DNA of 64,000 nucleotides from Stegostoma tigrinum. Taxonomy: Eukaryota. The stretch spans positions 31,327,141 to 31,391,140 of the forward strand of contig NC_081355.1 in NCBI RefSeq assembly GCF_030684315.1, in the 5' to 3' direction. The position numbers and the translations under genes were made by a program. Numbering within the stretch: position 1 is the stretch's first letter; every line of letters begins with the position of its first letter. Positions 1-64,000 of this stretch are shown piece by piece. The notes under the pieces are model-generated. The model did not search any database. It was given only the letters and a program-made list of their open reading frames with translations, and had not been told where the DNA came from.

Positions 1-246
1 GAAAGTATTACAAAGAATTAAGCAGCATAGGTTAAGATTCAGATGTGAAATAAATAAACAAGATAAATACAAGATGGAAAGGGTCTTAAAAAACAAAATG
101 GAGCCCAAAAGAATTTTGCAAAATAGTCTTATGGGTTACTTTCCAAAAGTAGGATAAAACTCCAGCTGAATAGTACTGTTCTTCAATTTAAACAATTTCT
201 AACTCAATGTTATCTCACAGCTGTACAACACCAGAACTTTTCCTAC

Positions 247-326
247 CGTGGAAAATTCAATGCAACACCAAAGAATACTGGAAGTTTTTCTTTAAAAAGT
301 CTGAGACCAAAACCATAAACAAGAAC
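247..326 (-). other. Candidate internal exon (80 nt) of the minus-strand host gene, possibly 5'UTR
   Basis: Minus strand reads tcataac-tgttttgctttag|GTTCTTG...TTCCACG|gtagga: branch-like site, pyrimidine tract, AG acceptor and GT donor in non-repetitive DNA. One frame is open (VLVYGFGLRLFKEKLPVFFGVALNFP) but not recognised. Confidence 0.3.
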
Positions 327-825
327 CTAAAGCAAAACAGTTATGACTGCAGATTCAATGAATGCACTAAAAATTCAAATGCCTTGTAAACATGCCTACA
401 GTCCAAAGTGGATTTTGTCATCTCATGGGCAACGAGCACGTCATTCACTTTTGCACCAAATGAAAATTCAGCCTGGCCCAGACTTACTTCAACTGTATTC
501 AACTGCAATAGTAATAAATATTTTAACCTCAAGTTCAATTCTGGAGTCAGAATAATCACTGATTAACATCTAAGTCACTATAACTTCCAGCAGAGCATAT
601 ATGCATAATATTAATATTAAAAAAGTAACAAGACTAAACTTGCTACTGGAAGCATTTAAGGGAAGCAAGGGGTCAGAACCAAGGACAGAGGAACAGAGCA
701 AAGGAGAGGATCTGATTTCGCTCTTTGATAAAATGCTTCTTCCTTGGTACAACTACCAGACACCAGATGGCTCTAAAGATGTACATTTATTCACTGAATC
801 CTTTCACAGGCAGCAGGAATTGCTG

Positions 826-1310
826 CCTTGGCCAACGTTTATTGCCCATCTCCAATTATGCTGGAGGTGATGATACTGAGCAGCCTTCTTACATTATCAC
901 AGTCCATACGATGTTAACACTCCCATAGTGCTTTTGGGAAAGTGTTTCCAGTTACAATGAAGGGATGATATAGCTGCAAGTCAGCATGATGTGGGACTTG
1001 GGGCAGAATCTTGCCAAGTTTTCCCTTCATAGAAGTTATAGGGAGTAGGTTTGAAAGGTAGCTCAAAGAAGCATTGATGAGTTTTAGTGGTGCATCTTGT
1101 TAACAATACAAACCACTGTCACTGTGCATCAGTACCACTGTGGAAACATTGAAGGTGTGGGTGGGTCACTAATCAAGGGGGCTGCTTCGCACGGAATGGT
1201 GCCAGGTTTCTTGGTTGCTGTTACAACTGCATTCAAACAAGTGAAGTGTTCCGTCACACTGTCAGCATTTGGAGTAGTCAAAAGTGTTTTTCTTTACAGA
1301 TTTGAGCAGA
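826..1310 (-). mobile_element. Old CR1/L2-group LINE, 3' fragment
   Basis: Begins with the reverse complement of the family 3' end (ggccaacgtttattgcccatc) and resembles 25050-25550. Confidence 0.6.
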
Positions 1311-1559
1311 CCACTCCTTGGTCTCAACATTTCTTCAAATAAAAATAAGGACAAATACACCTCTTGACCACAGTATTATCAAGCGAGATCAGTGGCAGAG
1401 ACATTACCAATGCACAAGAGCCCTTACATCCCATGGATAACAACTTTCATTGCAACGATTTATTAACAAACTCAACTTGTACACAGCATTCAATACTAAC
1501 CAAATATATAAATGAATAATGGGTTGAAAACCTCAGTAACATGCACACATCTGTACTAC

Positions 1560-1750
1560 GCATCGTAATCATTCACCTCTCCATTGCTTCAGCCATCCCC
1601 ATTTATGTAACCGCCTCCAATTGTCCAAGAACTCAGCAATTGTCTACCTCTGACCTCTTACTCAAGTTGATTAGCGGCAATGCTTTCAGCTGCCTCAGCT
1701 TTAAGTCATAGACTTCCCAGCATAAATCTGCCTCTGTAGAATACTCCTTT
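1560..1750 (+). mobile_element. L2-like LINE 3' remnant
   Basis: ctctgacctc...gcaatgctttcagctgcctcagc resembles L2 3' regions and 11440-11500. Confidence 0.35.
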
Positions 1751-1784
1751 CAGGTAGAGAAGCTATTTTCTTATTTGGGAAATA

Positions 1785-1915
1785 AGCATTGGTCAGGACA
1801 CTAAGAATTTACTTACTGTTCCTCAAGATAGACTCATGGTACATTTTACATTAACCCAAGTGGGTTAATGGGGCTTCAGTTTAACATCTCATCCAAAACA
1901 TCACACTTCAAATGT
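1785..1915 (-). mobile_element. Deu-domain SINE fragment (SacSINE1-like)
   Basis: ggggcttcagtttaacatctcatccaaaacatcacac matches the reverse-strand Deu core (ggtttaacgtctcatccgaaagacggcacc). Confidence 0.55.
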
Positions 1916-3334
1916 TGTAAAAGGATATACAGGGCTAATATTGAAAAGGTTAACACTGAATAGTGCCTGAAGCATCATCCACTGAGTTACATGGACTAGG
2001 GGCAGAACAGTTTAGGATCTCAAAAGATAAGCCCTATGATCTCAGCCCTCCTCAAGAGTCTAATATGATAAACACTGTTGCAACGTAACTATTATGCAAT
2101 AAACCACATCTTGTTTAAGACAAGAGACTCTGCTCACGAGACTCCTTCAAGCACACCAGACAAGGAGAAAGGACTGACAGCAAATTTACCATATAGCTCA
2201 TACATCACGAAAACAGCAGAGAGAATTCATCCTAAAACACAAATGGTGCACCAAAATGTGGGAAACTGCTTGCAAAGTTTCATTTACGTCATGTTTCTTA
2301 ATTCCTGGCAAATCTGCCCATGAATCCCAACAGCCACTTTCAAGTATACCCACTCTGCATGTGCATCATTCTCTCTTGTGCATGCTCTATGTACACCAAA
2401 TATATGTAAAGTGGGCTCCCAAAGTCATACATACAATGTTCTCTGGCTGTCTACTACATTTGCACATAAGTGAATTAACAGCACTCAGTCTTCGCACCTC
2501 TATATGCACACCACTTCCGTTATACACAATTTAGCATGAAGAACCATAGAATTTCTCAATTCTGAGCAGTGGAATTCAGCTGAATCATGAATCCTACAGG
2601 GCGATCAATTCAGAAACATGGAACACTATCTGTATTTACTGCAGTCATCCAATAAAACAGACATTGCAAGTTTTATAATTGCACTCAAGTCAATCCAAGA
2701 CAGCCACCCGAATCAAAATTTATTGGCAAATGAACTGTTGGGAGGTCTAAAGTGTAGATTTAGGACACCTTTCAAATCTGTTGAAAATTGCCCTAAAATT
2801 GTTTCTGCATACCCAATTCTCCTTCACAACGTACAGCAAATAAACATGTTTGATTAAATGATTTGGTTCAGAGACTTGCCTCACTTGTTACAACAGTCAT
2901 CATGCATTTCAGAAGTTCACAGTATTTGTAAATAGGGAAAGAATTCCCCAAAATAGATGGTGTTTTACACTAATTTTATTTTCCAATGAATGCTTCCCAA
3001 AGTGTGTACGAAATCTTAAGGTGCTTTAATTTTACTACCCTTTTGAAAACTAAACACCAAGAATACACAATGCTAGACACTTCAACACTTCAGCAGTCAG
3101 AATCTACTGACTATATACTTCTATACATTCTGGAGTGTAGGAGAAACACCACAACCTTGCAATTATACAGCCCCTTTATTCAAACATTTGTACCAGAAGA
3201 CACCAATGTCCAGAAAAACAAGCAGTAGTAAATCCTTTAAGTATGTATCAGCAGGGTGATCAGAAGCCTAAATGTTTGTTTCCTTCAAAATGTACAAAAA
3301 ATGAATACTCAATCAATTACACCTAGACTCAAAT

Positions 3335-3530
3335 GGGTGTCCTAAATTTAACCACGGCAACATCCCTACTGTCAGAGGCCATTCATCAACCAACAAGCAC
3401 CTTCTCATGCAGTATAAATCATTCCTTTCAATATTCTTGGCAATTCTGCTTGATGAACGAAAAACAGATGCCTCGGTAGTGGTTTTTCTTAGCAGTATTC
3501 AACTTGCATGCTACCAAGTGACTGTTGGTA
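3335..3530 (+). mobile_element. Decayed 3' end of a Penelope-like element (family D)
   Basis: caaccaacaagcaccttctcatgcagtataaat...cttgatgaacgaaaaacag...cagtattcaacttgcatgctaccaag resembles a pLTR tail with an eroded (C)TGATGA...GAAA core. Confidence 0.4.
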
Positions 3531-3951
3531 TCCTGAATTAAGAACTCAAAATGAGCAATTTATTAAAAAGGTAAAAGCTAGCAAATCTTTATGAAGGGAA
3601 TGAGGATACAACTACTGCTCACATTTGAGTTGAGCATCTTAGCCACAACCAACCAAATAGCTCTGCCTGACAGTGGTCAAAAATAAGGATACAGTCAGTA
3701 GTGAGGGTTGATGTTTGATAGAGGCCCAAGATGACAGCCCTAACCCTCCCACCATTTAGTTTAAGCAGAGCCAGGAGGTTGAACAAGCTCATAATACAGA
3801 GACCAAAAAAGGTCTTTAAAAGAGGTGGCAACAGAGAGCTGGCTGCTATTAGCCCACGTATGAAAGCAAGCTTCTTGCCTGTAGATAACGTATACACAGT
3901 AAACAACAGGAATTCCACAGCATAGGAACAGAAGCTACAGCAGGTTACTCT

Positions 3952-4075
3952 AGATGCTGGAAATTAAGTAAAAGCAGAAAGTGCTTCAAAAAAGACCTGC
4001 AATGTTAACTCTGCTTACCACTTTGCAGATGCTATCTGATTCAAGTCCTCACAGCATTTGGAATTTTTACTTAAG
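3952..4075. mobile_element. Old mini fold-back Penelope-like derivative
   Basis: agatgctggaaat...aatgttaactctg...cagatgct...cagcatttg: same motifs as the hairpin elements at 26630 and 37821. Confidence 0.4.
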
Positions 4076-4499
4076 CTATTACTGGAAATATTCTGGTTAT
4101 AATCAGGTAGTTAAGATTAAAACTAAACCAGCAGTTTCAAATTGGACGATGAAGAGGATACATTGTGGCTGCCACACAGTTCCAACCAATCTGATTACGC
4201 CATCTCCTCAGCTGACAGCTGTAATCCATGTTGAATACCAGTTGAAAGAAGCAATAGGAATAGCAAGGACACCCAAGTGTGTTGTGGTAGCTCCAATACC
4301 CAAGAATGCCTCAGTAGCGTCACTAAGAAACCTGAATATCCTATCTGTTGGACTAGACCTACAGCAGGACGCTACAGAATCAAAATACTTGATCTGGCAA
4401 ATGAGGTGCTTTTCAGCCATCAGGGCAGCATCCTGTCTCTTGTAGTCTATTGCAGATTTATCAGAATGAGTGTCCTTGAAGCCAGCTTCAAAAACAAAG

Positions 4500-4680
4500 T
4501 GAATACTTTTGTGCATGAAAGCATGCAGGTGCAAGCAAAAAAAAAGGCAGCAAATGGAATTTTGGCCTTCAGTGCTTAGGGGTTGGAGCTTCAAAATAAG
4601 GGAAGTTATGTTATGACTACACAGGGTGGTATTGGGGCCATACTTGCATACTCTGTACAATTTACTCCAACAGAATAATT
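4500..4680 (+). mobile_element. CR1 LINE ORF2 fragment
   Basis: aaggcagcaaatggaattttggccttc...ggtattggggccatacttgcatactctgtacaattt corresponds to the KKANGILAF...LVRPHLEYCVQF region. Confidence 0.6.
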
Positions 4681-4789
4681 TATTGACACATCTATTTATG
4701 AAAATAGAGTAAAATGTATACAAGTTACCACAATTAATCCAGCATGCTTTTAATTACATACAAATCAGTAATGTATATAAAATTAAGGG

Positions 4790-4870
4790 ATTACAAGCTG
4801 GATGAAGACAGCAGGCCAAGCAGCAGAGGAGCAGGAAAGCCGACATTTTGGTCCTAGACCCTCTTCATTA
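4790..4870 (-). mobile_element. Penelope-like pLTR fragment (family A)
   Basis: gctggatgaagacagcaggccaagcagcagaggagcaggaaagccgacattttggtcctagaccc is homologous to 39509-39580 and 52560-52630. Confidence 0.8.
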
Positions 4871-5229
4871 AGGCATTAATTTAGACAGATTTCATTTTGT
4901 TCCAACCACTGCTCGATTCCATTAGTGGCTAAAGAACACTGCCTTATTCTACAGGTACTGAAGATGTCCCCAAAGCCACAACGAGGAAACACACAGAAGC
5001 AGCCCCCACTGCCACCGACAAGATCCAGAATGCCATCTCTGCCAAAAGCTTTAAATCACCACATCTAAGGCAGGCTATAATGGCACCGGAGGTCATCCAA
5101 AAAAATTCACTTGGCTGATTCCTGGTATAAAAAGGGTTGTCTTATCAAGAGCAGCTGAACAGGTTAGGTCTTTATTCATTCAAGTTCAGAAGAATGACAG
5201 GTGATCGAGTTAACTGTCATTAACTTGAG

Positions 5230-7400
5230 GACATCTTAGTTGTCAAATACTAATCATAGTTGTTGGAACAGCTAATGCAATGTTGCATTCTCTCATTAAC
5301 AGTAGCCTTTTCAGAAAGATAGGTGCCATGGTATGTGAAGTGTTCAACATATCCCATAGTCTATACACATCAGAAATAGAATATCTGGCTAAAGAAATGT
5401 GGCCTGAGACTTTTTTGAAGCGAAATTCAACCAGGCAAAATCTCTTGTATTCAATATTGAAGATTTTGAGGATGACTTGTAAATTTGGTACAGAGCAGGC
5501 AATGGCACTGCAGATCATGCAATGTCTACAGTGATAAACTCAGCCTGAAAATGCTAACTAAAGCCAAAGTGTTTTGAATCTAGGCAATAATCAATACTGA
5601 CTTCAGAAAACAGTTAATCAGAGGTGATGAATAGCACGCATACAGTAATAGCGGCTATCACAGAGCCTTGCTTAACACCAGCCTGATTTTGAAAAAGGTT
5701 TCAGATCTCCCATTCAAGACAGTTGCAGTCATATCATGAAGCAGTTGCTAGATTGTGACGCGTCATCGACACCCAAATCTTTAAAACATACAGGGATTCA
5801 CAACTGTCACAAGTGCTTGCGTCAGGTCAACAAATGCAATGAAGAGTTCCTGCTATTGTTCAACATTTTTCTTGGGGTCTACACGGAAATAAATGTCACA
5901 ACAGAGCCATTGTTTCCATTAGGTTTGCTCAGGCACAGGAAGTAAATGATTCAGGACAAATGTCCATTTTCTCTATCGTTGGCACAACATGCTTTATCCT
6001 CCTTCAAGGATACCTAAAACTACTCCACTCCAAAGTTGGTAGGATTACAAAATCCATACGAACACTGAAATCATGATCTGAACATAAGATAACCAATCAT
6101 CAACTTTTACGGTGAAACATCAGTGCTGCAGGTTTTGTTCTTTGTCTGCTTCTTGTAGCTTTCTCATTGATGTTAGTTTACCCAAGGATTCAACCACAGG
6201 GTACTTGGCAATAGCCAGGTTACAGGCAACAGCTGCCAATGTGCATTCACAGTTCACTCCAACATTGCCTTCCATAAGGGTGACATTGGCCAATATCCTG
6301 TGTGCAAAGGAGATTTTGGCTATTTGACTTATGTCTCAAGGAGACCCTGTAAGTCTTCATAAAAGCTTTGCATATCAACAAATGCACACACAGTCAGCAT
6401 TACTGAATTTCTGACTGTTTTCTCCCACCATGTCCTTAATATTCCAGATGTGTGTTTAGGTGTCAGATTTGAGCTTTAAGAAAACTACATTAGCAAAATT
6501 GTGACCTTGGGCTATTCTGCCAGGGAGGGTACTTTTTTTTCCCCCTAGTCTAGAAGGTCAAACATTTTCAAATGTTTCGCTCAATAGTCATGATGATTTT
6601 GCTTGAACCAAGTGGTCTTGGCATAAACATCTAGTACAGCTGAGTTTATATCATCCCACTCACCTTGATTTAAGTCAGATACACGAAAAGTTCCCAGATT
6701 GGTTGTGAGCTGTACTTGAAATTCCTCATTTCAGTCAGGCTGCGATCTTCTTCCTCTTGGATGTTTGGGTCTGGGGTGGATGCACTTCATTGATCCAACA
6801 CCACTGATTTATCGAGAAGGCATCAGCCATATACACATCAAGTGACACAGACATCACTTGCATCTTTAACAAACAAATATTCCAGGAGGGAGTCAGTGCT
6901 TTGATCCAGAATACCTTCACGTGGTTTTGCATTTGTCATCCAGCTGGAAGATGTTGTGATAAAATCATGCCAAGTGCACACTGACAGCAGGAGGATTAAT
7001 TTACATAGCTTCATTCACCCTGATTTCTCCCCAGTGGTTCCTTTCCAACCTGATGTTAATACTCCTAGAAGAATGATCTTTTCTTCATTTGGTACAGCAG
7101 TGGAGATTTCTCCAAGGTCAGAACAGAACTTCTCCTTAACAGCTGCATCAGTATCAAGGATTAGGGCTTATGACAGTGATGCATACTGACTGCGCCTGAG
7201 CTGTAGCTACCTTTCATTTATACAAGTGTGAAGTTGCAAGTGTACCCAAGACCCCACCCTCAAGGGCAAAACGGGTCACTGTCAATAAATGATTTCCAAG
7301 TACAATACCCCAGCCAGGAGAAAGGCAGGACAATCTACTATTGAGACACTTTTCATACTCCCTTCCTCATTTGGAGTGAGCAAAGCGTATCCTGAAAATG
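5230..7400 (-). mobile_element. Ancient RTE-clade LINE (APE endonuclease and RT remnants)
   Basis: Minus-strand remnants: VKEKFCSDLGEISTAVPNEEKIILLG (~7140-7065); a KTT-W-x-S-KH-like motif (~6930-6890); QEKC..ELFIAFVDLTQA (~5875-5815); GVKQGSVIA (~5682-5652). These are RTE endonuclease and RT motifs, with many stops and frameshifts. Confidence 0.75.
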
Positions 7401-7949
7401 ACAATGCAGAGAGAGATGTTCCTGTCCAATCTTGCGCTATAACTTCACCAGGTTGGCACCTCATTTTAGGTTCATCTAGTGCTGCTCCTGGCATGTTCTC
7501 TAACACTGGATGAACTCGGGTCAATCTCTTGACTTGATAATGGTAGAGAGAAATGGGGTTGGTCACATATTATGTTGACCAGTTCTTCTGCTGCTGGTAG
7601 CCCAGAGTACAGCACGGATAACCATTTTGAGCATTGTCCTAAGACAGGTGCCCAAATACTACATATGCATCCATTGCCTGTAAGCAGATCAATGAAACAT
7701 TCCCAGGTTCACAATAATTTCCAACTCACCAATGTCAGTTTGATAAATGGACTTTGTAGATATCTGCGTGGGGATCTTGGGACATCACTACATAATGATC
7801 TTAACAGACTGGTGGTCAAGTGTTGATGCACGAGACCACAATGATTGCTACCACCTTGCTACTGAAGTTGTCTTCCACCTTTGTAGCTAAGGTGCACACA
7901 GGTCTGCCTTCAACCATACCGGCAGAGGAAATTTTTTTTGACTCGTGCT

Positions 7950-9290
7950 CCGGAGTTAACTGCACCCCTAGTCATGCTGTACCAGTACAGCTACAGCACT
8001 GGAAGCTTCCTGACAATGGTGCAGTAAATCCTGTCAACAGAAACAAAGCAATCTAAACTGGCCAGTTACCACCCCAGTCTACAGTTCAGTGAAGTTAAAA
8101 AAAGATGCCAATAATGCTATGAGGTGGCACTTAAACAACAATAGCCTGCTCACCATGAGTCAGGCTGAGTTTTAACCAAGGTCGCCTGGCTGAGCTCGTC
8201 AAAACATAGACCCGAACGTTAACAAAGCTAAACCCCCTCCAGAGTAAGAGGTACAAGTGGCTGATTTTGACAACATCGCAGTACTTGACCTAGGATGTTG
8301 ACAAGGTGCTCTGGTAAAACTGCAGTCAACAGGAATCAAGGATGAAGCTCTCCCTAGTTTCAAATTATTGAGCTCGAAGGAAGGTGGCTTTGGTTGCTGG
8401 AGCCAAACACCTCAATTCAGGGCATTGTTGCAGAATTTTGGGTCCTACCATCTTCAGCCACTTCATTAGGCTTCTTCCCTCAATCACAAGGTGAAAAATT
8501 GGAAAATTCACAAAAGATTGCAGAGTATACAGCACCAATTGTGACTGCTTCAGCAGCTAAGGAGTCCACATTCAGGCCTGAGCAGCTAAGTGGCAAATAA
8601 CATTCACACCACAGAAATGCAGGTAATGCCCATCTCCAACAAACAGAATCTTACAATACTCGCCACAATATTCACTGGCATTACCACTACTGAATAGCCC
8701 ACTGCCCAAGGGCTATAACTGAGCAGAGCTTTAACTGGATGAGCCATACAAATAACATGGCTACAAGAGCAGGTTTGAGGCTTGGAACTCTGTACCAATA
8801 ACAGCTCTTGTTTTGTCAGTGCCTGGCCACTATCAAAGCACAAGTCAGCGGTTTGATGGAATAGTGTCCATTTGCAAATACTGAAAGCTGACTGTAGTTC
8901 AAGATAAAAATAGCCAGCAAAGTGGAAATAATCTTTCACATTCTCCAACTTACAGTAGTCAGTGTGCATAATATACAGGTTACTCAATAGCACTTCACCG
9001 AAGTTCCTTGAACAGTACATTTAACATCTGTGATAGCTAGCTCAAGGAACGACACAAAAACAGCAGGTACAGGGGAATGCCATCATCTGCAAGCCCCCTA
9101 GAGGGCATTCACCATCTTGACACAGAACCACATCACTAACCAGTTATTGCTGTGGTGTCAAAGTGTGGGAAATCTCTCCCAAACACTAAATAGATTGCAG
9201 CAGTTCAAGACAGCTTACCATTAGCTCAAGGGAAATTAGGGAGGGAAACAGATGCTGGCCTTACCAGCACTGCTCACACATGAAAGATTC
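7950..9290 (+). mobile_element. Old CR1/L2-group LINE, RT region to 3' end
   Basis: Degenerate NY(R)P.SL and LVKL.S.GI.G motifs; ends gggaaattagggagggaaacagatgctggccttaccagcactgctcaca, the same tail as 25060-25120 (rc). Confidence 0.65.
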
Positions 9291-9574
9291 AAAAGTTTTA
9301 ATTCTGTGGAAATAATGGAAACCTATTTGAGAGAGATTCCAAGATCAATTCGCAGGAAAGATAAGCTCTGGTGCACGGCCCTAGGCATAAAGCAAACATT
9401 TTAGCTAAGAACTATTTCAGAGCACACCCCACTGTGAAAAAACTATAAAAGAGGAACTTATGGATCAATTTCCTCCCTTTCACCAACCACAGCTAGTAAA
9501 TATTTCGGGCAGCAAACACTGCATTTCAATACTTCAGCACAGTCTAATCTGTGTTACAACAATGCATTCTATAC

Positions 9575-9640
9575 CTTTCACTAATGGCTGCAGTAACACT
9601 GCATTTACTCAAGAGGACCTGTACAGTCTATTGCACTTTC
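9575..9640 (-). other. Candidate non-coding exon (66 nt)
   Basis: ttaggttgctttctttatag|GAAAGTG...GTGAAAG|gtatag; stops in all three frames, so UTR if real. Confidence 0.2.
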
Positions 9641-11329
9641 CTATAAAGAAAGCAACCTAAAATCCAAATCTAAGTGAGCAGCTTAGGTTATTACTCTGCT
9701 ATTCAATTAGCAGATTGGATTATTTCAACAATAAATGGTAAGTATTAATTTTTTAAACAGAAAAAACTTCAGTATAACAGAACCAAGAAACAGATACAAC
9801 AAATCCAAACTGACCTTTTTATGCCACTGAATAATTCAGATTTGGACTGAAAAAGTTTGAACAAAGTCATGACAGGAAGTAGACAAGAGCAGATTAGTCG
9901 ATGGGACATTTTTCAACTTTCAGATAGCCTGTGATAAGGTGCCACAAAGACACTCATGACAGACTCCAGCAACAGTGAAAATCGTTCCAGTTCAAAAATA
10001 AAGAGTGACAAGTTTAGCAAAGTTTCACAAACTGTTAGAAATGGTAAGTGCATTCCCAAAATGATACATGCCCCATCATTCACTGCATACTCAAACAGCC
10101 TAGATTTAGTGCTAACATTTGCAAATAATACTAATTATAAAAAGAGGATTGCTCAAAAATATACAAAGGCGTACAAGTCAGCTAAGACAATTTAGGGCCA
10201 TTCATATTCATAGGAAAAACAAGGCAGACACAATTTACTAGAAACTAAAACTGAAACAGTCAAATCTAAATCACTAATGACAGCAATACACAAGGAATGG
10301 TTGAAGCTGACAGCAATAATGACATTTAGGGAGAATGAAATAAAGGGATATGGAAGCAGTGCAGAAAAAATTTGAGTTGGGGAGTCCAGTGTAGGGTATT
10401 AACACTGCTCCTTTGGTGTAGATTTTGTACAAAAATCAAGAACATGCACAAGTAAATCTACCATTCTGCCAAGACTTGTGCCACTGTTGTCAGAAGCCAA
10501 ATTATCAAAGTTCATAACGTAGAAGTACTAACTGTACAGGCACATAAATCCTTTCAAACTTCTGAGTGCAAAAGTTACACATAAAAGGCATTTGAAAAAG
10601 ATACTAATTTAGCAAACTGGCATGCTGATACATAATCATCTAACACCATAGGTAAAATGGTGATCTTCACATACTGAACCAACATGAACATACAACTCCT
10701 TCTGTCACAAACCTGCCAGATGGGCAAAGCTCTTATTCACCCCACACACAAGGCAGGCCCTTCAGAAACTGGTCCTTAGAGATTGAAAACTTTACATCTG
10801 CTGGATGCTGTTGCAATAATCAGGGGAACAAATCAGATTTTCATTAAAAATTGGCCAGTCACAAGAACAACCTTCACAAGGTCACAATTTGGTTTCAACG
10901 CAGAAACTTGCAACACAGTTTAATGGAAGTGAAGGACCAGAGAGTTTTAACATCAAAAATGCAGCCTCTTTTAAAAGGGTAATATTGGTCTTAAAGGACA
11001 CTGTGGTCACCTGGAATGCAACCTCCTTCAAAATATTAACCTAAGTACACAAATCAAAGGAACAGACCTATCAAGCCAGTTTAAAAAGTACCATTCAATA
11101 CCATCATGCACAACGGTAAAAGCTAAAACCTCAACTCTGTTTCACTTCTTATTCTCAGGAACTTGAAGATCAGACCCATTAAACAGAAGCAGAACTTGCA
11201 CACAGGTGCCCTTCCTTAGATTCCCCAACAGCATCTATGTATCATTGCAAATGAATGGTTGCATCTATTGTCCAATTATTTCAGTGGCAAACAACAGTTT
11301 TAAATTCAATATCCACAAAGTATCCAAAT

Positions 11330-11675
11330 TCACTTCCTGGTCCCATTCATTCCAGTGGATGCAATCTCATCCAGCCTGATAAATTTTGAAAGTTTGCAGA
11401 CTACTCCAAACCTGACCTTTTAAGCATATACAATTTTCATCACCCCACCAATGCTGAATGTGCCTCTAAGTGCTTAGGACCAACTATTCTCCATATAAAG
11501 CTCTTCTGTATCACTCTCCACTCCAAAGTCACTCCATGAAAACCTCATTAATTGCCAACCATTCTGTCACTTGTCCCAGTGTCTGCAGCATTCAATGCCA
11601 AATTCTGTTTGGTTAGTACTGTCAAACAGATGTTATACTCAATTAACATCTCCATAAATGGAAGTTCTGTTGTTG
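11330..11675 (+). mobile_element. L2 LINE 3' end
   Basis: Ends ...ctccataaatggaagttctgttgttg, typical of an L2 3' terminus. Confidence 0.5.
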
Positions 11676-13019
11676 CTAAACAATGTCTCATTTTAAAGCA
11701 TATTTCTAAAGTTTCCTTCTACATAGGTAATGGAGGATTAACTCAATACATGCTGTTCGATGAAGATGAATTATATATCAACTTCACAAAGTGTTTTCCT
11801 GGACTGAGAATGCCATGGCTGAAAGATATGTATCCTTCTAGTAAAAGATTTGGGTCAAACTGATATACTTGAGTGCTCAACAAACACACTGCTCTGCCAA
11901 TTTGAAATTACAACAGTTGGATCCAAGCATTGTCATACATATTGATTATTTCAATGGACTTCTCAAACCACAGAGGATGGAGAGAAAAATTCTGTAGGAA
12001 GCACCGAATTCCTGACACCTAAAATACATAGACAAAGAAGAAAGCAGAAGTACAAGTACTGAGCGTCAGAGTAGAGTTAGGAAACATTGCTAAAACTCAA
12101 GGAGGTAGTAATGGAGTCTTCACCTCACCAAGAAACGTTATTCAGCAAAATAAGCCAACTAGAATAAAAATCATGCCCACTCAACACCAATAAGGCACAG
12201 CATGGAATTTTTTTAAGTTACCTCAGGTAACATTAATCTATAACCAAAGAATGTTACAGGAATAAATACTTCATAAAGTTAACCCTTATCAGAGCATTAA
12301 GACTTGCAAATCACGAGAGCAAGTTATTTCAAAATCCCTCCCCCAACCCAAGAATCTATGTTCATCTATGAAGTTCACAATTAAATTCATACACACAAGT
12401 TAATATGTCAAACTAACGCACACACCAAAAATTGGTACATAATAATGTTACACAGGAATTCAATGCATATTTGCTTTTCCACTGACAGATGCAGGAACTC
12501 CTATAAAAGGTCTGGCTTAAAATCTAACATTGAAATCTTCCCGATTTGGACGTAGCACAAGTGTAGAGAGAATCAATATCCTGTGCTATGGAGCAAATCC
12601 TAGAATATCAAAACTTTTTCAGTTGCATTCTGATAAGAACTCAGTAAATTGTCAAAGTAATTGGTCTCTTCTGGGAAGCATATGCAAATATAGCAATAAG
12701 CAACTGTTTCCATGCACAGACTGAGTTCAGTATTGCACTGAAAGCCAAAGGCACCGTTAAAAGTGACCCTAATCTGTCATGCTGTTCAAAGTTTTGCATG
12801 TTAATAGTCTTCTTGGAAAATAAACCAAAATAAACATCAACTGATGTGGATTTCTGTTGTGTGCCAATTACTTGCACAACAGTACAGACAAAATAGATAT
12901 CAGGCATGTGCGCATCTCATTAATCACTTGCAAAGAACACATGTGGTCAGCAAATATTGCAAGTGGAATTCCTAAGCACACTGAAAGTGGACACACTGAA
13001 AATGGCAGAGCCATTTTAC

Positions 13020-13640
13020 ATAGAAACATACATACAGGAGGAGTAGGTTATTCGAGCCTGCTCTGCCATTCAATATGAGCATCCAACTCTATCACCTGTT
13101 CTTGCTTTCTCCCCATTTCCTTTGATTCCTTTAGTCCTAAGAATGATATCTACATCTTCCTTGAAAGTCTTCAATGTTTTGGCCTCAAATTTCCTATTGC
13201 AGAGAATTCCACAAGCTCACCACTCTGGACAAGGAAGTATTGTCTCATCTCAGTCCCAAAAGGCTTCCCCCATATCCTCAGTGTGACACCATTTCTCATC
13301 TCCCAATCATTTAGCACATCCATTCTGTGACCAACCTGTCCAACCTGTTTGAAACTTGTACAAGTTTCAATGAAATCACCCTCACTCTAAAGCCCAGTGA
13401 ATATACTTTTAACTGATCCAGTCTCTCCCCATGTCATTCCTGCCTTCTCAGGAATCAGTCTGGTAAAGCTTCATTGCATTTCCTCAACAACCAGAACATC
13501 CATTCTCAGTTAATAAGATGAAAACCACACAGAGTGCTCCAGGAGTGGTCTTATCAATGCCTTGTACAGTGGCAGCAAGACATCCCTGCACCTATAATGA
13601 AATCCTCTTGCTATGAAGGCAACATACCGTGGCCTTCATG
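13020..13640 (-). mobile_element. CR1 LINE 3' end
   Basis: tagaaacata...caggaggagtagg tail followed by gagaattccacaagctcaccactc; CR1 RT C-terminus on the minus strand. Confidence 0.75.
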
Positions 13641-13699
13641 CCAGATCAAGGAGTTCCACTTCCTGAAGGGGTGGGGTGGGAAGGTGGTGGTGGTGAATG

Positions 13700-13807
13700 C
13701 ACGTTTACAGGGATGTGGTAGGTCTGGGTGGGATGCTCTTCAGAAGGTTGGCATAGACTCAATGGGCCAAATGGACTGCTTCCACACTGTAGGAATTCTA
13801 TGATTCA
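13700..13807 (+). mobile_element. HE1-type V-SINE 3' fragment
   Basis: gggtgggatgctcttcagaagg...gggccaaatggactgcttccacactgtaggaattctatgattc, homologous to 29597-29683. Confidence 0.7.
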
Positions 13808-13824
13808 ATTTCATAAAGTAGTCC

Positions 13825-16600
13825 TTAAGATGTATGGCCGACGTAAGCCATTTAGCAAAGTATTACCAAGTCTGCTCTACCATTCAATGAGATCATAGCT
13901 GGCCCAATAATCCGCAATTCCACATTCCTACCCTTTACCAATAACCTTCGCTGCCCTTACTAATTAGAAATCAGTTTATGTCAGCCTTGAATATTCTTAA
14001 CCACCCACATTTGCTAGCTCTCTGCAATCAAGAATTGCAGATTCACTGCAGAAGAAACTTCTCTTCATCCATGTCTCAAATAGGGGGTCTCTTAGTCCAA
14101 GATTATGCCCTCTGGCCTAAATTCTCCAAGGACAGGAGACAAACTCAGCATCTATCCTATCAAGCCTCTTAAGAATTTTCTATGTTTCAATAAGATTGAC
14201 TCATCCTTCCATACTCCAATGGATACAGATCCAAGCTACTTATCCACTACTTCTAAAAGACAACTTCTCCATGTCCAAGATCAATCTTCTCTGGACCAGC
14301 TTCAATGCCAGCATTTCCTTCCTTAGATAAGAGGAAAAAATGTTCAGTGAACAGATATGGTCTGACTATATAATTTTACCAGGACTTCTCAATTTATATG
14401 TTTTGTTCCTTTGAAAGGAAAGGCCAATATTCCACTTTTCTTCACCATTCTCTGAACTTGGATGCTAGACTTAAGGTTTACGAACAAGGATTCCCAAATT
14501 CATCTACGTTGCAGCTTTCTATTGTCTTTTTCCATTTAAATAATATTCAGCTACTCTATCCTTGAACAAAGTTCATAACATCAGATTTCCCTCCATGTTA
14601 TTCCAACTGCCAAATCTTGGCCAAATACTTCGTCTGTATATTGGCAGACAGGCTGTCATTCTCACCAATTGCCTTCCACCAATTTGTGTGTAATCCACAA
14701 ACTTAGCTACCATGTATTCACTTCCCACATCCAAATTATATTAATAACAATGGCCCCAGCTCTAATCCCAACAGTTAAGTTACCGTCTTGAAAATGTCCC
14801 TCCTATTCCAACTCTCTTTCCTCTTATTAGCCAATCCTCCATTTATGCTAAGAGGCTACTTTCAACATCATGGGCTCTTATCTTATTAAGTAGCCTAATG
14901 CATAGTACCTTATCAAATGTCTTCTGGAAATTCAAATCATATTACATTCACTGCTTCCTCTATCAATCCTGCTTTTGACCACTTCAAAGAATCTTAGATT
15001 TGTCATGCACAACTTCCCCTTCATGAAACCATGCTTGATCATATTATGCATTTCCAAATGCCCTGCTTTATAACATTCTTTACACACTCCAACACTTCCC
15101 CAATAATAGATGTTGAGCTAACTGACCTATAGTTAATTTTTTGGGTCTCCCTCCTTTTTGAATAAATTTGTTACATTGGTAGTTTTCAAGTTCTCCAGGA
15201 CGTTTCCAAAATCCAAGGATTTTGGTAATATTAGTGCGTCCAGTGTCTCTATAGCTCCTTCCTTTAGCACTTCAGAATGCATTCCAACTAGGACAAGCTT
15301 TTAGCCCGATTAGTTTCTCTAGTAGTTTTTCTCTAGTGATAGTTATGGCGTTCATTTCCTCTTCTCCTTTTGCACTTTGATACATTTATGTAATCTTATT
15401 AGTATGTTCTACCATGAAGACTGATGCAAAGGCTTTATTCAACTCTTCGGTCATTTCATGGTTTTCCATTATTTCTTCAGCATCTTCCTCTAAAGAAGCT
15501 ACTTTCACTGTCACCTCTCCCATTTTATACATTGAAAGTAGTTCTTTTAAGTTCATCTTGATGTCAAGTGCAAGTTTGCTCTGTTTATTTTCTCCCTTTT
15601 TGGTCGTATTTGGGTAATCTTTTATTGGCTTTAAAACTCTCAATCCATTGGCTTACCACTAATCTTTGCCATCTTGCATTTTTCTTTCAATTTGAAAATA
15701 TTAAGTTCCCTGGTTAACCACAGCTGGCTTATCACTTTCCTAGGATCTTTCTTTCTCACTGGGGTAAACCCTTTTGTGAGGATGAACTATTTTCTTAAAT
15801 TTTGCCATTGCCCTCAATTGTATTTGTTGCTAATCTCCTTTCCCAAACCGCCACAGGCAACACTGCCCTTGTTCCTATGTAATTACTTGCATCTAAATTT
15901 AGTTGTTTCAACTCACGTTTTCTCATCTCAAACCAAATGCTAAATTCTACCATGATATGGTCAGTGTTCTTGTGATCTTTTACACTGACATCATTTATCA
16001 CACCTCATTATATATCACCAGATCCAAAATAGCCTGCTCCTGGTTAGATTCAAAATTGATCTAGGTAACAGCAACTGAACAAACTGACTTCTGTTTTGTG
16101 GCTACCTTTGCCAATTTGACTTTACAAACCTCCACAAATTTTAAAGTCACTATGATCAACTGACGTTTTCACAAGAACTCATTAGCTATTCCACCATATA
16201 GCTACTAACTGGGACATTTCGACAACTCCCACCAGTGCCTTGATCCCTTTGTTATTTCTTACCTCCACTCATCCAGATTTTATGCCTTCCTGATCCAAGA
16301 TCATTTATTCTATGCCAACCCACCTATTCACAACCCATTCCTTCAAGCTGTTCTTTCAAAAAAGTTGCATATTCATGAATATTCAGCTCCTAAGTTTGAT
16401 CTTATTTCAGTCATTAATTGATTTATTTTGTTCCATATACAGTAACTATTCATATAATGAGCCATCAATTGTGGTCTTTTTAAAAAGACCACTTCTTCCA
16501 TCCTTTGACGCTATTTGCTGCTTTTCTCCCCCCACCCATGCTTATACACTCACCCCCATTTCAACTATCGTTATCCAAACAGCTGCCTTTAAGGGCACCA
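13825..16600 (-). mobile_element. CR1 LINE, long decayed ORF2
   Basis: Minus-strand ORF remnants EMTEELNKAFASVF (15386-15643) and DHIMVEFSI (15795-16001), plus RT-region motifs toward 14.9-15.2 kb. Confidence 0.8.
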
Positions 16601-16859
16601 TATCCTATTGCTTTGTAAACTTACATTTTCTCACACCAAGTGACTTCATAGCTTTCTCATTTTTAGCTGAACAGTTTCTGCATTCTGGTTTCCTGAATTT
16701 AGGTTATCCTCTCTGTTGTACTAACACTAATGACAGTCCTCAATTGCTGTCCTTCCCAACGTTCTGCATCCTTCAATCTTCAGGTAAGAAGGATGCGGTG
16801 GAGATTGGCTAAGACAATAACCGCTGAAGTTTACAAGAATGCGTGGGGGATCCCAGCAA

Positions 16860-17450
16860 CGTATAAAATTTTCACAGGACTAGCCAGGAAGGATGTACCT
16901 GATGACTGGTGAGTCCAGAACCAGACGTCACATTCAAAGGATACAGGGTAGGCAGATTCAAGAGGGTGCTGAAGCACAGTGACTATTTGCAAGCTTGAGA
17001 GCAGATCTTATCCTTACATATCTTAAAATGGAGTTTTGCAAGTGTAGAACGATTCCAAGTCCATTACATGGTATTCTTTGCTCTGTTCTATTACCCTAAT
17101 GCACTTTGTATGCTATGATCCACTGTACTTCACGCAAAACTAAACTTTTCACTATACCTTGGTATACATGACAATAACAAATCAAATCCAATTTAAGACG
17201 GAGTTGAAAACAAATTTCTTCACCCAGAGGGTGATTAGTCTGAGGAATTCTTTGACACAAAACAGTTGAGGCCAAAACATTAAACATTTCCAATCAGGAG
17301 TTAGATACTGTTCTTAGGGCAGTAGGGATCAAAAGTCTGTGGGGAAAGGAGGAGCAGAGTTTGTAGTTGGATGATCAGTCATGATGATATTGAATGGTGG
17401 AGCAGGCTTGATGGGCAATTGGCCTACTCATTCCTAACTTTTAACATTAT
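16860..17450 (+). mobile_element. CR1 3' end with a nested Rex1-like tail (~17080-17190)
   Basis: tttcttcacccagagggtg...aatggtggagcaggcttgatgggcaattggcctactc CR1 tail; insert ends ttttcactataccttggtatacatgacaataacaaatcaaatc. Confidence 0.6.
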
Positions 17451-17984
17451 TGTGAATATCACCTGTCCTTCAGTCATGCATTCAACAATTAGATTCCTTT
17501 GACTGAATGCCAATTTAATAGTGGTCAAGGTAGCAACCCAGAATTTACCACTTTTATGGTCGTCTCTAATGTCTCCAGATGCCCAAGGTATAACAAGGAT
17601 AGATATTTTGCTATATTGTTGCTCCCCACGTAGATCACAAAGTTCATGCCATTTCCTTCTAATATCTTGTTGGAGCAAGACAGAAATCTTGGTAAACCAA
17701 GTTATACATACTTAAGAAACCAAATTCTCAGCTGTGAAGAGTAATATCCTTTCAATACACCATCAGCTACCTCAAAATATATTCCTTTTCATTCCTTAAA
17801 AATGAATACTGCTCCCCCCTGCCCCGCACCCAGCACAGTGCTATAGCCAGTGAGTTCACCTTGCCTGCAGTCTTTCAACCTCAAACTTTTACATGTACAA
17901 GGACTCAGGTTTCTCCAGCACTCCTTTAGCAATCCCCTTATCTGGTTCAGTCTTGTCCCTGGCCATAGACTAAACCCAATTTAT

Positions 17985-18370
17985 CTAAGTGCTGAAGGTG
18001 ACCTTATAGAGATTTACAAAATCATGAGGGACATGGGTAGGGTGATTAGCCAGTGTCATTTCTTCATGGTAAGAAAGTTCAAAATTGAAGGGAGTAGATT
18101 TCAGGTGAGGGAAAGACTTAAAAGACACTCGAGTGACAACTTTTTTCACCTAGAGGGCAGTACAAAATGAATTGCCAGAGGATGTGGTGGATGCAAATAC
18201 AATTACAACATTTCAAAGGCATCCAGATGGGTGTTTTAAAAAGGAAGGGTTTACAGTGATAAGGGGCAAATGCAGGTAAATGGGACTAGATCAGTTCAGG
18301 ATATCCGGTCAGTGCAGATAAAGTTGGATCCAAGGATCTGCTTCCATGCTGTACAATTCTCTGACTCTAA
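17985..18370 (+). mobile_element. CR1/HER1 LINE 3' end
   Basis: GDLIEIYKIMR peptide in ORF 17850-18170; tail ctgcttccatgctgtacaattctctgactct. Confidence 0.8.
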
Positions 18371-18689
18371 GTGGAATAATGCCTCCTCAAAGAGTCAGGA
18401 AACACCTCCACTTCCAAATGCATTGAAGTCTCTGAAACTCAGACTGACTCCAGGTCATCAAGTCAGAAATCCCATACTGTAGACAGATTTCAGGCGTACT
18501 GATGTGGATAACACAGGTGTCCACTAGTCCCCACATGCTATAGCTGCAAAATACTACCTGTACATAGTTTCCCTATACAAAGGGAATTCCCTATCAAGTA
18601 CTGTCTGACTTTACATAAGAATACTTCAAGATACATACTCCTTTCTAAAATAAATTACCTTAACAAAACAAAAATCTGTGGACTTACGA

Positions 18690-19045
18690 CAAGGGAGAAG
18701 TAATGATGTCAATACACAAGTAATTCAGAGGCAGGGCTAAAACCTGCAGATACAGATCTAAATCCTACTACAACAGGAGTTGGAATTTGAATTTGCTGAA
18801 TAACCCGATAAAGCTAGTGTTAGTATTATGAATACGTAATAAGTAACTGTAAAAAACCCACCTGGTTCACTAACATCATTTAAGGAAGGAATTCTGCCAC
18901 ATCCTTACCTGATCTGGCCTGTGTGCAACTCCTGACCCACAGCAACATGATTGACTTTTAGCTGCCTCTGAAATGGCAGAGCAATTGGGGAAAGGCAATA
19001 AATGCTGACATTGTCAGCAATGCCCCTCTTCATGAAAGAATGAAG
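18690..19045 (+). mobile_element. tRNA-head SINE sharing its 3' tail with the old LINE family
   Basis: Core ctggttcactaacatcatttaaggaaggaattctgccacatccttacctgatctggcc...cccacagcaacatgattgactttt recurs at 23310-23720 (rc), 42215-42590 (rc) and 57815-58120. Confidence 0.75.
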
Positions 19046-19164
19046 ACAGAACTTCAGGAAGGAAATGGTTGAATCTGTTAAAAGGATTTTAGTGCTACTC
19101 ACTCAAACCACCACTTATTTGCAATTAAAAGCACTGGATAGAATAAAAGGAGTATATGAGATAA

Positions 19165-19247
19165 TGCGAGACAACAAGGTGCACAGCCAGATGAACTCAG
19201 CAGGCCAAGCAGCAGAGGAGTAGAAAGCTGATGTTTCGGGCCTAAAC
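19165..19247 (-). mobile_element. Penelope-like pLTR fragment (family A) with TSD
   Basis: Homologous to the pLTR end; flanked by direct repeat tatgagataa (19155-19164 / 19248-19257). Confidence 0.8.
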
Positions 19248-20379
19248 TATGAGATAACACACAAGTTTTAGTTGCTTACGATTGCTTAAAGTTTTAGGCA
19301 CCAGGAAAAGAACCAACCCGAAAAGGGATAATACAATGCAAAATACATCAGTTACTGAAGACTTGATCTAACCCAGCCAGCTATAAAGAAGATGAATAAA
19401 AATCTAACTGGAATTGCAATAATCTTCGGAATAATGCCTTGATATGGTGTTAGCAATCATAGGTGAAATGCCATTCTGCTTCCTACGTTACAAAAAAGTT
19501 TTAAAGGGCCAAGCGCTCCATTGATGCTTATTTCAAACTTTAAAAAAGGTTTTAACTCCATTAAAAATGTCTAACCGATTTTTAAATGTACCTAGATCAA
19601 TTACCTCGACCCCAAGGCTTTTCTGATTTTAGGCCTCAGTTACTCCACTTCTTTAGTCGGAAGGTTTGAGCATAATGTGAATTGCAACACCTCGAAAGAC
19701 AATCTGACACTAACTTTCTTACCAGAAACAGTCCAAGTTTCAAAGAGAACATCAACTCAATCATTGTATTAACTAGTATTTCACAAGTTAATATAGAAAA
19801 ACAGCTATGGGGAAGGAATGGTAAAAATTTTTGGACACAGTTATTTTTAAATGCTCATGTTGACTTAGTTGAAAGATACCTGCCTTAATGTTGGACGGCT
19901 GGGGGTCGTTTGAATGATGGGCAGACTGAATTAACGTGGCGTTTGATAACTAAAAACAATTGGCCTTTTTTCACCTCTACGTGACCCGACAAACTTGTAT
20001 TTTTACGCTGTGAACCGATATGTCTTGTCTGTACTTGTTATTCGTTGTTGCCTTTTAGGACTTTTTACACCAGTGTGTAAACCTAGAAAGGGTTGAAAAC
20101 TAATCTCGGGGTGGAACCGGTAGGAGGTTTCGAACTGGTACAGTAACTGATAAAATCCAGTCCGGTGCAAACCGGGCACCAAGGCCAGGGTGCGAAAAAG
20201 AAAGAAAAAACCAGGCCTGTGCTCGAACTGGCCAGGACCTGGCTTAGAGTCACTAGGCCCTTTGGAAACACGCGGTTGCTTTCTCTACAGCACCGGGCCA
20301 GCGGCATGTTTGCTCAACCTCCCAGCCCCCTGCGCTGCAACACTAGGTGAATAGGAGAGACCTAGGTTAAGATCCCTGC

Positions 20380-21500
20380 TTGAAGTCTACACCGCGACCT
20401 ACGTTCCTCCAGTCTCTCCCGCAGCCTGTAGAAGAAAGGCAGAAAAATAAAAGCCGCTACTAGAATTATGCGGGACCACAGGGTTAAAACCCTGATCAAT
20501 GCTCTCCCTAACGCTTTGATTATATCTGCAGCTGGTGACAACGACAAAGGGCAATACTGTGCCCCTTACCAGGACCACCGACACCCTTCAATACCCACTA
20601 CCTGCCCATGAGGCAGAATAAATCTCTCGGGGCTACGCTAGAATCAGCCTCATTTACCGGAGTCCTTCCCGGAGTAGACGGTGCCAATCCCGTTCTGCTC
20701 GCCGAACCGCGAGGACTGGAGTAGCCATCGGCTGCCGCTTGCGGCAAGACCCGGACCCCAAGGCCGCCGGCACCGATGCTATTCCCCGCCGCCCGCTCCT
20801 GCAGGCTGCTGTGCCCGGAGAGAACGGCAAAGACCCCGCTTGCCGCCGGTGAACCCCCAACTCCAGCCGAGGTTCTCCCCGGAGCTGCTTGGATTCCTTT
20901 CCGCATATTTTGCGACTTTGGAACGGTTTGTCCGTTCAGACCTTTCGCTCTCTCAATAAATTATTTTTTAAATCCTACTCGCTCGCCCACCCTGAAAAAG
21001 AATAAAATACCCCCTGATCCCGGGAGGAGACAGAGCCCGATCGCCGTGTGTTCGGTCACCAGAAGATATGGTACGTGGGGAGGGGCAGATGCGAAAGATT
21101 TAAAAGTCCTTAAAACAGCTCCAAGCTCTGAAAATGGCTCCAGGAAGCTGACGATGAATGAAGGGAGACACTTTACGCGCGTAATGCCTCCCGCGAAACT
21201 TAGATTTCCCGCGGCTTTTTCAAACCTCATTTGCATGTCCTTCTTTTACCCATTGGTCAAACGCGCCCAGGTTCGCCTCCGAGTCTAGACTTCCCATTGG
21301 CTCATAGGCGAGCGGCGCTCGAGTGCTGTTCGAACGGGGCATCCCGTTGGCTGTGCCGTTGTCGGTTGCCATGACACAACAGAACGCTTCACGTTCTTCG
21401 TGATTCCTTCTTCTCCATTGTGACCTTTTTCTCCCGGGTTGAAACCCTTGAACCAGAGACACGTGCTTGCCCTGTTAGCAGACCCCCGCAGCGATATTCC
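20380..21500. promoter_or_regulatory. CpG island promoter, probably bidirectional
   Basis: Abrupt rise in GC and CpG against a CpG-depleted background. Motifs: E2F-like ccgcgaaa (21191) and tttcccgcgg (21205), octamer atttgcat (21229), two attgg/CCAAT boxes (~21253, ~21296), YY1 aaaatggc (21131), ETS caggaag (21141). Confidence 0.8.
20570..21170 (-). other. Candidate first exon of an unidentified minus-strand gene
   Basis: Pyrimidine-rich start (tctcccttcattc) then GCCATTTT on the minus strand. Three candidate donors: CCG|gtaaat (20658), ATGGGCAG|gtagtg (20602), CTG|gtaagg (20570). Confidence 0.45.
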
Positions 21501-23307
21501 AACTTGCTCTCTACTCAGGTTGAAGACTTTTCTTCACTGAATTGTTTGTGTGACTGTACATATAATTCAAAAAGATCTTTTTTTGTAGACAATAATTTGA
21601 CAAAGCCACTAGATGGCGAAATTTATTTTAGGAATAAATAAACCAGAATCGCCGCAAATTTTGCAGATTTCAAATATCCTTTACATCGTCTCTTGGTAAT
21701 TTCTACCTATCTTTAACCGCCAGTTTTCAATCCAATCTGCCAAATTGCCTTGGATCCCATGGGATCTTGGCTTCTTAACTGGTCTGCTGTGCGAGATCTT
21801 GCCAAAAGCCTCACTGAAGTCCATGGAGACTACGTCAACTGCACTACCATTATCTAAATACCTAGTTAACATCTTGAAAAATTGATCAATTTGTTAGACA
21901 TGATCTCCCCCTTACAAACCCATGCTGACTATCCTTGACCAATGCTTGCCCCTCTAAGTGGACCTCAATTCTGTCCCTCAGAATTTTTGACAACAGTTTC
22001 CCTCGCACAGATGTCAGGCTCATGGCCTGTAGTTTCCTGGTTTATCTCTACCATCTTTCTTGAATAAAGTTAGCACATTAGCTGACAACCAGTCACCTGG
22101 CACATCTCCAGTGACTAGAGAAGATTTGAAAATTAATATTAGAGCCCATGCATTGCCTCCCTTGCCTTCACAGCAGCCAGCAATACATCTTAGTTGGGCC
22201 TGGAGATTTATCTACTTACAAGCTGCTAATACCTGATTTCTCTCATTGCTAAATCATTCAAGTATTTCACAGTCCCTTCCCTAATTTCTACACCTACACT
22301 CCTCTACAGTAAATAAAGATGTCAAGCACCAATTTAAATCCACAGCTGTGCCTTCTGGCTCCAAATACAAATTGGCTCTTTGTTTTCAAAGGAGGTCTGT
22401 TCTTTTCCTGGTTATTCACTTTCCCCTACTGCACTTATACGATGCCTTTGGATTTTCCTTCATGTTACCTGCTATTGTTTTCTTATGTTCCATCTTTGCT
22501 CTCCTAATTTCTGTTTTAAGCTACGCTCTGCATTTGCTATACTTTTCCAGGGCATCTGCTGTTTCGAGCCTTCGGTATCTACCATAAGCTTCTGTTTTTC
22601 TCATATCCAATCCCTTGACATCCAGGGTCCTCTGGACTTCTTGGTTCCACCCTTCACCTTAATAGGAATATGTTGATCCACCACTCTCACTGATACCCCT
22701 TTGAATGTCTCCCATGTTTTAAGGTGGAATTTCCTGCAAGTAGCTGCTTCTAGTTGATGTTGTACAGATATCATTTTACGTTATTGAAATGGGGGCCTTC
22801 CCCCAAGTGAACCTTTATTTCCAGTCCTTCTTTGTACTTATCCATAATTATCTTAAATCCCATTGATTTTTTGTTGCTGTCAACAAAATACTGCCTAACT
22901 GCTACATCTACCATTTGCCTGGCCTGTTCTCTTAAACAGAGTCCAGCACCACCTTGCAGGTTTAAAAACTGTCCTGGACACATTTTAAGAATTTATTCTC
23001 CACACACCACCCCCCCCCCCCCCCCCCACCCCGCGCCCCGCTATTGCACTTTGTCTATCCGAGTTAATACTGAGAAAGTTGAAATTCCCTACTCCTTTTT
23101 TACCGTATGATTATTACACTTCTCGGAGACGTGCTTATATATTTTGTCCTTCTATCTTTCCTTGACTGTTTGGCAGTCTATAGTACATCCCCAGAATATC
23201 ATTATCCCCGAATTGTTTTGTTAATTCCTAATTATATGGCCTAATTTGAGAAACCTTTCAAGATATCATCCTTCCTTACTATGCTAGTTAACTCCTTGAT
23301 CAATGTT

Positions 23308-23720
23308 TCTTTATTCATTCATTTGATGAGGGCATTTTTAGTTGCCCATCCCAGAGGGCAGTTAAGAGTCATCCACATTGCTGTGGTTCTGGAGTCACAT
23401 GTAGTCCAGACCAGGTAAGGATGGCAGTTTCCTTCCCTAAAGGACATGAGTGAACCAGATGGGTTTTTCCAAGAAAAAAACACACAACAGTTTTGTGATC
23501 AGAGATAATGGGAACTGCAGATGCTGGAGAATCTAAGTAACAAGGTGTGAAGCTGAATGTGTGGTGGTCTTTTGTTTTGTGGTCATTAACAGACTTGTAA
23601 TTCCTGATGTTTTTTGAATTCAAATTCCAACATAATGGGATTTGAACCCAGGTTCCAAAAACATTACCTATGTCTGTGGATTAAGAGTCCAATGACAATA
23701 CCACTAGGCCATTGCCTCTC
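23308..23720 (-). mobile_element. SINE nested in CR1
   Basis: Reverse complement of the SINE core at 18690-19045; itself interrupted by a PLE tail fragment. Confidence 0.8.
23502..23573 (-). mobile_element. Penelope-like terminal tail fragment (family A)
   Basis: gagataatgggaactgcagatgctggagaatctaagtaacaaggtgtgaagctg is the rc of the 53195-53250 tail; flanked by gttttgtg(a/g)tca repeats. Confidence 0.8.
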
Positions 23721-25049
23721 ACTTATAACACCACCTCCTCTTTTGCACCACCCACTACCAGGCCTGAACATCCTATACCCCCAAAATATTGAGACCTGTC
23801 TTCCCTCAACCATGTTTCCATTGTAACAATGATGTCATATCCCCACTGGTTAATCAATACTCTCAATTCAACTACCTTACAAGCAAAACTCCTGGCATTT
23901 AAATAGATAGGCATGCCATGCTCCTTTGTGTCTTAATTTAACTATCTTCACACCGCCTTCTAGATTGACTTGGTTCTTCTTCTACACCTGTCTGTGCATT
24001 ACCCACTAATGTACATTCACTTCATACCTCATCCCCCTGCCAAATTAGTGTAATCATCCACCAACCACACTACCACATCTCCCCATTCTGGTTCAGGTGC
24101 AATCTGTCAGAATTGTTCAGCTAAGTTTCCTCAGAAAGGAACACAGTGTTCCAGGAATCCAAAGCCCTCCTTCCTGCTCCAACCCTCAGCCACATATTCA
24201 CTTGATTTATCCGCATATTTCTACATTCACAAGCACGTGGCACCAGAAGTAATCCAACGATTACAAACTTTGAGATCCTTTTTAATCTGCTACTTAGCTC
24301 CCTAATTCTTATTGCAGGACCTCATTCCACTCTCCATTTATGTCATTGGTCTCAGTGGGAGCCATTATATCTGACTGTTTGCCCGCTCCAATCTGGATGC
24401 CATCAGCCATTCAGTAATGTCTTGAACCTGGACCCAGAAAAGCAACATACCATACTTGAGTCACAGCTATGGCTGCAGAAATGCTGTCCCTACCCCTTTA
24501 CTGTTGAATCGTTCTGACGACCTTCCTGCCTCCCTTCTTCGGATTGATGATCACTCATTACTTTCTTGGCTTCAGTTCCTTAAGCTGCGGGGTGACCATA
24601 TCTGAAATTGTGTAATCCACATAGCTCTTAGCCTCATGGATACACTGCAGTGCCTTCAGCCAATGCTCAAACTTCAAAATTCAGCTCTCAAGCTGGACAG
24701 CCTGGTGGTACTTCTTGCAGATTGGTCATCCAGACAATCAGGGGTGTCTGAGATTTCCCACATATTGCAGGTCATGCAATATAATTTTACATTTCTATCA
24801 TGTTCTTTCATTTTTAATTGTTCTTACCTAACTTCATGTAATTTTTCCAATCTGTTGTTTTGAGAGGATAACATTTAGTTTATAGTATCCAGACAATTTT
24901 ATGCTTGATTTTTCCCTTTCAAATGGACAGTTTTTGGGAGAAGGGAGTAAAAGACTGATAGTATCATATAGCTCTATATGTAACACCCCTTTAAGTCCCT
25001 AATTGGCCCCATTCATCTTTTTTATCTCGTCAGTTTGTAAAAAATTTTT

Positions 25050-26530
25050 CTATTCAGTCATAAAACCTAGGTGTCACTGGCTGGCCAGCGTTTATTGCCA
25101 GTCCTTAGTTGCTCTTGAGTAAGTGATGGTGAGCTGCCTTCTTGAAAAGCTGCAATCCGCAAGCTGTAGGTTGATGCCCTTAGGGAGGGAATCCCAGGAT
25201 TTTGACTCAGCAACAGTGAAGGAACAACAATGTATTTTCAAGTCAGAATGGTGAGTGGCTTGGTGGGGAACTTGCAGGTGATGGTGTTTCATGCATCTGC
25301 TGCCTTTGTCCTTCTAAACAGAAGTGTTCATGGGCTTGGAAGCTGTTTTTAAGGCTCTTTGTTGCATTTCTGCAGTGCATCTTGGAGATGGTACACATTG
25401 CTACTACTGAGAATCGGTAGTGGAGGGCACGGATGCTTGTGGATATGGTGCCAATCAAGTGGGCTGCTTTCTCCTGGGTGGTGTCAGGTTTATCCAATGT
25501 TGTTTGGGCTGCACCTATCCAAGTAAGTGGGGAGTATTCTGTCACACTCCTGACTTGTGACTTGTAGTTGATAGACAGGCTTTAGCAAGTCAGGAGCCGA
25601 GTTCCTCAGCTTAGTCTTTCTAGTCTCTGACCTTCTCTTGCAGCTACTGTATCTATGTGAAGAATCAAGTTGATTTTCTACTCAATGGTAACCCCAAGGA
25701 TGTTAATAGTGGGGAAGTCAGTGATGGTAACAGCTTTGAATGTCAAGGAGTGCTGTTTGGATTGTCTGTTACAGAAGATGGTCACTGCCTGGATTTGTGT
25801 GGCATGAATGTTACTTGCCACTTGTCAGCCCAAGCTTGGATATTGTCCAATTTTGTTGTATTTGAACATGGACTGCTTTAGTATCTGAAGAATCATGAAT
25901 GGTGGTGAACATTGTACAATCCTCGACGAACATCTCCACTTCTGACCTTATAGTGAATGGAAGGTCATTGATGAAGCAGATGAAGATGTTTGGGCCTACG
26001 ACACCCTGAGGAACACCTGCAGAGATGTCTTGGAGGTGAGACGAAGAATCTCCAACAACCACAACCACCTTCCTATGTACCAGGTATGACTCCAACTAGT
26101 GGAGAGTTTGCCCCCGATTCCCATTGATTCCAGTTTTAACTTGGGCGCCTTGATGCTATTTCAGTCTGGATTCGATGCCAGAAAACAGCCTTGATTCAAG
26201 GGCAGTGACTCTCACCTCACCTCTGGAATTCAGCTCTTTCTTCCAGGTTTGAACCAAGACTCTAATGAGATCAGGAACTGAGTGGTCCTTGCAGAACCCA
26301 AGCAGGATTTCACTGAACACATTATTGCTGAGCAGTGCCGCTCGATACCTCCCATCATTTTACTGATGATCAAGAGAAGATAGATGGGGCAGCAACTGGC
26401 TGTGTTGGATTTATCCTGCTTCTTGTGTATAGGCCCAGATAATTTGTCATATCATCAACAAGATGCCTGTGTTGTGACTGTACTGGAGGAGCTTGGCTTC
26501 AGGAGTGGCAAAATCTGGAACTCAAGTCTT
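25050..26530 (-). mobile_element. Old CR1/L2-group LINE (RT to 3' end)
   Basis: ORF 25811-26095 SAGVPQGVVGPNIFICFINDLP...MFVEDCT corresponds to RT motifs 4-5. Confidence 0.85.
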
Positions 26531-26629
26531 TTAATATTATTAATATTAATACGCTTTCAGAAATTTTTTGGATTCTCATTTATGCTAGCTGCATGCCTTT
26601 TCTCATATGACATAAAATGCCCTTTGATA

Positions 26630-26848
26630 TCAAAAACAAAGTTACTGGAAAAGCCCAGCAGGTCTGGCAACATCTGTGAAATGAAAAACAGAGTTAATAT
26701 TCCAGATCAGAACTGTGGAAGGGTCACTGGACTCAAAATGTTAACTCTGTTTTTTCCTTCTCAGATGCTGGCAGACCTGCTGAGCTTTTCCAGCAACTTT
26801 GTTTTCGTTCCTGATTTACAGCATCCGCAATTCTTTCAGATTTTATTT
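26630..26848 (+). mobile_element. Mini fold-back Penelope-like element (family C) with TSD
   Basis: Left ~75 nt is the rc of the right arm; unpaired 3' tail; decayed hammerhead ctgtggaagggtcactggactcaaaatgtt; TSD tgcc(c/a)tttgata at 26618-26629 / 26849-26860. Confidence 0.8.
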
Positions 26849-27029
26849 TGCCATTTGATAATATTGTTTAAGATAGCAACCATACATCCATGTACAAGCT
26901 GCTAAATTTGCAGGCAAATTGTGTGACTGTCTTGTACTACAATCAGGAGATAGAGGGAGAAAAGTTTGTAGAGTTTGACTACATTTAGAATATGATGTAC
27001 ATTACAACATACAATTCTGGGCTCACTGA

Positions 27030-27760
27030 GCCTTGGAAAGGATACATTACTGTTGGAGACACTGCAGATTCACCAGAATAATAGCAGGGCTCCAAGGGGT
27101 AGATTAGGAGGAAATATGATAAAAAAAAACCTGGCCTGTATTTCCTGGAACAAAATAGGTTCATTGGTAGATTTGCTGAAAATGAATAGGATTTTAGATA
27201 GAACTGATAGCATAGAGAGGAATTGCTTGTGCTATTGTCCAAGTCAAAGAGAACTTGCATTCAGATCAATGCCATGTCATTTAGGAAGGTACTAGGAAAC
27301 ACTTCACATTAAAGGAAGACTTCGTAGCATAGAAAGTTAGGATGGTTGGTCCACAGCCTGTCATGTCCATGTCAGTTAGGACATTTCACATAGTCCCATT
27401 TCCTCACCTCTTCGTTACGCTGAAGACTTTTTCTCTTCAGAAAACTATTTAATTCTTGTTTGAAGGATTTGACTGAATCTAACTTCACCACACTCAAAAG
27501 CAATGCAATTCCAGATCCTAAATGTCATTTACTATTTTCCTCATGTCAATCTTGTTCGCTTTGCCAATCATCTTAAATTAGTGTCATCTGCTTCTCCATC
27601 TTTACACCAACACAAATATTTTCTACTAACTACTCTATTCTCAGCCTTATCATTTAAAATACTTCCACCAAATCTGCAACCTTTTCTTTGGGCAGAACAG
27701 TTTCAGTTTCCTCACCCTATCCATATAACAGAAAATCCTAATCTGTGGATCCTCAGTTAA
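27030..27760. mobile_element. Two abutting old CR1 3' fragments (plus, then minus)
   Basis: gatttgctgaaaatgaataggattttagatag (plus) and gcaattccagatcctaaatgtc (minus) resemble CR1 3' regions. Confidence 0.4.
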
Positions 27761-29430
27761 ATGGGCACATTAAGAACACTGCATTTCCAACATAGTATTG
27801 CAGGATATTTTTGCAGCTTTGATCTTTGTGCCCAAGTCTCCTTGAAGAACCCACAACCTTCAGGTCAAAGGCAGAAAGCTACCAATTTTTTCTATGATTT
27901 TAACAAAAAAACAGTTAAGTGTAGGAATTCATTCTAATATAAATCCATGATGTTAACATTGAATTTTAAGGAACTGAAGGCCAATTATTGACCTCGGGCT
28001 AGATTTTGTGGGGTGTAGGGGAGGGGGTGTCTTTAGGCTGCTCTCTTACTCCTGAAGGAACATTGGTGGGCAGCTGATGCACTGAGAAGTCCACCCCCTA
28101 GTCAAGCACACTGCAGGCAGCCTGACTTGGTTGAGTGGGATTTCCATAACGATGTCAAAGGAGTTGCCGGTCAATTAGATTGGCTGGCAGTTCCTGCAGT
28201 TCTGTCAGTGCCAAAAGCTCAGTTGTGGATTCTGCTGGGGCTGCTAGTAGGAGCCTGAGAAATGGGCATTGCTGCCAGAAAGATACATTTCGGGCATTGA
28301 AGGATGGTGAGGGATCCAACAGCTCAGAGAAGGAAGAATTGCAGTTGGGGCTGTTTTGGAAGGCAGTGGTAAGGGAGGATAAATTAATATCTTGGGATAT
28401 GCCCTCAATGCACAAAGACTATGTCTTGAATAATGGGCACCATGTCCTTCTCACCTTTTAAAAATGCATTTAATCAAATTCAATTGACCCTTATTCATTT
28501 ATTTAAATATGACAGGGTCTGCATTGTGGGAGTGCTGCTGGACACCTACCCTATTTTATACCCTCTCCATTTGACACACACACCCCTATTGGGAGACTAT
28601 AAAATCCCAATCGATTTGCAAATTTTTTGAGCAACAGGTGACACAGAACAATAAATAGGTACTCAATATGGCAGGCTGTGACTAGTGTTTTCCTGTAAGG
28701 ATCTGTGTGGGGCCTCAATTATTCACTTAGAAAATGGAATAGAGAGATCGTATGTCCAAATTTGCTAATTATGTGACATTATAAGCAAAGTAGATGGAAA
28801 CATAACATTTCAAAGAGATTATGTGAGTTAGAAGAACTGTGACAGCGGTTTTGGGTACCACACCATAAGAATGATGAGTTAGCCTTGGGGGGAGAGCAGT
28901 GTAGACTTACCTGAAAGATACTGTATTTCAGCCTTTTTTTAACCTGACTCTTTTCTCTATGATGGAGATTTCAATCATGCCTCCCAGTGGTCTGGCTGGT
29001 GTTGCATCACTTTTGGATTTGTCCATAAGCCACAGACATTCTGAGTCAATATACACCTATGTGCTATTGGTAAAATACCAGAGAGGTTATGTCACAACTT
29101 CTGGCTCAGCAGGTCTGGAAACTTGTGCTGCATACATCTAAATCCACTACTGAGAGACACATTGCTTATCTGTGGCCATTACTCCATATTTTCACTTCTA
29201 ACCAAACAGCGTCCTCCCATCTCCTGCACTGTTGACTGGTGGTGCGAGCATGACAATCAAATGGTGCATTCCTATATGGACACAATCTAACAAAGTCTTC
29301 TAGTTTCGACTCAGCCAGTAAAAGTTACAGGATTTTTACCTCTTTCCTCAAGACATATCTGTCCGTGAAATGAATTACTTCAATGCCAGTCTTGGACAGC
29401 TAATGTCCATAATGGTCACCTCACTAGAAA

Positions 29431-29683
29431 CAGTCTGCCTGTGTGGAGTTTGCACATTCACCCAGTGTTTACATGGGTTCCCTCCAAGTGCTCTGGTTTC
29501 CTCCCACAGTCCAAAGATGTGCAGCCTAGGTGGATTGGCCATGCTAAATTGCCCATAGTGTTCAGAGATGAGTGGATTAGCTGGGTTATAGAGGAATGGG
29601 TCTGGGTGGGATGCTATGAGGGTCAGTGTGGACATGTTGGACTGAAGGGCCTGGCTCCACACTGTAGGGGTGCTATGATTCTG
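29431..29683 (+). mobile_element. HE1-type V-SINE (5'-truncated), nested in Gypsy
   Basis: V-domain tgtgtggagtttgcacattc...ttcctcccacagtccaaagatgtgcag..ggtggattggccatgctaaattgccc. Confidence 0.9.
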
Positions 29684-31180
29684 TGAGAACAGTGGTGAGA
29701 GTTTATGCCTTGTCTGGCACCATTCCTCGACTGAAACCTGATCCGTTACAATCTTGGGATGTCTACCTCCATAGCCTAGGAAGTATACCTTTAAAAATAA
29801 AGGGGCAGATGATGGTAACCCTTTCCTACAAAGACCAATAGTTACAGAAAATCTTTATGTTGTCTGCAATTAGGAGCTATCATTGCTAAGTTGAAAGGCT
29901 CTTATCAACACGTGCATTCTTTCCATGATTAATTAAGTCATTATGCTCCAGATACATTTTGCATAGAGTTGCCTGCTTTGTTTGCTAGCCTTAGGATGTC
30001 TCCACACAGTATACTGTTTTACAGTGAGGCCAACAGTCAAGCCAATTCCGTTCACACCAAGGAAGAGTCTGCAATCTCTCCTCAAGATTAAGGACAAATT
30101 TGATTCTATGCTGTGTCTATAGTCATCTCGCATGTAAGTCTACTTTCTGGACTTCTGGAATGGTCCCACAGCAAATCTACATGCACTTGCAACTGAATAA
30201 GGCAGTGGTGTTAGTCAACAATAGTTTGGCCAAATGTTCCTGAAGCTCTTTCTTCATGAAATTGTATGCCAACATTCGGTTTTGGAAGCTCCCATTAAAC
30301 AAAAATTCCAAAGTCCTAATCATCTCCATCACCTATCTTGACAGATGTTGTTTCAATCTGTTGCCATTTGGCATAGTCTCTGTACTAGAAGTCTTTAAGC
30401 GCATTATGATGGGCATCCTTGAAGCCAGTATGGCATCATCTGCATTATGTATTCCTCATCCATGGCTCCATGGTGCAAGAAAATAATTGTATATAAGGTC
30501 CATACTCCAGCATCTGTAGGATACTCATCCAACACTCAATTTTCTAAGGCTTCCATTCACATCATGGCCTATATGACAGATGATTCAGGATTAGAGTGGA
30601 TTCTCCTAAGAGCATGGCTATTGGGAACTTACCTCCATCACAGAATATTAGTCAATGTCAACAAATCATGAACTTGGTGAACCAGTTGAGAAAGCTCTTG
30701 CACACACATATGTTAATGATCTGTTCCATCAATTTTTGAAACAAGATCAAGTATGTTGCTGGAATATGTACTAGAAAGGAGCTTTTAATTCTGTAAAAGA
30801 TATGTCCACATCTACTCATGCCTAAGTTCACTACAACCCACAATTTCCTGCCATCATCACAGACAATGTCTCTTCTGTTCACTTAAGGACAGCCCTCTCC
30901 CAGATCTGTGTTGATGACTCCAGCTGACTAGTTTAATATACCCTGCAAGGTGCTGACCTACATGGAACAACGCTACACAGTGATTGAGAAGAAAATTTTT
31001 GCTGTCATATGGTCCTGTGAAAATTTCTCCTATTATGTTATTCGTCTCAAATTTGTTGAAACAACAAACCTTCAGTGACTCTCTTGAATATGCAGGAGCT
31101 GGCAAAGATGCTGTCTTGCAAAGTTTTTTTGCTTGTGCGTGATGCTATTTGATGTGAGGATTAAATATGTCCAGAGCGGG

Positions 31181-31258
31181 CGGCCCGAAACGTCAGCTTT
31201 TCTGCTCCTAAGATGCTGCTTGGCCTGCTGTGTTCATCCAGCTCCACACTTTGTTATC
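31181..31258 (+). mobile_element. Penelope-like pLTR fragment (family A)
   Basis: ggcccgaaacgtcagctttt...ccagctccacactttgttatc, nearly identical to 53136-53212; contains only the 3' half of the hammerhead. Confidence 0.9.
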
Positions 31259-32543
31259 GCCAGACCACCACTGATGCTTTGCACGCCTGTAGAGATATCT
31301 TGTTTTGTTCAGGATATCCTTTTCTGTGCCTTGCTTTCAACTGGATTACACTCAGTGATTACCCAATCATTACACCAGATCAGAAACATGCAAAAACAGA
31401 CATCGAATTTGTATAGATGTGAGAATACCGCCTCATTGGTTGGTCTACTAATCCACTGACTCATCTAGATTTGTGCCTGTACTTTGAGCACCATGGCCAC
31501 TAACCCTACTCTATGATCTGCCAGTCTACAGGCACAGGACCATCATCGCTAATCACTTCTGGCCAGACAACTTCTACTGCTAATACTGGGGCCATGTGGG
31601 CATCTCTAATTGCCAGGCACATTCCCACAACAGTCTCTTGGCCAGGCAGTTTGAAGACATATGTGACATAGTGTGCCAATTGTCTCTACTCAAATGCACT
31701 ATCCACAGACAAAACTGAAAGTAAACATTGATGGTCTTGTCATTCCCATCCTGCTCACGGAAAGCTTAAAAATGGATTGAGTGGCTACAAGGCTTGACAC
31801 CTGCAACATTCATCATCTCCCTCAAGATAATAATCAACACTAACGATCCCTGATGACGTGTTTTTGATAATGGTCTACAATTTGCCAAAGACCCTTCTAA
31901 ATGCATGACTCAATCCTATGCATTTCTGGACATTCTTGCTTACCTGGGTTCGTACAGGCTAATGGAGGAACAAAAAAAAGCAGTCCATGTGATCAAAGCC
32001 CTATTCCAGAAAAAGACAGTGTTGATTTGGCTCATCTGAATGACGATTTCTATAATAGTATGGCCTCCTTGGAAAACTTGATGGGGAGGAGATTGCACAA
32101 TTGACTTTGGAGAAGTTGAAGGATAATGGTTAAGAACTATCATGCTAGTGAATGCCTGCTGACAGGAGATCATGTGAACTATGAACAAGTCTGCAGGGTT
32201 ATAGGAATGTTGTCTAATCTTGCATTTCTGGTTGCAGCAGCAGCAGCGCGAGCGGGAGCTTGGACCAGGGGCCTGTCGGGAAGCCGGTGAGTCACTGTTT
32301 TTGAATCTTTAAAAAGCTTTCCTCGTGAATAGGCGGAGGTTGCTGAGTAGGAGCCGACACGGGACTGGTGAGTGAGTGAGGTAATATATTTGTGTGGTTG
32401 CGTTACCGGAAACACTACCCAGGTAGTGTCTCCCACCCATCCTCCTCCTCCTCTAACCAAAAAAAAAGGTTCGGTGTGCCTGATTGGTAAGGTAACAAGT
32501 TTATTTTTTATTCTTTATTTTTTAAGTCTTGGGATTTAGAATA

Positions 32544-33460
32544 ATGGGAACGGAGGTCAGGGCAGTTGAATGTTCCTCCTGCAGAATGTGGGAGGTAAGG
32601 GTCATCACTAGTGTCCCTGCTGACTACATCTGCGGGAAGTGCACCCAACTCCAGCTCCTTGAAAACCGCGTTAGGGAACTGGAGCTGGAGCTGGATGAAC
32701 TTCGGATCATTCGGGAGGCAGAGGGGGTTATTGAGAGGAGTTACAGGGAGGTAGTCACTCCTCAAGTACAGGAAAAAGGCAGATGGGTTACGGTCAGGGG
32801 ACGGAAAGGGAACCGGCAGGCAGGGCAGGGATCCCCTGTGGCCATTCCCCTCACCATAAGTATACCGTTTTGGATACTGTTGGGGGGGACGACTTACATG
32901 GGGAAAGCAGTGGGGCACAGGTCTCTGGCACAGAGTCTGTCCCTGCTGCTCAGAAGGGAAGGGGGAAGAGGAGCAGAGCATTAGTCATTGGGGACACCAT
33001 AGTTAAGGGGACAGATAGGAAGTTCTGTGGGGACGAGAGAGACTCACGGTTGGTGTGTTGCCTCCCAGGTGCCAGGGTGCGTGATGTCTCTGATCGTGTT
33101 TTTGGGATCCTTAAGGGGGAGCACGTTGGCACCAACGACATAGGTAGGAAGAGAAATGGGGATTTAAGGCAGAAATTCAGAGAGCTAGGATGGAACCTGA
33201 GAGCTAGGACGAACAGAGTTGTTGTCTCTGGTTTGTTGCCTGTGCCACGTGCTAGTGAGGTGAGGAATAGGAAACAGAGAGGAGTTGAACAAGTGGCTAC
33301 AGGGATGGTGCAGGAGGGAGGGTTTTGGATTCTTGGATAATTGGGGGTCTTTCTGGGGTAGGTGGGACCTCTACAAGCAGGATGGTCTTCACCTGAACCA
33401 GAGGGGTACTGATATCCCGGGGGGAAATTTGCTAAAGCTATTCGGGTGGGTTTAAACTAA
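32544..33460 (+). pseudogene. CR1 ORF1: zinc finger/leucine zipper plus SGNH esterase, frameshifted
   Basis: CSSC...CGKC, LQLLENRVRELELELDELR, then GDTIVKG..CCLPGA..HVGTND after a frameshift near 32850. Confidence 0.9.
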
Positions 33461-33492
33461 TTCAGCAGGGGGATGGGCACCAAAATTGTAGT

Positions 33493-36340
33493 TTGACTAT
33501 AGAAAAGGTTGAGAGTAGGGTGGTCCGAAATAAAGTTTCAGGGAAGCAAGATGGCACCAGCAAGCAAGAAATTGGTTTGAAGTGTGTCTACTTCAATGCC
33601 AGGAGCATTCAGAATAAGGTGGGTGAACTTGGAGCATGGGTTAGTACCTGGGACTTGGGGGTTGTGGCCATTTTGGAGACATGGACAGAGCAGGGACAGG
33701 AATGGTTGTTGCGGGTTCTGGGATTCAGATGTTTCAGTAAGAACAGAGAAGATGGTAAAAAGGGCGGAGGTGTGGCATTGTTGGTCAAGGACCGTATTAC
33801 AGTTGCAGAAAGGATGTTTGGGGACTCGTCAAATGAGGTAGTATGGGTTGAGATTAGAAACAGGAAAGGAGAGGTCACCCTGTTCGGAGTTTTCTATAGG
33901 CCTCCGCATAGTTCCAGAAATGTAGAGGAAAGGATAGCAAAGATGATTCTCGATAGGAGTGAGAGAGACAGGGTAGTTGTCATGGGGGACTTCAACTTTC
34001 CAAACATTAACTGGGAACACTATAGTTCGAGTACTATAGATGGGTCAGTTTTTGTCCAGTGTGTGCAGGAGGGCTTCCTGACACCATATGTAGATAGGCC
34101 AACAAGGGGCGAAGCCACATTAGATTTGGTACTGGGTAATGAGCCTGGCCAGGTGTTAGATACGGAAGTAGATGAGCACTTTGGTGATAGCGATCACAAT
34201 TCTGTTATGTTTACTTTAGTGATGGCAAGGGATAGGTGTATACCACTGGGAAAGAGTTATAGCTGGGGGAAAGGCAATTACAATGAGATTAGGCAAGATT
34301 TAGGGAGCATAGGATGGGGTAGGAAACTGCAGGGGATGGGCACATTAGAAATGTGGAGCTTATTCAAGGAAAAGCTCCTGTGTGTCCTAGATAAATATGT
34401 ACCTGTCAGGCAGGGAGGAAGCTGTAGAGTGCGGGAGCCGTGGTTTATGATGGAGGTGGAATCTCTGGTCAAGAGGAAGAAGAAGACTTATGTTAGGATG
34501 AGATGTGAAGGCTCAGTTCGGGCACTTGAGGGCTACGAGGTAGCCAGGAAAGACCTAAAAAGAGAGCTCAAAAGAGCCAGGAGGAGTCATGAGAAGTTGT
34601 TAGCGGATAGGATCAAGGTAACCCCTAAGGCTTTCTACAGGTATTTAAGGAATAAAAGAATGACAAAAGTAAGACTAGGCCCAATCAAGGATAGTAGTGG
34701 GAAGTTGTGTGTGGAGTCAGATGAGATAGGGGAAGCGCTAAATGAATATTTTTCAACAGTATTCACTCTAGAAAACGACAATGTTGTCGAGGAGAATACT
34801 GAGATACAGGCTACTAGACTAGGTGGGATTGAGGTTCACAAGGAAGAGGTATTAGAAATCCTACAGAGGGTGAAGATAGATAAGTCCCCTGGGCCGGATG
34901 GGATTTATCCTAGGATCCTCTGGGAAGCCAGGGAGGAGATTGCCGAGCCTTTGGCATTGATCTTTAACTCGTCATTGTCTACAGGCATAGTGCCAGATGA
35001 CTGGAGGATAGCAAATGTGGTTCCCCTGTTCAACAAGGGGAGTAGAGACACCCCTGGTAATTATAGACCAGTGAGCCTTACCTCAGTTGTTGGTCAAGGG
35101 TTGGAAAAGGTTATAAGGGATAGGATTTATAATCATCTAGAAAAGAATAAATTGACTAGGGATAGTCAGCACGGTTTTGTGAAGGGAAGGTCTGCCTCAC
35201 AAACCTTATTGAGTTCTTTGAGAAGGTGACCAAACAGGTAGATGAGAGTAAACTGGTTGATGTGGTGTATATGGATTTCAGCAAGACGTTCAATAAGGTT
35301 CTCCACAATAGGCTATTGTACAAAATGCAGAGGAATGGAATTGTGGGAGATATAGCAGTTTCGATCGGAAATTGGCTTGCTGAAAGAAGACAGAGGGTGG
35401 TAGTTGATGGGAAATGCTCATCCTGGAGACCAGTTACTAGTGGTGTACCGCAAGGGTCGGTGTTGGGTCCACTGCTGTTTGTCATTTTTATCAATGACCT
35501 GGATGAGGGCGTAGAAGGATGGGTTAGTAAATTTGCAGACGACACTCAGGTCGGTGGAGTTGTGGATAGTGACGAAGGATGCTGTAGGTTGCAGAGAGAC
35601 ATAGATAAGCTGCAGAGCTGGGCTGAGAGGTGGCAAATGGACTTTAATGCAGACAAGTGTGAGGTGATGCACTTTGGTAGGAGTAACCCAAAGGCAAAGT
35701 ACAGGGCTAAAGGTAAGATTCTTAGTAGTGTAGATGAGCAGAGAGATCTTGGTATCCATGTACACAGATCCTTGAAAGTTGCCACCCAGGTTGACAGGGC
35801 TGTTAAGAAAGCATACAGTGTTTTAGCTTTGATTAATAGTGGGATCGAGTTCTGGAACCAAGAGGTTATGCTGACGCTGTACAAAACTCTGGTGCGGCCG
35901 CACTTGGAGTATTGTGTACAGTTCTGGTCACCACATTATAAGCAGGATGTGGAAGCTTTGGAAAGGGTGCAGAGGAGATTTACTAGGATGTTGCCTGGTA
36001 TGGAGGGAAGGTCTTACGAGGAAAGGCTGAGGGACTTTGAGGCTGTTTTCATTAGAGAGAAGAAGGTTGAGAGGTGACTTAATTGAGACATATAAAATAA
36101 TCAGAGGGTTAGATAGGGTGGATAGGGAGACCCTTTTTCCTAGGATGGTGACGCCGAGCACGAGGGGGCATAGCTTTAAATTGAGGGGTGAAAGATATAG
36201 GACAGATGTCAGAGGTAATTTCTTTACTCGGAGTAGTAAGGGAATGGAACGCTTTGCCTGCAATGGTAGTAGATTTGCCAACTTTAGGTACATTTAAGTC
36301 GTCATTGGATAAGCATGTGGACGTACATGGAATAGTGTAG
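33493..36340 (+). pseudogene. CR1 ORF2: APE endonuclease plus reverse transcriptase, frameshifted
   Basis: YFNARS, MGDFNFP, GDSDH, KSPGPDG, NYRPVSLTS, YMDFSKTF, SGVPQGSVLGP, KFADD; frameshifts near 35190 and 36040. Confidence 0.95.
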
Positions 36341-37820
36341 GTTAGATGGGCTTGAGATCGGTATGACAGGTCGGCACAACATCGAGGGCCGAAGGGCCTG
36401 TACTGTGCTGTAATGTTCTATGTTCTAGTTCTAGAATATACAATTGAATGTTACTTTTTTTTTGCTAAGACTGAGTTGCGTTGAAGTTTTCAAAGGGATT
36501 TCCACTGCAAGACCTAACATGTTTTCTCACTGTATCTTCCAAATTCACCTAATTAAATATCTAACCCGCCATTGTGGTCTCACTCCTGTCTGATTCTGGT
36601 CCCATTATATTACATGCCATTCCTTAAACAACTCACACTCAGAACATATCTGCCAAAAGACCAATGCCCCTTGCACCCACAACATTTTTGAAAAGCCACT
36701 GTGTACCCAGATAATTATTAGCAATTCAGCATTGGCATTCACTAGCAATGTCATGGCACAGCAGCCACATTGTCAGGCTGTCCACATCATGTAGCCAACA
36801 TGGCTGACACTCCCTCATATGTGCAACCCCATCTCAGTCACAGTTTAAACACCAGGTCACACACTTTACCCATCTGTACCTATATCCCATCTGAACACCT
36901 CCTGAGTCAGTGCTACTATATTAATAATGGCCACTGTAAATCCATAGTTTATGGCTGAAGTCAACAGCCACAAAGTAAATCAGATTTCACCACCATAAGC
37001 AACAACTATTTTGGCTGCCCATGACTGTCTGCTGCACTACCTCCCTCCTAATGGAAGCATCTGTCAATGATGACCGACAGGATGGTAACTCCCTATGGCA
37101 GGTGAGCTCTGTCATGAAGAACAACACCTTTTTCCTCCCTCAGGTTATCATCCTCTTCCTCAGAAAGAGGGCCCTGTTCTCCTCGTCCTTCAGAATCCAG
37201 CAAATCCCCTCATTGCCTGCTCAAATTGTGCAGAGCACAGCATGTAGATGATGTGGCACATTCTGTAACATACAGGAAGGCTCCCTGGACAACCAGATCT
37301 TTAACAGTCCTTCATGGCCCTCAATGCCAGCGTATTCTTTCTTAAACACAGGGACAAAAATTGCCCACAGTACTCCAGGTTTGGCCTCACCAACATCTTG
37401 TACAGTTTTAACAAGACTTCCCTGTTTTTAAACTGAAAATACCTAGTATTAAAGGCCAAAATTCTTTTTGCCCTCTTAATTACTCACTGCACTTTCATGT
37501 TAATCTTTTGGGTTTCCTGCACAAAAATACACTGATCACTCTGTGCTGCAGTCTTTTGGAAACTGCAATTAAATATTAGTCTGCCTTTTGATTCCTCCAT
37601 TAAACTCCTTCTGCCAATTTTTGCTACTCACTCAATCTATCTGTATCATTTTGCAGGTTCTTTAAGACCTCATTTCAACATTTTCTTGTATCCACTTTTG
37701 TATTATCAGTAAATTTGGATATATAATACATTTTGCCCACTACACCTAATCATTAATGTAGGTCGTAATAATTAAGGTCCAGGAGCTGACCCTGCTGCAT
37801 TCCAGTAGCTAGTTTTTCCA

Positions 37821-37990
37821 GGAATAAAAACAGAAGTTGATGGAATAGCTCAAAGCTGGACCCAAAACTGGACCTGAAACATTAATTCTGATTTTTTTTC
37901 TTCACAGATGCTGCCAGACCTGCTGAACTTTTCCAGCAACTTCTGATTTTGTTCCTGATTTACAGCATCTGCAGTTCCTTCACTTTTTTT
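37821..37990 (+). mobile_element. Mini fold-back Penelope-like element (family C) with TSD
   Basis: Same right arm and tail as 26630-26848, with a short inverted left arm; TSD tagcta(g/a)tttttcca at 37806-37820 / 37991-38005. Confidence 0.8.
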
Positions 37991-38079
37991 TAGCTAATTT
38001 TTCCAACCTGAAAGGAACACATTAATCCTGATTCTCCATCTTCTATGTATTAACCAATTCTCAATCCATGCTAATGCAT

Positions 38080-38698
38080 TGAGCACATTTGCCTTCATCA
38101 GTCAGGGCATCAAATAAACAAGTTGGCAGGTTATGTTCTAGTCATATAAAACCTTAGTTGAGCTCATTTGGAATATTGTGTTCAGTTTGCTCGCTGCATT
38201 ACCCGAAGGATGTGGATGCTTTGGAGAGATTGCAGAGAGAATTGACCAGGATGTTGCCTGGTCTGGAGGCTTTAGTCATGATGTGGTTTTAGTTATGAAG
38301 AGAGGTTGGATGAACTCACTTTGCTTTCACTGGAAAGACAGAGACTGAGAGGCGACCTGATAGAGGTCTATAAAATTATGAGAGGTGTAAATAGGGTGGA
38401 TAATCAAAGGTTTTTTTCCCAGGGTGTAAAAGTCAACTACAAGAGGTTCAACGGGAAAAGTTTATGGGACAACTGCAGGGAAAATTTTTCACATGAGGCT
38501 GTTCAGTACCGGAGGCGGTGGAAGCAGACATGTCAGCAATGTTTAAGGCATATCCTGATAGACACGTGAATGGGAATTGAACAGAGGGATAGAAACCGCA
38601 TATGCGCAGTAAGTAGTGGGTCTAAATAAGGACTAGGAATCAATGCAAGATTGGTGCTGAAGGGCCTTTTCCTGTGATGTATTGTTCTTTGTCCTTTG
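38080..38698 (+). mobile_element. CR1 3' fragment nested in the minus-strand CR1
   Basis: LSLERQRLRGDLIEVYKIMRG (ORF 38306-38569) and a CR1 tail. Confidence 0.85.
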
Positions 38699-39456
38699 CT
38701 AATAATCGTCAATACTGTGCGCTATTATTGTGTACATTACCCTCTTAGTTGGCTCCTTTTCAAATGCCTTCTGGAAATTCAAATACAACACATCTATTGG
38801 TTCTCATTTATCAATTCTGGCAGTTCTATCCTCAAAGAATTTCAGTAAATCTGTCAAAAATAATTTCCCTTTCATAAAACCATGTTGATTGCTTGTTTGC
38901 ATTAAGTTTTTTTTAAAGATTGTTATTTTTTCCTTATTAATGGACTTCAGCATTTTTACAACAACAGATACTAGGCTAATGAGCCTATAGTTTCCTGCTT
39001 TCTGTCTCTTTCCCTCTCAAAGCTTTTTTAATCAATTGGAATCCTCCTGGAACCCAGCAGGTTTTAGAATATTTCAACCAATACTTGCACTATCGCTATA
39101 GCCACTTACTTTAAAACCCTTAGATGCAGGCCACCAAGTCCTTGGTGTCTTGTCAACATTAAGTCCCAGTAGTTTGTCAAATACTTTGACTCTCATTTTA
39201 GAGACTATTACAAAATCTATCTTCCCTATAGCACCTTGCCTATCTGATATCTTTGGGATGTTTATAGTGTCATCTGCCTGAAAACACTGATTACATTTTC
39301 TGCAATTTCACTGTTTCCCATTATCAATTCCATAGTATCCACCAAGGATTCCATTCACAATTTGTCTACTTTCTGCTTATATACCTGTAGAAGCCCTGGC
39401 TGTTTTTGTTTTACATTCCTTGCTCTCCTTCAAACTGAGTTTACAGTTGTACTATG

Positions 39457-39864
39457 AGAGATGGTAGGAACTGCCAATGCTGGAGAACCTGAGATAACAA
39501 GGTGTAGAGCTGGATGAACACAGCAGGCCAAGCAGCATCAGAGGAGCAGGAAAGCTGATGTTTCGGGTCTGGATCCTTCTTCAGAAATGGGGGAGGGGAA
39601 GGGGATTCTGAAATAAATAGGGAGAGAGGGGGAGGCGGGTGGAAGCTTGATAAAGGTGCAGATGGATAAAACGGAAGATGGATAAAGGATAGAGGAGCTC
39701 TTTTATCCATCTTCCACCCGCCTCCCCCTCTCTTCCCTATTTATTTCAGAATCCCCTTCCCCTCCCCCATTTCTGAAGAAGGGTCCAGACCCGAAACATC
39801 AGCTTCCCTGCTCCTCTGATGTTGCTTGGCCTGCTGTGTTCATCCAGCTCTACACCTTGTTATC
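39457..39864 (-). mobile_element. Fold-back Penelope-like element (family A variant)
   Basis: 39494-~39690 is the rc of ~39700-39864; extra tail on the left; hammerhead-like ctgaagaagggtccagacccgaaacatc at 39773; decayed TSD ending tactatg at 39441-39456 / 39865-39880. Confidence 0.9.
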
Positions 39865-42019
39865 TTGCAATTCTACTATGTTGTGCTTGTTACCCTTAGG
39901 GGATCCATAACAATGAGATCTCTTATTAATTCTACCTGATTACATATGCCTATATCTAAAAATAACCAGATCCTGGGTAGATTATGCAACATACTGCTCC
40001 AGGAAACAATTGCTAATGCATTCTACAAATTTGTTTTCCATTTTGCCCATTTTGATCAGCTGATTTGTCTAGTTAATATGCAGATTTAAATCATCCATGA
40101 CAGTTGCAGTACCCTTCTTACACACCCTCATTATTTCCCAAATTTATACCTTTTTCTACAGTGAGGCAACTCTTTAGGGGTCAGATGATAACTGCAATCC
40201 ATGACTTCTTTCCCTTGCTATTTCTTATTTCCACCTAAACTAATCCATATCACAATGTATTGTATCTATATGACTACTTACCACCACAATATCTTCCTCA
40301 ATGAACAACACCACTGCAACGTTTTTTTCATTTTTGCCTATTTTTCTGGAACATCAAATCTCCTTGAATGTTGAGTTCCCAGTCCTGGTCACCCTGCAAC
40401 TATGTCTCTTTAACAGTTATGAAGGCATATTCACTTCTTTCTATTAATGCTGTCAAAACGTCTATCTTGTTACAGGTTCTGTGTGTCAAATAAACCGCTT
40501 TAAGCTTTGATTTTTTTATCCTTATTCCTTACTCTCCTAATTGCGCTTCCTGTCCCTACCCGTGACACTTCCACGAATGTTTGCTTCATCACTACCCTGT
40601 ATCTCTGTTCTCACAATTCTCTTTGACTTTTAAAATTCCCTTCGATTGAACCATCCCCCCACTAATTAATTAAAAGTCCTACCTACGACCACATTTATAC
40701 AATTCTTCAGGACACTTTTCCCAGCATGGTTCAAATGAAACCTGTTCCAGTGAAATCCTTCCCCAGTATTTGTGCCAGTGCTCCATGGGAAAGGACCCAT
40801 TTTTCCTGCACCAATCATTGAACAATACATTAACCCCTAATTTTATTTACCCTATGCCAATTTGCACATGATTCAGGTAGTAATCCTAAAATTATTACTT
40901 TAGTGATTCTGCTTTTTAACTAAGCACATGCTACTCCTAGTCCTTCAACAGAACCTCCTTCCTAAACTTACCTGCTGTGCCCACACACACACATACGGAC
41001 ACACACACACCGTTCCTCTCCAGTCCAGACAGAGGCTCATAACCTTGACACCAGGGCAGCAACATAGCCTAGAAGATCTCTTTCCTTGCTGCTTTGGATA
41101 ATCTATTCCCCTAACTATGCTATCCCCTAATAATATTACATTTTGCTCATGCCACCACCCCCTCCTACTCCTGCTACATTTGAATGGCATCATTTACCAT
41201 GGTGTTTTGGTCAGTTCGCTCATCTGCAGTCTATATCGTCGTTCAAAATGGGAGCAAGAACTTCATACCTATAGAAAAGCTAAATTCTGGATCCTAATAT
41301 CTGCCTCACCCACAGTCATACTTTTCTTTTCCTGATCACTAAGCAAGTTTGATGTAATTAATCAAAGAGGTGTAACTATTTCTTGAAATAGTGTCCTAAG
41401 TAAGTCTTACACTCCCTAATGTGTTGCAGCATCCCCAGTTCAAACTCAAACTCATCACCTCTTAAGACGAAATTTCTCAAGTCGCCAACATTTGGTGGAA
41501 ATGTAGATCACACCACTGTCCCCCAGTACCCGCATACTACATACAATACATTGGCTGCCTCTATTTCTATTGAATTAATTAATTGATATGTTAGACATTT
41601 TAAAAGTGAAGTTCCTACCTGTTCCTCAGCTCGAATAACTTTTCCTAGTTTAAACCAATTGACAAATCAATAGAGACACAGGAAATACCACTAATCACCT
41701 ATGTGGTCTTCTGTGAGGCCGCACTTTAGCTCTGACAGGTACAAACAGGTTTATGGGCTTTCTGTTGCTTGTTCTTATCTCTTGTTGACATTGCCCTGCT
41801 CTCACAGTTCTGTTCTTGCAGACTGCTTCACAGTGATGCTGACCTACTGCATACTCCAGTTTATATAATTAATAAAATGCATTGTTGCTATTTGGGTCTG
41901 GACTCATTTCTCTTAAAAGCTCAAACATGACCACACCACAGCTCTTACAACAATTACGAAGCATAATTATGCAAACAAAACATGCACTCCCTTGAAAATG
42001 AAACATTGAGGAATGATAT

Positions 42020-42720
42020 CTTCACTTTTCAAGCTACTGAGAGGATCAGAAAGGGAAGGCAGAGGAGAAACTAGTTCAGCTAGTTAGAAGTCAATAATCA
42101 AATGACATGGTCTTAAAATTAACACCAGGCTTTCCATAAAGGGAAATTAGGAAACATTTCTACAGTCAATGCATAGAACATTTGGAACTCCCTTCTGGGA
42201 ACAACATTTTAAAAATTCTTTCATTGGCATTACTAGCAAGGCCAAAATGTCTTGCCCATTCCTAATTGCCTTAGAATGGAGTGGCTTGGTATGCCACTAG
42301 TAAATGAAGGCAGTTAAGAATCATATTACTGTGGATCTGGAGTCATATGTTGGCTAACTCTGTTCAGACAGCAAACATTTCCTTCCCTAATAGACATTAG
42401 TAAACCATTGGGTTTTTATAATGATTGATTATCATTTCATGGTCATTTTTACTGAAACTAGCTTTATATTCAACTTTTATTAACTGAATGAAAATTCCAC
42501 CAGCTATTGTGGTGGGATTGGAACTTATGTTCTCAAAATATTAGCCTGAGCCTCCAGATTCCTTCTTCAGTTACATGACACCTTCATCTCCCTGCCAGAT
42601 CAATATTCATTTTGGATTGTGACTTGATAGATTTTTGTTAGCCAAAGAAATTAAAGGAAAAGAGGATAAGGTAGATACGTGGAATTACATGTAGATCAGG
42701 CATATTCACAGGTAATGGAT
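42020..42720 (+). mobile_element. CR1 3' fragment with nested minus-strand SINE (42215-42592)
   Basis: aattaggaaacatttctacag..tttggaactccc CR1 motif; SINE core ccttccctaatagacattagtaaacca (rc). Confidence 0.6.
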
Positions 42721-43714
42721 TCTTTTTGAAAATCAGTTACTATAGTTGTGTAAGAAAACAAAACAGCCAATTGGTACACCATCAGCAATGAGATAAATGT
42801 CCAAGTTTGGGTACAGTTGGGTGAGAAATTAAGTTTGGACAAGACACCGAGAGAATTTCTGATGTCTTGTTCCTTGACAGGAAGTTCCATGGAAGGTTTT
42901 CAAGAGGAAAACGTGATGTAACTTATCATCAAAAACATGGTAACTCTGACAAAACAGCACGTCCTCAGTACTATAATTAAGTATCAGTTGTGATTTAGAT
43001 CCTGGAATTTTATTTGAACTTAAGCGGGATTGGAGATAAGATTAACACCACTGAGACAAATGAATTAGATGTCTCATCTTATATTTAAGTGTAATATACC
43101 GAACCATGAAGATACCTCACAGGTTAAACTTATGTTCCCTGCAATTTCGTTAATGTGGTGGAATGAGTTCCATGTCATGGGTATTCCAAGTAAATTAACA
43201 AGAGGAAGATTATCAGTTGGCCTACTTTGCCCTTCCCACTTCTAATCTTACTGATTTTTGGTAAACTAAGTTCCTTAAATACACCATTCTGTTCTATTAC
43301 TGCAATAAGTGGAGGTTTCATCCACCTCTATACGTGTAGGAAACTGCACTTTTTAGTTTGTGGGCCTGATGATATTTTTCCCATTGTTCTTTGATGTTTG
43401 CAGTGTTCCCTTGTCTTCCAATGTCTTTTTTGTTCTCTCCTCCTCTCGATTGCCTACTTAGTCGGTTAGCCCCAAATAAATTCTTTCTTGCTTCCAGATA
43501 TTGCTCTTTTACTCATGCACCTGAACTTTCCAAAATAACTTTTAAAAAAAAGATCAAATATATTAATTCAAAACCTTTCACATGTCTAGGATCCCAAGGT
43601 ATTTTAACCATCTGGGGCATTTTTGTAATGTCAGAAAGAGAACAGCTACTCTTTACAAAGCAAGATCTTAAAAACAGCCACGAAAATTTGACAAGATAAT
43701 TTATTTTAGTGATG

Positions 43715-43950
43715 TAGGAAGGAGAAAGGTATTGGCCAGCATGCTGTGGAGAACTTCATGGGTCTTTTTTGCCCAAATAATTTTAATACCTGGCTGCAAA
43801 GGCAAACATGGCCTTGATTCATTGCCTCAACAAATACACAGCACCTCTAAAATGCTGACATACCTTGAACACTGCCCAGAAGTGTCAGCTTACATTTTGC
43901 ATGAAGTCTCTGAAAGGGGACTTGAATCCTTAATTTTCTGACTCAAAGCT
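43715..43950 (-). mobile_element. Deu-domain SINE (SacSINE1-like)
   Basis: cagcacctc...gaagtgtcagcttaca...ggggacttgaatcc..ttctgactcaaag is the rc of the tRNA head and Deu domain. Confidence 0.6.
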
Positions 43951-44758
43951 AACAATCGCTGATGCAAATTCTAATTCTAATTTAATTCAGTTCTAATACG
44001 TGCTTTAAATAGATCAATGAAATCAAGAATATCCTGACCTGCCCACAAAACCATGCATGCACTTCCCAACTTCTTTGTTCCAAAATAGCTTGAATTCTAG
44101 TTCTGTGGTGTAACTTTTTAACACAATTAAGAAAAATCCTTTTTAAGTGAATGTATCCATGAATGTTTTGAATGTTTTCTTATTAAACAAAATCTGAATC
44201 GGTACAGATTTTCTATATGTTGGTGTTTTATGTTTCCAACTTCCAGGTGTGGATAAAAGTTCCTTTTCAAAACTGAAATGTGAATTCACATTCAAGTAAA
44301 AGATTGCATACTTTCTGTTGTTTTAATAACTTGCCCGGAGAAGAGGCAATTATTTAAAATGTAAAGTTTAAGGAATAGAACTGTGAATGTCCCTGAGAAA
44401 AGAGGTGCTAAGCTGTTCAAAAACAGCCAGCTCAAAAACATTTAAAAGGAAAACATTTTTTGAACCAATCTATGTACAGTTTTGATCCGATGACTCAGAA
44501 GGCATATCTTTTGTGTTCAATCCAATGCCATGCTGCCTTCTGTATCTTTTACTAAAGTGCTCCAGATGGATACCTACAAGCAGTACCTCATGGTAGATGT
44601 CACTTGACAGTGCAAGTCAGGAAACACAGCATATGAGCATATGAACATTGCATTTCAATCCCAAGCATCCCCATTTTACAATAAGCCATTGAATGCATTA
44701 TCATTTACTTTATGAGTTATCTCAGTTATCTACTATGAACACAACTGCACTTATGTAT

Positions 44759-47141
44759 CATAACCCAGTATGAAGCGGATGAACACAGCAGGCGAAGCAG
44801 CATCTCAGGAGCACAAAAGCTGACCTTTTGGGCCTAGACCCTCCATCAGAAAGGGGGATGGGGAGAGGGTTCTGGAATAAATAGGGAGAGAGGGGAAGGC
44901 GGACCGAAGATGGAGAGAGGGGGAGGCGGACCGAAGATGGAGAGAAAGGAAGATAGGTGGAGAGGAGAGTATAGGTGGGGAGGTAGGGAGGGGATAGGTC
45001 AGTCCAGGGAAGACGGACAGGTCAAGGAGGCGGGATGAGGTTAGTAGGTAGGAAATGGACGTGCGGCTTGAGGTGGGAGGAAGGGATAGGTGAGAGGAAG
45101 AACAGGTTAGGGAGGCGGGGACAAGCTGGTTTTGGGATGCAGTGGGGGGAGGGGACGAGCTGGGCTGGTTTTGGGATGCAGTGGGGGAAGGGGAGATTTT
45201 GAAGCTTGTGAAGTCCACATTGATACCCTTGGGCTGCAGGGTTCCCAAGCGGAATATGAGTTGCTGTTCCTGCAACCTTCGGGTGGCATCATTGTGGCAC
45301 TGCAGAAGGCCCATGATGCACATATCGTCTGAGGAATGGGAGGGGGAGTTAAAATGTTTTGCGACTGGGAGGTGCAATTTTTTTATTGCAAACCGAGTGA
45401 AGGTGTTCTGCAAAGTGGTCCCCAAGCCTCCGCTTGGTTTCCCCAATGTAGTGGAAGCCACACTGGGTACAATGGATACAGTATACCACATTGGCAGGTG
45501 TGCAGGTGAACATCTGCTTAATATGGAAAGTCATCTTGGGGCCTGGAATGGGAGTGAGGGAGGAAGTGTGGGGGCAAGTGTAGCCCTTTCTGTGGTTGCA
45601 GGGGGAGGTGCCGGGTGTGGTGGGGTTGGAGGGGAGTGTGGAGCAGACAAGGGAGTCACGGAGAGAGTGGTCTCTCCGGAAGGCAGACAAGGGTAAGGAT
45701 TTCACCAACACCTTCCACCCCAACCTCAAGTTCACCTGGGCCATCTACAACACATCTCTCACCTTCCTGGACCTCTCAGTCTCCATCTCAGGTAACCAGC
45801 TAGCAACTGATGTCCATTTCAAGCCCATTGACTCACACAGCTACCTAGAATACACCTCCTCCCACCCACCCTCCTGCAAAAGTTCCATCCCCTATTCCCA
45901 ATTCCTCTGCCTCCGCCGCATCTGCTCCCAGGATGAGGCATTCTACTCCTGCACATCCCAGATGTCCACATTCTTCAAGGACCGCAACTTCCCCCTGCAA
46001 TGGTCGAGAACACCCTTGACTGTGTCTCCCGCATTTCCCACAACACATCCCTCACACCCCGCCCCCGCCACAACCACCCCAAGAGGATCCCCCTCGTTCT
46101 CACATACCACCCCACCAAACTCCGGATACAACGCATCATCCTCCATCACTTCTGCCATCTACAGTCCGACCCCACCACCCAAGATATGTTTCCATCCCCA
46201 CCCTTGTCCATCTTCCGGAGAGACCACTCTCTCCGTGACTCCCTTGTTCGCTCCACACTCCCCTCCAACCCCACCACACCCGGCACCTTCCCTTACAATC
46301 GCAGGAAATGCTACACTTGCCCCCACACTTCCTCCCTCACCCCCATCCCAGGGCCCAAGATGACTTTCCATATTAAGCAGATGTTCACCTGCACACCTGC
46401 CAATGTGGTATACTGTATCCACAGTACCCAGTGTGGCTTCCTCTACATTGGGGAAACCAAGCGGAGGCTTGGGGACCACTTTGCAGAATACCTCCGCTCG
46501 GTTTGTAATAAACAATTGCACCTCCCAGTCGTAAAACATTTTAACTCCCCCTCCCATTCCTCAGACGATATGTCCATCATGGGCCTCCTGCAGTGCCACA
46601 ATGATGCCACCCGAAGGTTGCAGGAACAGCAACTCATATTCCACTTGGGAACGCTGCAGCCCAATGGTATCAGTGTGGACTTCACAAGCTTCAAAATCTC
46701 CCCTTCCCCCACTGCATCCCAAAACCAGCCCAGCTCGTCCCCTCCCCCCACTGCATCCCAAAACCAGCTTGTCCCCGCCTCCCTAACCTGTTCTTCCTCT
46801 CACCTATCCCTTCCTCCCACCTCAAGCCGCACGTCCATTTCCTACCTACTAACCTCCTCCCGCCTTCTTGACCCGTCCGTCTTCCCTGGACTGACCTATC
46901 GCCTCCCTACCTCCCCACCTATATTCTCCTTTCCACCTATCTTCTTTTCTCTCCATCTTCGGTCCGTCTCCCCCCTCTCCCTATTTATTCCAGAACCCTC
47001 TCCACATCCTCCACTCTGATGAAGGGTCTAGGCCCAAAAGGTCAGCTTTTGTGCTCCTGAGATGCTGCTTGGCCTGCTGTGTTCATCCAGCTTCACACTT
47101 GGTTATCTTGGATTCTCCAGCATCTGCAGTTCCCATCATCT
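44759..47141 (+). mobile_element. Penelope-like retroelement (Neptune-type), 5'-truncated with a ~0.93 kb inverted arm
   Basis: 44760-~45695 is the rc of ~46200-47106; direct copy runs 45701-47141; TSD ctgc(a/t)cttatgtat at 44745-44758 / 47142-47155. Confidence 0.95.
45701..46700 (+). pseudogene. PLE polyprotein C-terminus: RT thumb, Cys linker, GIY-YIG endonuclease
   Basis: FHPNLKFT..LTFLDL..KPIDSHSYLEYTSSHP..IPYSQFLCLRRICS; RKCYTCPH linker; VVYCIH..FLYIGETKRRL..HFN..EQQLIFHLGTLQPNGI. One frameshift near 45995. Confidence 0.92.
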
Positions 47142-47756
47142 CTGCTCTTATGTATTGACAGTTTATATACTTATCAGTTTCTAAACAAGCATTGCACACA
47201 GTTTTTAGATTACTTTGTCCTTTGAATAGTGTGCATTTTTTTTGTTACTGGCTGTTCTTCTGGGTGATTTTCCCTCTCTGGGGTCTGGTGGCTAAAGGAA
47301 CATTTCTAAGCTATCTTTACTTCTTGCAACTCTTGGGCAGTTGCATATTGTTTGGTCACTTGGTTGATTTAATCAGGCATTTGACCATTAGATTCAATAT
47401 CTCTGCTGTGTCATTGACTTCCAGAGTGTGCAGAGCTGCTGCTTTTCAGTGGATCTGGAAGACTTAACATTGTGCTCCAGCATCCTCTGCTTTCTTTATA
47501 ACATTTGTTCCACTTGACAGCATGACAGCAATAAACATCTGTTTTCCCTGCTTTTGTATCATGTTCATATGGTGGCCATTACTGGAGTAACATACTTTGC
47601 AAATATTTTGAAGCAGATGGTAGCAACCTGAAGAAAATTCTCTGAAGTGGCCTCAACTGTTTTTGGGCTCAACTGTTACTTCCCAGTTGGCATTCATGAA
47701 AGCGTTCATAATCAAAGACAGCTGATAAGCAATCTTATTTGATTCCTTGAAGTCAA

Positions 47757-47845
47757 CCTCACCTGACGAAGGAGCAGCACTACGAAAGCTCGTGATTTCA
47801 AATAAACCTGCTAGACAATACCTGGTGTTGTGTGACTTCTGAATT
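47757..47845 (+). mobile_element. Penelope-like pLTR fragment (family B)
   Basis: cacctgacgaaggagcagcactacgaaagctcgtgatttcaaataaacctg..cctggtgttgtgtgacttctga is homologous to 62531-62617. Confidence 0.8.
47760..47794 (+). ncRNA. Minimal type I hammerhead ribozyme motif
   Basis: CAC-CUGACGA-A-GGAG cagca CUAC-GAAA-GC-UC-GUG: core boxes intact, stem I CAC/GUG, palindromic AGCU stem III, one mismatch in stem II. Confidence 0.65.
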
Positions 47846-48880
47846 TTTACATTTATTGTTTACCATATTACTGCTACAGCTCTCAACTTTTCAGGATTTT
47901 GGCAAAAACCTTGTCGCTACTACATGCCTTCAGTCATCTTTAATTGCGACTTCTTTCTTGTTCATATTCAGGTTAATCAGGTGAGATCTATCGAGCACTG
48001 ACACTAGATTTTCATTATGTCAGCAATGACTTCTTTCATTCGTCCCCACATCTGTAACAGGAAGATCATCCATGATAGTTTCCACTGTGGGAAGGTTTCT
48101 CATTGTTTCACGTTGTCCTCGTTGATATTCCTTTGGAACTTTTGAAGTGCCTAACAGTGTATATAACCATCTGTATCTCCTGGATTGTATCCAGTATGTT
48201 GTTAAAAGCTGCTGTTTTCATCTAGCTTCACTAATAACAATCCTTCACAACTAGGCTAGTGAGGTTTTTTACCCTTGCAAGTTCTGAGAAAGTTCCTTCG
48301 ATGGCTTGCCATGGTGTTTTGAGATATTTTCAGAACTTTATTTTGATCTTTTGTATATAATCTTTTTGACCCTTGGTACATAAGCTCAATTTTTTTAGTG
48401 GTGTGGTTTGCATCCCACCTCAAATACCTCATCATGTTGTCATTCCAGTATCATGTACTACCACCTGTTCCAAGTCGTTATTTAACCACTGCAAAATGGA
48501 TGCCTCCAGTCAGTGTCTCATGGTAGAGGTCACGTGCCTCTGTCAAGTCAGGAAGAACCTTCTTACAACATTTCATTTCTATCCCAAGCAATATGTAATT
48601 ATATTTTATGAGGGCTTAAAATTTTAACAAAGCTACAAGATGTGTCAAATAAAAATTTAAAAAATATCATGGCCCTAACATTACAAATGAAACTCAGCAT
48701 AGAAATTTGGCAAACAATAGTTTCACCCTTGATGCAGTGTTCCATTACAGTGACCTTGTATCTTCCTACTGAGTCTGTGCTTCATTCATTCTGCGTTGCA
48801 GACCAATGTTTGCTACAATCATAGTTTTAGTTTTATTCAATACAATGCCCATTACTGATTTGTTTAGAATGATAAGGTGT

Positions 48881-49632
48881 CATAGAGTGTCATTCAGATG
48901 TACAGCATGGAAACAGACCCTTTGGTCCAACTTGTCCATGCCGACCAGGTATCCTAAATAAATCTCGTCCCATTTGCCAGCATTTGGCCCATATCCCTCT
49001 AAACCCTTCCTGTTCATATGGCCATCCAGGTGCCTTTTAAATATTGTAATTGTACCAGCCTCCACCACTTCTACTGGCAGCACAGTCCATGCATGTACCA
49101 CCCTCTGCGTGAAAAAGTTGCCCGTTACATCCCTTTTAAATCTTTCCCCTCTCAACTTAAATCTATGCCCTCTAGTTTTGGAGTCTTCTACCCCGGGGAA
49201 AGGACTTTGTCTATTTACCCTTTCCATGCCGTTCATTTTATAAATCTATATAAGGTCACCTGTCTGTCTCTGACGTTCCACAGAAAATAGCCCCAGCCTA
49301 CTCAGCCTCTTCCTATAGTTCAAACCTTCCCACCCTAGCAACATCCTTGTAATTCTTTTCTGAACACTTTCAAGTTTCACAACATCCTTCCTAAAGTAGG
49401 GTGACATGAATTATACAAAGTATTCTAATTGCCTAATCAATAGTGGCCTAATCAATGTTCTGTACAGCTGTGACATGTCCTCCCAACTCCCATACTCAAT
49501 GCACTGACCAATAAAGGCAAGCATACCAAATGCCTTCTTCACTATGCTATTTACCTGTGACTCTACTTTTAAGGAACTATGAACCTGCACTCCAAGGTCT
49601 CTCTGTTCAGCAACACTCCCCAGGGCCTTATC
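48881..49632 (-). mobile_element. CR1/HER1 LINE 3' end
   Basis: ORFs KTRGHRFKLRGERFKRDVTGNFFTQRVV and EQRDLGVQVHSSLKV; tail similar to that of the HE1 SINE. Confidence 0.92.
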
Positions 49633-52543
49633 AAATTCCACTGAACTGGAGTAAAATGCCTTAGAATTGATTCCACACTATCAATTTAAATTAATAAATG
49701 CACTAAATAATATTCTAAATTTGCATCGTAATGGGCAGAATCCACAAGGCAAAAACAAGCTTCTTAATTTCAGCTGCAGGAAAGGTAAGAGCGCGAGCCA
49801 GGGGGCAGCTGGGAAGGTAAGGTTCCTGTACAAAAAACTTGCCTCATGAATAGTGGAGTGAAGGCCGAGCAGGAAAAAATGTGGACATGGAGGCTATTGG
49901 GTCAGTGAACTATTATATGTTGGGCAGTGGCTAAACCTGAAACACTACATGCGTAGTATCTCCCACCCATTCTCCTCCTCTAGCCAAAAAGAAAGACTGT
50001 GTGAAGGGTTGGTAAGGTAAGCTTTTTTTTGCCTTACTCTTTATCTCTTTAGGTGTTCTAGAGAGAGGAATGGGAGCTAGAGCAGTCACATGCTTCTCTA
50101 ATAGGGTTGTTATCATGGGTGATTTCAACTTCCCTCATATCGATTGGAACCTCCTAAGCGCAAATGTGTCCAGGAAGGATTTCTGACTCAATATGTAGAT
50201 AGGCCAACATGCTTCTCTTGTTGGATGTGGGAGGTAAGAATCACTATTAGTATCCCTTCTGACTTCACCTGCGAGAAGTGCACCCAACTCCAGCTCCTCA
50301 CAGACTGCATTATGGAACTGGAACTGGATGAACTCTGGATCATTCCGGACGCTGAGGGGGTGATAGAAAGGAATTATAGGGAGGTAGTCACACCCAAGTT
50401 AAGGGATAAAGGTAGCTAGGTGACTCAGGAAGGGGAAAGGGAATAGGCAGTCAGTGCCGGATCCCCTGTGGCCGTTCCCCTCAATAATAAGTATACTTCT
50501 TTGGATATAGTTGTGGGGGATGACCTACCAAAGGAAGGCCATAGATGCCAGGTCTCTAGCACTAATCCTGGCTCTGTGGCTCAGAAGGGAATGGGGGAGA
50601 ATAGGTGGGTGATAGTAAAAGGAGATTCAATGTTTAGGGGGAACACACAGGAGATTCTGTGGTCATGAACGAGACTCCCGGAGAGTCTGTTGCCTCCCAG
50701 GTGCTAGGGTCAGGGATGTCTTGGATTGAGTCTACAGGATTCTTAAGGGAGAGCAGCCAGAAGTCATGGTACACATTGGTACCAATGACATAACTACTAA
50801 AAGGGATGAAGACCTTACAGGTGAATATAGGGAGTTAGGTTGGAAGCTAAAAGGCATGATTACTACTGGTGCTATGGGTGAGTGAGGCTCGGAATAGAGA
50901 GTGAATGCAGCTGAACACGTGGCTACAGAGCTGGTTTAGAAGGGAGGGCTTCAGATATGTGGATCATGGAGTACCTTCTGGGGAAGATGGGACCGGTACA
51001 AGAGGGACAGGTTGCACCTGAACTGGAGGGACACCAATCTCCTGGGCCGGAGGTTTGCTAGAGCACCTTGGGAGGGTTTAAACTAGTTTGGCAGGGGAAT
51101 GGGAACTGGAGTTATGGATCAGAGGATGGGGAAGCTGGTGTACAAGCAGATACAGCATGCAGAGAGTCTGTGAGGAAGGATAGGCAGTTGATAGAACAAA
51201 GTTGCAGTCAGTGTGACAGGTTGAAGTGTGTCTATTTTAATGCATCACAGCAGCAGAAAGGGAGGTCATCGAGGAGGGTTTGTCTATTGAGTCAGTATGG
51301 GTGGAAATCAGAAACAGGAAAGGAGCAGTCACTTTACTGGGAGTTTTCTATAGACCCCCGCCAATATCCACAGAGACACTGAGGAACAGATTGGGAGGCT
51401 GTTTTTGGAAAGGTGCAGAAGTAATAGGGTTGTTATCATGGGTGATTTCAACTTCCCTCATATCGACTGGAACCTCCTAAGCGCAAATAGTTTGGATGGA
51501 GCAGATTTTGTCAGGTGTGTCCAGGAAGGATTTCTGACTCAATATGTAGATAGGCTGATTAGAGGGGAGGCCATATTGGATTTAGTGCTTGACATCGAAC
51601 CAGGTCACATGTCAGATCTCTTAGTGGGAGACCATTTCGGTGATGGTGATCACAACTGCCTGACCTTTACTATAATCATGGAGAGGGATAAGCGCAGACA
51701 GTATGGGAAAGTATTTCATTGGGGGAGGGGGAATTACAATGCTATTAGACAGGAACTGCAGAGCATAAAATGGGAACAAATGTTCTCTGGGAAATGCATG
51801 ACAGAAATGTGGAGCTTGTTTAGGGAAAACTTGCTGTGAGTACTGGATAGGTTTGTCCCACTGAGGCAAGGAATTGATGTAAGGTGAAGGATTGTTGGAT
51901 GTCAAGACATGTGGAACATCTATTCAAGACGAAGAATAAAGCATACTTAAGGTTGAGGAAGCAAGGAATGGACAGGGCTTTAGAGGGCTACAAGGTAGCC
52001 AGGAAGGAACTGAAGAATGGACTTAGGAGAGCTAGAAGAAGGTATGAAAAAGCATTGGTGGGTAGGATTAAGGAAAACCCCAAAGCGTTCTATACTTGTG
52101 TGAGGAACAAGAGGATGGCTAGAGTGTGGGTCAAGCCAATCAGGGTTAGTGGAGGGAACTTGTGTGTGAAGTCGGAGGAGGTAGGGGAGGTTCTCAATGA
52201 ATACTTTGCTTCAGTATTCACCAGTGAGAGGGACCTTGTTGTTTGTGAGGACAGTGTGAAAAGGGCTGATATGCTCGAACAGGTTGATGTTAGGAAGGAA
52301 GATATGCTAGAAATTTTGAAAACTATGAGGATAAATAAGTCCCCAGGGCCAGATGGGATCTACCCAAGGTTCTAATGGGAAGTGAGGGAAGAGATTGCTG
52401 CCCCTTTGGTGATGATCTTTGCATCCTCACTGTCCAGTGGAGTAGTATCTGATGATTGGAGGGTGGAAAATATTATTCCCTTGTTCAAGAAAGGGAATAG
52501 GAATAATCCTGGAAATTACAGACGAGTCAGACTTACTTCTATG

Positions 52544-53255
52544 ATAACAAAGTGTGAATCCGGATGAACACAGCAGGCTAAGCAGCATCTCAGGAGCACA
52601 AAAGCTGATGTTTCGGGCCTAGACCTTTCATCAGAGAGGGGGATGGGGAGAGGGTTCTGAAATAAATAGGGAGAGAGGGGGAGGCAGACTGAAGATGGAT
52701 AGAGGAGAAGATAGGTGGAGAGGAGAATATAGGTGGGGAGGTGGGGAGGGGATAGGTCAGTCCAGGGAGGACGGACAGGTCAAGGAGGCGGGATGAGGTT
52801 GGTAGGTGGGAAATGGAGGTGTAGCTTGAGGTGGGAGGAGGGGATAGGTGAGAGGAAGAACAGGTTAGGGAGGCGGGGACGAGCTGGGCTGGTTTTGTGA
52901 TGCAGTGGGGGGAGGGGACAAGCTGGGCTGCCACACCTCCATTTCCCACCTACCAACCTCATCCCGCCTCCTTGGCCTCTCCGTCCTCCCTGGACTGACC
53001 TATCCCCTCCCCACCTCCCCACCTATACTCTCCTCTCCAGCTATCTTCTCCTCTATCCATCTTCGGTCCGCCTCCCCCTCTCTCCCTATTTATTTCAGAA
53101 CCCTCTCCACATCCCCCTCTCTGATGAAGGGTCTAGGCCCGAAACGTCAGCTTTTGTGCTCCTGAGATGCTGCTTGGCCTGCTGTGTTCATCCAGCTCCA
53201 CACTTTGTTATCTTGGATTCTCCAGCATCTGCAGTTCCCATTATCTCTGATCACA
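52544..53255 (+). mobile_element. Fold-back Penelope-like element (pLTR only, family A)
   Basis: 52544-~52820 is the rc of ~52933-53210; extra 3' tail; TSD agacttactt(c/a)tatg at 52529-52543 / 53256-53270 splits the CR1 NYRPVSLTS region. Confidence 0.95.
53119..53150 (+). ncRNA. Minimal type I hammerhead ribozyme motif, core intact
   Basis: CU-CUGAUGA-A-GGGU cuag GCCC-GAAA-CG-UC-AG; GUC cleavage triplet; palindromic ACGU stem III typical of dimer-forming PLE hammerheads. Confidence 0.75.
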
Positions 53256-54515
53256 AGACTTACTTATATGGTGGGCAAGTTACTGGAGAGGATTTTGAGA
53301 GATAGTATTTATGATTATTTGGAAAAGCACAGTTTGCTCAGAAATAGTCAACATGGCTTTGTGAGGGGTAGGTCATGTCTTGTTGATTTCTTTGAGGATG
53401 TGACAAAACACATTGATGAAGGTAGAGCATTGGATGTGGTGTATATGGATTTTAGCAAGGCATTTGATAATGTTCCTCATGGTAGGCTCATTCAGAAAGT
53501 AAGGAGGCATGGCATTCAGGGAAATTTGTCTGTCTGGATGCAGAATTGGCTGTCCAGTAGAAGTCAGAGGATGGTAGTAGATGGAAAGTATTCAGTGGAG
53601 CTCGATGACCAGTGGTGTTCTGCAGGTATCTGTTCTGGGACCTCTGCTCTTTGTGATCTTTATAAATGACTTGGATGAAGAAGTGGAAGGGTGGGTTGGT
53701 AAGTTTGCTGATGACACAAAGGTTGGTGGAGTTGTGGATAGTGCAGAGGGCTGTTGTAGGTTGTAACGGGACATTGACAGGATATAGAGGTGGGCAAAGA
53801 AGTGGCAGATGGAATTAAACCTGGAAATGTGTGATTCATTTTGGAAGATTGAATTTGAATGCCGAATACAGGGTTAATGGCAAGATTCTTGACAGTGTGG
53901 AGGAACAGAAGGATCTTGGAATCCATGTCCATAGATCCCTCAAAGTTGCCACCCAAGTTGATAGTGTTGTTAAGAAGGTGTACAGTGTATTAGTTTTTAT
54001 TGGTAGGGGAATTGAATTTAAGAGGCACAAGGTTATGCTGCAGCTCTATAAAACCCTGGTTAGACCATTACTTGGAATATTGTGTTCCATTCTGATCACC
54101 TCATTATAGGAAAGATGCAGAGGAGATTTACCAGGATGCTGCCCAGAGTGGAGTGCAGGTCTTATGAGGAAAGGTTGAGGGAGCTAAGGCATTTTTCATT
54201 GGAGTGAAGAAGGATGAGAGCTGACTTGATAGAGATGTACAAGATGATGAGAGGTATAGATAGAATGGATAATCAGAGACTTTTCCCAGGGCGGAAATTA
54301 CTATTACAAGGGGAAAAATTTTAAGGTGATCGGAGGAAGGTATAAGGGAGATGCCAGAGGTAGATTTTTAACACAGAGAGTGGCGGGTTCATGGAATGTG
54401 CTGCCAGCAGTGGTCGTGGAGTCAGATACATTAGGGGCATTTCAGCGACTCTTGGATAGGCACATGGATAATAGTAAAATGTAGGGTATGCTGGGTAGTT
54501 TGATCTTCGGATAAT

Positions 54516-54829
54516 AGATTAGATTACCGACAGTGTGGAAACAGGCCCTTTGGCCCAACAAGTTCACACTGCCCCTTGAAGCATCCCACCCAGGCCTATC
54601 CCCATATAACCCACACACCCCTGAACACTACGGACAATTTGGCGTGGCCAATCCACCTAGCCTGCACATCTTTGGACTGTGGGAGGAAATCAGAGCACCC
54701 GGAGGAAACCCATGCAGACACGGGGAGAACGTGCAAACTCCACACAGACAGTTGCCCGAGGCTAGAATCGAACCCAGGTCCCTGGTGCTGTGAGACTGCA
54801 GTGCGAACCACTGAGCCACCGCGCCACCC
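54516..54829 (-). mobile_element. Full-length HE1-type V-SINE
   Basis: Minus strand: A box ggtggctcagtgg, B box ggttcgattc, V-domain, LINE-like tail with (aatct)n. Confidence 0.95.
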
Positions 54830-55267
54830 TGAGATTGACACAACATCATGTTCTATGCTAATCTTGAGCTATTGCCTGCTCTAATGGCTTATTCTGACAA
54901 CTTATTCCATAACTGTTTTATTTTTGGTGGAATCAGTTTCATTTGACAGTCCTAACTTCCACAATACTTACTCGGTTCTTTGGTATTTAAACACATTGAA
55001 ATTTTCACCTGGGTCAATCTTATCATTTCCCTTCAGATGTTGAAAACTTCAGTTAAATTACCTAACAATATAAAGATTAGAAGACCAGGTTTCTCAAATT
55101 TCCTTTCGCCATTAAGTTCTTGACCAATCAGACTCAATTCTATCGTTTTTCTCTGTACTCTTTCAAAGCAATAACTGACTTCCTTCAATGACTATTATTG
55201 CACACAGCTCTCCAGAAATTTTTTTTTTAATCTCCCCTATACCTGTCCACTATTTACAATGTATACT

Positions 55268-55760
55268 GTCAGCCATGTGATGGAACACTCTCCAATTGCT
55301 TCAATGAGTACAGTTCCAAAGACACTCAAGGTGTCTCACATCACCCAGGACAAAGTAGCTCATTGATTGACACTCCATCTTCATGTTCAAAATTCACTCC
55401 CTTCATCATTGAAGCACAGTGACAGCAGTGTGTACCATCTAAAAAGTGCACTGCAGTAGCTCATCAAGTCTTCTTCTGTAGCATCTTCCTAGCCGATTTC
55501 TCCTGCCTAGAAAGGCCAGGGAAACAGATGCTATTTTCAAGTTTCCCTCCTAGTTACAAATCATCCTGACTTTAAACTATTTCACTGTTTGTTTACTTTT
55601 GCTGGGTCAAAAGCCTGGAACTCTCTTCTTAAGGACATTTTGAACCAGATGGGTTTTTTGTATTGAATTCAATTCTCACCATCTGTGGTGGTGGGATTTG
55701 AACCTGAGTCGTCAAGATATTCCTGGTACTTGAACTTCAACAACAATATCTCTCAGCCAT
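55268..55760. mobile_element. Old LINE 3' fragment (plus) followed by a SINE head fragment (minus)
   Basis: 55268-55630 matches the rc of 25190-25560; ttgaattcaattctcaccatctgtggtggtgggatttgaacc matches the SINE head (rc). Confidence 0.65.
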
Positions 55761-57406
55761 TACTGCACCCTAATATTCCATATTGTAGGCATTGCTGGGC
55801 CAGCAATTGCAGGGAAACCAGGATGTACCTTGCTCTATTTACAATCCCTGCAATCAGATCAACGTGAGAGACACAAAAATAACTGTAGCAGACTATTTAA
55901 GAAACATTTGCAGAACTTGCAAGTGGATCACTTTCTTTGAATTAGTGGAGCTAAATTCTCAGCTTTCTGCTACAGAGAGAGAAAAAATAAAGTTCAAGAG
56001 GAAACAGCCGTACAGCTAGCTTATGATAATTTCAAGCTTGAGAATACCATCTGGATCTGGATATCTCTGCCTATCTCAGAAAGATGAATGCAGAGCTGGA
56101 AGGGAAATAAAGAGACCAATGAGTAACTCTTTGTCATCAAACCAATGAAAAAATTAACAGGAAGATCTGGAAAAACTTATGCAAAGTAGATAAGGCCAGC
56201 AGAAGTAGATGCAGAACCATCAGCTTGTGCTCAAAGCAAAACTGAAGAAAACGACAGATCTTCAGAAACAGCGCATACAAGGAGTTGCAAGTCACTGATG
56301 AAACAATTCTTTCTGCAATAAATGCCTATAATGATGCTCTATTAAAAGAACTGAGGTAGGACATAAAGGAAACTAAACAACTTTTGAAGCAGCAACTAGG
56401 CTTCAGGCTCTTCAAAAAATAACAAAATAAAAAGAAAAACATTTGAAGAGATCCTACAGCAGGTTATCAAAGGGAAAGTATACTAGCCCAACAGATGGCT
56501 GAAATGTTTATAGAATTAGAATAAATTACCTTGTAAAACTAGAAGCTTCAAAATTATTTGGAAACTCTTAACGGACAAATAATAAATGCCAAATGAACCA
56601 CTCAAAGCAGCTTTTGTCACTAATCTGGACCCAAACCTGCGGTATGGCAGGATAAGCAAATTTGGAGCAACACTGCTGTCCATGAAAGAAAACTTGACTG
56701 AAAAATAGGAACTACAGACAATATCACTAATGACTGTGGGCAATCAACAACATCTCCAGAGAAAGTCACTTCATGAGAAATGAATACATGAGAAAAGTGC
56801 CCGAGTGTTATACAGAATCACAGACTCACTTGTTATAATAGACAGCTAGACCTCCTTTGGGAAGGAGATGGATGTTGTATATATACATGACCTTTAAGAG
56901 AATTCACCTCAAATGACTTAATGTATGTATACAATATTGGAACTCTTCCTGATGGATATTCTGCTATGGGTTTGCAAGATGCATGCACATTTAGAAATCA
57001 GTTGGTTTGTTGTAAAATCTGCTTTGTTCCTTGTAAAGTGATTTAGTGTTTAAATAAAGTAATGTGTGATGTTTACACAAAGTAAACCCCTGATCAGACA
57101 TTGATTTTGGACCATTATCTTTAAATCGACAAAATGAAGTTTAGTCTGGCAATTTGGTAATTAATAAACCTCAAAAGCAGGCTTCTTGCCAGCTGACGGT
57201 GAGAAAGTGAGGGAGAACTTAATTGCAAAACTTTAACTTGACTATGAGAATATGACTTTTGGACTCTTTATCAATTATGTCATCACACTTGCCATTCTTC
57301 TTGAGTGTAAATTTCTATTCTTCCAGTATCATGTTAATTTGAAAATTTGGGATTAGTCACCCTACCATTTTATGAATTGTCTTAAGCTTAATAAAGTGTC
57401 TCATGC

Positions 57407-57638
57407 TCTTCCAATAGTTGTGGATCTGCAGCTTTTGGGGTTTTAACAAGCCTAACTTTCCCTGAGGTATTAGATACTAAAAACTTTCAAGAGTTTACAT
57501 ATTTAGTTAAGGAATATTATGACTGCAAGCCTCCTCTAATTCTTAGACACTATCTGTTTTACTTGGCAATTCCAGAACCAGGGGAATCCATATTAGGATT
57601 TTTGACGAGGTTAAAAAGATTGGTTGAGGTGGGATTTT
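57407..57638 (+). repeat. Local duplicate of the Gypsy gag segment 59118-59348
   Basis: Shares long identical runs, e.g. acaagcctaactttccctgagg, ttatgactgcaagcctcct, ttcttagacactatc, gcaattccagaacca. Confidence 0.85.
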
Positions 57639-57814
57639 TTTATGAGCCATGGTCAACATTGAATCTAACAATTTTTTGTTGGTGAAAATGGATGAATTAG
57701 AACCTCAAGAAAGAGGTACATACAGGTACAGGATCCTTTGGGAAGCAGACTTCTGCTTCCTTCTTAAATGCTGAAGAGAAATGCGAGAGGAAACCACCTC
57801 ATGCACATAAGGGA

Positions 57815-58122
57815 GGTGGTGGGTCTTGCTGATGTCACTAGACTAGGCATCCCATAACCTAGGCTACTGTTCTGAGGATGTGGATTTGAATCGCATCATG
57901 GTATAAATAGTGAAATTTGAATTAAACAAAGAATCTGGATTTAAACTCTAGCATAAAGATGACTGTAACTGTCAATTGTTGAAAAACTCCTCTGGTTCAC
58001 TAAGTTCCTTTAGAAAAGGGAATCTGCTACCCTTACATGTTCTGGCCTACATGTGACAGCAATGCTTCCCTGAAATAAATGCCAGCCTGGCCAGTGATGC
58101 CCACATCCCATTAACTGAAAAG
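57815..58122 (+). mobile_element. tRNA-head SINE (same family as 18690)
   Basis: gtcactagactag head, tctggttcactaagttcctttagaaaagggaatctgc core, ggccagtgatgcccacatccca tail. Confidence 0.8.
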
Positions 58123-58209
58123 ATTCTTGTCAGGTTGCTCACTGAAATTGAAAATAGCTGGGTGTTAGGAGAAACAAAGAAGAATGTGCAAGACCACATG
58201 TGTGGAGAA

Positions 58210-58600
58210 ATTAACACAGAATCTGGCTGATTATTTCTGCATTAAACAGATCGTGATGTGTTATAGAGATCAGTGCTGGAACTTCAACTATTTCCAATTT
58301 TTATCACTGGCCTGGATGAAGGGACAGAGTATAGTATATCCAAATTTGCTAACTGTTCAAATATAGGTTGGAAAGCAAGTTTTGAGGAAAGCACAAACAG
58401 CCTTCACAGGCATGCAGGTTAAATGAGTCAGCAAAAAACGTGCAGGTGGAGTGACATGGGAGATAATCCATTTTGATAAAAACAATATAAACATAAAATA
58501 TTTAAATTGGGACAGACTTCAAGACGTTGTGGTATAGAAGGGCCTGGGGGTGCTTATACATAAATAATGAGAAGGCATGTGTGGTCAATTATTGAGAAGA
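58210..58600 (+). mobile_element. Old CR1 RT fragment
   Basis: gatcagtgctggaacttcaactattt..atatccaaatttgct resembles GSVLGPQLF..ISKFADD. Confidence 0.55.
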
Positions 58601-58692
58601 TTTTTGTTCTCTTAGAGAGTGCTGTTGTGGTGCTGTGGTGAAATCCCTAACTCTGAGCTAGGGGGCATGGATTCAAGCCACACAGTGATGAT

Positions 58693-58910
58693 TGTAATGA
58701 TGTCAGCCAGCCGGACTGCAAAACAAGTTCCCTGACTGTGGCTGTTAATCTGGTCCAATCAGGGAGCCCTGCTGACAGATAAGAGCAGGATTGTTGGACA
58801 TCTGGTTCACTCTGAGAGCTGGCTGTGATGGAACTGGATCAGTGTCAATAACTCTCCACATGGAAATGAATACTTGGTGGCAGGATATTGGCTTCTGTAC
58901 AGTTATTTCA
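58693..58910 (+). repeat. 5' LTR of the Gypsy element
   Basis: TG...CA termini (tgtaatga...ttatttca), internal CCAAT, immediately followed by the PBS-like sequence; no 3' LTR seen. Confidence 0.65.
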
Positions 58911-59421
58911 GTGGCCATGAGAGAAAAACATAATCCTGAAAAAATTCACTTGCAACAGTCATCTTTCAGTTGGGCTAAGCATTTCTGGTATCATGCCATT
59001 ATTTGGGAAGTTTGACTTGTTTGATCCTGCTGTTGAAGACTGGGCCCAATTTGTGGAAAGAATGTGTTTGTTTTTCTGGGCAAATAATGTTGGAGCAGAT
59101 GAAAAGCAATGAGTAATTCTTCTGATAGTTTGTGGACCTGCAGCCTTTTGGGTTATTACAAGCCTAACTTTCCCTGAGGCAACAATACTAAAATCTTTCA
59201 CGAGTTTACAGATTTAGTTAAGGAACATTATGACTGCAAGCCTCCTTTAATTCTTAGACACTATCAGTTCTCCTCAGCAATTCCAGAACCAGAAGAATGT
59301 GTATTAGGGTTTTTGATGAGGTTAAGAAGATTGGTAGAGATAGGATTTGTGACTAGGTTGAGAAGATTGGTAAAGGCATGTGACTTTGGTTTAACTGTTA
59401 ATGAGACACTAAGAGACTGTT

Positions 59422-59668
59422 TGATTGATTTATTTATTGTCACGTGTATTGAAACAGTGAAAGGCTATATTTACAAATGGTACAAGCAAGTAAAGGATGT
59501 ACAGATCAAAAAGACTTTGAGGCATACAGGTTACATTGCACAGGGCATGTGCTAGGCAAGATCAATGTTAGCAAGATCATCGTTATTTGAGGCTAGAGAG
59601 TCCAATCATCAGTCTGACAATGGCTGTGAAGAAGCTGTTCCTGAACCTGCTCGTGTGTGTTCAGGCTT
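59422..59668 (-). mobile_element. Rex1/Babar-like LINE 3' end inserted in Gypsy gag
   Basis: tgattgatttatttattgtcacgtgta tail and gaagaagctgttcctgaacctg..caggcttc body interrupt gag. Confidence 0.6.
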
Positions 59669-60989
59669 CTGATGTAACCAAGCAAAAGCTCCTGCTAGAC
59701 AAAGCCCAAATAGACTTCAAACAGGCACTGCAACTGACTTTATCACTAGAAAATTTGGCAAATGGAACATATGAGTTACACAGTTTGCCAATGAAAGTGA
59801 ACACCCTCACCAATCTGAGTGAGCTTTGGAAACACCACTTGAGTGAAGGCAATTGTATAGCCTCACTCAGGACATATCCTGAACAGAAGGACTCTGGGCC
59901 AGCCCACGGCAAAATGCCAAAATGGAACCAAGCCTCGGCCATATGGTTAATTTTTTTTAAGGATCTGGGGTGACAAGCCATTGTAATCGCTGCCTGTATG
60001 TGGACTCGAGACAGAGTTCCCCTGGACCTAAATTGGGTAAGAAAACTCATAGGTTGGTATCCAGAAGAGTGCACACCCTGGAAAGTCTGCCAATATCTCG
60101 TTGGAACAGTTAGATTGCTTAGCAACATGTAAATCAGAAGCAAGCAAAATAAATGTCTGGTTAAACAGTCACTGGTTCTAATGGACATTGATATTAGTGC
60201 GACTGTTTCAATGATCGCAGAATCCGTCTTTAAGAAAATTCACTCTGGACTGCGTCCCTTGAGTTTGTGCAAGATCTCAGCTTGATTGATAACCTATACC
60301 AGGAAACCTTTACAAATTAAGGGTACAACTTCAGTTCTCTTCCCTTATAAGATGCACTGGCTCAGTTATCCCTGATTGTAGTAAATGGCTTGGGCCCAAG
60401 GTGATGGTGCAAAATTGGTTGAGGAAGATTTACATTGATTTGCTCAACATTTTCCGATTTAGGAAAAGGCTGCCTGAATGAAGTCCTAATTAGCTAGCTG
60501 GACGACTTTCAGCAAGGTTGAGGAACTATCAAAGGAGCCAAGGCCACCTTGAATATTGACCGAGGAGCAATTCCATGATTCTGCAAAGACCACCCAATGA
60601 CATTTGCCTTATGGGCAAACGTAGAGGTAGAAATCAGAAGGGTAGAAAAGAAAAAGAATAATCAAACCAGTTCAGTCTATAGAAAGGGGAGCAGTAGTTG
60701 TACCAATTATAAAACATCTTGGGTTACTTTGCTTTTGTCAGGGTTTTAAACAAACGGTAAACCACTTTTGGCAGCTGAATAAATACCCAATTCCTTGCAT
60801 AAAGAATTTATATGCAAAGCTGGTGGAAAGGCAGTCCTTCACAAAGGTGGAGATGAGCACATGTATGTGCAATTGCGGTTAGTTGAGGGTTCCCAGAAAT
60901 ATGATACAATTAATACCCATGAAAATTTGTACCAATATACAAGACAGCCATCTGGGGTATTGTCAGCCTGTGCAATTTATCAGCAGACA

Positions 60990-61180
60990 ATGCAAACTAG
61001 AGATGTGATCTGTTTCATTTTGATGCAAGGAAAATGGGTGGAAGAATGAAACGAAAGGGTAAAAGAGCAGGAAGGATGAAATTACAAAAACTTAATAGAT
61101 CAATAAAAAGGGGTCAAGAAACGAGAGATCTGTCCAGGGTTGAGCATCAACAGCAGAATAACAAACATCTGTCCAAAGCA
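60990..61180. repeat. Inverted copy of 63159-63349 inserted in Gypsy RT
   Basis: 191 nt with 3 mismatches seen by eye against the rc of 63159-63349; removing it restores cagcagacaatg|gagaacattttac (QQTMENILQG). Confidence 0.95.
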
Positions 61181-61732
61181 GAGAACATTTTACAAGGTTT
61201 AATCCTGGTCACCATTTATCTAGATGTGCTAACAACAGGGGAATACAAATAAGGAGTAGATTTTGGACATAGTCCTCAGACATTTCTCCCAGGTGGGCAT
61301 ACGCTTGAGAAGGGAAATGTGTGTTCCAGGCAATCTAATTGACATGCTTGAGCCACAGAGTCAACAAGACCAGGTTACACCTGTGGGAAAATAAAGTGAG
61401 GGCAAACAAAGGTGCCCTAGCTGCCACATTTGTGCTAGAGCTTAAATCTTTCCTTGTGCTAGTGAATTATTAGGGAAAATTCATACATAACTTGGTCTCC
61501 ATCCTGGCACTATTGCATCAACTCTTAAGAAAGGGTCAGCCTTGAAAGTGGTCATGCAACCAAGTCATCATTTTCAGGGAAGTGAAGAAATAGCTATCAT
61601 CCTCTAAGGTGTTGGCACACTATGATCCCAAGCAAGATCTGGTACTGATATGTGATGCCTCCCTGTATAGCACTGGGGTGGTGTTGTCTTACAGTGGCTC
61701 AATGGAGAGGAACACCCAATAGCATATGCATC

Positions 61733-62655
61733 ATGGTCAGAAATCACACAATGCCAGGTTTTAGTCCAACAGCTTTATTTGAAAACTCAAGCTTTCAGAA
61801 CCTCAGTCCTTCTCAGGTGTTAATGAGAGAGGTAGTATCAGACACAGAATTTCTCAGTAAAAGATCAAAAGTTCGCACCATTAAGGATGTACTAGACAAA
61901 CCTAAGATGCTGTCAAGTCTTTCGTCAGTTAGAAGGTTTTAATTGATTATTATGTATATATAAATCCCCGAATTCCTTTCAGGTCACAGTCCCCACACAC
62001 CATGCTATACACTGTCTCTCATGGACATACTCACTCACTCAAACATATACACGTGCACACACAGTCTCCCTGCCACATTCAATCTGCCTTCACTTCCCTC
62101 CCACCTCCCCCCACTCCCAACACACACACGCTTTCTCCTGCCCCACACAAATGTGAATATGTATTTGCAGATACATTTTATTTTGTTCAAAAAGCATACA
62201 ATTTATAGAGTCAGTCAATGTGGCATTTTATAAGTTCCTACATTAAAAATAAAACCAGTCTGACTCCAAACTAAAACACAAATTCAAAACAAGGCCTCAC
62301 ACCTAACATGCATTGTCTGACCTAAAATGTCAACTCTTCTTTACACTGATAAAACCTTTTGTTCTCTCAGGACTGTGACTTGAAAGGAATTTGGGGATTT
62401 ATATATCCCTATTAATCATTTAAAACATCGTTACTGATTAAAGATTTAAGAGTATCTTATGTTTGTTTAGTATGGTGTGAATCTTTGATCTTTTACCTAT
62501 AGATTCTGTCTGGTACTGCTTCTCTCTCTAACACCTGAATAAGAATCGAGGCTCTGAAAGCTTGTGTTTTCAAATAAACCTGTTGGGCTATAACCTGGTG
62601 TCATTTGATTTTTGACCTTGTCCACCACAGTCCAACACTGGCACCTCCATGTCAT
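61733..62655 (+). mobile_element. Fold-back Penelope-like element (family B), non-coding
   Basis: 61735-61992 is the diverged rc of 62370-62618; CA-rich spacer; 3' tail ccagtccaacactggcacctcc; TSD tatgcatc at 61725-61732 / 62658-62665. Confidence 0.85.
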
Positions 62656-64000
62656 TGTATGCATCCTGGACATTGGTAAATGCAGAGCATAAATACACCC
62701 AGATAGAGCAGGAACATTTGGTGGCCATATTTGGAGTCAGAAAGTTTCACAAATACCGTTACAGACAGAAATTGGTAATAATAATGAACCACAAACTCCT
62801 GCAAGGTCTCCTTAAAGAGGGCAAGGCAGTGCTACCCAGACCTTCAGGCCAAATTCAGGACTCTAATACTAAACGCATATAATTACAATTAGAACAATGT
62901 CCGAAGACCAAATGGCAAATTCAGATGCGTTGAGCCGTCTCCTGCTGGCAGATACACCACTGGTGGTACTGCCACTGGAATAGACAGTGACAGTTTTAAA
63001 TTTTCCAGACACCCTTCCAGTCACAACTGAAGATGTGAGATTTTGCATGCAGGAAGATCTGGTCCTGGCAAAACTGAAACAGCTAGTGATGATAAAGGAA
63101 ACCCAGTGTTGAGTTTAACAACTTCAGACTGTCCCAGTTTGAGTCTTTTTTTTGTTTTTGCTTTGGACAGATGTTTGTTATTCTGCTGTTGATGCTCAAC
63201 CCTGGACAGATCTTTCGTTTCTTGACCCATTTTTATTGATCTATTAAGTTTTTGTAATTTCATCCTTCCTGCTCTTTTACCCTTTCGTTTCATTCTTCCA
63301 CCCATTTTCCTTGCATCAAAATGAAGCAGATCACATCTCTAGTTTGCATCTGTAAGATTAATCATATTCAACTTGACACCTGAATACTGTCTTCTCTCCA
63401 CAGATGGCTCTTTCCTGCTGAGTATTCACCATACTTTCAGTTTTGATCAAAGGTAAAAAGTGGTGAGAATGATAGTATTGCTCAAAGATATGCTCCTTGT
63501 GCTTGAAAGGGGTACTTGAAAGGGTTTTGTTATGTAGCCTGTTTTTATATTAAGAATGACTGTCAAATTGGCTGAAGCCACAGAAGTTATCCTTGACACG
63601 GTTAAAATACCCAAATAATGGATTTCAATTAGCCAAACATTTAGATAACTTCACTGAGTAATTTATAAATCTATAAGAATGGAGTTGGGTTGTTTTTATG
63701 TACCCGACTAAGGAGAATAAGCTTAAGCTAATGCAAATAACCATTTTCTGAGCTTCTCAAAGACATTTAGACATGATCCAACTACTTACCAAATTGTTAA
63801 ACTCAATTTGCCACAATGGACCCCGCTAAGAAAAGGGCCACCATTGACCATTCTAATCAATTAAACAATGGACCTGAAATAAGTTTGCTATGACCATATT
63901 TAGCACCTGGTTAGTTTGTAAAGATTTTCCAAGGTCAGTTAGAGACCAGAAAGACTTTGAATGGGTAATAGCGAGTGGATGGCTTGTATTCCCTACCTCA

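What the first reader, a model, noticed from the sequence alone, without database searches (positions are those of the whole stretch)
3335..62655. Several Penelope-like families share one architecture: hammerhead, terminal stem, unpaired tail and fold-back arm
Seen: at least 12 insertions in about 4 sequence families (A: 4790, 19165, 23502, 31181, 39457, 44759, 52544; B: 47757, 61733; C: 3952, 26630, 37821; D: 3335). The families differ in sequence, yet each ends in a CUGANGA-A-stem-GAAA-palindrome motif followed by ~100 nt. Families A and C also keep an AGATGCTG...CAGCATC(T) stem. Only one copy has coding sequence; the rest are 70-900 nt pLTR-only units, many with their own TSDs. Established: PLEs carry minimal hammerheads and inverted pLTRs. 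Inference: a ribozyme-bearing, MITE-like non-autonomous retroelement system mobilised by GIY-YIG/RT partners, poorly described in sharks as far as I know.
Basis: partly seen in the sequence, partly recalled or inferred. Interest (0 to 1): 0.7.

Follow-up and report, generated by a model that had tools for sequence, protein, structure and literature searches.

The report
Twin-primed Penelope insertions, not MITEs
These hairpin-shaped inserts are separate, broken copies of a known kind of jumping gene (Penelope-like), not an amplified mini-element system; one arm carries a short tail that the other lacks and many arms stop at one fixed spot, which likely means both cut DNA ends copied the same RNA from two start points and ran off its predicted 5' end.

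Summary
Families A, B and C are pseudo-LTR (pLTR) ends of endonuclease-bearing Penelope-like elements (PLEs). A has Neptune-type motifs and is hugely abundant, with full-length ORFs elsewhere. D looks similar but no coding partner was found. The hammerhead holds at family level; only 1 of 13 window insertions passes a strict descriptor. In a 1.57-Mb position-chosen sample, fold-back junctions were not shared (3 near-matching pairs among 130, 2.2 expected). 88 of 123 fold-backs had target-site duplications (4% in controls). 130 of 148 carried the tail on exactly one arm (74 expected). Arm 5' ends pile up just before the hammerhead, about 30 nt after a TATA-like box. Likely mechanism: both nicked strands prime on one RNA at the two known PLE start sites, short arms run off its 5' end, and the cDNAs are end-joined. 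Rare true mini-elements exist as tandem deletion derivatives outside the window. The architecture is published. This scan reached the same twin-priming and promoter-wall readings before on other DNA, including this genome. No RNA start was tested.

The parts
3352..3531 (+). Family D copy, old; TATA-like box kept, hammerhead core decayed; PLE status inferred only
   Evidence: nhmmer E 8e-14; family consensus from 25 loci
3946..4075 (.). Decayed C-like fold-back remnant, no hammerhead core; right end approximate
   Evidence: C profile hits 3989-3946 (-) E 0.019 and 3994-4039 (+) E 2.4e-5
4790..4867 (-). Family A single tail-less arm, 5' end at -27; 7-nt duplication 4782-4788 / 4867-4873
19166..19247 (-). 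Family A single tail-less arm, 5' end at -18 (no CUGA); 10-nt TSD 19155-19164 / 19248-19257
23499..23559 (-). Family A single tailed arm, 5' end at +41 (no hammerhead)
26631..26845 (.). Family C fold-back: tail-less left arm (5' end -2), tailed right arm starting at the wall (-37); TSD 26623-26629 / 26854-26860
31182..31258 (+). Family A single tail-less arm, 5' end at -13; no clear TSD
37819..37990 (.). Family C: tailed right arm (37867-37980, 5' end -17) with a decayed inverted remnant (37852-37819)
39457..39873 (.). Family A (older subfamily) fold-back: tailed left arm (-107), tail-less right arm (-102), 34-nt spacer; TSD 39450-39456 / 39874-39880
44760..47145 (.). Family A1 fold-back with coding sequence: tail-less left arm (-889), tailed right arm (-1383) with decayed RT thumb, linker and GIY-YIG region; TSD 44750-44758 / 47147-47155
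47757..47845 (+). Family B single tail-less arm starting at the wall (-32)
52543..53255 (.). Family A1 fold-back inside a LINE-like RT sequence: tail-less left arm (-318), tailed right arm (-213); TSD 52529-52538 / 53256-53265; junction unique in the genome
53087..53092 (+). TATA-like box of the pLTR; predicted RNA start near 53117, the position where short arms of the family end
   Evidence: promoter function untested
53121..53148 (+). Minimal type I hammerhead core, the only window copy that passes the descriptor; predicted cut after 53148
53165..53230 (+). Terminal stem (53165-53172 with 53223-53230) bracketing the tail-less end at 53212
   Evidence: folding not better than shuffles (z -0.87)
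53213..53250 (+). 38-nt optional tail; in longer copies it runs straight on into the ORF N-terminus
61732..62654 (.). Family B fold-back: tail-less left arm (-206), tailed right arm with long CA-rich 3' UTR; TSD 61725-61732 / 62658-62665; inserted in a Gypsy-like pol fragment

Best explanation
These are independent insertions of ordinary endonuclease-bearing Penelope-like retrotransposons, and each fold-back was likely written by target-primed reverse transcription from both strands of one staggered cut. Shown here: a fold-back is one TSD-flanked event; one arm has the 30-40 nt tail and the other does not; either arm can be the longer; junctions are individual; short arms end at a sharp 5' limit just before the hammerhead. 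Established for one PLE protein in vitro (PMC11167929): it cuts and extends both strands and starts inside the RNA at two sites that delimit the tail. Inferred: one RNP, probably a dimer, uses the distal site on one strand and the proximal site on the other, on the same RNA. When it engages the leader copy of the site at the transcript's 5' end, both cDNAs run off the RNA within about 95 and 135 nt, like strong-stop DNA. When it engages the downstream pLTR, long and randomly truncated arms result. The two cDNA ends are then joined by microhomology or end joining. The non-coding short units would thus be by-products of autonomous elements, not a self-propagating mini-element class.
For: One tailed plus one tail-less arm in 130 of 148 scorable fold-backs (4 tail/tail, 14 none/none; 73.7 expected; p 1e-22), 100 of 108 in family A. 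At least 2 of the 4 tail/tail cases have an internal tail. Shared flank match of 7 nt or more in 88 of 123 fold-backs, against 4.3% of 3,034 shuffled pairs. The tail-less arm reaches further 5' in 62 of 130, the tailed arm in 42, and they are equal in 26; plain snap-back copying cannot give the first class. Near-identical junction pairs: 3 observed, 2.2 expected. Wall: 94 of 357 family-A arms end at -35..-28 and 7 at -60..-37; family C 38 and 7 of 143. A TATA-like box lies 30 nt upstream of the wall in all 6 references tested. Arms are both short or both long more often than chance (78/22/6/5, Fisher p 2e-13). Both arms carry the same rare deletion junction in the two tandem mini-elements. In L022 an internally deleted long arm runs from the 3' pLTR through the ORF start and stops at -30. 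The tail continues into the ORF N-terminus.
Against: No RNA 5' end was measured, so the wall as transcription start rests on motif spacing. No cap-derived G was found before wall arms (19 of 85, against 30 of 161 elsewhere). Of three non-tandem copies whose tail runs into the ORF, only L022 starts at the wall; L229 starts near +35 and L223 near -45, upstream of it. About half of insertions are single arms (257 of 409), and their TSD rate is lower (20 of 73 tailed, 30 of 60 tail-less). Arm-arm similarity could also come from subfamily timing or later gene conversion. Locally templated junction inserts are only weakly enriched (19 of 59, against 21% in shuffles). The D. virilis Penelope promoter was reported as internal and TATA-less (PMC2377424). 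The 14 none/none fold-backs are unexplained, though 9 are in the older family C where tails decay.
Confidence: 0.7

Rival explanations
1. MITE-like non-autonomous system: fixed fold-back mini-elements are transcribed and amplified as units by PLE proteins.
For: 170 of 258 family-A insertions are short and non-coding and most fold-backs have TSDs. Two tandem deletion derivatives were mobilised without an ORF, and one junction occurs at 3 loci.
Against: No junction sharing beyond chance (3 against 2.2 pairs among 130). The 71 printed short family-A junctions differ in end points or inserted bases. The 52544 junction has 1 match in the genome. Lengths grade up to near full length.
Confidence: 0.05
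2. Self-priming (snap-back), possibly on an antisense template as proposed for rotifer PLEs, makes a palindrome from one priming event; later asymmetric central deletions shape the arms.
For: Proposed in PMC3846280 from junction palindromes. 38 of 152 junctions overlap by microhomology. A1 arms of one insertion are closer to each other than to other copies (0.053 against 0.086). Central deletion of palindromes is recalled knowledge.
Against: It gives no reason for the tail on exactly one arm, and a tail-less first strand cannot template a tailed arm. The tail-less arm is the longer in 62 of 130. Many wall-to-wall junctions contain inserted bases, as expected for two free ends.
Confidence: 0.15
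3. Twin priming is right, but the wall is not the transcription start: it is a processing site or an RT stop at the edge of the hammerhead or the pyrimidine tract.
For: In D. virilis an intron ends at the 5' edge of hammerhead helix I (PMC4209133). Family C has an AG at the wall. No cap-G signal.
Against: Family A has no AG there, many family-C arms extend through the AG (-36 to -34), and no shared upstream exon follows the wall. RT stalls would be expected at the 3' side of a structure (inference). TATA spacing recurs in unrelated sequences.
Confidence: 0.1

Closest known systems
EN+ PLE insertion with inverted 5'-truncated pLTR, one-sided 30-40 bp tail and TSD (PMC3846280, Adineta Pen2a; PMC8557442)
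   Same: Inverted arm, tail on one end, TSD of similar length, TATA/Inr-like motifs in the pLTR, heavy 5' truncation.
   Different: Here the one-tail rule is counted (130 of 148) and the 5' ends show a sharp wall. The passages read call the tail optional or often one-sided, and PMC3846280 favours self-priming.
PAc, Poseidon of Anolis carolinensis (PMC11167929)
   Same: Two internal RT start sites delimiting the tail; tail is the start of the element body; hammerhead just upstream; both strands cut and extended; predicted dimer.
   Different: Family A has the CX2-5CxxC linker that Penelope/Poseidon lack, and its ORF starts after the tail, not in stem II. The parts read do not link start-site choice between strands or explain inverted arms.
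Minimal hammerheads of metazoan PLEs (PMC4209133)
   Same: CUGANGA, extra nucleotide before stem II, G10.1-C11.1, palindromic 15.2-16.2, short stem I, pairs on opposite strands 100-700 bp apart.
   Different: Sequences are new family members; stem I is only 2 bp in family A; cleavage was not tested.
Non-LTR retrozymes as non-autonomous PLE derivatives (bioRxiv 10.64898/2026.07.22.740005)
   Same: The tandem 301-bp and about 440-bp units in L127 and L107 carry one hammerhead per unit, and the paper reports retrozymes in one chondrichthyan.
   Different: None of the 13 window insertions is a tandem array. L127 and L107 are visibly internal deletions of family A1 inserted as TSD-flanked fold-backs.

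Membership tests
EN+ Penelope-like elements | Single ORF with RT followed by GIY-YIG endonuclease with the CCHH-type cysteines | tested here: met
   Family A: 810-aa frame with DKG, YIDD and VVYCxxCxxC...YIG; Pfam RVT_1 E 9e-5 and GIY-YIG E 0.002, both below curated cut-offs. B and C: decayed EN homologues upstream of their pLTRs.
EN+ Penelope-like elements | pLTR with optional 30-40 nt tail that is the start of the element body | tested here: met
   Bimodal tail score in A, B and C; tail runs into the ORF in family A.
EN+ Penelope-like elements | Inverted 5'-truncated copy and TSD | tested here: met
   152 fold-backs among 409 insertions; TSD in 88 of 123.
EN+ Penelope-like elements (family D) | Coding partner | tested here: inconclusive
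   No ORF joined to D in 25 loci. Hammerhead consensus, TATA-like box and 4 inverted pairs with unequal 3' ends suggest a PLE.
Neptune clade | CX2-5CxxC motif in the RT-EN linker (shared with Nematis; PMC8557442) | tested here: met
   CNRRKCYTC at residue 633 of the L041 frame; a similar motif in C copy L111.
Neptune clade | RT phylogeny with reference clades | not tested
   No reference set was fetched; Neptune against Nematis is not resolved.
Minimal type I hammerhead | Core boxes and helices I-III in family consensus, with compensatory changes | tested here: met
   Cores intact in 5 of 7 references, one base lost in C2 and stem III C-to-T in A4. Two-sided changes at 9 of 11 pairs across families, on rows picked for having the motif, with B and D rows misaligned.
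Minimal type I hammerhead | Self-cleavage | not testable with these tools
   Only an indirect hint: 16 family-A arms end at 0..+2 of the predicted cut against 48 over 30 neighbouring positions (p 1.5e-4); none in family C (1 against 43).
MITE-like amplified mini-element | Fixed structure with a junction shared by many copies | tested here: not met
Non-LTR retrozyme | Tandem units each with a hammerhead | tested here: not met
   Not met for the 13 window insertions. Met by L107 and L127 outside the window.

The most novel reading that the evidence does not exclude
Penelope-like elements integrate by coupled twin priming: one RNP assigns the two RT start sites to the two nicked strands, and priming on the leader of the element's own transcript yields strong-stop-like cDNAs. 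These account for most genomic copies, record the RNA's 5' end to the base, and by template jumps may build the pLTR itself. In family A a minority of templates had been cut by the hammerhead in vivo.
Probability: 0.45. Interest if true: 0.68.

Novelty: new member of a known kind. Interest (0 to 1): 0.42.

Why it matters
How PLEs form their inverted and tandem ends is stated as open in PMC8557442 and PMC11167929. A genome with several hundred thousand copies and many intact ORFs turns that into counts. The one-tail rule and the 5' wall give exact predictions for the existing in vitro assay and for 5'-end RNA mapping. For annotation, these hairpins should be labelled PLE ends, not MITEs or miRNA precursors.

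Tried and rejected
Rfam gave no hammerhead hit; its miRNA hits at 39567-39790 are all below gathering score and reflect the palindrome. DNA searches of the own genome with the A end and the D copy found nothing and only self; the tool skips common words. Pfam found nothing in the decayed window ORF pieces of 44760. Terminal-stem folding is no better than shuffles in 6 copies (z +0.5 to -1.4). The 7-bp core is unchanged across A1-A3 and C, so it shows no covariation there; B has a different 9-bp stem in the same place. The cap-G test was negative; a few single-G joints at the wall appear in run X9, in 12 of 175 rows shown, too few to use. RNA: no RNA holder listed, only assembled contigs, so no start site or expression could be tested. 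L113 was dropped as an A reference because it is a C body with an A insertion. No B or D copy passed the strict descriptor. Paper searches for Penelope + shark + Neptune, + twin priming, + strong-stop, + cryo-EM/dimer and + truncation/TSS listed nothing on these two patterns beyond the papers cited. Subscription papers, Repbase/Dfam records and supplements were not seen and may already describe these families.
Full report
Setting. The window is G000:C2:31327141-31391140 of a 3.2-Gb genome. Positions below count from the predicted hammerhead cut (0). For statistics I used 157 position-chosen 10-kb stretches (1.57 Mb, 33 kb of N). Twenty are adjacent to the window and the rest are spread over the large contigs. 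Loci fetched by similarity were used only for references.

Observation. All 13 places are real repeat copies. The hammerhead is a family-level feature: a reference-free descriptor gave 91 hits against 0 in five shuffles, but only one lies in the window. Between families the stems change in a compensatory way. Stem III is C-G in A, C and E and G-C in B. The first pair of stem I is U-A in A and C, C-G in B and D, and A-U in E. The tool count gave 76% of cells paired against 59% shuffled, with two-sided changes at 9 of 11 pairs. That count is biased: the 19 rows were picked for carrying the motif, and the B and D rows are misaligned. The terminal stem does not fold better than chance, and its 3' strand sits in the tail.

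What the families are. Family A is an EN+ PLE with DKG, YIDD, a CX4CxxC linker and GIY-YIG. A piece of its endonuclease has 235,652 first-look candidates. About 75 of the 150 best N-terminal matches, counted by eye, lie in open frames over 1,000 aa. C is a relative of A with coding copies. B has a distant EN homologue and a long 3' UTR. D is old, with 96 exact pattern matches against 0 for the control and no partner in 25 loci. The sample holds 409 insertions (277 A, 117 C, 15 B), roughly 850,000 genome-wide by simple scaling. The weakest old C hits are uncertain, and one nested locus (L191) is counted twice.

MITE test. Among 130 fold-backs with one tailed and one tail-less arm, 3 pairs had near-identical end points against 2.2 expected, and those pairs differ in subfamily or inserted bases. 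The window's 52544 junction matches once in the genome. Amplified fold-back units are therefore not supported. Two real non-autonomous units turned up outside the window: tandem internal deletions of A1 in L127 (301 bp) and L107 (about 440 bp), each inserted as a TSD-flanked fold-back. The L127 junction occurs 7 times at 3 loci. They fit the retrozyme definition but are 2 loci among about 409 insertions.

End rules. Of 152 fold-backs, 148 could be scored (3 ambiguous and 1 at an edge were dropped): 130 had one tail, 4 had two and 14 had none, against 73.7 one-tail cases expected. All 5 clear window fold-backs follow the rule. TSDs of 7-18 nt flank 88 of 123 (12 of 135 dropped for imprecise ends), against 4.3% in controls. 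Either arm may be longer (62, 42, 26 equal). The 5' ends form a wall: 94 of 357 A arms at -35..-28 against 7 at -60..-37, and 38 against 7 of 143 in C. B has too few arms to test. A TATA-like box starts 62-66 nt upstream of the cut in all six references tested, so a start 30 nt later falls at -32 to -36. The two arms are both short or both long far more often than chance. Contigs of run X9, of unrecorded kind, show loose ends at the same wall (53120) and at the tail-less end (53212-53214). A smaller peak at the predicted cut exists in A (16 against 48 over 30 positions) but not in C; I tested it after reading earlier scan notes.

Mechanism. The PAc protein cuts and extends both strands and starts at two internal RNA sites that bound the tail (PMC11167929). 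The counts here fit one RNP using one site per strand on one RNA, with end joining of the two cDNAs. The tail is the start of the element body, so every transcript that starts in the pLTR carries the start sites within its first 135 nt. Priming there would give run-off cDNAs that stop at the RNA's 5' end. Against this: no RNA start was measured, there is no cap-G excess, only 1 of 3 ORF-entering copies starts at the wall, and single arms outnumber fold-backs. The rival is self-priming with later deletion (PMC3846280).

What is known. Seen: PMC4209133, parts 1-2 of 4; PMC11167929, parts 1-2 of 4; bioRxiv 10.64898/2026.07.22.740005, parts 1-3 of 5. Keyword passages only: PMC8557442, PMC2377424, PMC3846280, 10.1101/443036. 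No supplements were read. Inverted arm, one-sided tail, TSD, minimal hammerhead, pLTR TATA/Inr motifs and non-autonomous derivatives are all in print. The counted one-tail rule and the promoter wall were not found in my searches. I had noted both. That call then showed that the scan had reached the same readings on other DNA, which is not independent support.

Verdict. These are new members of a known kind. The value lies in mechanistic signatures that can be tested directly. Interest 0.42.

Noticed in passing
L127:4977-6183 and L107:6763-8434: Tandem, internally deleted A1 mini-elements (301 and about 440 bp; TATA-like box, hammerhead, tail, ORF start), each inserted as a one-tail fold-back with a 12-14 nt TSD; the L127 junction is at 3 loci genome-wide.
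   Followed up: partly
L027:6234-6279, L029, L089, L099, L113, L169, L176, L190, L216: A fifth hammerhead family (E) with a 6-7 bp stem II, also forming inverted pairs; no hit in the window.
   Followed up: partly
window 60990-61180 and 63159-63349: 191-nt inverted repeat, 98% complementary, 1,978 nt apart, around part of a Gypsy-like pol fragment that also holds the B insertion; unexplained.
   Followed up: no
window 53213 to 53117-53120, run X9: Contig joints from the tail-less end back to the wall (14-29 contigs each), and tail-less end to tailed end on opposite strands. Could be template jumps, concatemers or assembly-graph artefacts. L068:7426-7922 shows a wall-length tail-less arm directly in tandem before a longer tailed arm.
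   Followed up: no
G000, one search list: Many copies with open frames of 1,000-1,200 aa and the same score at the N-terminus, suggesting a very young A1 subfamily.
   Followed up: no
window 32526-36077 and 50099-54271: Two LINE-like copies (endonuclease and RT by Pfam for the first); the 52543 fold-back interrupts the second.
   Followed up: no
   Followed up: no
Family D consensus, L144-L168: Two CCAAT boxes and a TATA-like box directly upstream of the hammerhead.
   Followed up: no
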